Assembly: GCA_964304625.1 (NCBI GenBank)
Contig: OZ199838.1
Coordinates: forward strand, 398,148 to 462,147
DNA: 64,000 nucleotides
DNA from: Kudoa neothunni
Lineage: Eukaryota > Animalia > Cnidaria
Reading direction: 5' to 3'
Shown: in pieces, positions 1 through 64,000 of the stretch
Position numbering within the stretch: position 1 is the stretch's first letter
Layout of the letters: each line of letters opens with the position of its first letter
Made by a program: the position numbers and the translations under genes
The notes under the pieces: generated by a model
The model's input: only the letters and a program-made list of their open reading frames with translations
Databases searched by the model: none
Told to the model about the DNA's origin: nothing

Positions 1-640
1 AAGGGACAAGTTTTATTGGCCGGAATATGAATTGGAAACTAGAGCTTATGTTCAATGTTGTGATAACTGCCAGAGAAATAACGAAAAAAAAGGAAAGCTC
101 CATTAATACCGTTAAATCCTTGAAAACCACCTGATATTATTGAAATCGACATTATTGGACCCCTAACTCCTACCAAATATGGGAATAGGTATACACTGTG
201 TATAGTTGACTTGTTTTCTAGACTTGCTCAAGCTATTCCATTATCTGATCTGTCTGCCACCTCTGTCTCGAAAGCATTACTTGACAAATTTATTTACATT
301 TATGGTATTCCCAACAGGATCCATAGTGATAATGGCAAAAATTTTACTCTTCAACTCATGAAAGAGGTCATGAATTTAATTGGAATTAAACAATCATTAA
401 CTACCCCATATCATCCACAAGGCAACGGTGCCGTTGAGAGATTCGACAAAATTATTAAAGCTATAATGATCAAATGTGGGTGCTCCGATAATTGGGATGA
501 ATTGCTGCCCCTCTTGGTTTTATAATTACAATAACAACGTTAACAGATCTACAAATTTTGCTCCTTTTCAGGTAATCTATGGTCGCCCTTCTAATTCCAA
601 AGAATCTAATAAGAACTATTTTCAAAAAGGCAGTGACTAT
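1..640 (+). pseudogene. Ty3/Gypsy-type LTR retrotransposon integrase (rve) remnant
   Basis: Frameshifted pieces read IDIIGPL..GNRYTLCIVDLFSR, YGIPNRIHSDNGKNF, TTPYHPQGNGAVERF, WDELLP and YNNNVNRSTNFAPFQVIYGRP, i.e. a DDE integrase core. No LTR is visible. Confidence 0.9.
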
Positions 641-939
641 TGGTTCGACAGATCAATTTTACGATTTTGTAATATTAAAAAAAAGTAAAATTAGGTTTTT
701 CATTTCCCAATTGTTAAATTACAAAGTTCACAAACATATTTTTGATATTCGAGTCGCTCCAATTAGGAATTGTTACCTGCACGGCGTGATTATCGTTTTC
801 AAATATTATATATTTATATTTTTTCGCGGAAATTTGAGAATAAATTGATCTGGTGATCGCATTTAAATTAAACAGTGACGTTGAATTTTGTGAACCTTGT
901 GTTTCGTGTAGCGAGCTTATTCGTACGCAATGAACAGCA

Positions 940-3800
940 ACGAAAGTGGTGGAAGCAATCATGATGTTAACTCTAACGAGAATAGTTTTTTTAAAGTTGA
1001 AAATTGAACAGTTGGAATTACTCGATAAATATACGATGTCCGTATTAGATTGCAAAACCATTGAGAGTGGTCAAAAACGATGTGATCGAGTGTTAAATTC
1101 ACTATTAAAATATTATCAATTAAAATATAGTTGTATTCACAGCGGGAAAAAGGTAAATCGTTTTATTTTGTTAAATATTTTTTATTTAAGGTTAATTATT
1201 TTTTTGTCTTTAGAAATATTTGTATTTATTTGCTAAGTTATTTATTGGTTTGATTACTTTAAAGAAAGCGATCAACTGGTCAACGAAATACGAACTCTTA
1301 TTATAAGGGATGCCCAGTGTTTTTAAGATTTCTAATAGACACCGATGGGAAAAAACTTGTGTTAAAATCTCCTAATTTATCACATAACCACGATTCTCTT
1401 GGTTTAACCTCAAAATTTTCGTCAAAGGCAAAAAAACTTAATGATGAGGAGATTACATATATCACCCAACATGTTGAATTCGACGGTAATTCAAAGGCTA
1501 TCCAAGAAAAAATTTTAAGGGAGAAGGGAAAGTACGTTTCACTGAAAAAGCTAAGAAACATTGAATATTAAATTAAGTCCCATTCAACCACAGTTGATTG
1601 TATGTTAACTCTAAAAAATAATCCTAATGTATTTATTGAAGTGTTAGAAGGTGAAAATAATTTTAAGGGCCTTTTTTATCAAGATTTGGACATGAAAAAA
1701 TGCCTGAAAGCTTACCCCGAAATAATATTTATTGACGCCACATATAAATTATTAGACTGTAGGGCTCCAGTTTATTTTCTTGTGGTAATGGATGGAAGAG
1801 GAATGAGCGAGATTGTGGCAACAGGAATCCTCACTGAAGAAACTGAGGAAATATTATCGTGGTTTATTAAAACAATTAAAAAGCATAACCCAGTGATAGA
1901 AAATGAGACTAAAATTTTTATGACAGACAAAGACATGGTAGAACGAAAAGTTTTAAAAAATATTTTTCCAAATGTTAACATTCAATTATGTCTTTATCAT
2001 GTCTTAAAAGCATTTAATCGTGAAATCAAGGTCGAGAAAATGAACATCAATTCTAAGGAAAAAGAAATTTCACTCTTTTACCTACAAAAAATCTCATACG
2101 CCAAAAACAATGATGAGTATAATTCTATAAAAAAACAATTTAAGGATAATGTAGGAGAAAACGTTTATCGTTATTTTAAAAATAATTGGCGTACTATCAA
2201 AGATGAATGGGTTATTGGTTTACGGAGATACGATAGAATCTTCTTAAATTTTACCAATAATAGAATTGAAAGTGTCAATTCCAAGGTAAAAAAAGTGATT
2301 CCATTGTTTTCCTCTTTTGAAGAATTTTTCAAGAAGTTTCTGGTTTACATAAATACTTCAAGAATGGAGAATGATAATAAGGCTGTACAAGAAATGTTAA
2401 AGACTCCTCAAAAATTCATTGATCCTGATATAATCGAGTATTATAATTATTTAACCAAATACCCATTTCAAGATGAACATCCTAAAGTTCTTCTATCGCC
2501 AGAAAACATCGGTGACGAAATTCTTCAAGATAGTTTTAATACACCTTCTAATGATAAATGTGGCTGTCCCTTCAAAATCAGCATGAACTTACCATGCTGT
2601 CACGTATTTACATATCGGAAAAAGTGTAATCTTCCACTTTTTGATAAATCTTTGTGTTCCAAGAGATGGACGAAATAATACTTTATTGAAAATTCCAGGT
2701 TGCAAGAAAATGTTCGCGAAAAGAATGATGTCGACTTTGGAAGCGATTCGATTACTTTCAGTTCTTTATCCAATAATGTTCAATATTCAGAACAGGAAAA
2801 ATTTAATGAAGCTTCTAGGTTAATGAAAACCGTCGCTGCTAGAATCTCAGAAAAAAAACAAGCCCTGAATATAATTATTGGATTGATATGCTGAAACAGT
2901 TTGTGGAATGCGTTGAGAATAATGAAAAAAATTGCGATAACAAGATTTAACGATAATGACTCTAAAACGTGAGGTCTCAACAGCCTCAAGAAAAAACATT
3001 ACTGTGTCTAAAAGTATTTATCTATATAATATAATGTAATATTAATTTTTATTCTTATAGAATCAGAATTACATCATTGTCCTATAAACGAAAGTCAACA
3101 AGAGTAAAACGGAATCCCTGTTTAAATATTTATTCTAATTATAGAGAGAAATCCAATAATGGTGAAAAATCATCTGAGATATCTGATGAAGATAATAAAA
3201 ATTTCAAGTAATATAACAATTAATTATATCTTTGATTCAAAATGTAGAATTAATTTTGCCCTTCAAAAAATTAAATTCAAGGGCCGCCCTAAAGGTTCGT
3301 CGACGACTGTAATTGGTTATAAAAAGATCTAAAGTTCACATGAGTTCGTTCATGAATTTAACTGAAAAGAAACAAATTTCGAGTATATTAGAAATTTTTT
3401 AAATAATAAATAGATATGCTGAGTTGGTTCGTTGATAAAAAAATTGCGAGAAGACCTATGGTTAATAAAGAAAAAATTGATGAAAAGGATGTCGAGGTTT
3501 TTTCCGATAACGTAAGTGACACGATTCTTGACCAAAGGATTACAATTGATAAAATATTTCCTTATTTTACTGACGATGCCATTTATAATATTAAAACGAT
3601 TATAAAAAACAAACAAACCGTTGGCTATATGTGCAGTATCTGTAAAAACACGATTGGGAACATGGAATCATCTATAGGTTATGATATATGCTTAGAATGG
3701 AGTCATTTCAAATGTCAAAATATCAATGTTATCCCATATTCTAAATATTGGTGTTGCAACGAATGTAAAAAGTTATTCAAGAACAAAGGCTGTAAACTTG
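940..3800 (+). mobile_element. Mutator/MULE transposase (ZSWIM-type) with SWIM finger, AT-hook and C-terminal PHD finger, disrupted
   Basis: CPVFLRF..NLSHNHD N-terminus; IFIDATYK, FMTDKD, LCLYHVLK and FTNNRIES core; CGC..MNLPCCH SWIM finger; KGRPKG near 3280; CSIC..DICLEWSHFKC..WCCNEC PHD (3416-3780). Stops and frameshifts are present; termini not resolved. Confidence 0.9.
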
Positions 3801-4729
3801 AAAAAAAATTTTTCCGACATAAGAGTAGTTTTATTCGAATTATCTTCAAAATTATTTACGATTTTTCCAGATACAAATTTTTTTATTGCAAATACGAATA
3901 GTGCCAGATTATATTATATTTTTAATTACGCTAATATTCGACAAGTATTATTTCTTTTGTAAGCAACATTAACTGTTATAAGGTCGATTTGTTTAAAACT
4001 TCGTTTTTAAAATTGAATTCTGTAATCTTAATCAGTTTCTATAATGATGTTATATATAATCAACATTAAATAAACTTCACGTATAAGAATATACCAATAT
4101 AATTAATATTTTTTCGAACCCGGATGGAGATATTTACTTACTCATTCGAAATAGCGTCGAAATTTTAATTTATTTACAAAACAAGCATAATTTGAATAGT
4201 ACTTCGAGATAAATTTTGTCAAATTGCTTTACCGCTTGACTATGAAATTTTCTTTGTTATGTACTATGTAAATTAACTTATTAGTACGAATCAATCTCTC
4301 GAAATTGAATATCAATCAATTATCAAACTGATATAAATAATTATTAATTGTTGCCCTAAATAGAATCAAATATATTTCAACCTTATTATTTTTAGATGCA
4401 TTTTAAGGATAAATTAACGCATAATTAAGTCATTGGAATATGTAAATATGATGTAAATATTTCTATAGAAAACTTAAGTCTTATTAATCCAATAATTCAT
4501 AAATGTGCTAGTTTATGTAAGATTAGCATTTTTCACAAGTCAAAAAATGAAGATCTCGATTCTATCCGTGTCTAAATAGGTGTCTGAGTATTCTCGTTAA
4601 TTAAACTTAATTGATAGATATACTTGTCGTTAAAATGTTGTTTAAATATTAAATGTAATTTTATATCCACACAAAGTAAATTTAAATAGCATGCGATGCT
4701 GATCTGCCGGACCAATAGTTACTTCCATC

Positions 4730-5288
4730 CCAAAAGGTCGGTAGAGATGGAATTATCGTTCAGATTGACGAACCCAAACTTGGTAAAGGGAAGAATAACG
4801 TGGGTAGGATAATAGCTCATCAAGGTCAATAGATTGTGGGAGGAATAGATGAAAACGGCCACGTTTTCATGACAATTACAAACAAGCGGGATCTGGCAAC
4901 ACTACACCAAATAATTCTTGAGAATGTGAAAAGAGGATCAATAATATGGTCTGATTTCTGGAAAGTTTACAGGCGTCTTTATAAGCATTGTTTTCTCCAT
5001 GAAACTGTCAACCATAACATAGAGTTCGTCGTTGAAACTGGCGTGCACTCCAATAGAATCGAAGCTACGTGGGGAACTTGCAAAACAAAGTTTCGCCATA
5101 TTACGAATAAATCCCCTGGGTTTATACCATCGTATCTATCGGAATATATATTTAAGAAAAAATTTCTTAATATAGTATTTCAAGAAACATTAAACCAAAT
5201 TAGTATTATCTACACATTTTGAATATTATGGTTTGTTATTACATGTGCCCCAAAGATTAGCGGGGTTAGTTCGAATTAGTTACGTGCC
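4730..5288 (+). mobile_element. Merlin (IS1595/ISXO2-like) transposase, 5'-truncated
   Basis: VQIDEPKLGK..(W>stop)IVGGIDE..RDLATL..IWSDFWKVY..HETVNH..GVHSNRIEATW. It ends in TTAGTTACGTGCC, a GG-type terminus. Confidence 0.88.
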
Positions 5289-5322
5289 TATACTCCACAT
5301 TAATCCCCCTTGTGTACTATCG

Positions 5323-8199
5323 CAGGGCTCATAATCTGTTGTTCTTTTATTATACATAGTGCGCAAAAAAGGGGCATTATCTGTCTACACTATTTTATGA
5401 CACATGTGCTAATATAATTCTAATTATGTTTATTGTAATTTTTAAAGGATGCCGCTTATTCCCTAATTGGGGCTTGCAGCATCTGGAGGATTATGCAGGT
5501 TCCTCAACACACTTATCGATAAGAGGTTTGAGTCTTCGAGGGTTAATTGTCTCCATTTAATATCCACATTGGCGTAGTCTTCATCCGATATAAGATCGAG
5601 GAATCTTGCTGCAAGGGGTATGATAGACTCAGGCTTACCTTCATTTACCTTACTTGGACCCATTGCCACAAACAATTCAAGTTCTTTAAATGAATTATTG
5701 TATAGAAATCGATCAAATTTTTCATTTTTTAAGGCGATATAGAAGTTAAATGTATTTATTTTATATTGGAGATATTCTTGTGAATTTATTATGGATGAAT
5801 TCATTGTATAGATGCAAGTCACTTTGGATCCGCGACAAACACTATCTAATGGAAGGTAATTTGAAGGGTCACTTTTTTAATATTCCAAATATCAACATTT
5901 TTAATGATTTCCCTTTTCATAAATAAACTGAGAATGACTTTTATTGTAAAATTGATTGAATTTTTTAGCTTGTGTATTCAAACGGTTTCTGATTGGAATT
6001 CAAGATTAAGTTTGGTCACTACTGGAAGTATAAAATTTAAGAATTCAAAATACATATGATTTATTGAGTTTATGATTTGTTGATTTTGATTATTCAAACC
6101 CATTTTCTGATATTGCAGTAGCGAAAAATATTTTAAGTGTATTCTATTGATCGAGTATTCTAGCGACGACTTATTCAAGTGACAACCGTCTCGTGCTACA
6201 AGGGCGTAATATCTTTCTAGGAAATATATATATATATATATATAGTATATATCTTTTTGAAATTCCTTGCATTCACTCAAATGTTTTCGGGCTATTCGAA
6301 ATATATATGTAAATACTTCTAGCTAAATCTTCCAGCTCATTTGGAAGTTGAAGACAAGCTTTAGAAGTACACAAATTTACTGAGTGACAAACGCAATCTT
6401 GCACCTAAAGCGAAGGAATTATTTGTTTTTAGTAAACCCTGGACACCATTTTTGTTACCCATCATAACATTTGCATTGTCACTGGCAAATCCGATAATAT
6501 TGTGAATGGAGGTATAATTAGTTTTATAAAAATTTATCAATGATTCAAAAATTTCCTTTGTCAGTACAATTTGTTATCTCAAACATGACCAAGTATTTGT
6601 CCATTGTCTTTTTTACATCGACATCATAATATCGAGCTACCAAAACTAATTGTTTAATTGTGGATATATCATATCTGTGGTTTCATGTATTATTAATGAA
6701 AATTTGGTTGTTTATAATTTTGGAATTATGTTTTTTTAAATAATATTTCCAAATAATACGCCGAAAAACGCATTTGCCTTTCGTTCGCGCACATTAATAT
6801 CCTTGCAAAATAGCAGAGTCTGCACAAACATTCGCAACTAAACCAAGCAAATGATCCAAGATTGAACAGCGATAAATTGTGTTGTGCAACAAAGGCACAT
6901 AATTTCAATTCTGCTTTAGCTATTTTTCGAGAATATACAACGGTACTGTTTAATTCTATATAACTATCTATTTTCATATTGGTTGTGGATTGTCTCATAT
7001 TTCTTAAAATGCTTTTCGGTTGCTGCATGTCTTTCGATTCGTGAAATACTCCCCGAAATTTCACATTTACACACTGTACAGAGCACTTTCTCCTTGTTAT
7101 TCATACTCATATCAATCCAGTAGATAAACCTTCGATGTTCCAAATATTCTGTTTTTACCTTGCGTTTATAACCTTTATATATTTTTCTTTTTTGGCATGT
7201 TACTTATATCGCTTTCGCAGTCGCTACCGTTTTGATTAAAGGACCATCAAGAAATTACTAACCCAACAAATATTACGTGATGAATAACACAATAAAAGTT
7301 ACGGAAATTAATTCAACTTGTTGAATGCAAAAACTATATAGTAAATTACTAAAAGATGTTCTATTATGAATGAATTTGTACGTTAAAATTAGTGTTTTGT
7401 GTATAAAATTTTTATCCTTATCGCATTGCGGATATTGTTTTCCTCTTCAACTTCGTTTTCATCTAATTTAAATATTTTTCCGGTGTCAATGATAGGTTTA
7501 ATTTTAAAAAATTTAATCTATTAACAATTTCCCTGATTAGAAATGTATAAAATAAACGTTTTAAGGAATTTTTTTTAGCTACAATTAAATTTGATAACTC
7601 TTTCGAGTCAGATTTTTTTTTTTGTTTTTTAAAAAACATTTTAAAACCCTAAAGTATAAAACTTGTCGGCAGAAAAAATTAAATTCGCAAAAATAAACGA
7701 GCTAATTGCTCACGTATAAGGTTAAATATACATTGGGATTACATGGAACCTATTTGACCATGAAATCAAAGAACGTTTCATTTAAAACAATAAATAGATA
7801 ACGATTTAGTGGTCAGAAACTCATTTTACAAATAAGTGAAGAAGGAAATAAACTTAACTTAATAAATTTTTGTTGAATGATAATATTTTGGAAATTAATT
7901 GTTTGTTTTGTTTTCTTTAAGAGACAAAACATTAATGGGATAGGTTGGATATTTAAAATAACATCGAATTCAACATCAAGACATATTTTTGTATATCCTC
8001 GTATAATATTATATCTATACGTTAAAATAATACTAAATAAACGCAAAAAGTATAAATTTTTAAATAAGCCATTAATGCTACTTTGCATTCATTACAAATA
8101 CCTAACCGGAAATTGCATATCGTTTAGGGGATTAAAAATCATGTCTTGAAGATGAAAAAGTACCATCTTGGTACGAACGTACCAATTCTGACAACCCTG
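5323..8199 (-). mobile_element. Degenerate hAT transposon
   Basis: Fragments AELKLCAFVAQHNLS, FSLIIHETTDM, IIGFASDNANVMMG and CVCHSVNLCTSKACLQLP (5460-7200). Possible termini are CAGGGCTC at 5323 and CAACCCTG at 8199; no TSD was found, so the limits are tentative. Confidence 0.7.
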
Positions 8200-8424
8200 G
8201 TCAACTTGGTCACTGCGCATGCGCCGGTTAGTTTTAGCCATCTCGAAAAAATCTTGTTGGTTGGACAGGACGATTTTCAACCACTTTAAACATTATTGAA
8301 GTATCAATTAAAAAAATATTACGTATAGAAACAAAGACGATGAAAAAAATAACTAAATTTTCCGATTATCCAAGAGACATTAGTATATCCTACTTAGAAC
8401 CAGTTAATTAACCAAACAACTAGC

Positions 8425-8906
8425 CGAGGACAGATAGTACATCATCGTGACACTCAGACTCAGAACCTTGAGGTGATGGGTTCGAATCTACCGGTGATCA
8501 GAATACTGCCTCCGTGTCGGTAGGTCTCTATCCCATATTTGGGAGTTGTGGTTAAAGTGTACGCTCCCTGTGAAGTGGGGTGCATTGGCAGCCAAATAAA
8601 TTCGCGTGAAGTATGATGAGCGTGAATAGGAGTTTGAATCGCCGGAACCCATCTGAAAGTAAACTGAAGGTAAGTAATTTGCAGGGCTCACGGAGCCAAC
8701 GTCCTTAAAGGAATAGGATGTGGGGTGTTGGACGCTCTGAGACGAGGATGTTTCATGGGTTAAAATCCCACACTACCGCACAAGGAGAGGGGGCGGGGTT
8801 TCATGTTACGTCCTGAAGTGTCTACAGTGTTAATGGAAATGGTCTGACCAACCAGAATTCCACAATATAATAAGTTGCGCCAGGGTTCTTCTACCTTGTA
8901 AAAAAA
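8425..8906 (+). mobile_element. Probable tRNA-derived SINE
   Basis: GC-rich island in AT-rich DNA. The 5' head has a degenerate anticodon arm (TCAGACTCAGAACCTTGA) and a T-arm/B box (GGGTTCGAATCTACC at ~8478). It has no long ORF and ends in CTTGTAAAAAAA. Confidence 0.7.
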
Positions 8907-9389
8907 TATAAAATATATGATTTTAACAAAAATCTTTATTTGAATTAATTACGATAATGCATGGAAATAAATTACATTTTTTAAAACGGCGCCATGTTTT
9001 TTTGAATACATATTCTAATGGTTAATTCATTAAAATTTATGTTAATTTGTATTTAAATAGATAATAATTACCATAACGTTTTAAACATATTTCAGAGAAA
9101 ATATTGAAAATAAAGAACCGTTTAAATGCAATTTTTTCTCATGTTCATTTAAATTTTTAATGAACATTAGGCACAAAAGTATTAAAAAATAAGAATTAAG
9201 AAGTGATACGCATAATAAATGTTGTTAAGATTTTATATATTTTTAGAAAAAAATAAATATAAGTTCAATATGAAAAGATACTAAAAGTTATCTATTACAA
9301 TTATTATAATTAAAATAATGAAAAATTTATTAACTAAATTTTATAATAATATTGGTAACTAATGTAATGGATGATGAATATATCAGTTT

Positions 9390-12300
9390 TTATAGATCGT
9401 AAGAAATTTCCTTAGAATTCTTTCTGTAAACCGCTACACCTATCACAACCAAAAGTGAAACCACGATGGGTATCATTGCATATAATCTAAGAAAGCTTAT
9501 CTACAACGAATATGTATATTCTATTACATGTAACTTCCAACAGACCTATCTAATGTCAAACTTGAAAATATAAATGCAAATTACGAATAACTATTCTTTG
9601 CAGCATCAAAATTGTGATTTTCTTTACTATCTACAATGTTTCTTTTTTATCAGATCATTAAATTAAAATAATTTTACTAAATAAAATCTTACACATATGA
9701 CATGAAAATTGTTTTTACCCTTTCTCAACCTTTTCTACTACTTTTTGAACGATATCATCTACTACAATGTTGGCATACTCACTCCTAATGTTTTCTCCTC
9801 CTATAAATTTTTTATTCCACAAGGAGTTTTTATTTAATTTACTAGAGAAATCATTTTAATTATATATTAAATAATTGGAATTTAATTACCCTTTCATTTG
9901 ACCTATTCTTGAGTCTTCGCAAAATATATTATTAGAAAGTAAGGATTATTTAATAATTTAAACAAAATATATATACACTGAATACTATATTTGTTATAGA
10001 GTGAGTAATCCTTTGCTTTTAATTTCAATATGTAATCTTTTTCCCTCGACAAATTATTGATGTTAACAGTACACTTATTGGCAGAACATTCTTCGTCATC
10101 ATTACACCATGTAACAATTTTCCCCTCCTGATTTTCTCCTATTTTTTCCTGAATCATAAATGGACATTTTGAATTGTTATCTTTTCCTTCGAAACGCACA
10201 TCAATTGTCAAGTCACTTTCTCCATTCAACGAATGCTTAATTGAAATAGTACCATTTACTAAAAAATATAATTAAACAAGCTGATAGATTTGGAATACTT
10301 GTTTCAATGGAATACTCCTTTTGTTTTTTGCCATCAGGTGGTTCGACGGTCACTTTGTAGGTAGTTCCTAATTCTAGATTGACTATTCTGAACTCAGCAT
10401 CACATTTGTTCTCGCATGCTCCTATTTCGTCACACGTAGCCATATATTTTGGATCTGAGACACCACTTTTTTTAACATAAATTCTACAGACCGGAAAATA
10501 ATTATTATGTCTAAATGGTGTTATTGTAGCAGTGGAATTCTTTATGGTAGGTTCTGAATTATTCGCAGTTAAATTTTCTCCCTCAGCTAAATATGCTGTT
10601 AACATATGACCGTTTATTTTTTCGTTACTTGTTCGGAATGTTGTTTTCTTTGTATACCCGTTAATCCCAATGTTGGTTACTGCTACGGAAATTACATAAG
10701 TTGTACCGGCCGTAAGATCAGTAATAAAATATTTCTCGTCACAGCTAATATTACATTCATCATTGCTGTCACAACGAGGTTTTGTTTCAGCCGAAAAAGT
10801 ATTTGCTCGGCGTATTTTAATTGTGCATTCTACATTAGACTGACCTTTCTTCATATCCTTATACATGTTAAGTCCGGTAAGAGTGACTCCCGTATCCTTA
10901 ATGTCGCTTATATTTATACCACTGTCATTTCCTATAAGACATTATTTTTAAAGTTGAGTCTAAAATTACTTTTAAAGTATTGTTTGAATCCAACGGTATC
11001 AAACCTTCGTTTAACAATTATTCCAACTTTATCACTGCCATCTGTCAAACTGATAATACCATCTTGACAAAGATGGAAACACTCTTTTTTCTCCTCAGTG
11101 CATCCATTCAGAACAGTACTCTGTTGATTTTGATTATGTTCATCTACCTTAAATACTTTGATATGACAAATCTCGCCGTTATATGGACCAGGAGAGAATT
11201 TTATTTGAAGGTTTCTATCGTTATCAACAACGCTTGAAACAGAATAAATGATCTGAGATTTTAGGGGGGTCTCGGATTTCACGTAACTATTATTTATATA
11301 ATATAATATTCCAGGCCATAACAGTGTTGAACTGACATTATAATAACTTATGTATCTATCAAGTGGGAGAGACGATGATTTAACTTGTAGGGTCTCAGAA
11401 TAAGCTTCCATTTTCATGCTGGTCTCATCTGTGTCACTCTGTGGATCATCCTTCCCGTCATATTGTATATTCCAATCAGTTATTGAGTTTGATTTGTAAG
11501 TGAAATTAACTTCGCCGTCAGTATGAGATATTTTATAAGTGTTATCTTGTTTGTAATCTATAAAAAATATCGTTGAAAATTATATTAAATAAATATTATT
11601 ATTTTTAATTACCCATTAATATTGGGAACACTTGAACCTTTTTACAAGTTTTGGCCTCTTCTTTGTCTGCACCATAACAAACTGATATATATCGAACAAC
11701 TTTTGAATCAATATATCCGACATTAAGGTCACTTTTTGTGCAATCCACTAAACAATAATTTCCATCTACCTCTGTGCAGAGTTGTGGTTTTTTTAACTCA
11801 GCTCCGGTAAAATCAACTATCTTTATTACACACATATTACTCTCGGGAAAATTAGATATTTTAATTGAAAATTTGTCAATTCCTTTATCTGAAGTTGGTA
11901 CATACTTCTGTTCAAGCTTTCCACATCGAATAAAAGCTATAAATGTATGTCAATTTAAACTTCTTTGTAAATGTTACCTGGTATCGATAGCTTGAATGGT
12001 GAGGATTTTTCATGTGCATAAATCATCAACCTGTAATTATATTTGTTATCGTATATGTCATCAAATTGAATATTGTGGCATTTTTTAATATCATCTCTAT
12101 TATCACAACCAATGCAAGACTTTATTATTCTCGTGGGTGAAGCTATTTAAGATAAAAAAAGTAATATGACATTATTACTTTCGTTGGTTTCATGTTTACA
12201 TAACTGATAGTAGCAGTCTGTAGTACTAGCTTCTTCCAAAGATTGTTTCATTTGTATTACGAGCTTGTTCTTCTCAGAATTAGTTGAAATTTTAAATTGA

Positions 12301-15300
12301 ATTGTTTTACCACCTATTTATTTTTTATTCACATATTGAATCCATGAATAATGAATGTTACTTGTTTGTTTGTTTTCAATAATTTGAATATTATAACTAC
12401 CACTGGGAACAATTTTGAGAGTATAAGTTGTGTGGGAGTTGAGTCCAATGATGTCGAACTGTGATTTGCACGATTTTACACACAACTCGTTTTTTGAACA
12501 AATTGCCGGATAATAGAATTTATCATTCTCCTTTATGTAGATGGTACAAATGTTTGATTGAGTTACTGAAGTTATGCTAATGGTGATTCCATTCGCACTG
12601 GTATCGTCTGAAGTAACCTGAATGGAAAGTTTGTTGTCTTGAGCTGAAAATATATTTAAAACCCGTTTAATTTCATAAAATACTTCTTTTATGGAAAAAA
12701 TATTTTCCTGGTGAGTAATTAGGTATACCCGTTATGGTTACCATAACATCATTATGTAAATGAGTTGGTTCAGGAGTAATTTTAACTTCCCCAAAGCTAC
12801 CATCAGACGATGGATTAGTCACTTGTTTCCTACCAATTTCAGTAACTAATGGAGCGTATGTGTTCCAAAGTTTTAGCGAATATGAAACAGCTGGATCGGT
12901 AACTTCTATGCCATCTTCATTTTTATTTTTTCCAGTAATGTTTATTTGAATTTTTTCTTCAGCTGTTGTCACAGAAACATCATTTCCATGTTTCATTAAA
13001 AAATTTTATCTTATATATTAAATATACCTAAATCTTACATATGTATATATTATTTTGATAACCGATAGTAGGTTTCATTCCTAATTTTAGAACCCTTATT
13101 TTAACGGCCTTTACACTCGTGTGCACATTTCCAAATGTATAGCTGTTGCACATACTGAAAAAACAATTTTGCATATTATCACATTCATTCGAAAAAAAAC
13201 TGTTGGAATTTGATGCCGTGGGCGTCTATCCATTCGAATGTGCACATTTCAGATGGCTCTGGATTAACCAGTTGAACTGTGAATCTGTTTAGTTCAGCAT
13301 TTTTTAGTTCGTAATAAAATCTACTGAAAATTGGGGCTTGGTTTTTTAACAAATGTATTGTCGTAGAAATAATGAAAATCAAAATATTCTGGGCAGCTTA
13401 TATAATAATCTTTTATTAACTCGTCGAATTGAATCGAGTAACTTTCTAACTCACCTTGGGAGGTTGTAGACTTTGTTCCCTTCACAGATCCCTGTAATTC
13501 GGCATCCTTATATGCTTCGCATAACAATGAGCATTTATTTAAAACTAATGTTATTTTGTCGTCCTGTAATTCAGCCCTGTGAGTAAGTTCTTCGAAATGA
13601 TCTTAAAAAAATGATTAAATTAATAATGAAATGATACATTACCTATATAATACGAATAGACCTTTCCGACATTAAAATAAATTATTGCATTCGGTTGTTC
13701 TTGTTGATTCTCTTTTCCGGATGATAAAGATGACGAATGGAGGTTTTTCTAAGTTTGCCCTTTTAACGCCGTTGTCTCCTTGAGGTAGATTTTGCCCATC
13801 TACGCCCGATTTTGAAATAATTTTTGTCCTAATGCCCGATTTATTGGCTTTTTTTGCAGTGTTATTTTTACTGTCTTGATAAGTGACAGAAATATAATTT
13901 AATTTATTCGGGCTACTAGGATCAATTTCAATAGCTGATGTAAGTTCAGTGTATTGTTTTTTAATTTCCCCGCTAATTCCAGCATTAACATAACTCAGTA
14001 GGTTATCATTATATTTTTGAATTGTATATTCTTTATTCTCCTTATTAGTTAGAGCATCATTCTTGAATTTTATCTTGTAATTTTGTGCAGATTTATCGTA
14101 ATATAGAATCATTTTATTATCACCTTCATCAATACCACCTATGAATATAAAATTAATATTTCTATAAAGGAACAGTTACATTCTATGGTTTTTTTCTTTT
14201 GGTGTAGAATAATCCACATTTATAACAACTAGTTTATATGTAAATTCACAACTGAGAGAAACCCATGAGAAATCTATTGTGTTAGATCCACTCGTTCCAC
14301 CAGGATTGCATGCACTATTCAAACAATCCTTGATAATTTTGTTAGATCTTCCTTCCAGTAGAACGTATGCCCAAGATGTTCCTGAACTTACAGTTGAAGT
14401 AGCTACCAATGTAACCGTTGTTTTCTTTTGTCCATCATGTTTTGAGATGTTTATTGTTATTTCGGCTCCAGCAGCTATTTAAATTATTTATTCTTAGATT
14501 TCATATATAAATTACTCGAAGTCGCAGTGCTTTCGACGCAGTTATATCCTTTCGGACAAACAATTATTTTGTAGTTTGTTTTAGGATCAAGATTTATTAT
14601 TTTGAAGTTGCTATTACAATCACCCGAACAAAAATTTTTTCCACTATTTTCTTCACAAGTAGCAGGATACAGCGACGTAACACTTTCGATGGCTGAATAA
14701 TAGAGATCACACTTTGCTTCATTACTGTGTTCACCGGAAAATAAATTATGTAAATTTAAAGTTAGTGTGTTATGTTGAATAGAAGTAATGGTTTGTGAAA
14801 AAGTTTCGCTATTTGTTAATTTATCCCCTATTTGAAATTATAAGTATAGATGTAATATGTAACGTTACCTTTAGTTTTAAAATAAAAATAGCGATGATAA
14901 TAATTAACTTCAGGAGAATCTAATGTTGTAAGTCCTTTTATTTTAACTTTTAAAATATATTCTGTTAATGGCAGAAGAGAGCTCAAACTGATTGATCCAA
15001 ATTCTTTACATTGCCCGTCACACGTTAAATCCTTCCAATTATCTTTAATTCCCAGATTTTTCTCTATTATTTTAACTTCAAGAATATCTGCTCCTTCTAC
15101 AGCATTATTTCCACCTTCATCTTTATTTAAATCAGTTAATACTAAGGTCGCCCCATCTATTCCTATCCCAGTAATAGTGGGTTGACCGGTAGCGACTATA
15201 AAATTGATAAGACATATTAGATAGATTAAAATTTACATGTTATAGTTTGAATAAACTCTTTTGATGCTATCTTATCAAAGGGTGTGACGAGTACTTGAGC

Positions 15301-16285
15301 AAATTTCAAAGTTTTATCATGATATAAGGTAGCTTTGTAGCAAGGCTGAAGACAGGGTCCAGCTCTATTCATACCCGAGCAATTAGAAGAAAAATGAGAG
15401 TCATTAATATCTTTTATTCCAAAGTAACAAATTTGCGAGGGTTTCGGATTTTGGAGTGTAATTTTATAATAATTATTATTGCCGGTTTCTTTTGATCCAG
15501 TTGCAATAAACCAATCCTCATCAACATTTTTTGGACTCAATAAAATTTCTGTCGTCTTTTGACCAACCCCAACCACATACGTAGGTTGATATGATTTAGA
15601 ATATAATGTAATAGATTTCTCTGTATAAAAATCAGTCGATGATGGTTGACTATGTTTTGTAACAGAATCCTCTTTGACACCCAGAACGCTGTTTTCTTTA
15701 CTTCGAACTGAAACAATGAACGTACTATTTGCTTTGGTTACTTTCTGCGAACTCTTTATGTAAAGATCTATTTTATTATATCAAAATATTATCAAATAAA
15801 ATAATATACTTTTTATAGCAAAAATCCTCTTGGTAGGGGCAGCTTTTTACATCATTCTCATTCATACCTTGACACCACTTTATGTATTTAATGGATTTAA
15901 ACTCTTGACCAGTGAGATTTAATTCGACTTTTTTACATTCGTAAGTACACATTTTTAAATTTGGATTAAATTTTGTATCACTTATGTCCGTATTACACTT
16001 GGAGGAGAAATCGATTGTTTCCTTATTTTGTCCATAATATTGGAGGGCACAGTGTTTGAAGATATTCTCAACATTGTACCCAGAAAGTGAAATAATATAT
16101 TTCATTGAAATGCGTGAAAAATCCACTTTCATTATATTATTATCAATATTACCAGAGATCACATTGTTCACACATAACACTAATAAAGATTAATATATAT
16201 AATCTCAAAGAGAAATACGAGTGAAAAAGACGAGATATGTTGTAGAAGCGTATCGTTGCCTGAATGACAATCTCGTCTGCATCAT
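9390..16285 (-). CDS. Large multi-exon type I membrane protein with Cys-rich FN3-like repeats, paralog A (~2,000 aa)
   Basis: ATG at 16285 gives MMQTRLSFRQRYASTTYLVFFTL|LCVNNVISG (signal peptide across a 39-nt intron). There are many short GT-AG introns and repeated units ending IxxLxxxTxYx(V/I)xV. The spliced C-terminus is ILYAMIPIVVSLLVVIGVAVY-RKNSKEISYDL* with TAA at 9390-9392. Four +1 homopolymer frameshifts are present in this copy. Confidence 0.85.
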
Positions 16286-16699
16286 AATCTTACTATTTGT
16301 GAATCAACAAAAAATGTTCTATTTAAATTTGTATCGATATGAATAGAGGAATTCATCTTGCCAATTATTCATATGCCCAACTCAATTAAAAAATCAACAA
16401 CCTCGATCTTACGAAAAGATAATAACTATTCAAATGTGATAAAATTTTATGTGAATCGACGATCATCTTTTCGAGTATTATTGATTGTTTCTGACGCCCC
16501 AACTACCACGTTCTGCATTCAATCAAACTGTTTTTACATAATATACAGAAAATATTATTTTAATTCATTTCGGGTTTTCGTTCCCTTTTCGGCCCCTCAT
16601 TTTTGACTGTATTTAGAGTTTTTAAATTTCGAAGATGATTATTATATCGTAATATATCATTAAAGCATGTAATTTTCGATTAAAATTGACGTTTATTTT

Positions 16700-17730
16700 T
16701 TCCGGATTTATCAGTTTTCACGACATTTAAATATATGGCAAAAAAAAGTAGACGATTAGGTAGTTTTTCGGAATAATGTTCACTTGTTAAAATAATTGAC
16801 AATGTTATGGTGTGTAAATACTGCAAAGTTAACCTGCAAGCACAACAGAATAGAAGACAGGAGCATTCAGTTTCAAAAAAACATAACTCATTGATTAATT
16901 TGTCAAAACTCGTCTCCATTACCTAATTTTTCTACAGAGATCGAAATAATAAGGAAATGGAAATCGGTTTAGTTTCGATGGTAGTTTATGATGGACTATC
17001 TTTTAAATCCATCGCGAAGCATATTCCCGTGCGTAACTATATTACAAAATACTGTCCTATCACGCGATCTTTACCTGATAGTAGGCTACTAATTGACTAA
17101 TATTTGCCTGCCATTTTTGACAAAAATGTTGAATTATTGACGCTTATATTGAGAAATGTGCGTTTTCATTAATGATTGATGAGACTCCGGGTTTCAAAAG
17201 TCGACCAATGTTTCATACTTTAATGTGCTTATATGATCACTTGTTGGATGAAAAAGGATCTTTATGTTGAATTCCACGATTTAACATGAATGCAACTCAG
17301 TGTCTTCAAAATATAAACAAGATGGGAACAATCGTTTGGCTATAATATCCGACCCAGCGTCATATATGATAAAAGACAGTGGCTATTGACACGCTCGCGT
17401 ATAATCCCTTGTTGGGACTGTCTATTGACACAACAATTAATTTCTCCAAAATTACTAATAGTTCATGTCTGAAATTTTGTATACCGTTTTATATTAAATA
17501 ATGGAATTTGGTCAAAAAAGTTGTTCATCTAATTTTGGGTTTTTATGACAACATTTTCATTAAATAAAATTAATAAATAATATATAAATTATTTATTTTT
17601 ATATATATTATTACATAGAGCTATAATGTATATTTAAAGTAAAACTCGAAAGAATATCTTCTTTATAACATTAGAAATGAACGAGTTAAATTTAAGTCGT
17701 GATATCGACAAAGTTGAATTTTGGCGTTTC
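16700..17730 (+). pseudogene. Highly decayed hAT-like transposase fragment
   Basis: Zn-finger-like VMVCKYCKVNL..EHSVSKKH, then FSLMIDETPG and VEFWRF, with many stops. Confidence 0.5.
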
Positions 17731-17829
17731 AAAGTTAGCAATAAATATAACAAAACATTTGTAATTAATGCGAAAGTTAACAATCGGCTTTAATATAATT
17801 AAATTAATTAAAATTTTTATTTAATTTGG

Positions 17830-20204
17830 CGGAGGCTTTTCCTTTTTCGTTCTCTTAATTGCTGTCAAGCCATAACCTTTAGGCCTCCCAACTGCCTTAA
17901 TTTTACTAGGAATTGTAAGATCTAAAACGTAATAATACTTTCTACATTAAGTTATATAACTTTTAATTCTGGAGGGTTTATTGATTCTCTGTTTTCGACA
18001 TCAGTTATGTCCGGGTTAGGGCGGTTCCAATTACATCCTTTTCGAGCGGCTCAGGTGGTGTACCCTTTATTGGCGAAATTTCAGCAAGACTACTTTCTAA
18101 TTAAACGAATTTGTTGTGTTTTCATAACTTAAATTTATGCTATACCTGAGAAAGTTGGTGAAATGAAGTAAACGTCACCATCATACCCATCAATACCTGC
18201 CTTTAAGAGTGTGCCAAACTCTAAATTAAATCATAGTTTTCAAAAATAGAAACGTTCTACGTATCAACATCTTCAAAGCCGCCAGATTATGATTTTTTAA
18301 TAATGTTTTCACACACTTTGAATAATTTGATGCAGTGATCGAAATATTCCCGCAATACTCAGCGGAAGAAGAGGATAATTTATTGGTATGTACATTGGCC
18401 AACTTCATGAGTTTGGAAAAAAGTGGTTAAATATCATGTTTTTTTATAACAATACCATTTGGGATGATGTTTTGAGTTGAGTCATTTTTAGTTTTGACAA
18501 AATTTGATATATGTTCTTTGTTCTACCCGGGATGATAAATATTGCTATATATGTGGGTCAAATAATGGTAACAATGATTTTGATCTTTGTGATAGAATGT
18601 GATGGCAAGGTAGTTCGTAAGAACGTTAAAACTTACATGTACAAAAATTGATAGTCGAATTATAATTTAATCCACAATCAAATTTTGTTTGCATCTTTCT
18701 CAATACTTTAATTACAAGTTTACAGGAGAATGAAGTTAAGTGATCCCAATACTTTTTTCAACCTCATTTTCAATATTGCTATAGGATGTCTTAGATAATT
18801 CGGTCATTATATGACAAATTTTTTCTGTTCTGAATGAATTCAAACGAATAAGGAATTTATTTAAAAAATCTTCCAAAATAGAGAATTTTTTATCACGCTC
18901 TTCAGTTTTGAATTAAGAGCTTCTAGTCGATTATTTGTTAAATTATTGTAAAAGTGTCGGATTTTACTGAATGAAATGATCCATTGTGGTTTAATTGGAT
19001 CCCAATTTTTCTTGAAATAGATATTGAAATCCAAAATATTATAACTATTGAGCTCATTACATAATTTTTCATAATCCACTTCAATTTTAACATGCTTCAC
19101 TTTTTTAAGGATAGATAACATGGATTCTTTTATTTCATTATTAATATTATATTTCGCAAGTTTTAACTCTCGTTGAAAAATCTGTATAACGTGAAATTTA
19201 CAAATAAACATTTCAGCATTGGAAAAATGACTATTCTTAACTTTTCGAAGCTTTAAATCCTTATCAGTACCAATCGAGAAGACTTTTTCTTTTATCCAAG
19301 GAACAATTGATATCAGTTCATTAATGTACCAGTCAACTACTATTTCAGTCTCCTCAAATATTATACATGCACTATTTAGGTGGGTCCAACCCATAAAGTC
19401 TTCAGAAACCGTCAGATCCAAGTGAGCCCCAAAATTAGAATAGATAACTTTAATATTTTAAAATAATAAAAATAACCGCTAATTAATTAATTTGTAGATT
19501 GCGTCAGTTGATAGATGTTCTAGTAAAAATGAAAAAACATCCTTCATTTTTTCATCCACGAATATAATTGCACTAACTTAGTTTGTTTCACCTGCTAGTA
19601 TTCTAACATCACAATTATAATCTTCCTTTAGTAATTTATAAAGGATGTTCACATCAATCTTTTGCATGGATAGATTTTTGTTAATATTATGTATAGACTT
19701 CAATGTTATCATTTTACCGGTTTCTTGTTGGATTTTGGATTGAATCAATTTTTTGTTGGCGCAAAAAGAAACTAGTTCTGATACCCTTTGATCATTACGA
19801 TTCGATTTTCGTTGTGGAGGAAAACATTTAAAAAAAGTTGGGTTGGTTTCATGATTGTGGCTTAGATTGAGTGATTTTACTTCGAGCGTTTGTCCGTCTG
19901 AACTTACTCTTAGTGATACATGAACAGGACAGGTGCCTTTCATGGTTTGTTTTTATCGAATACCCTTTGACCTGTCTCGATATTGGTCACTGAAATAACA
20001 AACATATCTAACGGAGTAGTAATTTAAGTTTTTGTTGAATTTTTTGGTGAGGACTCGCTTTAGGTTTAATAGTTTTTTTGATTCACGCTTAATCAAGACA
20101 CAGCACGATTGCTGTTCAAACATATGTATAAACTCTTCTAATTGCGTAAAAGAGTCAAATTTTTTACCTACTTCAAATAAATCAATATCGGTTCTATTTG
20201 CCAT
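17830..20204 (-). mobile_element. Second ZSWIM-type MULE transposase, disrupted
   Basis: FDSFTQLEEFI..CPVHVSL..NLSHNHE, IGTDKD, ICKFHVIQ and LTNNRLEA motifs; CTCKF..ELPCHH SWIM finger; GRPKG near 17880. Clearly homologous to the element at 940-3800. Confidence 0.9.
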
Positions 20205-20397
20205 TTTCCATACATGCGTCGCAACTACTTTACTTTAATTTTACAAATTTTCTAATTAAAATTATTTTTAATCAATATTTACCTAATATATGTTTATATG
20301 AGACAAGGATAACAATTTTAACTTTCTAATTTTCTTGAAACTAAACTTAGTTTCTCCAATATTAATGGAAAAATCAATAAAAAATTTTTGTAATATA

Positions 20398-21778
20398 TAG
20401 GGTTTTCCGAGCTTTAGTGACACGGTATTTAAGATAGCTAGATAATTAGGTAAAAAAATACGAAAATATTACTTTAAATTTCGAATGAACAAAAAATAAT
20501 AATTTTGGGAATTTGAAAAAGATATCCAAACACTATCGTATAATCTATACTTATTCTAAAATAATTTATCGGTTCAAACATCTGCTGATATATCGAAGCA
20601 TTTTTCGATAATAATTTGAGCAGTCGTTGGTGGTAATAACTTTGAAACCATCATCTATTAAATTTAAAAGGTCGCTTTCATTTCTCGCATGTCCTCTCAC
20701 AACATGGTTTTTCCATTTGCTGAAAACATTTTCAATTGGATTCATGAAGGGTGAATACGGAGGTAGATACATCAACGTTAGTTGTAACGTTGCTAAAATT
20801 TCGCTAAGTCCCCGATAATGATGTATCCTTGCATTATCGAGTATGAAGCATGGATCTTCAATTTCCAAAGAACGGCACAAATCTGCCAACTCAATGAGGA
20901 ACTCTTTAAAATCTTCGCCATTTACTGGTCTTCGATTTATTTTATATAGCACCATGCCATACTTATTCATCGCTACGATGACGGATATGTTCCTTGACTT
21001 GACGGCTTTCACGTTTACATATGCTGATGTACCAGCAAGCGAACGACCCTGTCTTGTACGTGACGATACATTAAAACCAACTTCGTCAATAAAAACAAAG
21101 TTGCTGCCTTCTGCCTCAAGCAATTTTGAATTGAACTCTTGGGCGTACACAAAACGTTTTTCCACTGTATCGTCAGAGTTTCTTCGTTCAGGAACAATGG
21201 TGAGCATTTTTAAAGAATAATGGAATTCTTTAAGGCATCTATTTATTGTGCTAACGCTAACACTCACGCCACATTCGTCTAATAATTTTTGACGAAGAGT
21301 CTTAAGGGTAATGGTGGCGTCCTCATCCATCCAACTTCTAATACGCAACTTTTGATCTTCATTGAGTTTTGAAGAAAAGTCACCACCCCTTTTTAATGAC
21401 TTTTCTTTCCCATCAAGAAGATACGATTTTACAATTGAAGCAACAGTTCGTCGCTTAATTCCAACATTTTCAGCGATGACGGCGTTGCTGTAACCCAATT
21501 CGCACTGATTAGCAATCATTTTCCTATCTCGGTCACTTATTGTTTGTCTCTTAAATTTGGTTCGAGTTGTCATTTGAGAATCGTCGCTATTATCTGTTTT
21601 TAAAGTTCATAAATATTAAACTAACGTGTAATGTTAAATTTATACCACTCATATTATTTTTATTCGATTAATTTACAATGTGAACGAAATTATAAGCTTA
21701 AATTACGCACGTGTCACTAAAGCTTGACATGATGTCATTAATGCTTGACACGATGTCACTAAAGCTCGAAAAACCCTA
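20398..21778 (-). mobile_element. Tc1/IS630-like DD34E transposon A, full length with TIRs and TA TSD
   Basis: TA|TAGGGTTTTCCGAGCTTTAGTGACAC ... GTCACTAAAGCTCGAAAAACCCTA|TA, enclosing the transposase ORF. Confidence 0.95.
20566..21652 (-). CDS. DD34E transposase (Tc1/IS630-like), probably with a 5' micro-exon
   Basis: 335-aa ORF with HTH region, FIDEVGF, LDNARIHH and YLPPYSPFMNPIE (34 residues between D and E). ATGAGTG (21646-21652) plus a 52-nt GT-AG intron (21594-21645) adds MSDNSDDSQ in frame. Confidence 0.9.
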
Positions 21779-21779
21779 T

Positions 21780-23212
21780 AAATAGATATTTTAGGAGATC
21801 AATATATGTTGAAACAATATATAAAATTTCAGACTAGAACTATTAGTAATTTTGGAGAAATTAATTGTCGTGTCAATAGCCACTGTCATGATAAATATTA
21901 TAAACATATTTCATTGTTACATTCCAATATCATAAGAATTCTCTGTTTCTCCCATTTGATTCATCTTTTAATTAAAAAACTATCAATGACATATTTCCTC
22001 ATGTATGATTTTTTTTCACGAAATTTTCAACACTTATTAAAAAAACAGATGTGCTAGGAAGGTTTTTATGTATCATCTAGAAAAACGTGATATTGAATAT
22101 TTAAAAAAATACCCCCAGGTAATGATTGCAGATGGTATAGTCTCTACAATTGTGTCACCGAAACATTGAATTATATCCCTGCTATTATTGACTTTTTGGT
22201 TGATAATGAAATTGATCTGAACGTTTTTTCACTCCAAAAATTATTTCTTTATTTTAAAGTCATTATCGAAACATTGAATTCAATTAACAAACTTTAAAAG
22301 TTTATTGAATGTGAGAATGAAATGACTTTTTCAAGTGTATTCGAGTGGATATCATCAATGTTCCAAATTGATAAAACTTCAATAATATTGTCTCAAGATC
22401 GAACCCTTTCTGAATGGAATTTTAAGGAGAGAGAAGCCATCACAATTAAGTTGAATTTGTATATTGATAAATTAATACTGAATCTCAATGAGATAATATG
22501 TAAAAAATACGATTATTTCCCACCTTCAACGTTCATGGAGACTGTCAAGAACCTTGATACAACCAAAAATATGAATTAGCAATAAATAAATATACCTGAT
22601 ATTGCGAAATTCTTAAGTATAGAACAAAGAAAATTAATAAAAATTCAACTTCAATTATTATCCTTCTTAAATGAAGTAGATGTGAATGGTGATTCCCGCC
22701 TTTGGAGCAACAAGAGAAGATTAATCCCAGTAATATCAAAAATAGCTCTTGATATTTTATCAACTCATACTTCTTCAATCGCTATTGAAAAAGGATTTTC
22801 AGAAATGAGGCATTTATATACACAATATGGAACTTCACTCTCAAGAGTAAAGTGCTCAATGATCATGCAGCTATACCACAATGGAGACATTAAATATTAA
22901 TAATGGATATAGGTATTCTTATTTTATTTTTTTCTCTGTGTTTTAAATATAATTTTATTTATTTATATAATTATATTATTTTCTATCAGAATTATTAATT
23001 TTAATTTAATAAAATAATATTTTAGATAATTATCTAATTAAAGGTGGATTGTTTTAAATAAGTCCACATTCAAATAAATGATTTACATGATTTACGTCAT
23101 TTTAAATGGTTTGATTTTGATAATTATTTAGTTTTTACTAGGGTTTCACAGTTACCTTATTTTTAAAATGAGTACGAGTGCTCCAAATTTCAGTACTCGC
23201 CGATACCCACTA
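21780..23212 (+). pseudogene. hAT transposase 3' remnant with dimerisation domain
   Basis: CFSHLIHLLIK, RWYSLY and WSNKRRLIPVISKIALDILSTHTSSIAIEKGFS motifs; terminus-like GATACCCACTA at 23212. Confidence 0.75.
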
Positions 23213-23442
23213 TGATACCATGCTCGATGCATATCCACATTTTAAATTTTAATTGTTTTAGACTTTTGTTGCATTCAAATGAGATTACGCCAAAATTGTT
23301 GGTCATTCTAAAAAAAGTTTTATTTCTCCAAAATTTTCTGATTTTACTTAATAAGGGAACCTAACTGATTGTATTATCGGTAAGTAAAATATTAATTTTC
23401 TCAAATAATGTTTTGCTATCCATTACATGGATAACTAATTAA

Positions 23443-25786
23443 CCCATAACGGGTCCAATGTTTAGATTTTATTTATAACTTATATATGTATTAAATCATT
23501 AATAATTAAACACTGGTGTAATAGATTTTTGAAATATTAAATATTTAATGAATTACAATTGAATTAGTAATTGGTCGAAAAAGCAACGAAAAACTACCGA
23601 CGTGCGATTTTCCAATAGCAGGTTTGTGTTTGCGGTATATAAATAACAGCTGGTTTAAAGTGAAATAATTGTAAATAATTATGTCTTATGAAATTTTATT
23701 GAACATTTTATGTGCATATAACATTGGCAATTCGTACATAAATGTATTGAAGTTTTTTTACAAACTATACATCTACGTTTCTTTTTTGCAGGATGGGTAT
23801 TAAGCAAAGGTTTTTTGCACAATGATGACGCTTGGAGTTTGGATAGGGACGATGTTCTGGTAAGTTTTTCATGGTCACTAATGCTAATTAAACATGTTAC
23901 GATATTCCGAATATGGTTTAACAATTTTATTTTTCCACCATTTGTATAGGTAACCAATTTATATGAGTTAACCGCAGCCAGGGATAACATATTGGTAAAC
24001 AGGGGTCAGTATCATTTTTTAGATTTTATATTTACTCTGTAACATGAAACTGAAGCATCGACGACATCGACTCCTCCCATGTATTTATTATACATATAAC
24101 ACATGTAAGGTTGAGGAACGTTGCCGTATCTTTTTTTAGATTGGAAATATCGTCGGATCTGTTGGACAGGTTCGGCATTTAGTGCATTACTCATTAGAGC
24201 TACAGGTTTTGTGTCTCTCCAATATAGACAATTAATGCCAAATTCTTTTTCCTTAAATGTTTCTAAGAAACCTATCGATTTTTTTCCATCACTTTATTTG
24301 TTGTAAGCTGGCATTTGGAAGTACGATTGGTTCTCACGGTCCCGGTTGCTTTGAGGGATCTTTTCTTCAGTTCAACGAAAAATTTATAGGATGTGAAAAA
24401 ATTGTCCATATAAATATGATCGTTTGATTTATCCTTAAGATCGTCCGCAAAATTCAGCACAACACTGCCACCGAGGCCAAAATATTTATCATATTTCGCT
24501 GACTTGCCTCTATAAACGTCAAAGCTATACACAAAACCATCCGCAGAGGCCAACATCCACCGCTTAAAACCAAACCGAATTGGTTTTCCTCTCATAAACA
24601 TTTTGCATGAGTGGTGACCGGTATACTGAACTATCTGTTCATCAACACAAACGTTATTATGGAAAATACCAAATTTCTTAAAATTTTCATTCAGTTTTTT
24701 TATTATTGGTGTAAGTTTGAAGAGCTTATCTTCAGGATCTAAATTGGCGTTATTATTAAAATGAATATATGATTTTATAGTCTTGAAGCGTTTATAGGAC
24801 ATGCACTTTCTGACTATATCAACTCCAGAGTCCATTGCAGATTCCCAATACATATGTTGTTGGGATAATTTATTATATCCAGACAGTAGCAAAATACCAA
24901 TGAATGATTTTAGTTCCTTTAACGATAAGTGGAAAGAATGGTCATTCTTCTGGCGAGCGTACAGATTACTTTGTTTAACAATGTACATCAATAAACTTCC
25001 ATCAAAAAATTCATAAAATGCTTCAAGTGAATCGTATTTTTCGAGCGAAACGTTTGTTGGCAATTCATTTTTGTTTTGTGAAAAAACATTAGTTTCCGCA
25101 TCGGTTGATAAATTTGATGAATGAAGAATTTTTTCCACTTAGCCATGAAGTTCTCAGCAGTCTGACCATCATCTAATGTTGAAAATATCTCAACTTCCCC
25201 GCAAACTTCGGGGACATTCCTGATGTCAACATTGTCTGAATCTAGGCTGACAAAACTTTCTTCTTCGTCCGTTAAAATATCGACTGTTTCAGGAGGTAAT
25301 GTTACAATATCGATGCAATTAATTTCATCATCATTATTATCAATTTCATCAACTGCGTCGATCAAATTCCTATACCTCATCTCTCAAGTAACAAATATGG
25401 GATTATTAGGATTTAGCATGCCGGTCGTTATTCGTTGCTTTTTCGGCCTCACATTACATCCGTTAAAACTTATCTTAGATAAGTCTTTAGTTCTTAAATT
25501 GAATTTATATCATACAACTAAATATAATTTTTCTAAATTTACAAAAATACTCTTCAAAGAGACTAATATCATAAATTTTTTGTTGCATTATAACCTAAGC
25601 ACAAGGTATGAGTTATTTATTATCATATCTTTACAAATACATTATTAACTATAATTATACTTTAGTAATAAATAAAAAATGCATTAATTAATTGATGGGA
25701 AAAAAATAATAAAATTTTAAAAATAATGAAAGTTTTTATGGCGGTTATATACCAGAGCCGAAAAAGCAACGAAAACCCGCTATGGG
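23443..25786 (-). mobile_element. piggyBac transposon (PGBD2/3-like), full length, transposase frameshifted
   Basis: TTAA|CCCATAACGGGT ... ACCCGCTATGGG|TTAA. Motifs CVDEQ, KPIRFGFK, YMDNFFTS and YNKYMGGVD, plus a C-terminal Cys-rich domain. The subterminal repeat CGAAAAAGCAACGAA occurs at ~23576 and ~25759, and inverted at ~25431. Confidence 0.95.
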
Positions 25787-25914
25787 TTAATTTAGTACGG
25801 TAAAACAAATATTTAGCGCGAGATTTATATTTTTTATTTATGGACACATCAAACCATGAATAATATATTTTATCAGATAATTAAATTGTTTGCTTGTCAT
25901 ATTTTCATAAGATA

Positions 25915-25960
25915 CTAGCGCAAACTGCCCAGCGTCGCATGGGGAAAATTTTGCATAGAG
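25915..25960 (-). mobile_element. Helitron-type 3' terminus
   Basis: The minus strand reads CCCATGCGACGCTGGG (hairpin) CAGTTTGCG CTAG|T. Confidence 0.65.
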
Positions 25961-26344
25961 ATGTTTCTTTATAACATTAAAAAAATATTGTGTCAAATTG
26001 ATTTCGAAATTTAAATCATTATCATTTCTGAGCAGGAGTATATCAATCCTGGTATTGAATTAACAATTTCTTGTCCAGGCACCAACGCTAAATAATTTAA
26101 GGTCATTGTCATATTTATTTTCGCCACCGAATTATTTAAACTCTCTTAAATGCAATCTAATACGTCATTTTTTGACCCGGGGGATTTTTAAAGTCCAATT
26201 TGGACTGGATCGGAAAATGTGTGAACCATTAATTTTTTAAGGAATAAAAAAAGAAAAAGTAAAAGAGATGAAGAAAACACAAGAAAATTAATTTTGGTTA
26301 TTCATATTAATATTCGTTGCCCTAGCATAAACTTTAATGAGCAT

Positions 26345-26660
26345 TTTTCAACAAACATAGAATGACTTTGATTATTTCTTATTTATCAACTCAAAAGTTA
26401 TTTATTACTACTATTTAGATTTTTTACTATTGACATATAACAATTGTATATAAACTAATCTTAAAAATAAACTTTTTGCATATTTCACAAACACATCTCA
26501 TTTTTCATTATAATATAAATAATTCATGAACTTTTAAATATAGATATTAGTGTAGTAATATTTTTTCTAGTTTATAATTTTGTTTATTAAATTTTTTAGT
26601 AGAAATTGAGAAATTATTCAGTTTTTATTATTAAAATTCAGGAACCTAATTTTTAAAAAT
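26345..26660 (+). repeat. Dispersed repeat, inverted homolog of ~30650-30960 (likely non-autonomous Helitron body)
   Basis: For example TTATTATTAAAATTCAGGAACCTAATTTTTAAAAA here versus TTTTTAAAAATTAGGTTTCTGAATTTTAATAATAA at 30651; alignable by eye over ~300 bp. Confidence 0.75.
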
Positions 26661-27810
26661 AATTACATTAATTTGTTTTACCTTAATGTATGTTTAAAAC
26701 AAAAAAAATTGTTAAAAATCTACTAATTGTGAATATTTCAAGATGTAGATACAATATGTTACTTAAGGTTATTAATGTATCAGTACATATATAGTTCATT
26801 AGCGCAAAAGCTCCACTTCGCGAAGACTTCCTTACCCAGCCAAGTAGGCTAACACTTGGCACAGACTAAAGCGTTTTCGATTTTTAAGTAAATAGCGCTA
26901 ATGCGCAGTTTTGCCTGGTACAGTGTGATGGAAAATTTTAACTTTTAATTTTATTTTCCTACTTTAATTGTTGTATTTTAAATCTTGTCATTATTTTTGC
27001 AATGTGATGATTTAGAAAAACAAAATTATGTCCCCACTTTATATTTAAATATAAATAGATGTATTGAGCGAAATCAATGAGTATTTTTAAGTTTATTTTA
27101 CAAATTGTTGGCCAAAACTATGATGACCTCAATTTTAAGAGAAATGTAATTAGCGATTAAAGTTCAGTTATTTATGAAACAAAATCATTAAGTAACTTAA
27201 ATAAGACCTTCAGGTATTTTCAAAATCTTACGATAAAAATTAATCCTTCTACTCATAAAATTTATCTGTTATTATTCATTTATAAATTAGTTTGAATATA
27301 GTCTCGTGAAATATTAAATACATATTAATCATTGGATGATTTGTGAGATACAGTAACCATATACATATTCCAATAAATTTTACGAAAGAAATATATAATT
27401 TTAAATAAGGTTCAAAAAATTTATGACGTTTTATTTTATTTAATCGACTATCCAGAACATCGTATCTGCTAAGTAAGCACGGAGAAACCGTGCGCAATTC
27501 CCTTTCAACGAGCATGTAGAATAAGTAAAAAGCATTTTCACCGCAAAATAAAGGCACCATTATGTATTAGTTTTAAAAATAGGTTTATTAGTAGGCGAAT
27601 TTAATGAACGAATTACGATATAACGCTTAAACTCACCAATAAATTTTAATAAAAAGATAACTTTATGAAATTTTATTTTCGAGGAAATGAAAAATAGCTT
27701 TACACATTATTGAAATCAGTTTTGTAATATCTTCGCTATTCTAAGAGATATTCTTTAGCGTAAGAATAGCCTGTGCTGATGGAGGGATTATACAGATCCG
27801 TAAGTATAGT

Positions 27811-29656
27811 TAGGGGTTAAGACGGTTCGGTTATTTCTAAAATCGGTTTTCGGTTTTTTAAATAATTTTTTCAAACGCACTATAAAAAATTCTATAGTTC
27901 AAATTTCAATTTAGTTATTTCTATTTTCATAAATAAAAACAATTGTCTCAAGTTTCGAATCACTCAGTTTTGTTCTCAAGGGGGAAATAACACGGTTGCA
28001 TAGGGAAAAACATCTTTCTGAGTCAATATTTGTAGGCCTTATATTAGCGAGAGTTTTACGAACCCTCTCTAAACGATGTGACATCACACCGTGATTAATA
28101 AAATTGGTAATTTCGTCTAAATCCATTTCAGCTTCCCAAGGTTCATGGTTGTGGATTTGATCATTCGGTTCAATGAAATTAATTGCTTCTTGTAACTCAA
28201 AATTTGATGGTCTTCTGTAGAATAAACTTTTTTCACAAATGTTTGAATCGAAGCTCAAAAACATAAATATGTCAGACCAAATGGTGCGTCGTTCAAAGCA
28301 GCGTTCGATAAATTTCATTTTTAAATTCTCTGAAATTGTTCCGTCAATAAGAGAGAGATCCTCAACTGTGTTAGTTAGTATAAAGTCACATTGTGCAAGA
28401 TTTATTTGTGACTCTGAAAGTTTGAGAACGGCGCGATGCACAATTTCCAGACATGATGTTAATTCCTTAACATTCAGTCATTTTTACAATATATTTATCG
28501 ATAATTACATTGACCAAAATAATTTCATCTTTTTCGATCAGCAAATTCTTTTCCAAAATCATGTAAGCGTCTTCAGTGGCCTCGAACATCTTCACAAATT
28601 TGACTAACATATCGTAACAACTTGACCATCGTGTCACACAATCGATATTCATTGATAGGTATTTAATGCCTTTTCTTTCACATGATTTTCTCAAGGCGTC
28701 CGAAGCCAATCCAGATCTTGAAAAGTAACTGACAACTGACCTCACCCGAGATAAAATATCTAAGAAACTTGTCACAAGGACAAATTCTTGCTCATCAAAC
28801 TCCAGCTCGTCAGTTATAGTTTCGATATTTTTTGGCTTCTGGCTATTAGCTTCTTCATACATTGTGTCTTTTACAGCTATACGTTAATGTAGGTTTGTCA
28901 ATTAATAATTCAATTACCTAAATTTATTCCATGTAGCATGCACTTTATCTGCTGAAAACCTAACTCAAAAGTGCATTTTGCCATGTTTGACGCTCCATCG
29001 ATACACATAAATAAGGACGTAACGCCAATTCTACGCCTGTACATCTTTCGGTGACTCTAATAACCCCGAGCGAAATTTTTTTGTCTTCGAAATATGCTTG
29101 GATATTGAGAAATCGCTTTTTAGATCTTGACGTCCACTCATCAGAACAGAGCGCAGGTCTTGAATTGGCACCGGGAAAAAAATTTTTTTTATCTTTGCTC
29201 ACCATAGATGCTTCTACTTTTACGCAAGAATCGGAAATTTCATCATAGGATACTGGGATTTCTTTATTGTGAACTTTTTTCAACAATCGTCTTATGGTGG
29301 TACTTTTTGCAATTTTGGCAATATCACTATCCAGGTTAAAATCCCAAAGACTTTTGCTCGCAAAACTTTCAATAACGGGTTGTGTTTGTATGCTTCTAAA
29401 TTTCGATAGAAAAATATCAGCGATTGCAACAACTTATTTTTTGAATCAATCCCATGTATTTTAGCGTGTGCATGCAATGTACTAGTCAAACTTTTTTTGC
29501 ACATAAGTACTGCATCGCATTTGTTACACTTTGCTTTTTCATTAGCAAGCTTAACGAAATAGCTCCAAATAGCAGATACCATCACCGTAATTATGAACGA
29601 AAAAAACTTATTCCCTATTAAAGCACGTGCCACTAACAAAAAATTTTGTTACCCCT
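27811..29656 (-). mobile_element. hAT transposon with BED finger, disrupted
   Basis: SAIWSYF..KAKCNKC..TSTLHAHAKIHG (BED finger), LCSDEWTS, CMLHGINL, DCVTRWSS and RPTNIDSERCFS; weak AGGGGT-type termini. Confidence 0.88.
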
Positions 29657-29699
29657 TTAATATTTTAAAAACTAGTTTATTTTTTTAAAATACTGCATC

Positions 29700-29915
29700 A
29701 ATCACATTTTTACATATTTTTAGTAATATTAAAGTATGTGGCACCTAAAAAACGTCCTCTTGCGCATGTTTTTCACGATTCTTGATAATAAGATGAAAGA
29801 ATACGGAGATAAAAAATTCAGCTCAAAATAATGACTTTAGAATTATAAGAATTTTTCATCCACACGCAGTCGGATACATGTGTAACCTCCATCTTCTTTC
29901 AACAAACGTTGAATT
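29700..29915 (+). repeat. Dispersed repeat, inverted homolog of ~30950-31170 and direct homolog of ~62870-63085
   Basis: Shared blocks TTTTTCACGATTCTTGATAATAA and GTCGGATACATGTGTAACCTCCATC. Confidence 0.75.
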
Positions 29916-30649
29916 GTTCTCTAACTCGTTTTGAAAATCATTCATAAATTGGTTTCATTTCGTATTTTTTATCGTATAAAAGAAAATTTTTACGATGTCA
30001 AATTTATCTATACATGTTTTTATTGGTTTTTAAATATGAATGGTTTTAAACAATAACTTAACCACGTGCTCTCAAAATGCATTTTCTTATAACTTGTGTT
30101 TTCTTTCACGCTCACTCAGACTTAGAATAAACACACACGCGGCTTGTTCAGGTCCGACAGTAAAACAATATAGAGCTTACTTAACAAGGTGATGAAGCAG
30201 CCGTTAATTTATATAATAGTTATAATCTCCAATAGAACTGATAAATTTTTTTTAAATAAATCAACACTATATTAAAGATAAGCATTTAATTTAAAAAGGT
30301 AAATATCTTGAGTTCGAATAAAAGTTGTTATTACTTTATTAGAGGAAATTTTACGTGTGTGTTTAGTCTAACATTCAACCAACGTAAAAATGTTGTTATT
30401 GTACCTTCAAAGAATTTATATTTCTATAAATATATCAGTTTTAGTCAATTATACGTGTATTGATATAAATAACTTTAGATAACACATATATTTTTATATC
30501 TCGTAATATTCTCAATTAGCATTTTTTGGAGAATTATTTGTTACCAAACTTTGACTTATAAAAAAACTTAAAAAACAATAAAAATATCGCTTAGTAATTT
30601 TTTTCCAATATTATACCAACACTGCAGGGTAAAACAAATTAATATCATC

Positions 30650-31170
30650 ATTTTTAAAAATTAGGTTTCTGAATTTTAATAATAAAAATTGAATAAATTC
30701 ATAATTTCTCGAAAAAAATTAAATCTAAAAAATTATAAACTAAAATAAATCTTACTACATTGACATCGATATTTTAAAGTTCATAAAGTATTTTTATCTT
30801 AGCGAAAAATGAGATGTTTTTGTGAAATTTGCAAATAGTTTATTTTCCAAGTTAGTTTATAAAATTGTTAGATATCAAAAGCGAAAAATCTAAATAGTAA
30901 TAATAAATAACTTTTGATTTAATAACTAAGATGGAAACATAAAAATTCAATGTTAGATGAAAAAAAAGATGGAGATTACACGTGTAGCCGACCACATTCG
31001 GATGAATAATTCTCAAAATTTTTAAGTTATTATTTTCAGCTAAATTTTTGTATTTCGTATTCTTTTATTTTATTATCAAGAATCGTGAAAAAAGAAATGC
31101 GAAAGAATATGTTTAAGGAGATGCTTTTCAGGTTCCGCATACTTTACTATTACTAAAAATGTGATTGACT
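30650..31170 (-). repeat. Longer inverted copy of the same repeat family
   Basis: Its reverse complement joins the 29700-29915 segment to the 26345-26660 segment at the shared TTTCA(A/T)C.AAC..TGAAT block. Confidence 0.7.
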
Positions 31171-31351
31171 ACTTATTTTAGTGATTCTTTGTTTAAAATT
31201 CAGCATCAACTGATAATAGAAGCTAAATTATAACAATTAAAAAATTAATATTAATATTTCAATACTTTTAAATAAATACGATATAACTAAATGTAAATAA
31301 AAATTAAACTATATATATCCAAATTCTAACTACGTCATATATTTTACATAA

Positions 31352-32790
31352 GACGGACTTTCGCCGGAATTTGTATAACGCGCGCGCTTAATATTGCTTA
31401 AGAAAACACAGTTAAATCAAATATATATACATCTATTACATTCAGTGAAGACTACGATATTTTTTTGAGTTAAAAATTATTTCACCTTCCAAATACAATG
31501 TCTCGGTAGTATATATCATACTTTAGAAATATTTGTTTCAATTTTTCATATTTCTCGTTTACTTATTTTGCCATATGGTTCCATATTTGAAAAAAATATC
31601 TCTCTTCACATTACTTTGATGTTATTTTAATTTTTGAATAAAAATGTGTATCCGAGCATGAGATTTTTTAAAACGACTGTAAAAATGTCTATTGAAAATC
31701 TCAGCGGAATTTGATGTCAACTTGATATTTCGTAATATTATGTCGAGAGCATTCCACGATTTTATTGGAAATTTAAGGTTTACAATACATGTGTTTTCAT
31801 AGTATTTCATAAAGGAATCTATGTTGGTTACAGAGGAGATTTTTAGATGTTACTCTTAACTTTTCAAATTCGTTTTGAGCACAATTAGGCGGAACAAAAG
31901 CGAAAGATGTTACTCATTTTACGAATAATTTAAAATCATCGTTAGAGTCATAATCATTAGAACAACCTAGTTTTTGCATTTTTCTATATACACACTGACC
32001 TAGGTGAAATAAACAGAAATGCATAGAATATTTTGATTCTTTTTTAAAAGAATTATATGCTGCCATTTCAAAATCTATTACGACATTTTCCGAAGTCCTA
32101 AATTACCTTTTCCTTGAGAATTCGGAGTACTTTTTCGTAACTTTTTTGCAATTTGTTGGACATTAATATATAAACTATGGGGGGGGGGGGGGGGGTGAGA
32201 ACTCTATTAAAAATTGAATCGTGGATAGTGTAAAGTTGAAAAAATTCCTTAGGTGTACAAGATTAGTCTCGGTAGTGAAAATTATGATTCTGTTCCTGTC
32301 ATCAGATCCCGAGTCACGCAAAAAAAATGGTTCATCTCTAAAGGTTTTTAAGTCGGAATAAACATCATTCATCTGAATACATTCAATATTCTTCCTTTCT
32401 CTAATACTTAAGATTCGTTTGCACATTGTTTTTTTTAGAAACAATTGGAATATTATTGATACTTTCATTATTAGAAGCTAAGCTGTAAACTTTAGAGGAG
32501 GGGCACACAGTATTTTCCTATAATTTTCTTGATTCAATCGCCATCAATTTTTTTGTTCATCGTCGACAACGTGATTATGAAATTTTAATTCTTTAATGTG
32601 GTCCATGTTGTCTGCAGGGATGTTCTTAATCTTCCCTGACGCATTCTAACTTGACATCTCAAATATTTATACTTAGTATTTTTATAATCCTTCACATAAA
32701 AAGTAATTGTTAGACATAAGGTCATTATCCCTCCGATATTGTTCATTACTGGATGCGCGCGCATATTATTTTTACGGCGAAGCGTTGTTT
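31352..32790 (-). mobile_element. MULE (FLYWCH-type) transposon remnant with degenerate TIRs
   Basis: PFFLRDSGSDDRNRIIIFTT, VIDFEMAAYNS, CLFHLGQC and TSNSAEIFN motifs. The ends TTCGCCGGAATTTGTATAACGCGCGCG and CGCGCGCATATTATTTTTACGGCGAA are inverted homologs. Confidence 0.8.
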
Positions 32791-32910
32791 CTGGCCAAAC
32801 ATTATCATACCAAATCCTATATAACGAAATGTAAATAAGAAGAAAACTATATATATATATATATATATATCTAAATTCTAATTATGTTATATATTTTTGT
32901 ACCATCAGAT

Positions 32911-35900
32911 TTATATTTGTGGGCTAAGGTGTCGTATCGCATCTAGCGCTAAGTTCTTAAAGGTTCCTTGCAAATTTTTTTCGCAATGGCCTTGTTCCTT
33001 AAAGTTATTCAAATTCATCTTTTTCCCGTTGTAAAAAAAAGAAATGCAATTTCCTGCATTGGTTCCAGTAGTTTCATAGTAATATCTAGTTAACTTATAT
33101 TTGTCTCCATTTTTCCAGACACCAGCTTGTGGTTGTTTACACGCTTCTACCGCTTTGAGATCACCAAGATGACCAGCTAAATTCGATTAGATATATAACA
33201 CGGAAAATATAATTAATATAAAATACTGGCGGGACAAAAACTAGCACATATCTCTGCAGAACTAAATATATTTTTTGCACCATCATCAAGTTTAACTGAG
33301 TCCCCAGTCGGAGTCAATGATAAAAAAGGACGACATACTCTATTTTCTTTGTCAAAATAAAAGTATTCTTTAACAGTTTCAACATTGGTGTTTATTTCTT
33401 GTTCGGATGGTACTTGGTATGGTTCAGTCGCATCGCAAGCTGCAACAAAATCCGCTAATTATTACCATCATTGCGTGCCTATCAGTGCAATTTAATACTT
33501 ATGCATGTTGCTACGCATTTTGGTAGTTCCTCAAAAAATCCTCTATCTGACAGCTTACCAACTGCAGCATAAACGCATCTTTTTTTGTCTTTGTGTAATA
33601 CAACTCCCATTTTAGGAGTATCGTTATCTACTTCAGCAGCAAAAAGGCAGTCAAACTTATTAGGAAATGCAGTAAGAGTGTCATCGTTAGCATTTGTTGC
33701 ACCACCATTCTTTTTATCTAAGTCAATTTAGTTTATTCGATAATATAATACAGTTGAATCTAGATTATCCAGAAATTTGGAACATGCGATTTTCTTTCCG
33801 GATAGCGAGATTTCAATTAGTCAAACGTAAAAAATGTCACACACGCATTTATTTGAAATTTTTGCTTATGTTGATTGTTTACTTGATTTATAAACAATTT
33901 TTACTATTTTCAACGTAAAATATTTTAATTTGTGCCATTTACATTAAAAATGCTGACATATCCCTTGATTAAGAATACAGAGACGTAACCCTCTAACGGA
34001 TTTAGGGTGTATTAAACCCCAAACCACGTTTAATGTGGGAATAAAATTTTCCAACCATCTCAAAGAAAATTGAACTTAAACGTTATTCTCCCAAAAAAAT
34101 CCATAATCCATCCTCTAACGGGCTTGGGGTGAAAAACAACCAAATGAGGAACTGTTGTATAATCCCATCGATAAATTTCCAAGAAAATCTGAAACTAGTA
34201 TCTCACCTAATCCAATGCGGTATTCTTCGTCGATCGATCGAAAATTTCCGTTGGTATAATATTGAGGTTCTCCTAACAGATGGACGGAGAAATGTCGATT
34301 TTGTCTGATATATCGGGTTTTGATAATTAACGAAAAATTTTTGTTGAATTATAATGTTCAAGAATACTTCTTCGTAAATTTTATTACAATTATGCGCCAA
34401 TTTGGGTTATGCAGAAAAATGGGATTATTTGAACAAGAAGCTTGTACTAATTGGACAATTTTGGTAGGTGAATTAAGATGAACACTTTCATTGAATTTTA
34501 CGATGATATCCACTCCTTAAATTTTATGTTAGATAATAACTTGTTTTTCACACTACTTAACGCAAGGCCTTATCATTCATTGAAAATAATCCACCTTGAT
34601 TGAACCGAACCATTTCGAGCCAGATTAAGTTTTATAATAGATGTGAAAATACTCCAAATTCTATCGATAGAATTTACTAAAAGTTTTCAATTAAATTCAA
34701 AGTATTTTTTGAGTAAATTTAAGCCAAAAAAACTTGGGGTGTTTTTCACCTCAAACCCGTTAGAGCTATGTTTCCCAAACTTTTTTCTATCGCGCCCACT
34801 TTTTCTTAAAAATAAGTTACGCGCTTCACCTTTTCTAAATGTATTGATTTTTTAAGTTAAACTGTTTATAATTTGGAATCAAGCTTCATGCCACATTAAA
34901 ATTATAAAATGGCAAATATATATTTCTTTTTCATTAGAATTAAAATGTATTAGATCAGATCTAATTTAATTTATAGACGGACTTTAAAAATTAAATTTTT
35001 ACTTTTACATTCAGTCAAAAACCGTGTTAAGTGAAATTTATGGTAATCCAACCCCTATCAGGCAAAACTTTTCTGTATTGGGGGATTATAAACCGAAATT
35101 AAATAATTAATATTGAAAATTAATCAATATCGTTTTTGGATAAGTCAATAATAGAGGGCATCACGGTTATAAATGTGACAACATTGGAATTATAACCATT
35201 CCGATTCTATTGAGAAAAAACCATGTAAAACGTTTTTATATTTTTTATATAAATTAATCGGTGCTTTTGTATTGTTTTAGGATATTCACATTCGCTTAAA
35301 AATAAGCAAAATCAAAAATCGAAGTATCGATTTCAATGTGTGTCACACTGTCCATTTATCTCACCATTATCCATGTCACACCAATGTCCATGATTTTCCA
35401 CGCCCTACAAGAGCCGTGCATTGAACGCTCAAAGATTTCCATGCCTCGCCTGTGGGAAACACTGCGTTAGAAGATGGAATTTTTCGCTAGCTTAAAGGGT
35501 TAAAGGAAAAACAGCACATAATTATGGCAGTTTTTATACGTCTACAGAGGAGTAATCTACTTTTTTAAATAATCGATAATTAACGTTTGTTTAATATACA
35601 TACAGGCATGTGTTCAGATATAGCACAAATTTATATAAGAACTGAACGCTTAACTTAAGTTTTAAAAGGAAAATTTATTCATAAATAACCTAGAACTGTT
35701 TTTGTTTTGAATATTGAATTGGTATATATACCACATTGTATGTCGTACGGTGATGGTTGGTACTTTTATCCGGAAATATGATCAAATAGATCTTCTGGTT
35801 TCCGGATAGTCGAACATTTATCGGCACGTAATGTCAGTTAAATTCAAATAAAATTTAAAATTTCTTCCAAGTAATCGAATTCCAGATAATCGAGGTTCGA

Positions 35901-36486
35901 TTGTACTACAAAAAAATTGGTCAAACTTAATTACTATTACAAGCATTTTTGCAGTCTTCTTCACTCATAAAATTATTGGCGTTTCCTCCGCACCCAGAGT
36001 ATTTGAATGTTTTGCATGAGTAGGTAGGGGGTGAACCATCAGCTGTCTTTGAAAAATACCACCTCTCAGGTTGATTCGCCTCGGGTACTTTGCAAGCGCC
36101 TTCTTCTTTAGGTAATGCACACGCTTTGGACTGCTCTTCTGGTGTGAATTTTACTAATAATAAAGTTAAAAAACTTTAAATATAATGATTTACAATGATA
36201 TTGACAAACAGCCTTTGACACAAAGTTGTTAAAATTTCCTAGTGAACCCAAATATTGGAATTTTTTGCACGTTGCAGTTTCTATGTCGACATACCATCTG
36301 TCAGCTACAGCTGCTTTTTGTTGGGCTTCAGTCATCCAAGCTGGAGCCGCTCCGACATCTTTTACATAAGAATCCAACGCTCTTTCTATTTTTCATTTAA
36401 ATAAAGTTGAGTTGAAACAATGTAAATGTACCTAGGGAAGCTGTTTCTAATGAAACAAAGAAAATTAACGAAGCCAACATTCCCAT
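32911..36486 (-). CDS. Secreted five-domain Kunitz/BPTI-like protein (~380-390 aa, 6 exons)
   Basis: Exons 36432-36486, 36194-36385, 35935-36153, 33499-33717, 33227-33454 and 32911-33176 splice in frame, all phase 1. Signal peptide MGMLASLIFFVSLETASL. Domain 2 is CALPKEEGACK..RWYF..CKTFKYSGCGGNANNFMSEEDCKNAC. Confidence 0.9.
33989..35499. mobile_element. piggyBac-type MITE nested in the pogo element
   Basis: GTAA|CCCTCTAACGG ... TTAAAGGG|TTAA; internal inverted repeats at ~34112 and ~34734; same end family as 37151. Confidence 0.6.
34766..35464. mobile_element. hAT (Charlie-like) MITE nested in the piggyBac MITE
   Basis: 8-bp TSD CGTTAGAG/CGTTAGAA flanking CTATGTTTCCCA ... TGGGAAACACTG. Confidence 0.8.
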
Positions 36487-37150
36487 AGGTATTGCAACAA
36501 GCTATTAAAATCGTATATTTCCGATGTCTGAATTAATATTATAAATACCTTATTTATATATCGTACATGGTTCGATTCATTAAATACGAATGGATAATAT
36601 GAATAGTGACCATAAACAAAACAACCATAATGTTGTATTACGAATCAATATTCAATCAGCGATCTTTGTGCTAACGCAGCCTAAAGGGATAACATTCAAT
36701 CCGAAGAATTAAATTTATTTTTATATTGCGACAGTTTTTACTTTGAATATAATAATAACAATAATATTTCGGTGTTTCTTTTGGTGTTTGGATTGTATAA
36801 ATTCCTCAAGTTAAACAATGATAACACCGGCAAAACCTTCTCGTAATAAATGGCATATTTGTATATATAGATACACTTACAATCAGACCAGTTTTTCAAT
36901 TAAATAGCCAAAAAATCTATACAAAGTATCAAACAAGATATATAATTTATTAATCATACAGAGTTATTTTAACCCCTTTTTAAATTTGAACAGAACGCAA
37001 TATTCACCAACAAAAATTAGTTCGAATATGGGTAGACCTTAATATAGCCTAATACTTATTTTCTTATATCAAAGAAAGTAAACATTATTTATAAATATAA
37101 AAAAAAAACAACCAACTAAATACTGATGAAATTGCTGATTTCGATATTAA

Positions 37151-37838
37151 CCCTCTAACAGACGAAAAACAACCACCCCTCAACGGGCTTTGGGGTAAAG
37201 AGACGATAATTGTGAAGCGTGTGGCTATCCCATTTTTAGCGTAGTTTACGACTTTTTTCGTCGAAAGTTGTTCCAAAAAATCTTATATGCTCTTCTCATC
37301 TGGAGTGAATCAAAATTTTCCTCAAAATTATAAAAATACATTTTTCTTCTAATCGCATATATGACAGTGTAGTAAATAATATAATCTCCATGCTAAACAC
37401 TAGTTCTGTATTCCACCATGAAAGAATACGATGTTGAGTACAAATTGTGCAACAAACTGTTTATAATATTTTTAGGTTTTATTCCGCCTAAACTTACTTC
37501 ACAATAAGTTATTATTAACGGTTGTTGTTCAGACATGTAGAATATTGAAAATTTATCGATAGTCAAAATATTTTTTCTATATTATAGCAATATAACTATT
37601 TTTAGTTGTGTGAATTTTTTTAATCGAATCGCTACATTATTAGATGCAGTTATTGAGTCCTATTTGATAAATTATCACCTAAACTGTATTTAAAGAGTAG
37701 TTATAAATTGGAAAATGCATAAAAAACTAATTTGATAGTTCATAAAAATGTTTATAATTGAGAATAATCTCTAGAGATGGAATATATTTGGACAGACTAT
37801 TATGCACGAAAAATCAAATGATTTCTGTCGTTAGGTTT
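37151..37838. repeat. piggyBac-type MITE end, with its body duplicated in inverted orientation at ~45803-46422
   Basis: TTAA|CCCTCTAAC start; 37229-37803 is the reverse complement of 45838-46412. Confidence 0.85.
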
Positions 37839-38053
37839 AAATCAATTTTTATCTTTAAACCCATTTTTAATATCGAACAAATTTTTTTCGCTTAAAAGTG
37901 ATATAATTTATATTTTTTATTAAAATTAGAATTACATTTCTTGTCATAACAAAATGTTTGTTAAACGGGATTATATTTTATGACTATTTAGACGTAATAA
38001 TTCAGTGTAGGTTTTACTTCTTGATATTTATTTATCTAATCAAGATATATTAA

Positions 38054-41000
38054 CCCTGCCGGGACCAACCGGGGTCATTCGTGACCCCATTTTTCGTATT
38101 TTTGGATTTTTCTGTTTGAAAAAAGATTATACACGTCTCACAGTTTTTGTAATCTAATGAAATGTAATGTTCAATTTTGTTTTTAAGTTATAACTTAAAA
38201 ACTATCAAGATGATACGAGATATAATGATTTTAAGTTAACACATATCAGTAAACCTTGGCTAAACGTAGACATAATAATTTTATTTGTTGAATTTAGGTA
38301 GCGAAATTAAATAGAATTCATCTGAAATATTGAAAATTTATGAAACCAAGTATGGGAGGAAACATTTTGATTTTATCACTCACTTGTCGAGAGATTCCGA
38401 ATAACTTAAGGGATTTGTTGGGCCGGATTACCGCGAGAAGTAAACATTTGGAACGGATAAGTAAAATTACCTGGGAAATTTGAAATGAAATTTGTATTTA
38501 GTCATGTCGTATTACAAAGATCTGAATAAACTAATTGATGATAATGTAGAGACTGATCAAAGCTCCGATAACGACCTTGAATTTGAAGGTGACCTATCAG
38601 ATGCCTCATATTATGAGGATATTGAGGAGGATTCAGACCCGCGTTCAGACCCATGTTCTAATTCTCAAAATGATGATGAATGCCAAACTGAGAACGATAA
38701 ATCAATGTCGAAATAAGGAGTTCTGTGGGATATTACAAATCAAACAAGAACGCGAACTAGAGTTCACAATATCGTCACAAGTAACTCGGGACTTTTAGGT
38801 GATGCTAAAAATGTGAACAGCATTTCTGATTTCTTTCAACTTTTTATGTCTGACTCCATTCTAGAGAAGATTCTAAATTACACGAATAATTTTTGTGATT
38901 CCAATAGCAAGTATGGAAATGAAAAAAAATAACCATTGAAGAGTTAAAATCTTTTATTGGGATATTAATTGCTTCTGGGCGATGTAATGGTTCAAAATTA
39001 TCATTAAAAACATTTGGGATACAAACCCGCTATTCAAACAATTTTTTTTTCTGTAGCCATGGCAAGAAATCGTTTTTCTCATATATATAGAGTAATACGG
39101 TTTGATGATAGACAAACCAGACAATTTAGATTTAATTTATCTAATGATAAATTCGAACCCATTCGGGAAATTTTTAATGAAATAAATGATTCTTTCAAAA
39201 AAAACTATTCTCCTGGTTCTCACATAACCGTCGATGAAAGAATGGTGTCATTTCGCGGAAGATGCCCGTTTCGATTGTACATAAAAAATAAACCCTACAC
39301 AGGTATGGTTGGAGGCATTAGAGATTCAAAACAGGTGGAAAAGGTTGTCAAGGAACTAATTGAACCATTTTTTGGATCAGGTCGTGGTGTCACCACTGAT
39401 AACTTTTTTACAACGGTTCCGCTGGAAACTTTCTTGCTACAAAATAAAATTACTTTAACGGGCACTGTTAGGCGCAATAACACTTACATTCCTCAACATT
39501 TGCTGGATTTTAAAAATCAACCTGAGCTTTCGTCCACTTTCTGTTTTTATAATGACATAACAATGATGTCATATATCCCGAAAAAGAATCGAGTTGTTTA
39601 TTTATTGTCCAGTGAAATAAATGATGGTGAAATAGAAGCGGGTGTGAGAAAGAGACCAACAATTATTCTCCACTACAATAAAACTAAAGGAGCGGTTGAT
39701 AACGGTGACAGAATAACCGGGTTGTACAGTTGTTCAAGATCAACTAGAAGGTGGCCTTTACGTATGTTCATGGATTTGGTGGATATATCAGCTCTCAATG
39801 CTTATGTCATATGGACGTCCAAATTCCCTGATTGGAGAACTAACGATCGAAGTCGCAGACAACATTTCTTAAGAGATCTGTGTATCGATTTAGTACAGTC
39901 GAATGTGTTACTTCGTCAAACTGCGGGTTCCAATTATCAATCACACATAAAATACAGTTTTGAACTGTTTAACAAGTACACAAATAATAATGATATATCC
40001 GATTCGATAGGGTTGAGTCCTGTATATAAAAGATCAAGGTGTGTGTTTTATTCAAGAAATACTGATCGAAAAACTAACGTAAAGTGTCATAATTGTAAAA
40101 GACCTATCTGCTCATCACACAGATTTAAAAAGAATGTTGCCTATTGTCAAACATGTAATGTAGATAGTGATTGTTATTTTTGCCGATTTTTTACGCATAA
40201 ATTGAACTACCTTATACCCCACAAAATTTTAACATTAATTTTGAGCAACTATCTAAATAATTGAGTTAATTAAGCCCATATACTACCTCTTCGATTAAGG
40301 AAATTTTCTAATAAGGGTACTTAAAAATGGTGTCGTTTATTAGAATGTCTAACTCGAATAGAGTTAAATTTGCATAATCTTATAAACTTTACATATTTTA
40401 TATGTATAATAGAGTTTATTCCTAGTTTAAGAAAAATATTTTTATTTCTGTGATCAATATAAGTGAATGCTAACAATATTATTAAATATTGCTCTAGTTT
40501 TATCGAGATTTTCTTATTAGATTATTAACTTCTAAATAGAAATATAATTTTATTTCAATAAAAAATTTTTTTCCGAGGATTTTCATCCTTGGTTTTATTA
40601 CGCAAACATCGTTACAATAAATCATAGTATTCAAATCTCTAGAATACGCCAATCATGCCGATAAAATAGGAATTACAATATATAATTTCAAACCAAATAT
40701 TCAGTATTACTCCTAAATATAAATTTCGATGAAGGAAACTCTTTGTTTTGGGAAGATATTACAATCTCACTTTAATCTCAGATTAGTGTTAAGCACGGCG
40801 AAGTTCTCAGGAAAATGTGCTTAATGGAGAAGCATGATCTTCTGTGTTTTCTCTGTTTAAAAATTGTTTCAATGTCGGGGTTCCTTGTGATTAACTTTAA
40901 ATATAAAAGTGTGGTGTGTTGTCTGGTATATATTAATGAGAATTTTTTGTTTTGATTCAAATCTTTGTGATTTTCCGATGAGTAATTATTGTGATTTTTA

Positions 41001-41177
41001 TTGATAATGTATTCGCTGTATGAAGTTCTAACAGGTTGATCTAGTTATATTAAATGCATTAATTATAGAACTTACTTAACTTGTCAAAAAAATGTAATAA
41101 TAAGTAAAAAATCACTGGGGTCAAAAAAGACCCCGTTGGGAACACGCGTTTTTTCCATGAGCTCGGTCCCGGGAGGG
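38054..41177 (+). mobile_element. piggyBac transposon (PGBD4-like), full-length ends, disrupted transposase
   Basis: TTAA|CCCTGCCGGGACC ... GGTCCCGGGAGGG|TTAA; GGGGTC-N6-GACCCC subterminal palindromes. Motifs TVDERM, TTDNFFT and YNKTKGAVD with a Cys-rich tail (38492-40264). There is an internal deletion after KNKP. Confidence 0.95.
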
Positions 41178-41399
41178 TTAATCAGTAAAACTAAAAAATG
41201 ATATTGAAATCTTCTGAAAGAATTTCTTAAAGCAAAATACAGAATAACCAGTGTGAGTAATAATACAATAGGAGATTCACAAGACTCTATCGAGTTAACC
41301 CATATAACCGAGAATGGAAAATTCTAATATCTAAAAAGGGAACTGGTTAACAAATATTTGAATAATCTCCGTTTAAATTATAAAAAGAAGTATAAATGT

Positions 41400-44300
41400 A
41401 TTTTACGTTTTACAACTTATATTCTAACTTAATGAGTTTTAAAAATCTTGCGAACATTTCAATCTTTCTATGTAGAGTTGATCTAAACCAGGCTTCTTGG
41501 AGATGGGAATGAACATGCTCAAATTTGCCCCCCCCCTATCTTATCTTCAGAAGCTTGGTTTTCAAGACATTCCAACAACATTCAATGGTGTTGGAATGTT
41601 TGTTTCAATCCACATAACGCTCAGAGTGATTAACGGTTTGATGGTCAAACCATGATCACTCAGAATATTATATGCATCCCATCCATCACTATAAATAGTG
41701 GTTCTGGGAGGACTTCATTAAGAATGATGGACACGAGGATCCTGGCATCTCTTTTTTCAACATAGAAATATCTAACTGCTTCTAAGTTTCTTTTGCTGTC
41801 CTCCCTTAGGGAACAAAGACAGATACCAAAGACCCAAGGCCCATCGATTCTATTATTGTATCGGTCTCTTTGGGCCACGATCAATTCATCATCTAGAAAT
41901 AGTTTAGATATTAATAAGATGTATAATTATTATCATATATAAAATCAACGTCAGAGTCTGATGCACAATATTCACTCCAAATTGTTGAATCTTTTTTCGG
42001 GTTATTAAAAGATTTTCCAGTACAATTACCTTCAATGTATATTCGTGATTGGGAGTGGGAGACTTCCTTATTTTTGGAAGTCTTCCATTTGTCAAACCCC
42101 AAATATCGACATTTGTTGTTTTCCGATTTCCTCACAACAAAATTTCGTCGATTTCTACAACGAACCCTGGACCGCCAAATTTCTCCCGGCCGCTAAAAAA
42201 ATTCGAAACAACGTTTCTAATTTTTCCATACCAATACAAATGAATTTTTTATATCAACGTTGATATTCTCGATGGAAGAAAGCATTGTGTGATCCAGGGC
42301 CCAATAATATAGGGTTTCTCAATTGAACTCGGCACCATTTTGGTTCCAACAATAATTCATATTTAAAAACTAATGATATATTTATTAGTTAATCCCGTAA
42401 AAAATAAATATCAATGGAAAACACATAATATAATACATGTTAAAAACAAGCTCAATTCGATTTCCCCAACAAATTCTTGTGTAACCTTTAATAGGTACCA
42501 TATAGTAATTCCTCTTTAAAATTTATTTTTAAGAAAATTGTATCATAGAAAGAACCAATATAATATCAACCTTAGACTTAGGAACAAAAGACCTCGTATA
42601 AAAAATACGATCAAAAGATCGAGGCAGCGCATTAAAAATACGGTAAACTGAATATGCTTCTTTCGTATCCCAGATAATGGTCTTATCATCAGAATTCTCT
42701 AATTCTGTCAACCACGTGTGACGTTTTCTGACCGAACTCATTGGTTACTAAAATTGTGTTGTCGCAAAGAAATTTCATAGTGCAATGAATCCAGAAGAGA
42801 AAAATAACAATTTAATTGAATCCGATGGTTCTATTTCCGATGACAATGAAGTTCTAATTACTTCAGAGCCTAAGAAACGAGTTCAACGGAAAACAATATC
42901 GTCTGAACTGAGAGAGCAAATGTTCAACTTTTTTGAAAAGGGGAGGAGTGATACCTATATTGCATCCGAGATGCGTCTGCCTCGGTCTACAGTCTGGTCT
43001 ATTATATCCAAATTCAGGATGAGTAGAACTCTTGAACCGAAACCTAGAGGCGGAAATAGACGACCTGTTCTTTCTCCTGAACAGAAAGAAAAAATTATTA
43101 GCTGGGTAGACGAAAATTCTCTGATCTCCCTAAAAGAATTAAAAAATAAAGTCCATGAGGATTTTGGAATTGTTGTGTCGCTTAGTACAATCGACAGAGT
43201 GATCGGACAATTTCACTATACTCTAAAAAACTTAGTGAAAGTGCCAGAGAGGAGGAACTGCGCTGCGAAACCACCATTCAAAAAAGAAAGGAATACGCAG
43301 AAATGTTCAGGGAATTGGAAACGACGGTGACTCATGAGAGTATTGTTCTCATCGATGAAGTAGGGTTCTCTATTGTGACGCGACCTAAAAGAGGTAGATC
43401 GTTAAAAGGAACGTCAGCCTATTGCTTCGTTTCGGTCGCTAGAAGCAGGAATATTTCTGTTGTCGCAGCTGTAAATAAAAGTGGAATAATTTACAGCAAA
43501 ATACACGACAAGGCGGTTACAGGGAAAGACTTTAAGATTTGTTTAGAAGAGCATAAGAATTCCTGTATAGCGAACGGTGTGCATCAACCGATTTTCGTAA
43601 TGGATAAAGCAAGAATCCATCATTACACGGGATTAAAAGATTTGGTTGTTAGAGAAAATATCCTAATAAGGTATTTACCACCTTATAACTCTTTTCTTAA
43701 TCCCATAGAAAATGTCTTCTCTGTTTGGAAGAACCTGGTCATCCGTAGGCAATCCAAAAATGAAAATTAATTAAGAGTGGCCATTAAAGATTGCTTTAAA
43801 GAAATTACTCCACAACAATGCGATGGATTCTACCGCAAAATGTTGGGATACATTACCAGGTCATCTCGTAGAGAAATTATCTTAGAATAAAAAATATATA
43901 AATATCGGATTTAAAGTTTTGTTTTTCTTGTTTTTATTTATGTCAGAAATTTAGTAACACTATTTAATACCAAACTTAACATGGATATACGCTCTAATCT
44001 TATAATAATATTTAAAAATATGTTTGAAAGAAAAATAATTATTTTAAATTGTAAAATATTAATCTTACAGCACAATGATTCGAGTATGTAGAGTAGTGTC
44101 ATCATAATTGTAAGTTACGAGATATGTATATATATACATATTTTTCTTTTAATTATTCGTTATTAAAAATTAAATTTATAGTTACATCCATATGATTTCA
44201 AAGTTTAAATATGAATTATTGTTGGAACCAAAATGGTGCCGAGTTTAGTTGCAAATTGCCGCGTTCAATTGAGAAACCCTATATATTTATTAATTCCATT

Positions 44301-44865
44301 ATTTTTTTGAAAAATAAATTAGTGGATCCGTTGGGGGACCCCGACGAGGATGAAAAAGTGGAACCCCCGTTTGGAGACACCTTTGTTTTATAATATTTAC
44401 TCCATTCTTCTTAATGAACGAAAACAATTACAAAATTACTTTATAAAAATGTAAATATATTGAACTGTGACACCGTTCCTTTTGTTTAACGTCATCTCAC
44501 TCGAAGAGGTTTTCAAATTACATTCTTTCGTAGAAATGTAAAGTGAATTACACCTCCTGCAATCCCGGCATCTTTTTGGAACATCGATGATTAATTTATG
44601 ATCCATTAAAAATTTGAATAATACTACATAGTCGTTAACAAGCACAAAAAAATAATCGTTTCCTCTAATTGTTGGTTGAATTATTCTTAGCGCGAATGCG
44701 GACCACAAACTTGCTGGATGATGGTTTTTATGTTGTCTATATAACAAAAAATCGGTGTCCCTTTTGTATAAGCTGTTGTCGTTAACACAGTGGCTTGCAA
44801 GCCCCAGTCCGGTAACAGATTTTAACTCCCAGTTAAAGACTAAGTGCAGCTCCACAGTTATTACC
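41400..44865 (-). mobile_element. Merlin transposon split by the Tc1/IS630 insertion at 42310-44281
   Basis: GGTAATAAC terminus at 44865 and an N-terminal Zn ribbon (FKFLMDHKLI..RCRDC) at 44436-44680. After the insertion it continues GGPGFVVEIDE, RIDGPWVFG, VEKRDARIL, SDGWDAY and HSNTIECCW. Confidence 0.85.
42310..44281 (+). mobile_element. Tc1/IS630-like transposon B with TIRs and TA TSD; transposase (42785-43890) inactivated
   Basis: TA|TAGGGTTTCTCAATTGAAC..TCGGCACCATTTTGGTTCCAACAATAATTCATATTT and its inverted copy ending GAGAAACCCTA|TA. Motifs IDEVGF, MDKARIHH and YLPPYNSFLNPIE; frameshift at ~43260 and a stop at 43768. Confidence 0.95.
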
Positions 44866-45802
44866 AATTCAATAAAAATTAAGTTCCGTATAATATTGAT
44901 CCTTTGAACGGTGCCATGATTAAAACGATATCACCTTGAATATAATTCATTATAATTATTTAAAGAAAATATTAAGCAAAAACTAGGCGGAATATTTCTT
45001 TATTTTATAATTTTACTTCCGAAGGTCGCTTGCTATCAAACATTTCGATTTTCTTTCTCTCCCGTTCAAGTTCCCGATATAAACTTTCCGATAATAATTA
45101 TTTACTGTACACATCGTTAATAAAGAGAGAGTAACCGCCATCATAACGCAAAATTGAAAATTAGTCATATTTTGTTTTTATATAGAAAATTTTGTGGTTT
45201 CATTTTAAACATTAATTCTAAAACATGATTGTGGCGGCTAAGCCTATTAACAATTATTATTTTGCGCGAGTCACATAACGTGTCAGTTTTTTGAATCTGT
45301 CTTTTGTGCTGCCGCTTTAATGATTATACATAAAACCCTCAAATAACAACAAATCAGGCCAGGTTACTTTAATTTTGTTCGTTACAAACATGATATTCAC
45401 ATTCGGCATTGTTGGATTATGATAACTAAAAGAATAATATCTACAATAAAAATATTTACTTTAAAATAAATAAAATTATGTGTGTATTTTATTTCAACGT
45501 TGGGCTGAAATTTAAGAGACAGCAACCTTAGAATACTATTGTAGTTATTAGATAATGTGATGAAAATCTCAACTCAACATATACTTTTCTTTACTACATA
45601 AAAATATAGAAAAAAGATATTAAACAATAAAAATTGATTTAAACCTATTAGGTATTGGACGCATACCTCTTCGATATAAGGATTAGCGGTATCCGCGAAC
45701 TATATTGTATTAAGGCACAACACGTGTACATTCATTTTGTTGTTGTTAAGTTAAGGTTGTCTCTTGATAGCGCACATTACGCTAGGCTTCTTAGACGTAA
45801 CA

Positions 45803-46422
45803 AAATCTAACAATAGAAATCATTTGATTTTTCGTTCATAATAGTCTGTCCAAATATATTCCATCTCTAGAGATTATTCTCAATTATAAACATTTTTATG
45901 AACTATCAAATTAGTTTTTTATGCATTTTCCAATTTATAACTACTCTTTAAATACAGTTTAGGTGATAATTTATCAAATAGGACTCAATAACTGCATCTA
46001 ATAATGTAGCGATTCGATTAAAAAAATTCACACAACTAAAAATAGTTATATTGCTATAATATAGAAAAAATATTTTGACTATCGATAAATTTTCAATATT
46101 CTACATGTCTGAACAACAACCGTTAATAATAACTTATTGTGAAGTAAGTTTAGGCGGAATAAAACCTAAAAATATTATAAACAGTTTGTTGCACAATTTG
46201 TACTCAACATCGTATTCTTTCATGGTGGAATACAGAACTAGTGTTTAGCATGGAGATTATATTATTTACTACACTGTCATATATGCGATTAGAAGAAAAA
46301 TGTATTTTTATAATTTTGAGGAAAATTTTGATTCACTCCAGATGAGAAGAGCATATAAGATTTTTTGGAACAACTTTCGACGAAAAAAGTCGTAAACTAC
46401 GCTAAAAATGGGGGAGCTACAC
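45803..46422. repeat. Inverted duplicate of ~37219-37838
   Basis: The lines compared (45841, 46081, 46261) are exact reverse complements of lines 37741, 37501 and 37321, in unchanged register. Confidence 0.92.
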
Positions 46423-49400
46423 CTAAGAAGATAAGAAGAATATTACAATTGGGAAGACGTCGACAATTTCATCAAAATGCCGTGCTAAGAAGTGAATAAA
46501 CGGATTTGAGGGTTTGTGTTATTCCGGCGGTAAGGTTATTTTGGACACTACCTGATCCTCCTCATTTTCTACAGACACTTCCTACAAAATATCTGATGAT
46601 ACAATTGCACTTTCCGGATGACATTTTTGGAGCGAACGTAATTATTAGGAACTGATTCATTCCTACTTTTAAGGTTCACAGTCATGCTTGTCATCGAATT
46701 GGATCGATATCGCTTTCTGAAAATGAGCGACCGAAATTCTTGCAAATATATTTCATACGAGACATGCATTTGCAACCTTAAAATCGATCCAACATGTATC
46801 TCCAGATTAGGTATGATATTATTTTAGCGCTTCAAGATATGTTACACAGGCACAATAGCTACATCCGCAGTTTTATGTATGCTTTAGAAATGTACCCGTC
46901 CTCTGATTTTAATTTAACCATAAACGCTGACGAGCGTCCACAGGGAGAATATGGGAGAAGATACAACGCCCCAACTTACAATGAAATGGTCATCGTAATG
47001 TTGGATGAGCAGCATTGTAGGAGGGATATTGTTTTGAGCAGTAAGGACAACAGACCTCAAAGAATAAGCGAAACACACAGATCGTATTATGTATTGCAAT
47101 ATCCACTAATTAATGTCTATGGTCAATATGGTTACCATTTTCGTATTCCACAGATTGGCACAAACAAAAATGTTTCATGTAAGGATTTTTATTCTTTTCA
47201 TTTTATGGTAAGGGAAAAGGGTTTTAACATGCTGCATCAGTTTGGGACATTATTCCAACAATGTATTTGCAAAGATGGAATCTGAGAGACTTTGTTTCAT
47301 TAGATTCAACAACAAGATGAACTTCGTGTCGAATCTTAAGTCAATTTAATGGATAGCATTCGTAGCTACGGTGAAATAAATGGACGTGGATGGTTGTGTA
47401 TTTTGCCGTCGACTTTTGTAGTTTCACCACGTTATATGAACGAGAACATGCAGCTTGCCATGACCTACGTTCGATATTTTGGAGGACCGGACCTATTTCT
47501 AACATTCACGTGTAATCCATTTTGGAGCGAAAGTAATGGAGAGTTATTTCCTGACCAAGTACCTAAAAACAGACTAGTCATAGTTACCAGAGTATTCAAC
47601 TTGAAGTTAAGTTTTGATGAATTTAATTAAAAAATTGAAGATTTTTGATCAAGTTCACTGTTATATGTATACTATTGAGTAGCAGAAATGAGAGCTGTCA
47701 CACGCTCATATATTGGTCTGGATGAAACAGAAATTGCTTTCCAATGAAATCGACCAATTCATATCGAGCGAATTATCAGCCCAGGTGTAGATCCAGTATT
47801 GTTCCAGATTGTAAGAACAATTATGATCCATGGTCCCTGTGTTGGGTTGAATTCAGAAAGCCCGTGCATTAATGATCAGAGAACATGCACCAAAAACTAT
47901 TCCAGACAGACAGTGATGGATTTCCTGTTTACAGAAGAAGACGACCTGAAGATGGGGGTTTTTTGGGCGTCAATCTATCTGTACAACAGTGGGGAAGTCA
48001 TCATAGATAATAAGTGGATTGTTCCCTATTATCCTTTGTTGACGAAGATTTTCAATGCCCATATTAATGTAGAGTATTGCCATTCAGTAAATTCCATTAA
48101 ATATAAATGCAAATATGTAAATAAAGTTTCTGATGCCGCCATGTTTGTTGATAATCAAAGAGATCATTTTGTTAAAGTTTCAAATTACCAGGTTGGTCGC
48201 TACATAAGCAGTAACGAAGGATTTTGGAGATTCTTCGGCTTCAATATTCATAGTCATTTTCCAACCGTAAAGCATTTAAGCCTCCATTTGGAGAATGGCC
48301 AGCGTATTTATTTCACCGACGAAACCTTGTTGAATCGATTACAAGATCCAAGGGACACGACATTAACCGCTATTTTCAAGCTATGCTAGAATAACGAATT
48401 CGCTTAAAGTCTCCTCTACCATCAAATCCCATCTTATTACGTATGGAATGATAATAGTTGGCATCGGAGAATGAGAGGATGTCCAGTTTAAGGCCACCCA
48501 TGCATACGATTCGACGCTACAATAGGAAGAGTTTACAGTGTACATCCTGCACTTCAAGATTGATTTTATTTGGGGATATTGCTCCATTGTGTAAAGGGAC
48601 CTTCAAGTTTTGACGATCTTAAGAAGGTTGACGGTCAGCTATACCCAACATACCTTGAAGCGTGCTTTAAAAATGATTTGGTAGCGGGAGACAACCACTA
48701 GGAATGTACATTACTAGAAGCTGCTCTTACAAATAATAGTCCACGACAATTACTAAGATTATTCGCATTGTTGATCAGAAATTTCGAAACGTATCAGCCT
48801 CATAAACTGTGGTTACTTTTTAGGAAACGTATGTCGTAAGATTACCGGTATCAACTGCAACAAACCAGTTCAATGCTACACGTGATTTTCAATTCTGACC
48901 TTTTTAACATGTCCCTACTTGACATAGAGGACACTTTAATTCAAATGGGTGGAGGAATGTTAAATTCATACGGATATCCTCCTTTGGACAAAATTTGGCG
49001 CCTTTCTTCCAAATGAAGTCCAGAGATAATTTGCCTACAACATTGAAGAATTAACCGAGTTTGTAGAAATAAACAAGCCGAAACTGACGCCTGACCAAAG
49101 ATTTGCATTTGAAACAGTGTTGGTAAGCATTTATAATAATATAGGTAATTGTAACGTTTTTTTGATGCACCGGGTGGTACGGTTAAGACATTTGTGACAA
49201 ATCTTTTATTGACCGAATTAAGAAGAGATTCTAAAATTACACTTGCTGTTACATCTTCGGGCATTGCAGCCACATTATTACCAGGAGGTAGGACCATCCA
49301 GAGTAAATTTAAATAGCCAATCGCGATTAAGGGTGATGGAACTGACGTACGTGCAATCAGCAAAGGGACAAGTTTATCCCACTTCTTGACAAGATGCATG

Positions 49401-51845
49401 ACCATCATATAGGATGAATGTACGGTGGCGAACAGAGTGGTTTTCGAAGGTTTGGATAGAACGATAAGGGATTTAACAGACAAAAACATTCCGTTTGGTC
49501 GAATCACAATGGTTTTGTCGGCGATTTTCGTTAAACTCTGCCCGTAATACCCAGAGGTACAAGATACGACCATGTAAAATATCCCCTAAAGTTCTCCTCC
49601 TTATGGGCGAACGTTAAAATCATCCATCTCAACACCAATATGAGAGTGTAACTGAGCGATGATGAAGGAGCCAATCAATTCGCTTCAGAAATACTACGGA
49701 TACGTGATAATCAACTTACCATTAGGCCACATGGATGTATTCCTCTGTGTTTCGTGGCAAAACATGGCTTCGTGCATGGATGAATTGACAGACCATGTTT
49801 TTCCAGAAATACAAACAAACTTTTACAACTCAAATTGGCTGTCAGAACGAACTATCTTAACTCCCACAAACTAATCCTTAAACAAAATCAATGATAGATT
49901 GATCCGTCTTATTTCAGGCGACTCTGCGGAGTATAATCATATGACACCGTCGTGGACAAAAATTAATGTATTAATTTCCTTGTTTAATTTCTCAACAGTC
50001 TAGAGTCTAGAGCTATCGGAGGTTCCTTCACACAAGATTCTTCTAATGGTAGACACTCCAATTATTTTGCTAAGAAATTTGGATTCATCAAGGTTGTGTA
50101 ACGGCAATCGACTATTGGTATAGTCGTTAATGTCTTACCTTATTGAGGTCACTATCATAACAGGTTGTGCCAGAGGGTAAGATGTAAATATTCCGATTAT
50201 TCCTTCAGACACCACCTTTAATTTCAGAAGACTGCAATTTCCCATCAAACCATGCTTTGCAATATCCATCAATAAGGCCAAGGGGAAAACCTTCAAAGTT
50301 ACCGGTTTAAATTTGGAGAAACCGTGTTTTTCTCATGGACAGTTGTATATCGCCGGCTCCAGGATAGGCTCCAAACACAATTTATACGCTTTTTCTCCGA
50401 ATGGTCTGACCTAAAATATAATTTATAGGGGGGGTATTACAATAACTATGTTATCATTTTCATATTTATATGAATCTTACTCGCCTATTTAAATTCAGTG
50501 TTTATATAAATTTCATTCAAATTTATTTATATGAAACAATGTCTCTTTGATTCTATTTTTGGGAATATATCTATAATGTTATGTGGAACATTATTCCAAA
50601 TTTTGCAGCATGTTCAAACATTATTCTATTATCATTAAGCGATACGAGTAGAAACTTTACATGAGACACTTTTGTTTGCCAATTTTTGGAGTGCAAAACT
50701 GATAACAATCTTCATCCCCGGCATTTATTTTTGGATGTCGCAGTAGACTATGCGATTTATGTGCTTCGATTACTGTTTGAGGTATGTTGTGTTTTTTTCA
50801 CAAAAAATATCGAATACATCATGCTGCTCATCTAACTTTATGGGGGGCAATAATCGTTACTTTGAGTGTTATATCAACCTCTATTTTCTTCTTAAGAATG
50901 CCGTCAGTATCTTTTATTGTAATAGGATCAGACGTTGGATGGATTCCCAAAACAAACATAAAATGGTAGGGTATAGTTATTTTTCCTGTTAAACATATAT
51001 TGGGTGTTAGAGATATACGTACTTTTTCTGAAAACGTGTTGCTGATCAATTCTAAGCTTGTATATGCAAATCTTCTAAAAATACATTTTGTAAAATGCCG
51101 GTTCGCCGTCGTCTTAATGTTACTACGATCCAATTCCACGGCTAATTTGATCCCATATCTTAAAGTAATCACAAATCCTGATTAAACGAACGCGTTAGTT
51201 TTAAAAGTGACATAATACTGTGTTATTATATCTTTAAATATGCTTGTGGAAGTATTTTGAAGTTTGTTGTCTGCATTTTTCAAGATTTTGCGTGTGACGG
51301 TGCGACGAAATTTCTTTGGTAAGCGTTTATAGGATTTCATGTTCAAAATTTAATCTACCACATTGTTATAGGTATGATTCAACTGAGCAGGTCTATAACA
51401 GAATTCAAGTGATAATTCAATTTCGGAATCTATATCCCTTTATCCGTTGACTGTATAGTTGTATTCCGTTGTAATGCCTCACGTATACGTCGATTTCTAT
51501 TTGCTTTCCTTCGTTTCTTAAAATCGCGGATGCATCAAATAATGACGATGAGATTTAAATGAAATGAGGTTCATTTTGTTTGAATTATAGTTTCTTTAAT
51601 ATATTTTTATTAGGTTTTTTCTGTTTCTTGTTAAATATAATGGCTACCTACATTATTGTGTAAAATTTTATGTTTCATTTATGACTGTTCATTTCGTGTA
51701 GTAAATTTTCGGCAGATGTTTATGCCAATAACATATTGAAACATTTATTATATTGGAAAATATAATTTAAAAAATTTTTATTTCAATTTTGTCCCCTAAA
51801 TTAGATATTCCCACCACTCCGAGCGTAGCCGGATATTTCAGCTAG
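46420..51845 (+). mobile_element. Helitron (RepHel pseudogene, 5'-truncated) with intact 3' terminus
   Basis: GPDLFLTFTCNP, TIE*QK*ELSHAHIL (HUH motif) and HINVEYC..IKYKCKYVNK; Pif1 motifs DAPGGTVKT, SSGIAATLLPGGRT and RRLQFPI..FSHGQLY (to ~50445). The 3' end is CCGAGCGTAGCCGG..CTAG|T at 51842-51846. Confidence 0.93.
50660..51570 (-). pseudogene. Unidentified degraded passenger ORF inside the Helitron 3' arm
   Basis: One frame stays open for ~200 codons (about 51438-50828) with only two stops, and flanking frames extend it. No recognisable motif. Confidence 0.4.
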
Positions 51846-51849
51846 TACA

Positions 51850-52817
51850 TATATATAGCCATTCGTTTTGACGATCGATCAACAAAAACACTAACAATTC
51901 AAGAGAATAGAAATAATTTCGAGACCACACAAGAAATATTTGATGTAATGAAATCGTTTTTTCAGCAAAATTACTAACCGGGTACTCACCTAACAGTTGA
52001 TGAGAGAATGATTTCATTTCGTGAACAATGTTCTTTCCGCGCATATTTGAATCAGAAGCCCGATCGGTTCGGAATGACTGTTAGCAACAATTATTCCTGG
52101 ATTAATTATCTCATAACAATTTTTTTGTCAATACTTTTTTAAATATCGATAATTTTACTTCTAATCAATTATTACAACCCAATAAATTTTCATAATTTTT
52201 TATGATGTGATATCTTAATGGATTAATAATTTACTAAGTTCATAATTGATTAATTTCCTATATCCGCACATTACCCAGTCTATTTTAACGATATTTTCAT
52301 ATGAACAACTTCATAATAAGATTTATACATTATTTTTATTTTTTCAAAATAGTCTTTTAGTTTGTTTTTAAGGAGTTAATTAATGAATAGAAGACAATCA
52401 CGCGCCAAAAACTGCTTATCGTTCATTTACAGGATTAACCGGAAATTACTCCGAAAGAGTGCTTTTCGAGTGTTTGGCCCGATTCTCATTTTTTAACAAT
52501 GCAAGGTTCTTTATTTCTTCGCTCTTTTCGTGTAATTTCAGAAACGTATTTCAATATGTTACGAGTCAATGGACAATGATTTCTTATACTTCGAACCCTG
52601 TACACATAGACTAAAAAATTAAAAGGATTCGTTCAATTTTTTTAAGAACTGAAAAATAATTCAGACGATTTAATTGATTATTATTAAATTATAAAGCATT
52701 TTAATTACTTAATTAGGCAGGTTTGAAAAAAATTTTGCTGAAATAAAAAAATGCTGGGGTCAAAACTGACCCCACATAGGAACATACACTATTTTGTCGA
52801 GCACTATTCCGTGAGGG
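51850..52817 (+). mobile_element. piggyBac remnant (right end)
   Basis: PGTHLTVDERMISFREQCSFRAYLNQKPDRFGM at ~51978-52075; GGGGTCAAAACTGACCCC palindrome; GAGGG|TTAA end. Confidence 0.85.
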
Positions 52818-52945
52818 TTAATAGGTGCAAATCTCCTAAACGTTTTGAAACTATTTCTGAGAAAAAAAAATAGAGAACAATATAAATACAATTTTTTCTC
52901 TTGTTCATTTAAATTTTGAATAAACATTAGGCACAAAAAGATTAA

Positions 52946-54336
52946 CCCTCACCGTACTGCGCGCGAAAAAATTACGCGTGTGTCGATGGGGTCTATTTGG
53001 GACCCCCTTTTAAATCAGCCTTAAACTCCTTCAATTATCACGAAACTAACACGATGTTATTTATAGACATTTATAAGTATAAAAAATAAAATCTAGCTCT
53101 CTCCGGTAGTTTAAAATGCAGATTTGAGACCAAGATGAACTTATTGTGTCCGACCAATATGATGAAATCAGCGCATATATTTCAGCGCCAATGATTTAGA
53201 AGGTGTCTAAACGAAATAAATGTCTAATTTAACCGACTAAATGCTATAAAAAATTAATAGATGATGATCAAGCACAGGGCCGACTAAGCGCCGTCCTATA
53301 GAAATTATCGGAATATTTCGGAAGTAGTAAATGTAGCGGCGCATGCAGTTTGCTCTGAGATTTCATAGAGAGCAGTGTTTGAAGAACTCGCATGGTTTTA
53401 ATTCCTTCAAAATTAAAATAAAAAAAATTATAAAGGTGCATTGCTTAGTAATGCATTTGCATTTTTAAATGCTACGTCCTCTTACGTTTTTACGAACTTT
53501 TTTTATTTATTTGCATATTTAAGAGTTAATATGATTAGATTAAAGAATTTTATTTGAGGAAACCTAAGTAGTTTGAATATTTTGGTATCCATACTTACAA
53601 AACTGCTGGAACACACGTCTAACGCTTTTATACGAATAATTCGTAACACACACGTCGATATCAATAATCAATAAACGCACAGTGCTTTAACTACTGTTAT
53701 ATACTCAATACAAATATTAATAGCCATTATTTCTGACTATTTTTGAAAATTATTGATATTTCCTGTTGCTTATTTTATTAAATTTGCAGTAGAACAATTG
53801 TTCGCCAAATACCTTGTACTCTATCAATTTATATTTCGTCGAATAAAAATTACCGAATCCCCAGATAATAAACAAAGATTCTAATAGTTATATTGCAAAT
53901 AATGAATCATGGATTAATTTATTGTTGGTAAACAGAGATTCTTTAGAGAAACAAGAGTCTACCAACCAAGAAGCGCGGTACGTATGAATTCTCGCTAATC
54001 TCCTATTAAGTCGAAGTATGTATAAACCTTACGTATATATGACTTAAAAATCAATTAAACAAAATTTATATATATAAATAAGTAAAATAGATTAATATGC
54101 ATATAATGGACCATTTTTCTTGAAATTCTATAGGAATAAATATGCGGATTATGAAATAAATATAATCTCTAAGGCATATTTTTTAAATTAGAAAAAGAAT
54201 TATGGTTTCTATACTTACTTTTTAACCTTATAAAGGCATTCCTGGAACAGTTAAGAAGTCAATAGTTCATTTTCAGAGTAACGCGAAAAATACTAAAATT
54301 GGGGTCCCTAATGGACCCCGCTTCGGACAGGTAGGG
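52946..54336. mobile_element. Non-autonomous piggyBac element in the 3' flank of paralog B
   Basis: TTAA|CCCTCACCGT ... CAGGTAGGG|TTAA with GGGGTC..GACCCC palindromes at both ends. The empty site is visible at ~9182 beside paralog A. Confidence 0.92.
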
Positions 54337-54509
54337 TTAATAAATAAGAATTAAGAAGTGATACGCATAATAAATGTTGTTAAGATTTTATATATTTTTA
54401 GAAAAAAATAAATATAAGTTCAATATGAAAAGATACTAAAAGTTATCTATTACAATAATTTTATAATAATATTGGTAACTGATGTAATGGATGATGAATA
54501 TATCAGTTT

Positions 54510-57500
54510 TTATAGATCGTAAGAAATTTCCTTAGAATTCTTTCTGTAAACAACTACACCTATCACAACCAAAAGTGAAATCACGATGGGTATCATTGCA
54601 TATAATCTAAGAAAGCTTATCTACAACAAATATGTATATTCTACTACATGTAACTTCCAACAGACCTATCTAATGTCAAACTTGAAAATATAAATGTAAA
54701 TTACGAATAACTATTCTTTGCAGCATCAAAATTGTGATTTTCTTTACTATCTACAATGTTTCTTTTTTATCAGATCATTAAATTAAAATAATTTTACTAA
54801 ATATAATCTTATAAATATGACATGAAAATTGTTGTTACCCTTTCTCAACCTTTTCTACTACTTTTTGAACGATATCATCTACAACAATGTTGGCATATTC
54901 ACTCCTTATGTTTTCTCCTTCTATAAATTTTTTATTCCATAAGTTTCATTTATTTAAGTTACTAAAAGTAGATTATTATAATTATATAATAGATAATTGG
55001 AATTCTATTACCTTTTTATTTTACCAATTCTTGAGTCTTCGCCAAATATATTATTAGAAAATAAGAATTATTTAATAATTTAAACAAAATATATTACATT
55101 GAATACTATATGGTCTATACAGTGAGTGATCTTTTGCTTTCAATTTCAATATATAATCCTTTTCTATCGATAAATTATTGATGTTAACGACACATTTATT
55201 GGCAGAGCATTCTTCATCATCATTACACCATGTAACAATTTTTCCCTCCTGGTTGTCTACGATTTTTTCCTGAATCATAAACGGACATCTTGAATTGTCA
55301 TCTTTTCCTGTGAAATCCACTTTAATTGTCAAGTCACTATCTCCATTCAACGAATGCTTAAGTGAAATACTACCATTTACTAAATAATATTAATAAAACA
55401 TAAGATTATTGATTATGAATACTTGTCTCAACAGAATACTCCTTTTGTTTTTTGCCATCAGATGGTTCGACGGTTACGTTGTAGGTCACTCCCAATTCTA
55501 GGTTGACAATTTTGAACGTAGCATCACATTTATTCTCACATGCTCCCATTCCCTCACACGTAGCCATATATTTTGGATCTGAGACAGCACTTTTTTTAAC
55601 ATAAATTCTACAGACCGGCAAATAATTATCATGTCCAAATGGTGTTATTATAGCAAGTGGAATTTTGGATATTTGGTTTCGAATCCTTTGCAGCTAAATC
55701 TCCTCCCTCAGCTAAATATATCGTTAAACATTAGTGTTTAAATATGCTTTTACTTGTTCGGAATGTTATTTTCTTTATATAATCAGAAATCCCAATGTTG
55801 GTTACTGTTACAGAAACTACATAACTTGTACCCCTCGCAAGCCCATTAATTGAATACGTCGCTGCACAATTAGTATTACATTCACCATTGCTATCACAAC
55901 GAGGTTTTGTTTCAGTCGAAAAAGTATTTACTTGGCGTATTTTAATTGTACATTCTACATTAGGTTGACCTGTATTCATATCCTTATACACGTTAAGTCC
56001 AGTAAGGGTGACTTCCGTGTCCTTAATATCGCTTATATTTATACCACTGTCATTTCCTAAAAGACATTATTTTTATTGTTGAATCCAATACTACTTTTAA
56101 AATATTGTTTGAATCCTTCGGTATCAAACCTTCGTTTAACAATTATTCCAATGTTCTCACTGCCTTCTGTCAAACTGATAATACCATCTTGACAAAGATG
56201 GAAACACTCTTTTTTCTCCTCAGTGCATCCATTCAGAACAGTACTTTGTTGAGTTGGGTCACTTCCATCTACCTTAAATACCTTGATGTGACAAATTTCG
56301 CCATTGTATGGACCAGGAGAGAATTTTATCTGAAGTCTTCTATTGTTATCCTCAATACCTGAAACAGAATAAATAATCTCAGATTTTAGTGGGGTCTCAG
56401 AATTCAAATAAGTATTATTCATGTAATAGAATATTCCAGGCCATAACAGCGTTGAACTGATATTATAATAACATATGTATCTATCAAATGAGAGCGAAAC
56501 AGTTTTAACGTTTGTAGTCTCGGAATAAGTTGATATATCAAATAAAGTCTTTTTTGTACCAATATGTGGATCATCCATCCCGTCATATTGTATATTCCAA
56601 TCAGTCATTGAGTTTGATTTGTAAGAGAAATTAACTTTGCCATCAGCATAAGATATTGCATAAGTGTTATCTTGTATGTTATCTATAAAAAATATCGTTG
56701 AAATTTATAATGTATAAATATTCTTTATTTTAATTACTCATTATTATTGGGAACACTTGCATCTTTTTACATCTTCTGGCTTCTGCGTCGTCTGCGCCGT
56801 AACAAACTGATATATATCGATCGACTTTTGAATTAATATATCCGACGTTAAGATCGCTTTTAGTGCATTCCACCAAACAATCATCCCCATCTCCTTCTGT
56901 GCAGAGTTGTGGCTTTATAAATTCAGTTCCTGCAAAATTAGCCATTTTTATCACACACTTTGCTGCGGAAAAATCTTTCAATGTAACGGAAAATTTCTCA
57001 ATATCTACATCCGAAGATTTATAAACTTTTGTTCGAGTTTTCCACGTCGAATAAAAGCTATAAATGTATGTCAATTTAAACCTCTGTGTAAATGTTACCT
57101 GGTATCGATAGCTTGAATGGTGACGATTTTTGATCTGCATAAATCATCAACCTGTAGTTATATTTGTTATCGTATATATCATCAAATTCAATTTGGACGC
57201 ATTTTTTGACATCATTACTATTATCACATCCAATACAAGACTTTATTATTCTCGTGGGTGAAGCTATTTGAAGATAATAAAAATAATATGACACTATTAC
57301 TTTCGTTTGTTTCATGTTTATATAACTGATAGTAACATTTTGTAGTGCTTGCGTCATTCATATTTCCTTTTGGTTGTATTATGAGCTTGTTCTTCTTGGT
57401 ATTAGTTGAAACTTCAAATTCAATTTGTTCACCAACTATTGATTAATTAATTAAATATGTAAATAATTCCCATTACTGGTTTTTTTGTTAAAAATTTGAG

Positions 57501-60500
57501 TGCCATACGTTCCACTAGGAACAATTTTCAATTCATACGTAGTATAGAAATTAAGCCCAATGATGTCGAACTGTGATTTGCACGATTTTACGCACAACAC
57601 ATTATCTGCACAAATTGCAGGATAATATAAATCACTTTTCTCTTTTATGTAGATGGTACAAATATTTTCTGGAGCCGCTAAATTTTGATTAATTGTGATT
57701 CCATTCGCGCTGGCAGAGATTGAATCCTCTCTAATTAAAAGTTGTTGGTTTTGAGCTGAAAATATGTTTAAAATAACTTTTAATCTGACTAAATACTTAT
57801 TTTGTGGAAAAAATATTTTCTTGGTGAGTAATTAGGTATACCCGTTATGGTCACCATAATATCATTATGTAAATAAGTTGGATCAGGCTCAATTTGAACC
57901 TTCCCAAAGCTACAATCGGGCGATGAACCACCTACATCTTTCCTCCCGTTTTCAGTAACTAGTGGAGCGTATGAGTTCCATAAGTTTATCGTGCATGCAA
58001 CAGGCGGAGGAGAAATTTCTCCACCATCTTCATTTTTATCTTTCCCCCTAATGTTTATTTGAATTTTATTTTCAACTGTTGTCGCAGGAACATCGTCACC
58101 ATGTTTCACTAAAATATTTTGTGTTATTTATTAAATATATCAAAGTCATACGTATGTGTATATTATTTTGATAACCGATAGTAGGTTTCATTCCTAGTTT
58201 TAGCACCCTTATTTTAACCGCCTTTACACTCGGCTGCACATTTCCAAATGTATAGTTGTTGCACAAACTGAAGAAACAATTTTCTTGATTATCACATCGA
58301 TTCGAAAAAAAACTGTTTGAATTTGCCGCTGTGGCGTCTATCCATTCGAATGTGCACATTTCAGACGGCTCTGGATTAGTAAGTTTAACTGTAAATGTAT
58401 CTTTTTGTTCAACATTATTTAATTCGTAATAAAATCTACTTAAAAAGGGAGCTTGATTTTTAACAAATGTATTGTCATAGAAATAATGGAAATCAAAATA
58501 TTCAGGGCAGCTTATATAATAATCTTTGACTAACTCATCAAATTGAATCGAATAACTTTCAACTTTGTTATGGGTGTCGCAAGATTGTGGTTGATTCACA
58601 ACAATTTGTTTTTTGGTATCCTTGAATGATTTGCATTTTAATGGGCATTTATTTAAACCCAATTTTATATTGTCGCCTTCTAATTTAGCTGTGTGGGTAA
58701 TTTCTTCGTAATGATCTTCAAAAAATGATTTAATTCATAAAAAAATTATTTAATACCTATATAGTATGAATAGACCTTTCCTTCATTAAAAGGGACGTTT
58801 TTTGTCGTTGGTATTATCGATTTTTCTTGTTCAAATGTTGAACGTGATGGTGTTTGATTTATTATCACCCCTGGGTCGCCGTTATTTCCTATAAGTGGTC
58901 CTTTCGTATTGCTGCTTCCTGAAGGCAGGACTTCGCCAAGTGATTGCAATCTTGCAATAATTTCTTTCTTAATACCCGATTTTTTGGCATCTGTGTCGGC
59001 AGTTTTACTGACTTGATAAGTGACAGAAATATAATTTGGTTTATTCGGACTATTAGGATCAATTTCGAATTCTGTTGAAAGGACGGTGCATTGTTTTGGC
59101 GTTTCCCCACCGATTCTGTCATCAGAATAACCCAAAAGGTCATCTTTAGATTTTTTGACTGTGCAATGCTTGTTGCTCTTACTAGTTAGTTCATTATTCT
59201 TGAATTTTACCTTGTACTTTCGTGCAGATTTATTGTAATATAATACCATATCCTGATTACCTTCATCGATACCACCTATAAATAAAAAGTTAATATTTCA
59301 ACAAAATAACAATTACATTCTATGTTTTTTTCTGTTGGGTTGGAATAACCAACATTTATAACAACTAGTTTATAGGTAACTTCGCAACTGAGAGAAGCCC
59401 ATGAGAAATCTATTGTGTTAGTTCCAGTCGCTATAATGGGATCACATGCGCTATTCAAACAATCCTTGATAATTTTTGTAGATTCTTGTTCCAGTAGAAC
59501 GTACGCCCAAGAATTTCCTAATGTTTGACCTGAAGCAGCAGCCACGGTAGCTTTAGTTTTCTTTTCCTCAACAACTTTTGAGGTGGTTATTTCTATCTCG
59601 ATTCCACCAGCTATTAAATTTCATTTTCATTAAACTTTACAAATAAATTACTTGATTCCCCAATGTTTTCAATACAGTTATATCCTTCCGGACAAACAGT
59701 TATTTTGTACGTTGTTTTAGGGTCAAGGTTTATAATATTGAATTCAATGTTACAAGCACCGGAACAAAATTCATTAGCTTGACCTTTTTTACATGTAGCA
59801 GGATACATCGATGTATTGCTTCCAGCAACTGAATAGTAGAGATCACATTTTGCCTGATTAACTCTTTCATCGGAGAATGAACTAGATAGATTTAGAGTTA
59901 GTGCATTTTGTTGATCAGAAGTGGGGGTTATGTTTAGTTCACCAGTTTTTATTACTTGTTCTCCTATATAAATTTAGGAATATAGAGTTAATATTTATCG
60001 TTACCTTTAGTTTTGAAATAGAAATAACGGTGGTAATAATTAACTCCAGGAGAATCTAATGTTGTAAGTCCTTTTATTTTAAGTTTTAAAATATATTCTG
60101 TTAGTGGCAGAAGAGAGCTCAAATTGATTGATTCAAATCGTTTGCAACCACCATCACACGTTACATCGTTCCAGTTATTTTTAATTCCCAGATTTTTCTC
60201 CATTATTTTAACTTCAAAAATATCTGCTCCATCTACAGCACTAGTCTCGCCTTCATTTCGATTTAAATTAGTTAACTCTACAGTTGCCACGTTCTTTCCA
60301 GTTACAGTAACAGTAGGTTGACCGGTAGCGACTATAAAATTGATAAGACATATTAGATAGATTAAAATTTACATGTTATAGTTTGAATAAACTCTTTTGA
60401 TGTTATCTTATCAAAGGGTTTAACGAGTACTTGGGCGAACTTAAAATCTGTCTCATGATATAAGGTAGCTTTGTAGCAAGGTTGAAGACATGGTCCAGCT

Positions 60501-61420
60501 CTCTTCATACCCGAACAATTAGAAGAAAAATGAGAGTCATTAATATCTTTTATTCCAAAATAACAAATTTGTGAAGGTTTCGGATTTTGGAGCGTAATTG
60601 TATAATACTTATTATTATCGTTGTTTTCTTTTGAACCAGTTGCAATAAACCAATCCTCATCAAGGTTTTTTGAACTCAATAAAATTTCTGGCGTTTTTTG
60701 ATCGACTTCAATCACATACGTAGGTTGATATGATTTAGAAGGTAGTGTAATAGATTTTGTTGAAAAAAAGGTTTCCGACGATCCGTGTCTCTGTCTTGAA
60801 GCAGAATTTTCTTTGTCTGTCAATTCGTTACTGTCTTTACTTTGAACTGAAACAGTGAACGTACTAATTGTTTTGGTTGCTGTCAGTAAACTCTTTATGT
60901 AAAGATCTATTTTATTATATTAAAATATGGTCAAATATATTTCCATACCTTTTATGGCAAAAACTTTCTTGATTGGGCATTTTTTTACATCATTACCATC
61001 CTTACCTTGACACCATTTTATAAATTTAATGGTTTTAAACTCTGCACCACTAAGATTTAGTTCGACTTTTTTACATTCGTAAGTACACATCTTTAAATTT
61101 GTATCCAATTTCGCATCATTTTGAACATTTGTGCAATTAGGGACAGTGTCAATTTTCGCCCCATTATGGTCATAGTATACGAGAGCGCAATGTTTGAAGC
61201 TATTCTCAATATTGTACCCAGAAAGTGAAATAATATATTTCTTAAAAGTGTGCGAAAAATTCACTTTCATTATATTATTATCAATATTATCAGAGATCAC
61301 ATTTTTCAAACATAACACTAATAAAGATTAATCTATATAATCTCAATGAAAATTACAAGTTAAAATGACGAGATATATTGTAGAAGCATATCGTTGTCTC
61401 AAAGACAATCTCATCATCAT
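54510..61420 (-). CDS. Large multi-exon type I membrane protein with Cys-rich FN3-like repeats, paralog B (~2,000 aa)
   Basis: ATG at 61420 gives MMMRLSLRQRYASTIYLVILTL|LCLKNVISD. Colinear exon by exon with paralog A; TM and RKNSKEISYDL* tail with TAA at 54510-54512. One +1 frameshift was seen at 55655. Confidence 0.87.
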
Positions 61421-62167
61421 CGTTAGCTTACTAGTTGTGAATTAACAAAAAATGTTTTGGTTAAATTTGTATCAATATGAATAGAGGAATTCATTTTGCT
61501 AATTATTCGTACGTCCAATTCAATTAAAAAATTACCAAACTCGATCTTACGAAAAGATAATAGCTATTCAAATGTAACAAAATTTTATGTGAATAGACAA
61601 TTATCTTTTCGATTATTATTGATTGTTTCTAATGCCTAAACTATCACGTTCTTCATTCATTCAAACGATTTTTATATAATAAATATGAAATATTATTTTA
61701 ATATTATAAAACGTACATAAATTTTAAAAATTCCATGCAACTGATTTACGATTAGTCAATAAGCATAATGAAAACAAGTTGTCAATTGTAAGATTGAAAA
61801 AATTTAGGCTGAGATTATTTACACGATAAAATTTAATCCTAAATGGCATTTACGCCTGCTCAGTGGAAATTTTAATTCCAACAGGTCTTACTCGCAAGCC
61901 ATATACAGATTTAATTAAATATAGTCGAAGCTAGTAACATCTGAATAGTATTTACCGTGCCAATAGTAACTTCCTTTACTCCAGGACAATCGATAATAGT
62001 ATTTTTAGGTATCATACAGTAAGAAAAATTTTTCAGTGTTAAATTACAACTTTATTTATACTATTCAATAATGTCTAGTTTTTAAAAAATATAAAATATT
62101 CGTGTTTTCTAAAATATTAATTTAACCCTCTGTTGAGAACAATTAATAACATTTATAATCATGTCTA

Positions 62168-62810
62168 TCCTCCTCCTAATATATAAAGTAGTAGTGTCCG
62201 TGTGTGTGTACGCACAAATCTTCTGCTTATACAGAAAATTTTTGAACTATTTGAGTTTCTTAGTATACTTTAAAAAATACAAAATTAACTACAAAAATAT
62301 AACGGGATAGTCTACTTTCTTATAAAGTGGTGGATGTGTGGTGTCAACTTTTTGTAAACAGATTAGCACAGATGATAATGAGATTACCACAGCAAGTGAT
62401 TTGCTAATTTTTTAAGTGATGTGCATATATAACTTTAATTTATATTATTTAAACACAATTTTAACTTTAACTTTATTTATTTTACACTTTAAACTAAGTT
62501 AACAAATTTTACAATATTCGTTCATGCGTCGGTGGTGAAATTGTCGTTAACGAAGATTTGTTATTTAAAAAGGAGATTAATAAGCCATACGAGTTGCACG
62601 AAACTGTGATTCCTAAATTAAAATAAAGTCCAATAAAGAAAAAAATGAAGATGATCGGGTTATTAATGTCAATTTCGTTCGAATTTGTCATCAAAAAGAC
62701 GATAAAATCATTATAATTGATTCTTAACATAAAATGACCTTGGCCTATTCAAGGCTTAAGTCGACGTGATCGGGCAAGGAAACCCAAGCGAAACAGGGTT
62801 TTTGTGCTAG
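62168..62810 (+). mobile_element. Non-autonomous Helitron
   Basis: 5' A|TCC..CTAATATATAAAG..CCGTGTGTGTG; 3' AAACCC..GCGAAAC..GGGTTT hairpin followed by CTAG|T. Confidence 0.75.
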
Positions 62811-62812
62811 TA

Positions 62813-63100
62813 TCTACTAGATATAGAAAGCTGAAGTTTCCGTGTGTGTATAAGCAAGTACGCATGTGCGTCAAAATTTTTTCGGTAATGGGGGAGTGTG
62901 TAGCCCCTAAAAATCACTATCTTTCGCATGTTCCTTCTTTCTAATTTTTCACAATTGTTTATAATAAAATAATACCGATTGCATAGATTCGGCTCAAAAT
63001 AACAACTTATAAACTCTAACAATTCTTAACCCGAACACTGTCGGATGCACGTGCAATCTCCATCCTGTGACAATAATCATTGAATTTTCTCTTATTTTCG
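62813..63100 (+). mobile_element. Second Helitron 5' end, head-to-tail with the previous one
   Basis: A|TCTACTAGATATAGAAAG..CCGTGTGTGT; the body matches the repeats at 29700 and 30950. Confidence 0.65.
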
Positions 63101-63184
63101 AATTATCCATTACTTTCATGATTTATTATTGAACATAATAATTTAATTTCTTTATTTGAACAATATATAAACTTTGCTAATAAA

Positions 63185-63484
63185 GTAACGGGTTAGCTTA
63201 GCACGTGTTATGGAAATGGATACGTTAAGTTTTCTAGGAGATGACGATTTTTCATTGATTAATGATCCCATGAAATTATTTAATGCATTGTTACATAAAG
63301 GTTATCTTCGTTCTCATCCTCATAGGTGCTCTAAATGTTATAATTTTAAATGTTTTTCATTAACAAATCGAAAATCAAATGTCAGAAGGCCTATGTCAAA
63401 AATGACATCGTACAAACGGAATGATTATGATTTTATGCTTTGCTATTTTTGTAAAAAGTAATAACGTTGTCTCTAAAAACCACC
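63185..63484 (+). mobile_element. Merlin 5' part (Zn-ribbon N-terminus), interrupted by piggyBac
   Basis: ORF 63210-63461 (FSLINDPMKLFNALLHKGYL..RCSKC..KMTSYKRN) aligns with 44436-44680 (FVLVNDYVVLFKFLMDHKLI..RCRDC..EMTLNKRN). Confidence 0.7.
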
Positions 63485-63488
63485 TTAA

Positions 63489-64000
63489 CCCTTCGTCGTA
63501 CGCAAATAACTTTACGAGGTTACACGCATGGGGTCCATTGAACCACATCAAAAAGAAACTGTTATTTAATATTAATAAATAAAGAAATCAATTATTTTTT
63601 AAACAGTTATTGCAAATGATATTTAAATGTATTTTAAAGACAAATTTTGAGCATTTCTGACAACTTGTTCTTGTTTTTTTATCATGTAGACGGGTGCATA
63701 AATAACAACTTCATTTGTTAACGAGCTAGCTTTTTGGATTTCTACTAATTTTAAGTTTAAAAAAATTATCAATGTATTAACCTTTTTTATTCAACTCAGG
63801 CTCTATTAATTGCATACTCAACGACTTTAAAAACTGCTTCCGACGAATAATTTTATCGGTCTTCATGCAATATATAACGTATGCATTTATTGCTACAATA
63901 TCTAGAAGTGTATGAAATATGACAACAGGCCATCTTCTTGTAATTCGATAAGTAGAGTAGTTCCCGCACATTTGTTCTATTGTATCAACTCCACCTTTTG
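63489..64000 (-). mobile_element. piggyBac 3' end (runs off the window)
   Basis: TTAA|CCCTTCGTCGTAC terminus; KGGVDTIEQMCGNYS..TRRWPVVIF..INAYVIY and a Cys-rich tail. Confidence 0.9.

What the first reader, a model, noticed from the sequence alone, without database searches (positions are those of the whole stretch)
9390..61420. Candidate variant surface-protein family: paired ~2,000-aa receptors with variable ectodomains and an invariant anchor
Seen: two colinear genes ~45 kb apart, each with signal peptide, large Cys-rich ectodomain, single TM and an 11-aa tail. The ectodomains alternate near-identical blocks (LQNPKPSQICYFGIKDINDSHFSSNCSGM; STVLNGCTEEKKECFHLCQDGIISLT) with heavily substituted, indel-rich blocks (e.g. 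13680-14100 vs 58780-59230). Cys positions and intron positions are largely kept. Inference: this looks like a host-exposed adhesin or antigen family diversifying on a fixed disulfide scaffold. I do not recognise the family, and it is the best candidate for an undescribed system here.
Basis: partly seen in the sequence, partly recalled or inferred. Interest (0 to 1): 0.85.

Follow-up and report, generated by a model that had tools for sequence, protein, structure and literature searches.

The report
Mosaic giant surface-protein gene family
The two genes are frame-broken copies from a family of about 60-70 undescribed giant cell-surface proteins in a tuna-muscle parasite (very probably the myxozoan Kudoa neothunni); family members swap DNA segments and carry one hypervariable loop, so this may be a surface-variation system in an animal parasite, though no expression data exist.

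Summary
The sequence observation holds. Two colinear 7.4-kb units (9182-16564 and 54337-61702, minus strand) are 82% identical, introns included. Each has a signal peptide, about 18 FN3-like beta-sandwich modules, one transmembrane helix and the 11-residue tail RKNSKEISYDL.

They are not a pair. At least 18 copies are 76-84% identical over the whole unit, and about 68 loci carry the family's most conserved exon. Each window copy is a patchwork whose nearest paralogue changes every few hundred bases (PHI test: 0 of 500 permutations).

Both window copies are frame-broken: A has at least 5 lesions and B has 2. Seven of the 16 aligned close copies are intact (about 1,950-1,970 aa).

dN/dS averages 0.46 and ranges from 0.05 to about 1.7 in 30-codon windows. 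The peak is a 50-residue, indel-rich, predicted-disordered loop in exon 7. That loop diverges twice as fast as introns but always stays in frame.

No Pfam, PDB or Atlas relative was found, and only five exon-sized fragments turned up among billions of public proteins.

The genome matches Kudoa neothunni, whose genome paper does not mention this family. Earlier notes of this scan met the same family on other DNA, through its nested introns. I derived those introns independently here. No RNA evidence could be obtained.

The parts
54510..61420 (-). Copy B: 22-exon gene model from ATG (61420) to stop (54510). It is frame-broken in exon 13 (-1 at ~57020) and exon 16 (+1 at ~55656).
   Evidence: The splice model comes from frame continuity and from GT/AG sites conserved in 16 paralogues.
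9390..16282 (-). Copy A: the same 22-exon layout, with at least 5 disabling lesions. These are exon 2 +1 at ~15839, exon 6 +1 at ~14188, exon 7 -26 at ~13747, exon 8 +1 at ~13347 and +1 at ~13222, and the intron-8 acceptor changed from AG to AA at ~12996.
54337..61702 (-). Duplicated unit B: the gene plus about 280 nt upstream and about 175 nt of 3'UTR. In most copies the 3' limit of similarity falls at 54333-54339.
9182..16564 (-). Duplicated unit A.
58800..58965 (-). Hypervariable loop of copy B, inside exon 7 (59275-58757). Its nearest relative is copy L025, not copy A.
   Evidence: Median pairwise p-distance is 0.47 here against 0.23 in intron cores, and the length varies only by multiples of 3. 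AlphaFold2 gives pLDDT below 50 with no secondary structure for residues 97-145 of exon 7, between two strands of one sandwich. The alignment is A2.
13686..13825 (-). Hypervariable loop of copy A. It carries the 26-nt frame-breaking deletion.
56095..56682 (-). Exon 14 of B. It encodes two tandem beta-sandwich modules, and it is the exon used for the census and for the fold.
   Evidence: 147 matches in the own genome. The AlphaFold2 model has pLDDT 74. Residues 101-195 match FN3 domains at VIA Z 7.5-7.7 with rmsd 2.3-2.5 over 75-81 residues.
58152..58715 (-). Exon 8 of B. It is the most constrained part (dN/dS 0.05-0.2 in windows) and is distantly related to exons 3 and 14.
54510..54606 (-). 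Last exon of B: the transmembrane helix, the 11-residue tail RKNSKEISYDL and the stop codon.
9390..9486 (-). Last exon of A: the transmembrane helix, the tail and the stop codon.
54921..55012 (-). Nested intron 1 of B, of [D1,2] stwintron type. The inner intron is 55011-54962. Removing it joins G(55012) to TAACTT, which rebuilds the outer donor. It follows the 24-nt micro-exon 55036-55013.
   Evidence: Only this reading keeps the frame into the transmembrane exons, in 16 of 16 close copies and in 3 copies that are 70% identical.
54751..54839 (-). Nested intron 2 of B. The inner intron is 54838-54797. It lies between exon 18 (54920-54840) and the 46-nt exon 18b (54750-54705).
9801..9890 (-). 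Nested intron 1 of A.
9631..9719 (-). Nested intron 2 of A.
54340..55100 (-). Near-invariant 3' block of B: the small exons, the introns between them and the 3'UTR. Median identity across 16 copies is 89-94%, and it is 97-98% to several of them.

Best explanation
The window holds two decayed members (A and B) of a large multigene family that is restricted to Kudoa-like myxozoans.

Shown:
- An intact member encodes a type I membrane glycoprotein of about 1,950-1,970 aa. It has a signal peptide, a rod of about 18 FN3-like beta-sandwich modules, one transmembrane helix and an invariant 11-residue tail.
- Each module is pinned by 2-4 conserved cysteines and is encoded by one phase-1 exon, or two modules share one exon.
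- The genome holds about 68 loci. Eighteen of them belong to a close subfamily, and ten of those lie in a 176-kb cluster on chromosome 1 that contains this window.
- Members exchange short sequence tracts across clusters and across chromosomes, so every copy is a mosaic.
- The 5' end, and above all the anchor, tail and 3'UTR block, are kept nearly identical. The module cores are under purifying selection. One disordered 50-residue loop, in the module encoded by exon 7, changes sequence and length faster than introns but always in frame.
- About half of the close copies, including both in this window, are frame-broken yet still share 90-98% identical tracts with intact copies.

Inferred:
- The proteins sit on the parasite surface, either on the plasmodium or on a cell-cell interface.
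- The family supplies variant adhesive or antigenic surfaces.
- Ectopic gene conversion, with pseudogenes as possible donors, is the diversity generator.
- The conserved ends serve as homology anchors and as a common sorting or docking signal.
For: Family size and clustering.

Whole-unit identity of 76-84% in 14 further loci.

Gene model: the introns are 37-61 nt and almost all phase 1. Exon lengths stay multiples of 3 across copies, while exon 7 ranges from 450 to 525 nt.

Intact versus broken copies.

Internal module homology: hhalign gives 95-97% probability among exons 5, 10, 15 and 16, and 84% between exons 3 and 8.

Fold.

Selection: dN 0.187, dS 0.410, ratio 0.46 (range 0.41-0.51). By exon the ratio runs from 0.25 to 0.76. 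Of 189 windows, 6 are above 1, five of them in the exon-7 loop, and 22 are below 0.2.

Loop: it is predicted disordered. Its p-distance is 0.47 against 0.23 for introns, and its indels are in frame. Loop cassettes are shared between copies: L020-L024 differ by 0.05 and B-L025 by 0.19.

Mosaicism: B's nearest neighbour switches in the order L020, L032/L027, L025, L022, L020, L023, L027, L028, L024, with 90-98% tracts on an ~80% background. PHI is 0.5075 against 0.5336 +/- 0.0017, with 0 of 500 permutations as low.

Lineage restriction: only 3 true hits among 1.84 billion representatives and 2 more in the 5.8-billion set. One of them (L013) keeps exons 9-14 colinear, with tiny introns, at about 55% identity.

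Organism: three chromosomes of 17.15, 12.04 and 11.05 Mb plus an 18.2-kb mitochondrial contig, and about 30% GC in the window. This matches K. neothunni as published: 3 chromosomes, 30.41% GC, median intron 49 bp, QV 48.5 (PMC12239612).
Against: - There is no RNA or protein evidence for any member (PMC12239612 reports that very few parasite RNA reads mapped).
- dN/dS is below 1 almost everywhere. The one region at or above 1 is a disordered loop, where misalignment inflates both rates and where relaxed constraint alone gives about 1.
- dS (0.41) exceeds intron divergence (0.20-0.28). The neutral yardstick is therefore uncertain: the tiny introns may be constrained or homogenised.
- Kudoa plasmodia grow inside muscle fibres, where antibody pressure may be weak.
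- Loci are not strictly subtelomeric.
- The direction of conversion cannot be read from one genome, so a donor role for pseudogenes is not shown.
- The assembly rests on about 7x HiFi coverage, so a few homopolymer frameshifts could be errors. The 26-nt deletion, the lost acceptor and the number of lesions could not be.
Confidence: 0.55

Rival explanations
1. These are the parasite's own adhesion or structural proteins, used for example in cell-in-cell contacts, sporoblast or valve-cell junctions, or a glycocalyx rod. The family grew by neutral duplication. Concerted evolution through gene conversion merely homogenises it. The 'hypervariable' loop is an unconstrained spacer.
For: Overall dN/dS is 0.46, with strongly constrained cores at 0.05-0.2. 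The variable segment is predicted disordered. The tail is invariant and ends in YDL, a possible class II PDZ-type or sorting signal typical of adhesion receptors (the reading of the motif is my inference). Similarity to FN3-array receptors such as LAR and CD45 is at fold level only.
Against: The loop diverges about twice as fast as intron cores, and distinct loop cassettes are kept and exchanged between copies. That is more than loss of constraint predicts if introns are neutral. About 68 loci of roughly 6 kb of coding sequence each is a heavy load for housekeeping adhesion in a genome with 5,316 predicted genes. Amino-acid identity between close copies is only 66-72%.
Confidence: 0.25
2. This is a self/non-self (allorecognition or mate/fusion recognition) system. 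It would be like the Hydractinia Alr gene complex, another cnidarian family of clustered, polymorphic, single-pass beta-sandwich receptors with pseudogenes.
For: The lineage is cnidarian. The genes are clustered single-pass receptors with a variable region, abundant pseudogenes and recombination among paralogues. The comparison with Alr rests on my own knowledge and was not tested.
Against: No sequence similarity to anything outside Kudoa-like samples was found. The ectodomain has about 18 modules against 2-3 in Alr. The 11-residue tail has no ITAM- or ITIM-like signalling motif. The variable part is a disordered loop in the seventh coding exon of 22 (codons ~700-770 of ~1,950), not the membrane-distal N-terminal domain.
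Confidence: 0.07
3. The family is non-functional repeated DNA: dead gene relics, or cargo of a mobile element spread through a genome that is 45.6% repeats.
For: Both window copies and 9 of 16 close copies have frame breaks or a lost start. In most copies similarity ends at the same 3' position. The units lie among piggyBac-, Tc1- and MULE-type transposase ORFs.
Against: Seven copies keep an open 5.9-kb reading frame across 22 exons. Indels in exons are multiples of 3, while those in introns are not. dN/dS is 0.46, down to 0.05 locally. No terminal inverted repeats flank the units. Introns are retained, which rules out retro-copies.
Confidence: 0.05

Closest known systems
Protozoan variant surface gene families diversified by segmental gene conversion (Trypanosoma VSG, Plasmodium var, Pneumocystis MSG, Babesia ves)
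   Same: All are large paralogous families with many pseudogenes and mosaic genes built from short exchanged tracts. All have conserved ends that can serve as homology anchors, and variable surface-exposed parts.
   Different: This host organism is an animal (a cnidarian). The fold is different, being FN3-like arrays. The genes have 22 exons. The loci are not strictly subtelomeric. No expression-site or mutually exclusive expression evidence exists. Overall dN/dS is below 1.
Toxoplasma SRS and Plasmodium 6-Cys (s48/45) families
   Same: Both are parasite surface families built from tandem disulfide-pinned beta-sandwich modules, with dozens to more than 100 members.
   Different: No sequence relationship was found. 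These proteins have a transmembrane anchor and tail where SRS proteins have a GPI anchor. They have about 18 modules, where SRS proteins have two.
Metazoan FN3-array receptors (LAR/PTPRF, CD45, DCC, contactins)
   Same: These give the best fold matches: VIA Z 7.2-7.7 with rmsd 2.3-2.6 over 75-81 residues. The type I topology and the one-exon-one-module, phase-1 organisation are shared.
   Different: The Pfam fn3 score stays below its cut-off (24.7 and 18.8 against 25). There is no phosphatase or other cytoplasmic domain, only 11 residues. This is a multigene family with conversion, not a single conserved orthologue.
Hydractinia allorecognition (Alr) gene complex
   Same: It is also a cnidarian, clustered family of single-pass beta-sandwich receptors with a hypervariable region, pseudogenes and inter-paralogue recombination (from my own knowledge).
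   Different: It has 2-3 Ig-like domains and signalling tails, and its variable domain is N-terminal. No similarity was detected here, and a direct comparison was not run.
VSP-like, RIFIN/STEVOR-like and ETRAMP-like families reported in the myxozoan Sphaerospora molnari (bioRxiv 10.64898/2026.02.11.705288)
   Same: These are lineage-specific, duplicated membrane-protein families in a myxozoan, proposed to serve immune evasion, in a genome with abundant MULE elements.
   Different: Those are small Cys-rich (over 10% Cys, CXXC) or Plasmodium-like proteins. The present family has 3.3% Cys, about 1,950 aa and FN3-like modules, and it is not mentioned there or in the Kudoa genome paper.

Membership tests
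Fibronectin type III domain (Pfam PF00041) | The sequence scores above the Pfam gathering cut-off (25 bits). | tested here: not met
   The best scores are 24.7 bits (A, open frame 10237-10866, covering exons 15-16) and 18.8 bits (L021 exon 15). All other exons give no hit.
Fibronectin type III domain (fold level) | A seven-strand beta-sandwich superposable on solved FN3 domains. | tested here: met
   Model residues 101-195 of exon 14 match LAR FN3 (6tpu_B: Z 7.6, rmsd 2.5, 79 residues), CD45 d3-d4 (Z 7.2) and fibronectin (Z 7.1). Z values below 8 are common for this fold class, so this shows the fold and not homology.
Giardia-type variant-specific surface proteins (VSP) | More than 10% Cys with many CXXC motifs, and a conserved short basic C-terminal motif. 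| tested here: not met
   Cys is 3.1-3.4%. The modules use C-x5/6-C-x3/4-C spacing. The tail is RKNSKEISYDL.
Adhesion GPCRs (giant ones were noted elsewhere in this genome by earlier notes) | A GAIN/GPS motif and a 7TM domain after the ectodomain. | tested here: not met
   There is only one hydrophobic segment, at the C-terminus. The 10 GPS matches in the genome lie elsewhere and are not next to the distant module hits. PF00002 gave no match in six-frame search, but that result is uninformative.
Antigenic-variation gene system (functional class) | A large paralogous family with a pseudogene reservoir. | tested here: met
   There are about 68 loci. Nine of the 16 close copies carry a frame break or a lost start codon, and 2 further copies are fragmented.
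Antigenic-variation gene system (functional class) | Mosaic genes formed by segmental gene conversion. | tested here: met
   The nearest neighbour switches along the gene. PHI test: 0 of 500 permutations.
Antigenic-variation gene system (functional class) | Diversifying selection on exposed parts. | tested here: inconclusive
   Windows with dN/dS of 1.0-1.7 occur only in the exon-7 loop, plus one window at codon 1661. The loop diverges faster than introns, but it is disordered and poorly alignable.
Antigenic-variation gene system (functional class) | Surface exposure to the host and expression of one or a few members at a time. | not testable with these tools
[D1,2] stwintron (nested spliceosomal intron) | An inner GT-AG intron splits the G|T of the outer donor, and its removal rebuilds a canonical donor. 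| tested here: met
   At the sequence level there are two sites per gene. The frame into the transmembrane exons is kept only under this reading, in 16 of 16 close copies and 3 distant copies. Ordered two-step splicing itself was not testable without RNA.

The most novel reading that the evidence does not exclude
Kudoa runs a true antigenic or adhesive variation system. A few of the roughly 68 giant FN3-array surface genes would be expressed at a time. New variants would be assembled by segmental gene conversion from a reservoir that includes pseudogenes such as the two in this window, with the invariant 5' and 3' blocks acting as recombination anchors. This would be the first such system in an animal parasite.
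Probability: 0.15. Interest if true: 0.9.

Novelty: new variant of a known kind. Interest (0 to 1): 0.65.

Why it matters
Myxozoans are economically important fish parasites whose host-interface molecules are almost unknown.

The K. neothunni annotation was built from protein hints alone: 5,316 genes, with 45.6% of the genome called repeats. A lineage-specific family of about 68 six-kb coding sequences was therefore probably missed or masked.

If these proteins are surface-exposed, they are prime candidates for adhesion, immune evasion or diagnostics. They would also show that variation driven by gene conversion with pseudogene reservoirs, known from protozoa and bacteria, evolved in an animal too.

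The family also carries two nested introns per gene. That gives a concrete test bed for stwintron-type splicing outside fungi.

Tried and rejected
- Known-family searches found nothing usable. These were Pfam on every exon, phmmer of exon 14 against 1.84 billion representatives, exon 8 against the 5.8-billion set, a PDB profile search that gave only a spurious designed repeat protein, and the ESM Atlas, whose best score of 0.76 is noise.
- Foldseek against the PDB gave only generic tandem-sandwich matches.
- Mobile-element idea: no terminal inverted repeats flank either unit.
- Taxon guesses were rejected. An arthropod or nematode is unlikely because there is no R&R cuticle domain or cuticle-collagen domain (weak evidence, since the controls did not ring). 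HSC70 is at most 78% identical to anything named. An orthonectid was considered and dropped once the Kudoa neothunni description matched.
- My own first splice models were wrong in four places and were replaced after comparing 16 copies. The 99-nt intron after exon 2 became 42 nt. The 94-nt intron before exon 13 became 41 nt. The 177-nt and 232-nt 'introns' near the 3' end resolve into three micro-exons, ordinary tiny introns and two nested introns.
- I looked for a link between the distant module hits and adhesion GPCR loci through GPS positions and found none.
Exons were searched one by one, by reference. Joined coding sequence was used only inside local scripts, for translation checks and dN/dS.
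Full report
**Observation**

The window is AT-rich (about 30% GC).

A blastn comparison of the two named regions gives one alignment of 7,448 columns at 82.0% identity, 9182-16564 against 54337-61702, on the minus strand. The alignment covers introns and short flanks. A window self-comparison shows no other long duplicate.

**Gene model**

I therefore built the splice model from three things: frame continuity, GT/AG sites, and conservation in 16 paralogues.

The result is 22 exons. Copy B runs from the ATG at 61420 to the stop ending at 54510. Copy A runs from 16282 to 9390.

The introns are tiny, 37-61 nt, and most are exactly 41 nt. All are phase 1 except the last two, which are phase 2. This is the classic layout of exon-per-module extracellular proteins.

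Across copies, the exon lengths differ only by multiples of 3. Exon 7 ranges from 450 to 525 nt. Intron indels are not multiples of 3. Together these support both the model and real coding constraint.

Near the 3' end, two apparent long introns resolve into micro-exons of 24, 46 and 18 nt. Two of the intervening introns keep the reading frame only if an inner GT-AG intron is removed first from between the G and the T of the outer donor. The sites in B are 55012-54921 and 54839-54751. This holds in 16 of 16 close copies and in three copies that are only about 70% identical.

I reached this reading before looking up earlier notes, which describe the same design in this family elsewhere in the genome.

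Exons were searched one at a time by reference. Joined coding sequence was used only in local scripts.

**Protein**

Intact paralogues encode about 1,950-1,970 residues (5,862-5,922 nt of coding sequence).
- A signal-peptide-like N-terminus.
- 60-65 cysteines, with 54 of 74 Cys-containing columns invariant.
- 13-27 N-glycosylation sequons.
- One C-terminal hydrophobic helix.
- The tail RKNSKEISYDL.

Profile-profile comparison shows that exons 5, 10, 15 and 16 are copies of one module (95-97% probability). Exons 3 and 8 are related at 84%.

AlphaFold2 on exon 14, with 38 aligned family sequences, gives two beta-sandwiches at pLDDT 74. Foldseek finds only generic tandem Ig/FN3 chains. VIA-align places residues 101-195 on FN3 domains of LAR, CD45, fibronectin and cytokine receptors, at Z 7.1-7.7 and rmsd about 2.5 A over 75-81 residues.

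Pfam fn3 stays just under its cut-off, and no other family matches any exon.

**The two genes are not a pair**

Exon 14 matches 147 places in the organism's own 40.26-Mb genome, which is a lower bound. Exon 8 matches about 68 loci at 39-100% identity. The 3' block has 18 copies at 84% identity or more.

Ten of these 18 copies lie between 339 and 515 kb of chromosome 1. The window is C1:398148-462147. The rest are spread over all three chromosomes, with further clusters on C2 at 6.21-6.35 and 9.47-9.74 Mb and on C3 at 9.0-10.4 Mb.

Fourteen fetched loci align with B over the whole unit at 76-84% identity.

**Both window copies are broken**

Measured against the family alignment:
- A has +1 in exon 2, +1 in exon 6, a 26-nt deletion in exon 7, two +1 changes in exon 8, and AA instead of AG at the acceptor before exon 9.
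- B has -1 in exon 13 and +1 in exon 16.

Seven of the 16 aligned copies are fully open: L021, L022, L025, L026, L028, L031 and L032. Two more, L020 and L023, differ only in exon 1.

The published assembly quality is QV 48.5 (PMC12239612). That predicts about 0.2 errors in 15 kb, so most lesions should be real. Single-base changes in short homopolymers remain open to doubt at about 7x coverage.

**Mosaicism**

In 300-nt windows, B's nearest relative changes repeatedly:
- L020 at 95-96% around 61440-61303
- L032/L027 at 92%
- L025 at 89-95% over 58850-58420, which includes the variable loop
- L022 at 86-91%
- L027 at 97% at 55531
- L028 at 94%
- L024 at 98%

The family median is about 75-85%. 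Copy A is rarely the best match for B. A shows the same pattern. The partners lie on other chromosomes as well.

A four-gamete-based PHI test on 1,230 informative sites gives 0.5075, against 0.5336 +/- 0.0017 under permutation. None of 500 permutations was as low. Incompatibility rises with distance, from 0.44 to 0.54.

HiFi reads are longer than a unit, so tracts of under 1 kb are unlikely to be assembly chimeras. That last point is inference.

**Selection**

These estimates use Nei-Gojobori counting on ten open or nearly open copies.

| Measure | Value |
|---|---|
| dN | 0.187 |
| dS | 0.410 |
| dN/dS | 0.46 (range 0.41-0.51) |
| dN/dS, A against B | 0.49 |
| dN/dS by exon | 0.25 (exon 17) to 0.76 (exon 7) |
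| Intron-core JC distance | 0.20-0.28 |

Of 189 windows of 30 codons, 22 have a ratio below 0.2; they lie in exons 2, 3, 4, 8, 12 and 17. Six windows exceed 1. Five of these are contiguous in exon 7, at codons about 700-770, with a peak of 1.7.

That segment is a stretch of about 50 residues rich in Gly, Ser, Pro, Lys and Glu. Its length changes by multiples of 3 only.

AlphaFold2 predicts it as unstructured, with pLDDT 28-39. It lies between the last two strands of one sandwich, so it is an exposed loop and not an inter-module linker.

Its median p-distance is 0.47 against 0.23 for introns. Near-identical loop cassettes occur in different copies: L020-L024 differ by 0.05 and B-L025 by 0.19.

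The anchor end behaves in the opposite way. From about 55100 to 54340, median identity is 89-94% and reaches 98%, introns included.

**Range and organism**

Outside this genome, only five exon-sized fragments were found, in five public samples. One contig (L013) keeps exons 9-14 colinear at about 55% identity, separated by tiny introns.

The genome has three chromosomes of 17.15, 12.04 and 11.05 Mb and an 18.2-kb mitochondrial contig that uses TGA as a sense codon. Its HSC70 is at most 78% identical to any named protein.

This matches the published Kudoa neothunni assembly:
- three chromosomes
- 30.41% GC
- median intron 49 bp
- 45.62% repeats
- 5,316 genes predicted from protein hints, with almost no RNA

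These figures come from PMC12239612. Kudoa mitochondrial genomes are reported at 15.9-19.4 kb.

That paper does not mention surface families, paralogues or fibronectin. A library search for myxozoan FN3 or transmembrane families found nothing comparable.

A preprint on another myxozoan reports unrelated small VSP-like and RIFIN-like families, and suggests antigenic variation.

**Interpretation**

Shown: this is a large family of giant single-pass FN3-like array proteins, restricted to Kudoa-like myxozoans. It has purifying selection on the module cores, one fast-evolving in-frame loop, homogenised ends, pervasive segmental exchange and many pseudogenes. The two copies in this window are among the pseudogenes.

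Inferred: the proteins sit on a parasite surface, and conversion among paralogues produces surface variants. I give this 0.55.

Rivals:
- An internal adhesion or structural role, with the loop simply unconstrained (0.25).
- Allorecognition (0.07).
- Non-functional repeats (0.05).

A full antigenic-variation system with restricted expression is possible (0.15) but untested.

**Earlier notes of this scan**

Notes on other windows describe the same family through its two nested introns, and name Kudoa neothunni. One of them lies inside locus L034, where I saw the same structure.

Other notes report mosaic ectodomains and giant adhesion GPCRs built from similar modules. I could not link the distant module hits to GPS-bearing loci.

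Noticed in passing
window 54751-55012 and 9631-9890 (minus strand): Each copy has two consecutive nested introns of [D1,2] stwintron type. They flank exon 18, on the way to the transmembrane exon, and come with micro-exons of 24, 46 and 18 nt. They are required for the reading frame in all 16 close copies and in 3 distant copies. Earlier notes of this scan report the same design in this family elsewhere.
   Followed up: yes
window 9390-16282 and 54510-61420: Intron size is extremely uniform. Most introns are exactly 41 nt, the range is 37-61 nt, and almost all are phase 1. Every apparent 'long intron' resolved into several tiny ones.
   Followed up: yes
window 1602-2678 (+), 18861-19421 (-), 20566-21573 (-), 24272-25138 (-), 39014-40264 (+), 42785-43770 (+): The space around and between the two copies is filled with DNA-transposon ORFs. 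These are MULE/ZSWIM-type, Tc1/mariner-type DDE_3 with HTH domains (two copies) and piggyBac-type DDE_Tnp_1_7 (two copies).
   Followed up: partly
window 37219-37838 and 45803-46422: A pair of 620-nt inverted repeats, 98.9% identical, encloses about 8 kb that contains a piggyBac-type ORF and a Tc1-type ORF. It may be a recent composite or nested element.
   Followed up: no
window 46744-47300 and 50531-51088; ORFs 46794-47285, 47799-48389, 48941-49573, 50828-51172: A block with higher GC (0.36-0.38) has inverted arms that are 68% similar. Its four ORFs of 114-210 aa match no Pfam family. It is unexplained.
   Followed up: no
window 54510-54545 and 9390-9425 (last codons): The cytoplasmic tail is nearly invariant in the family and ends in S-Y-D-L. 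This could be a class II PDZ-type or sorting signal. That is inference only.
   Followed up: no
window 52839-52945 vs 9075-9185: A 111-nt piece of 3' flank lies next to unit A, but is separated from unit B by about 1.4 kb. This suggests an insertion right at the 3' edge of unit B.
   Followed up: no
G000 C1:2528900, C1:15957706, C1:16000031, C2:3208768, C2:3242222, C2:6081254, C2:9600098, C2:10479301-10533688: Ten GPS-motif matches mark adhesion-GPCR-like loci elsewhere in the genome. None lies next to the distant hits of this family's modules.
   Followed up: partly
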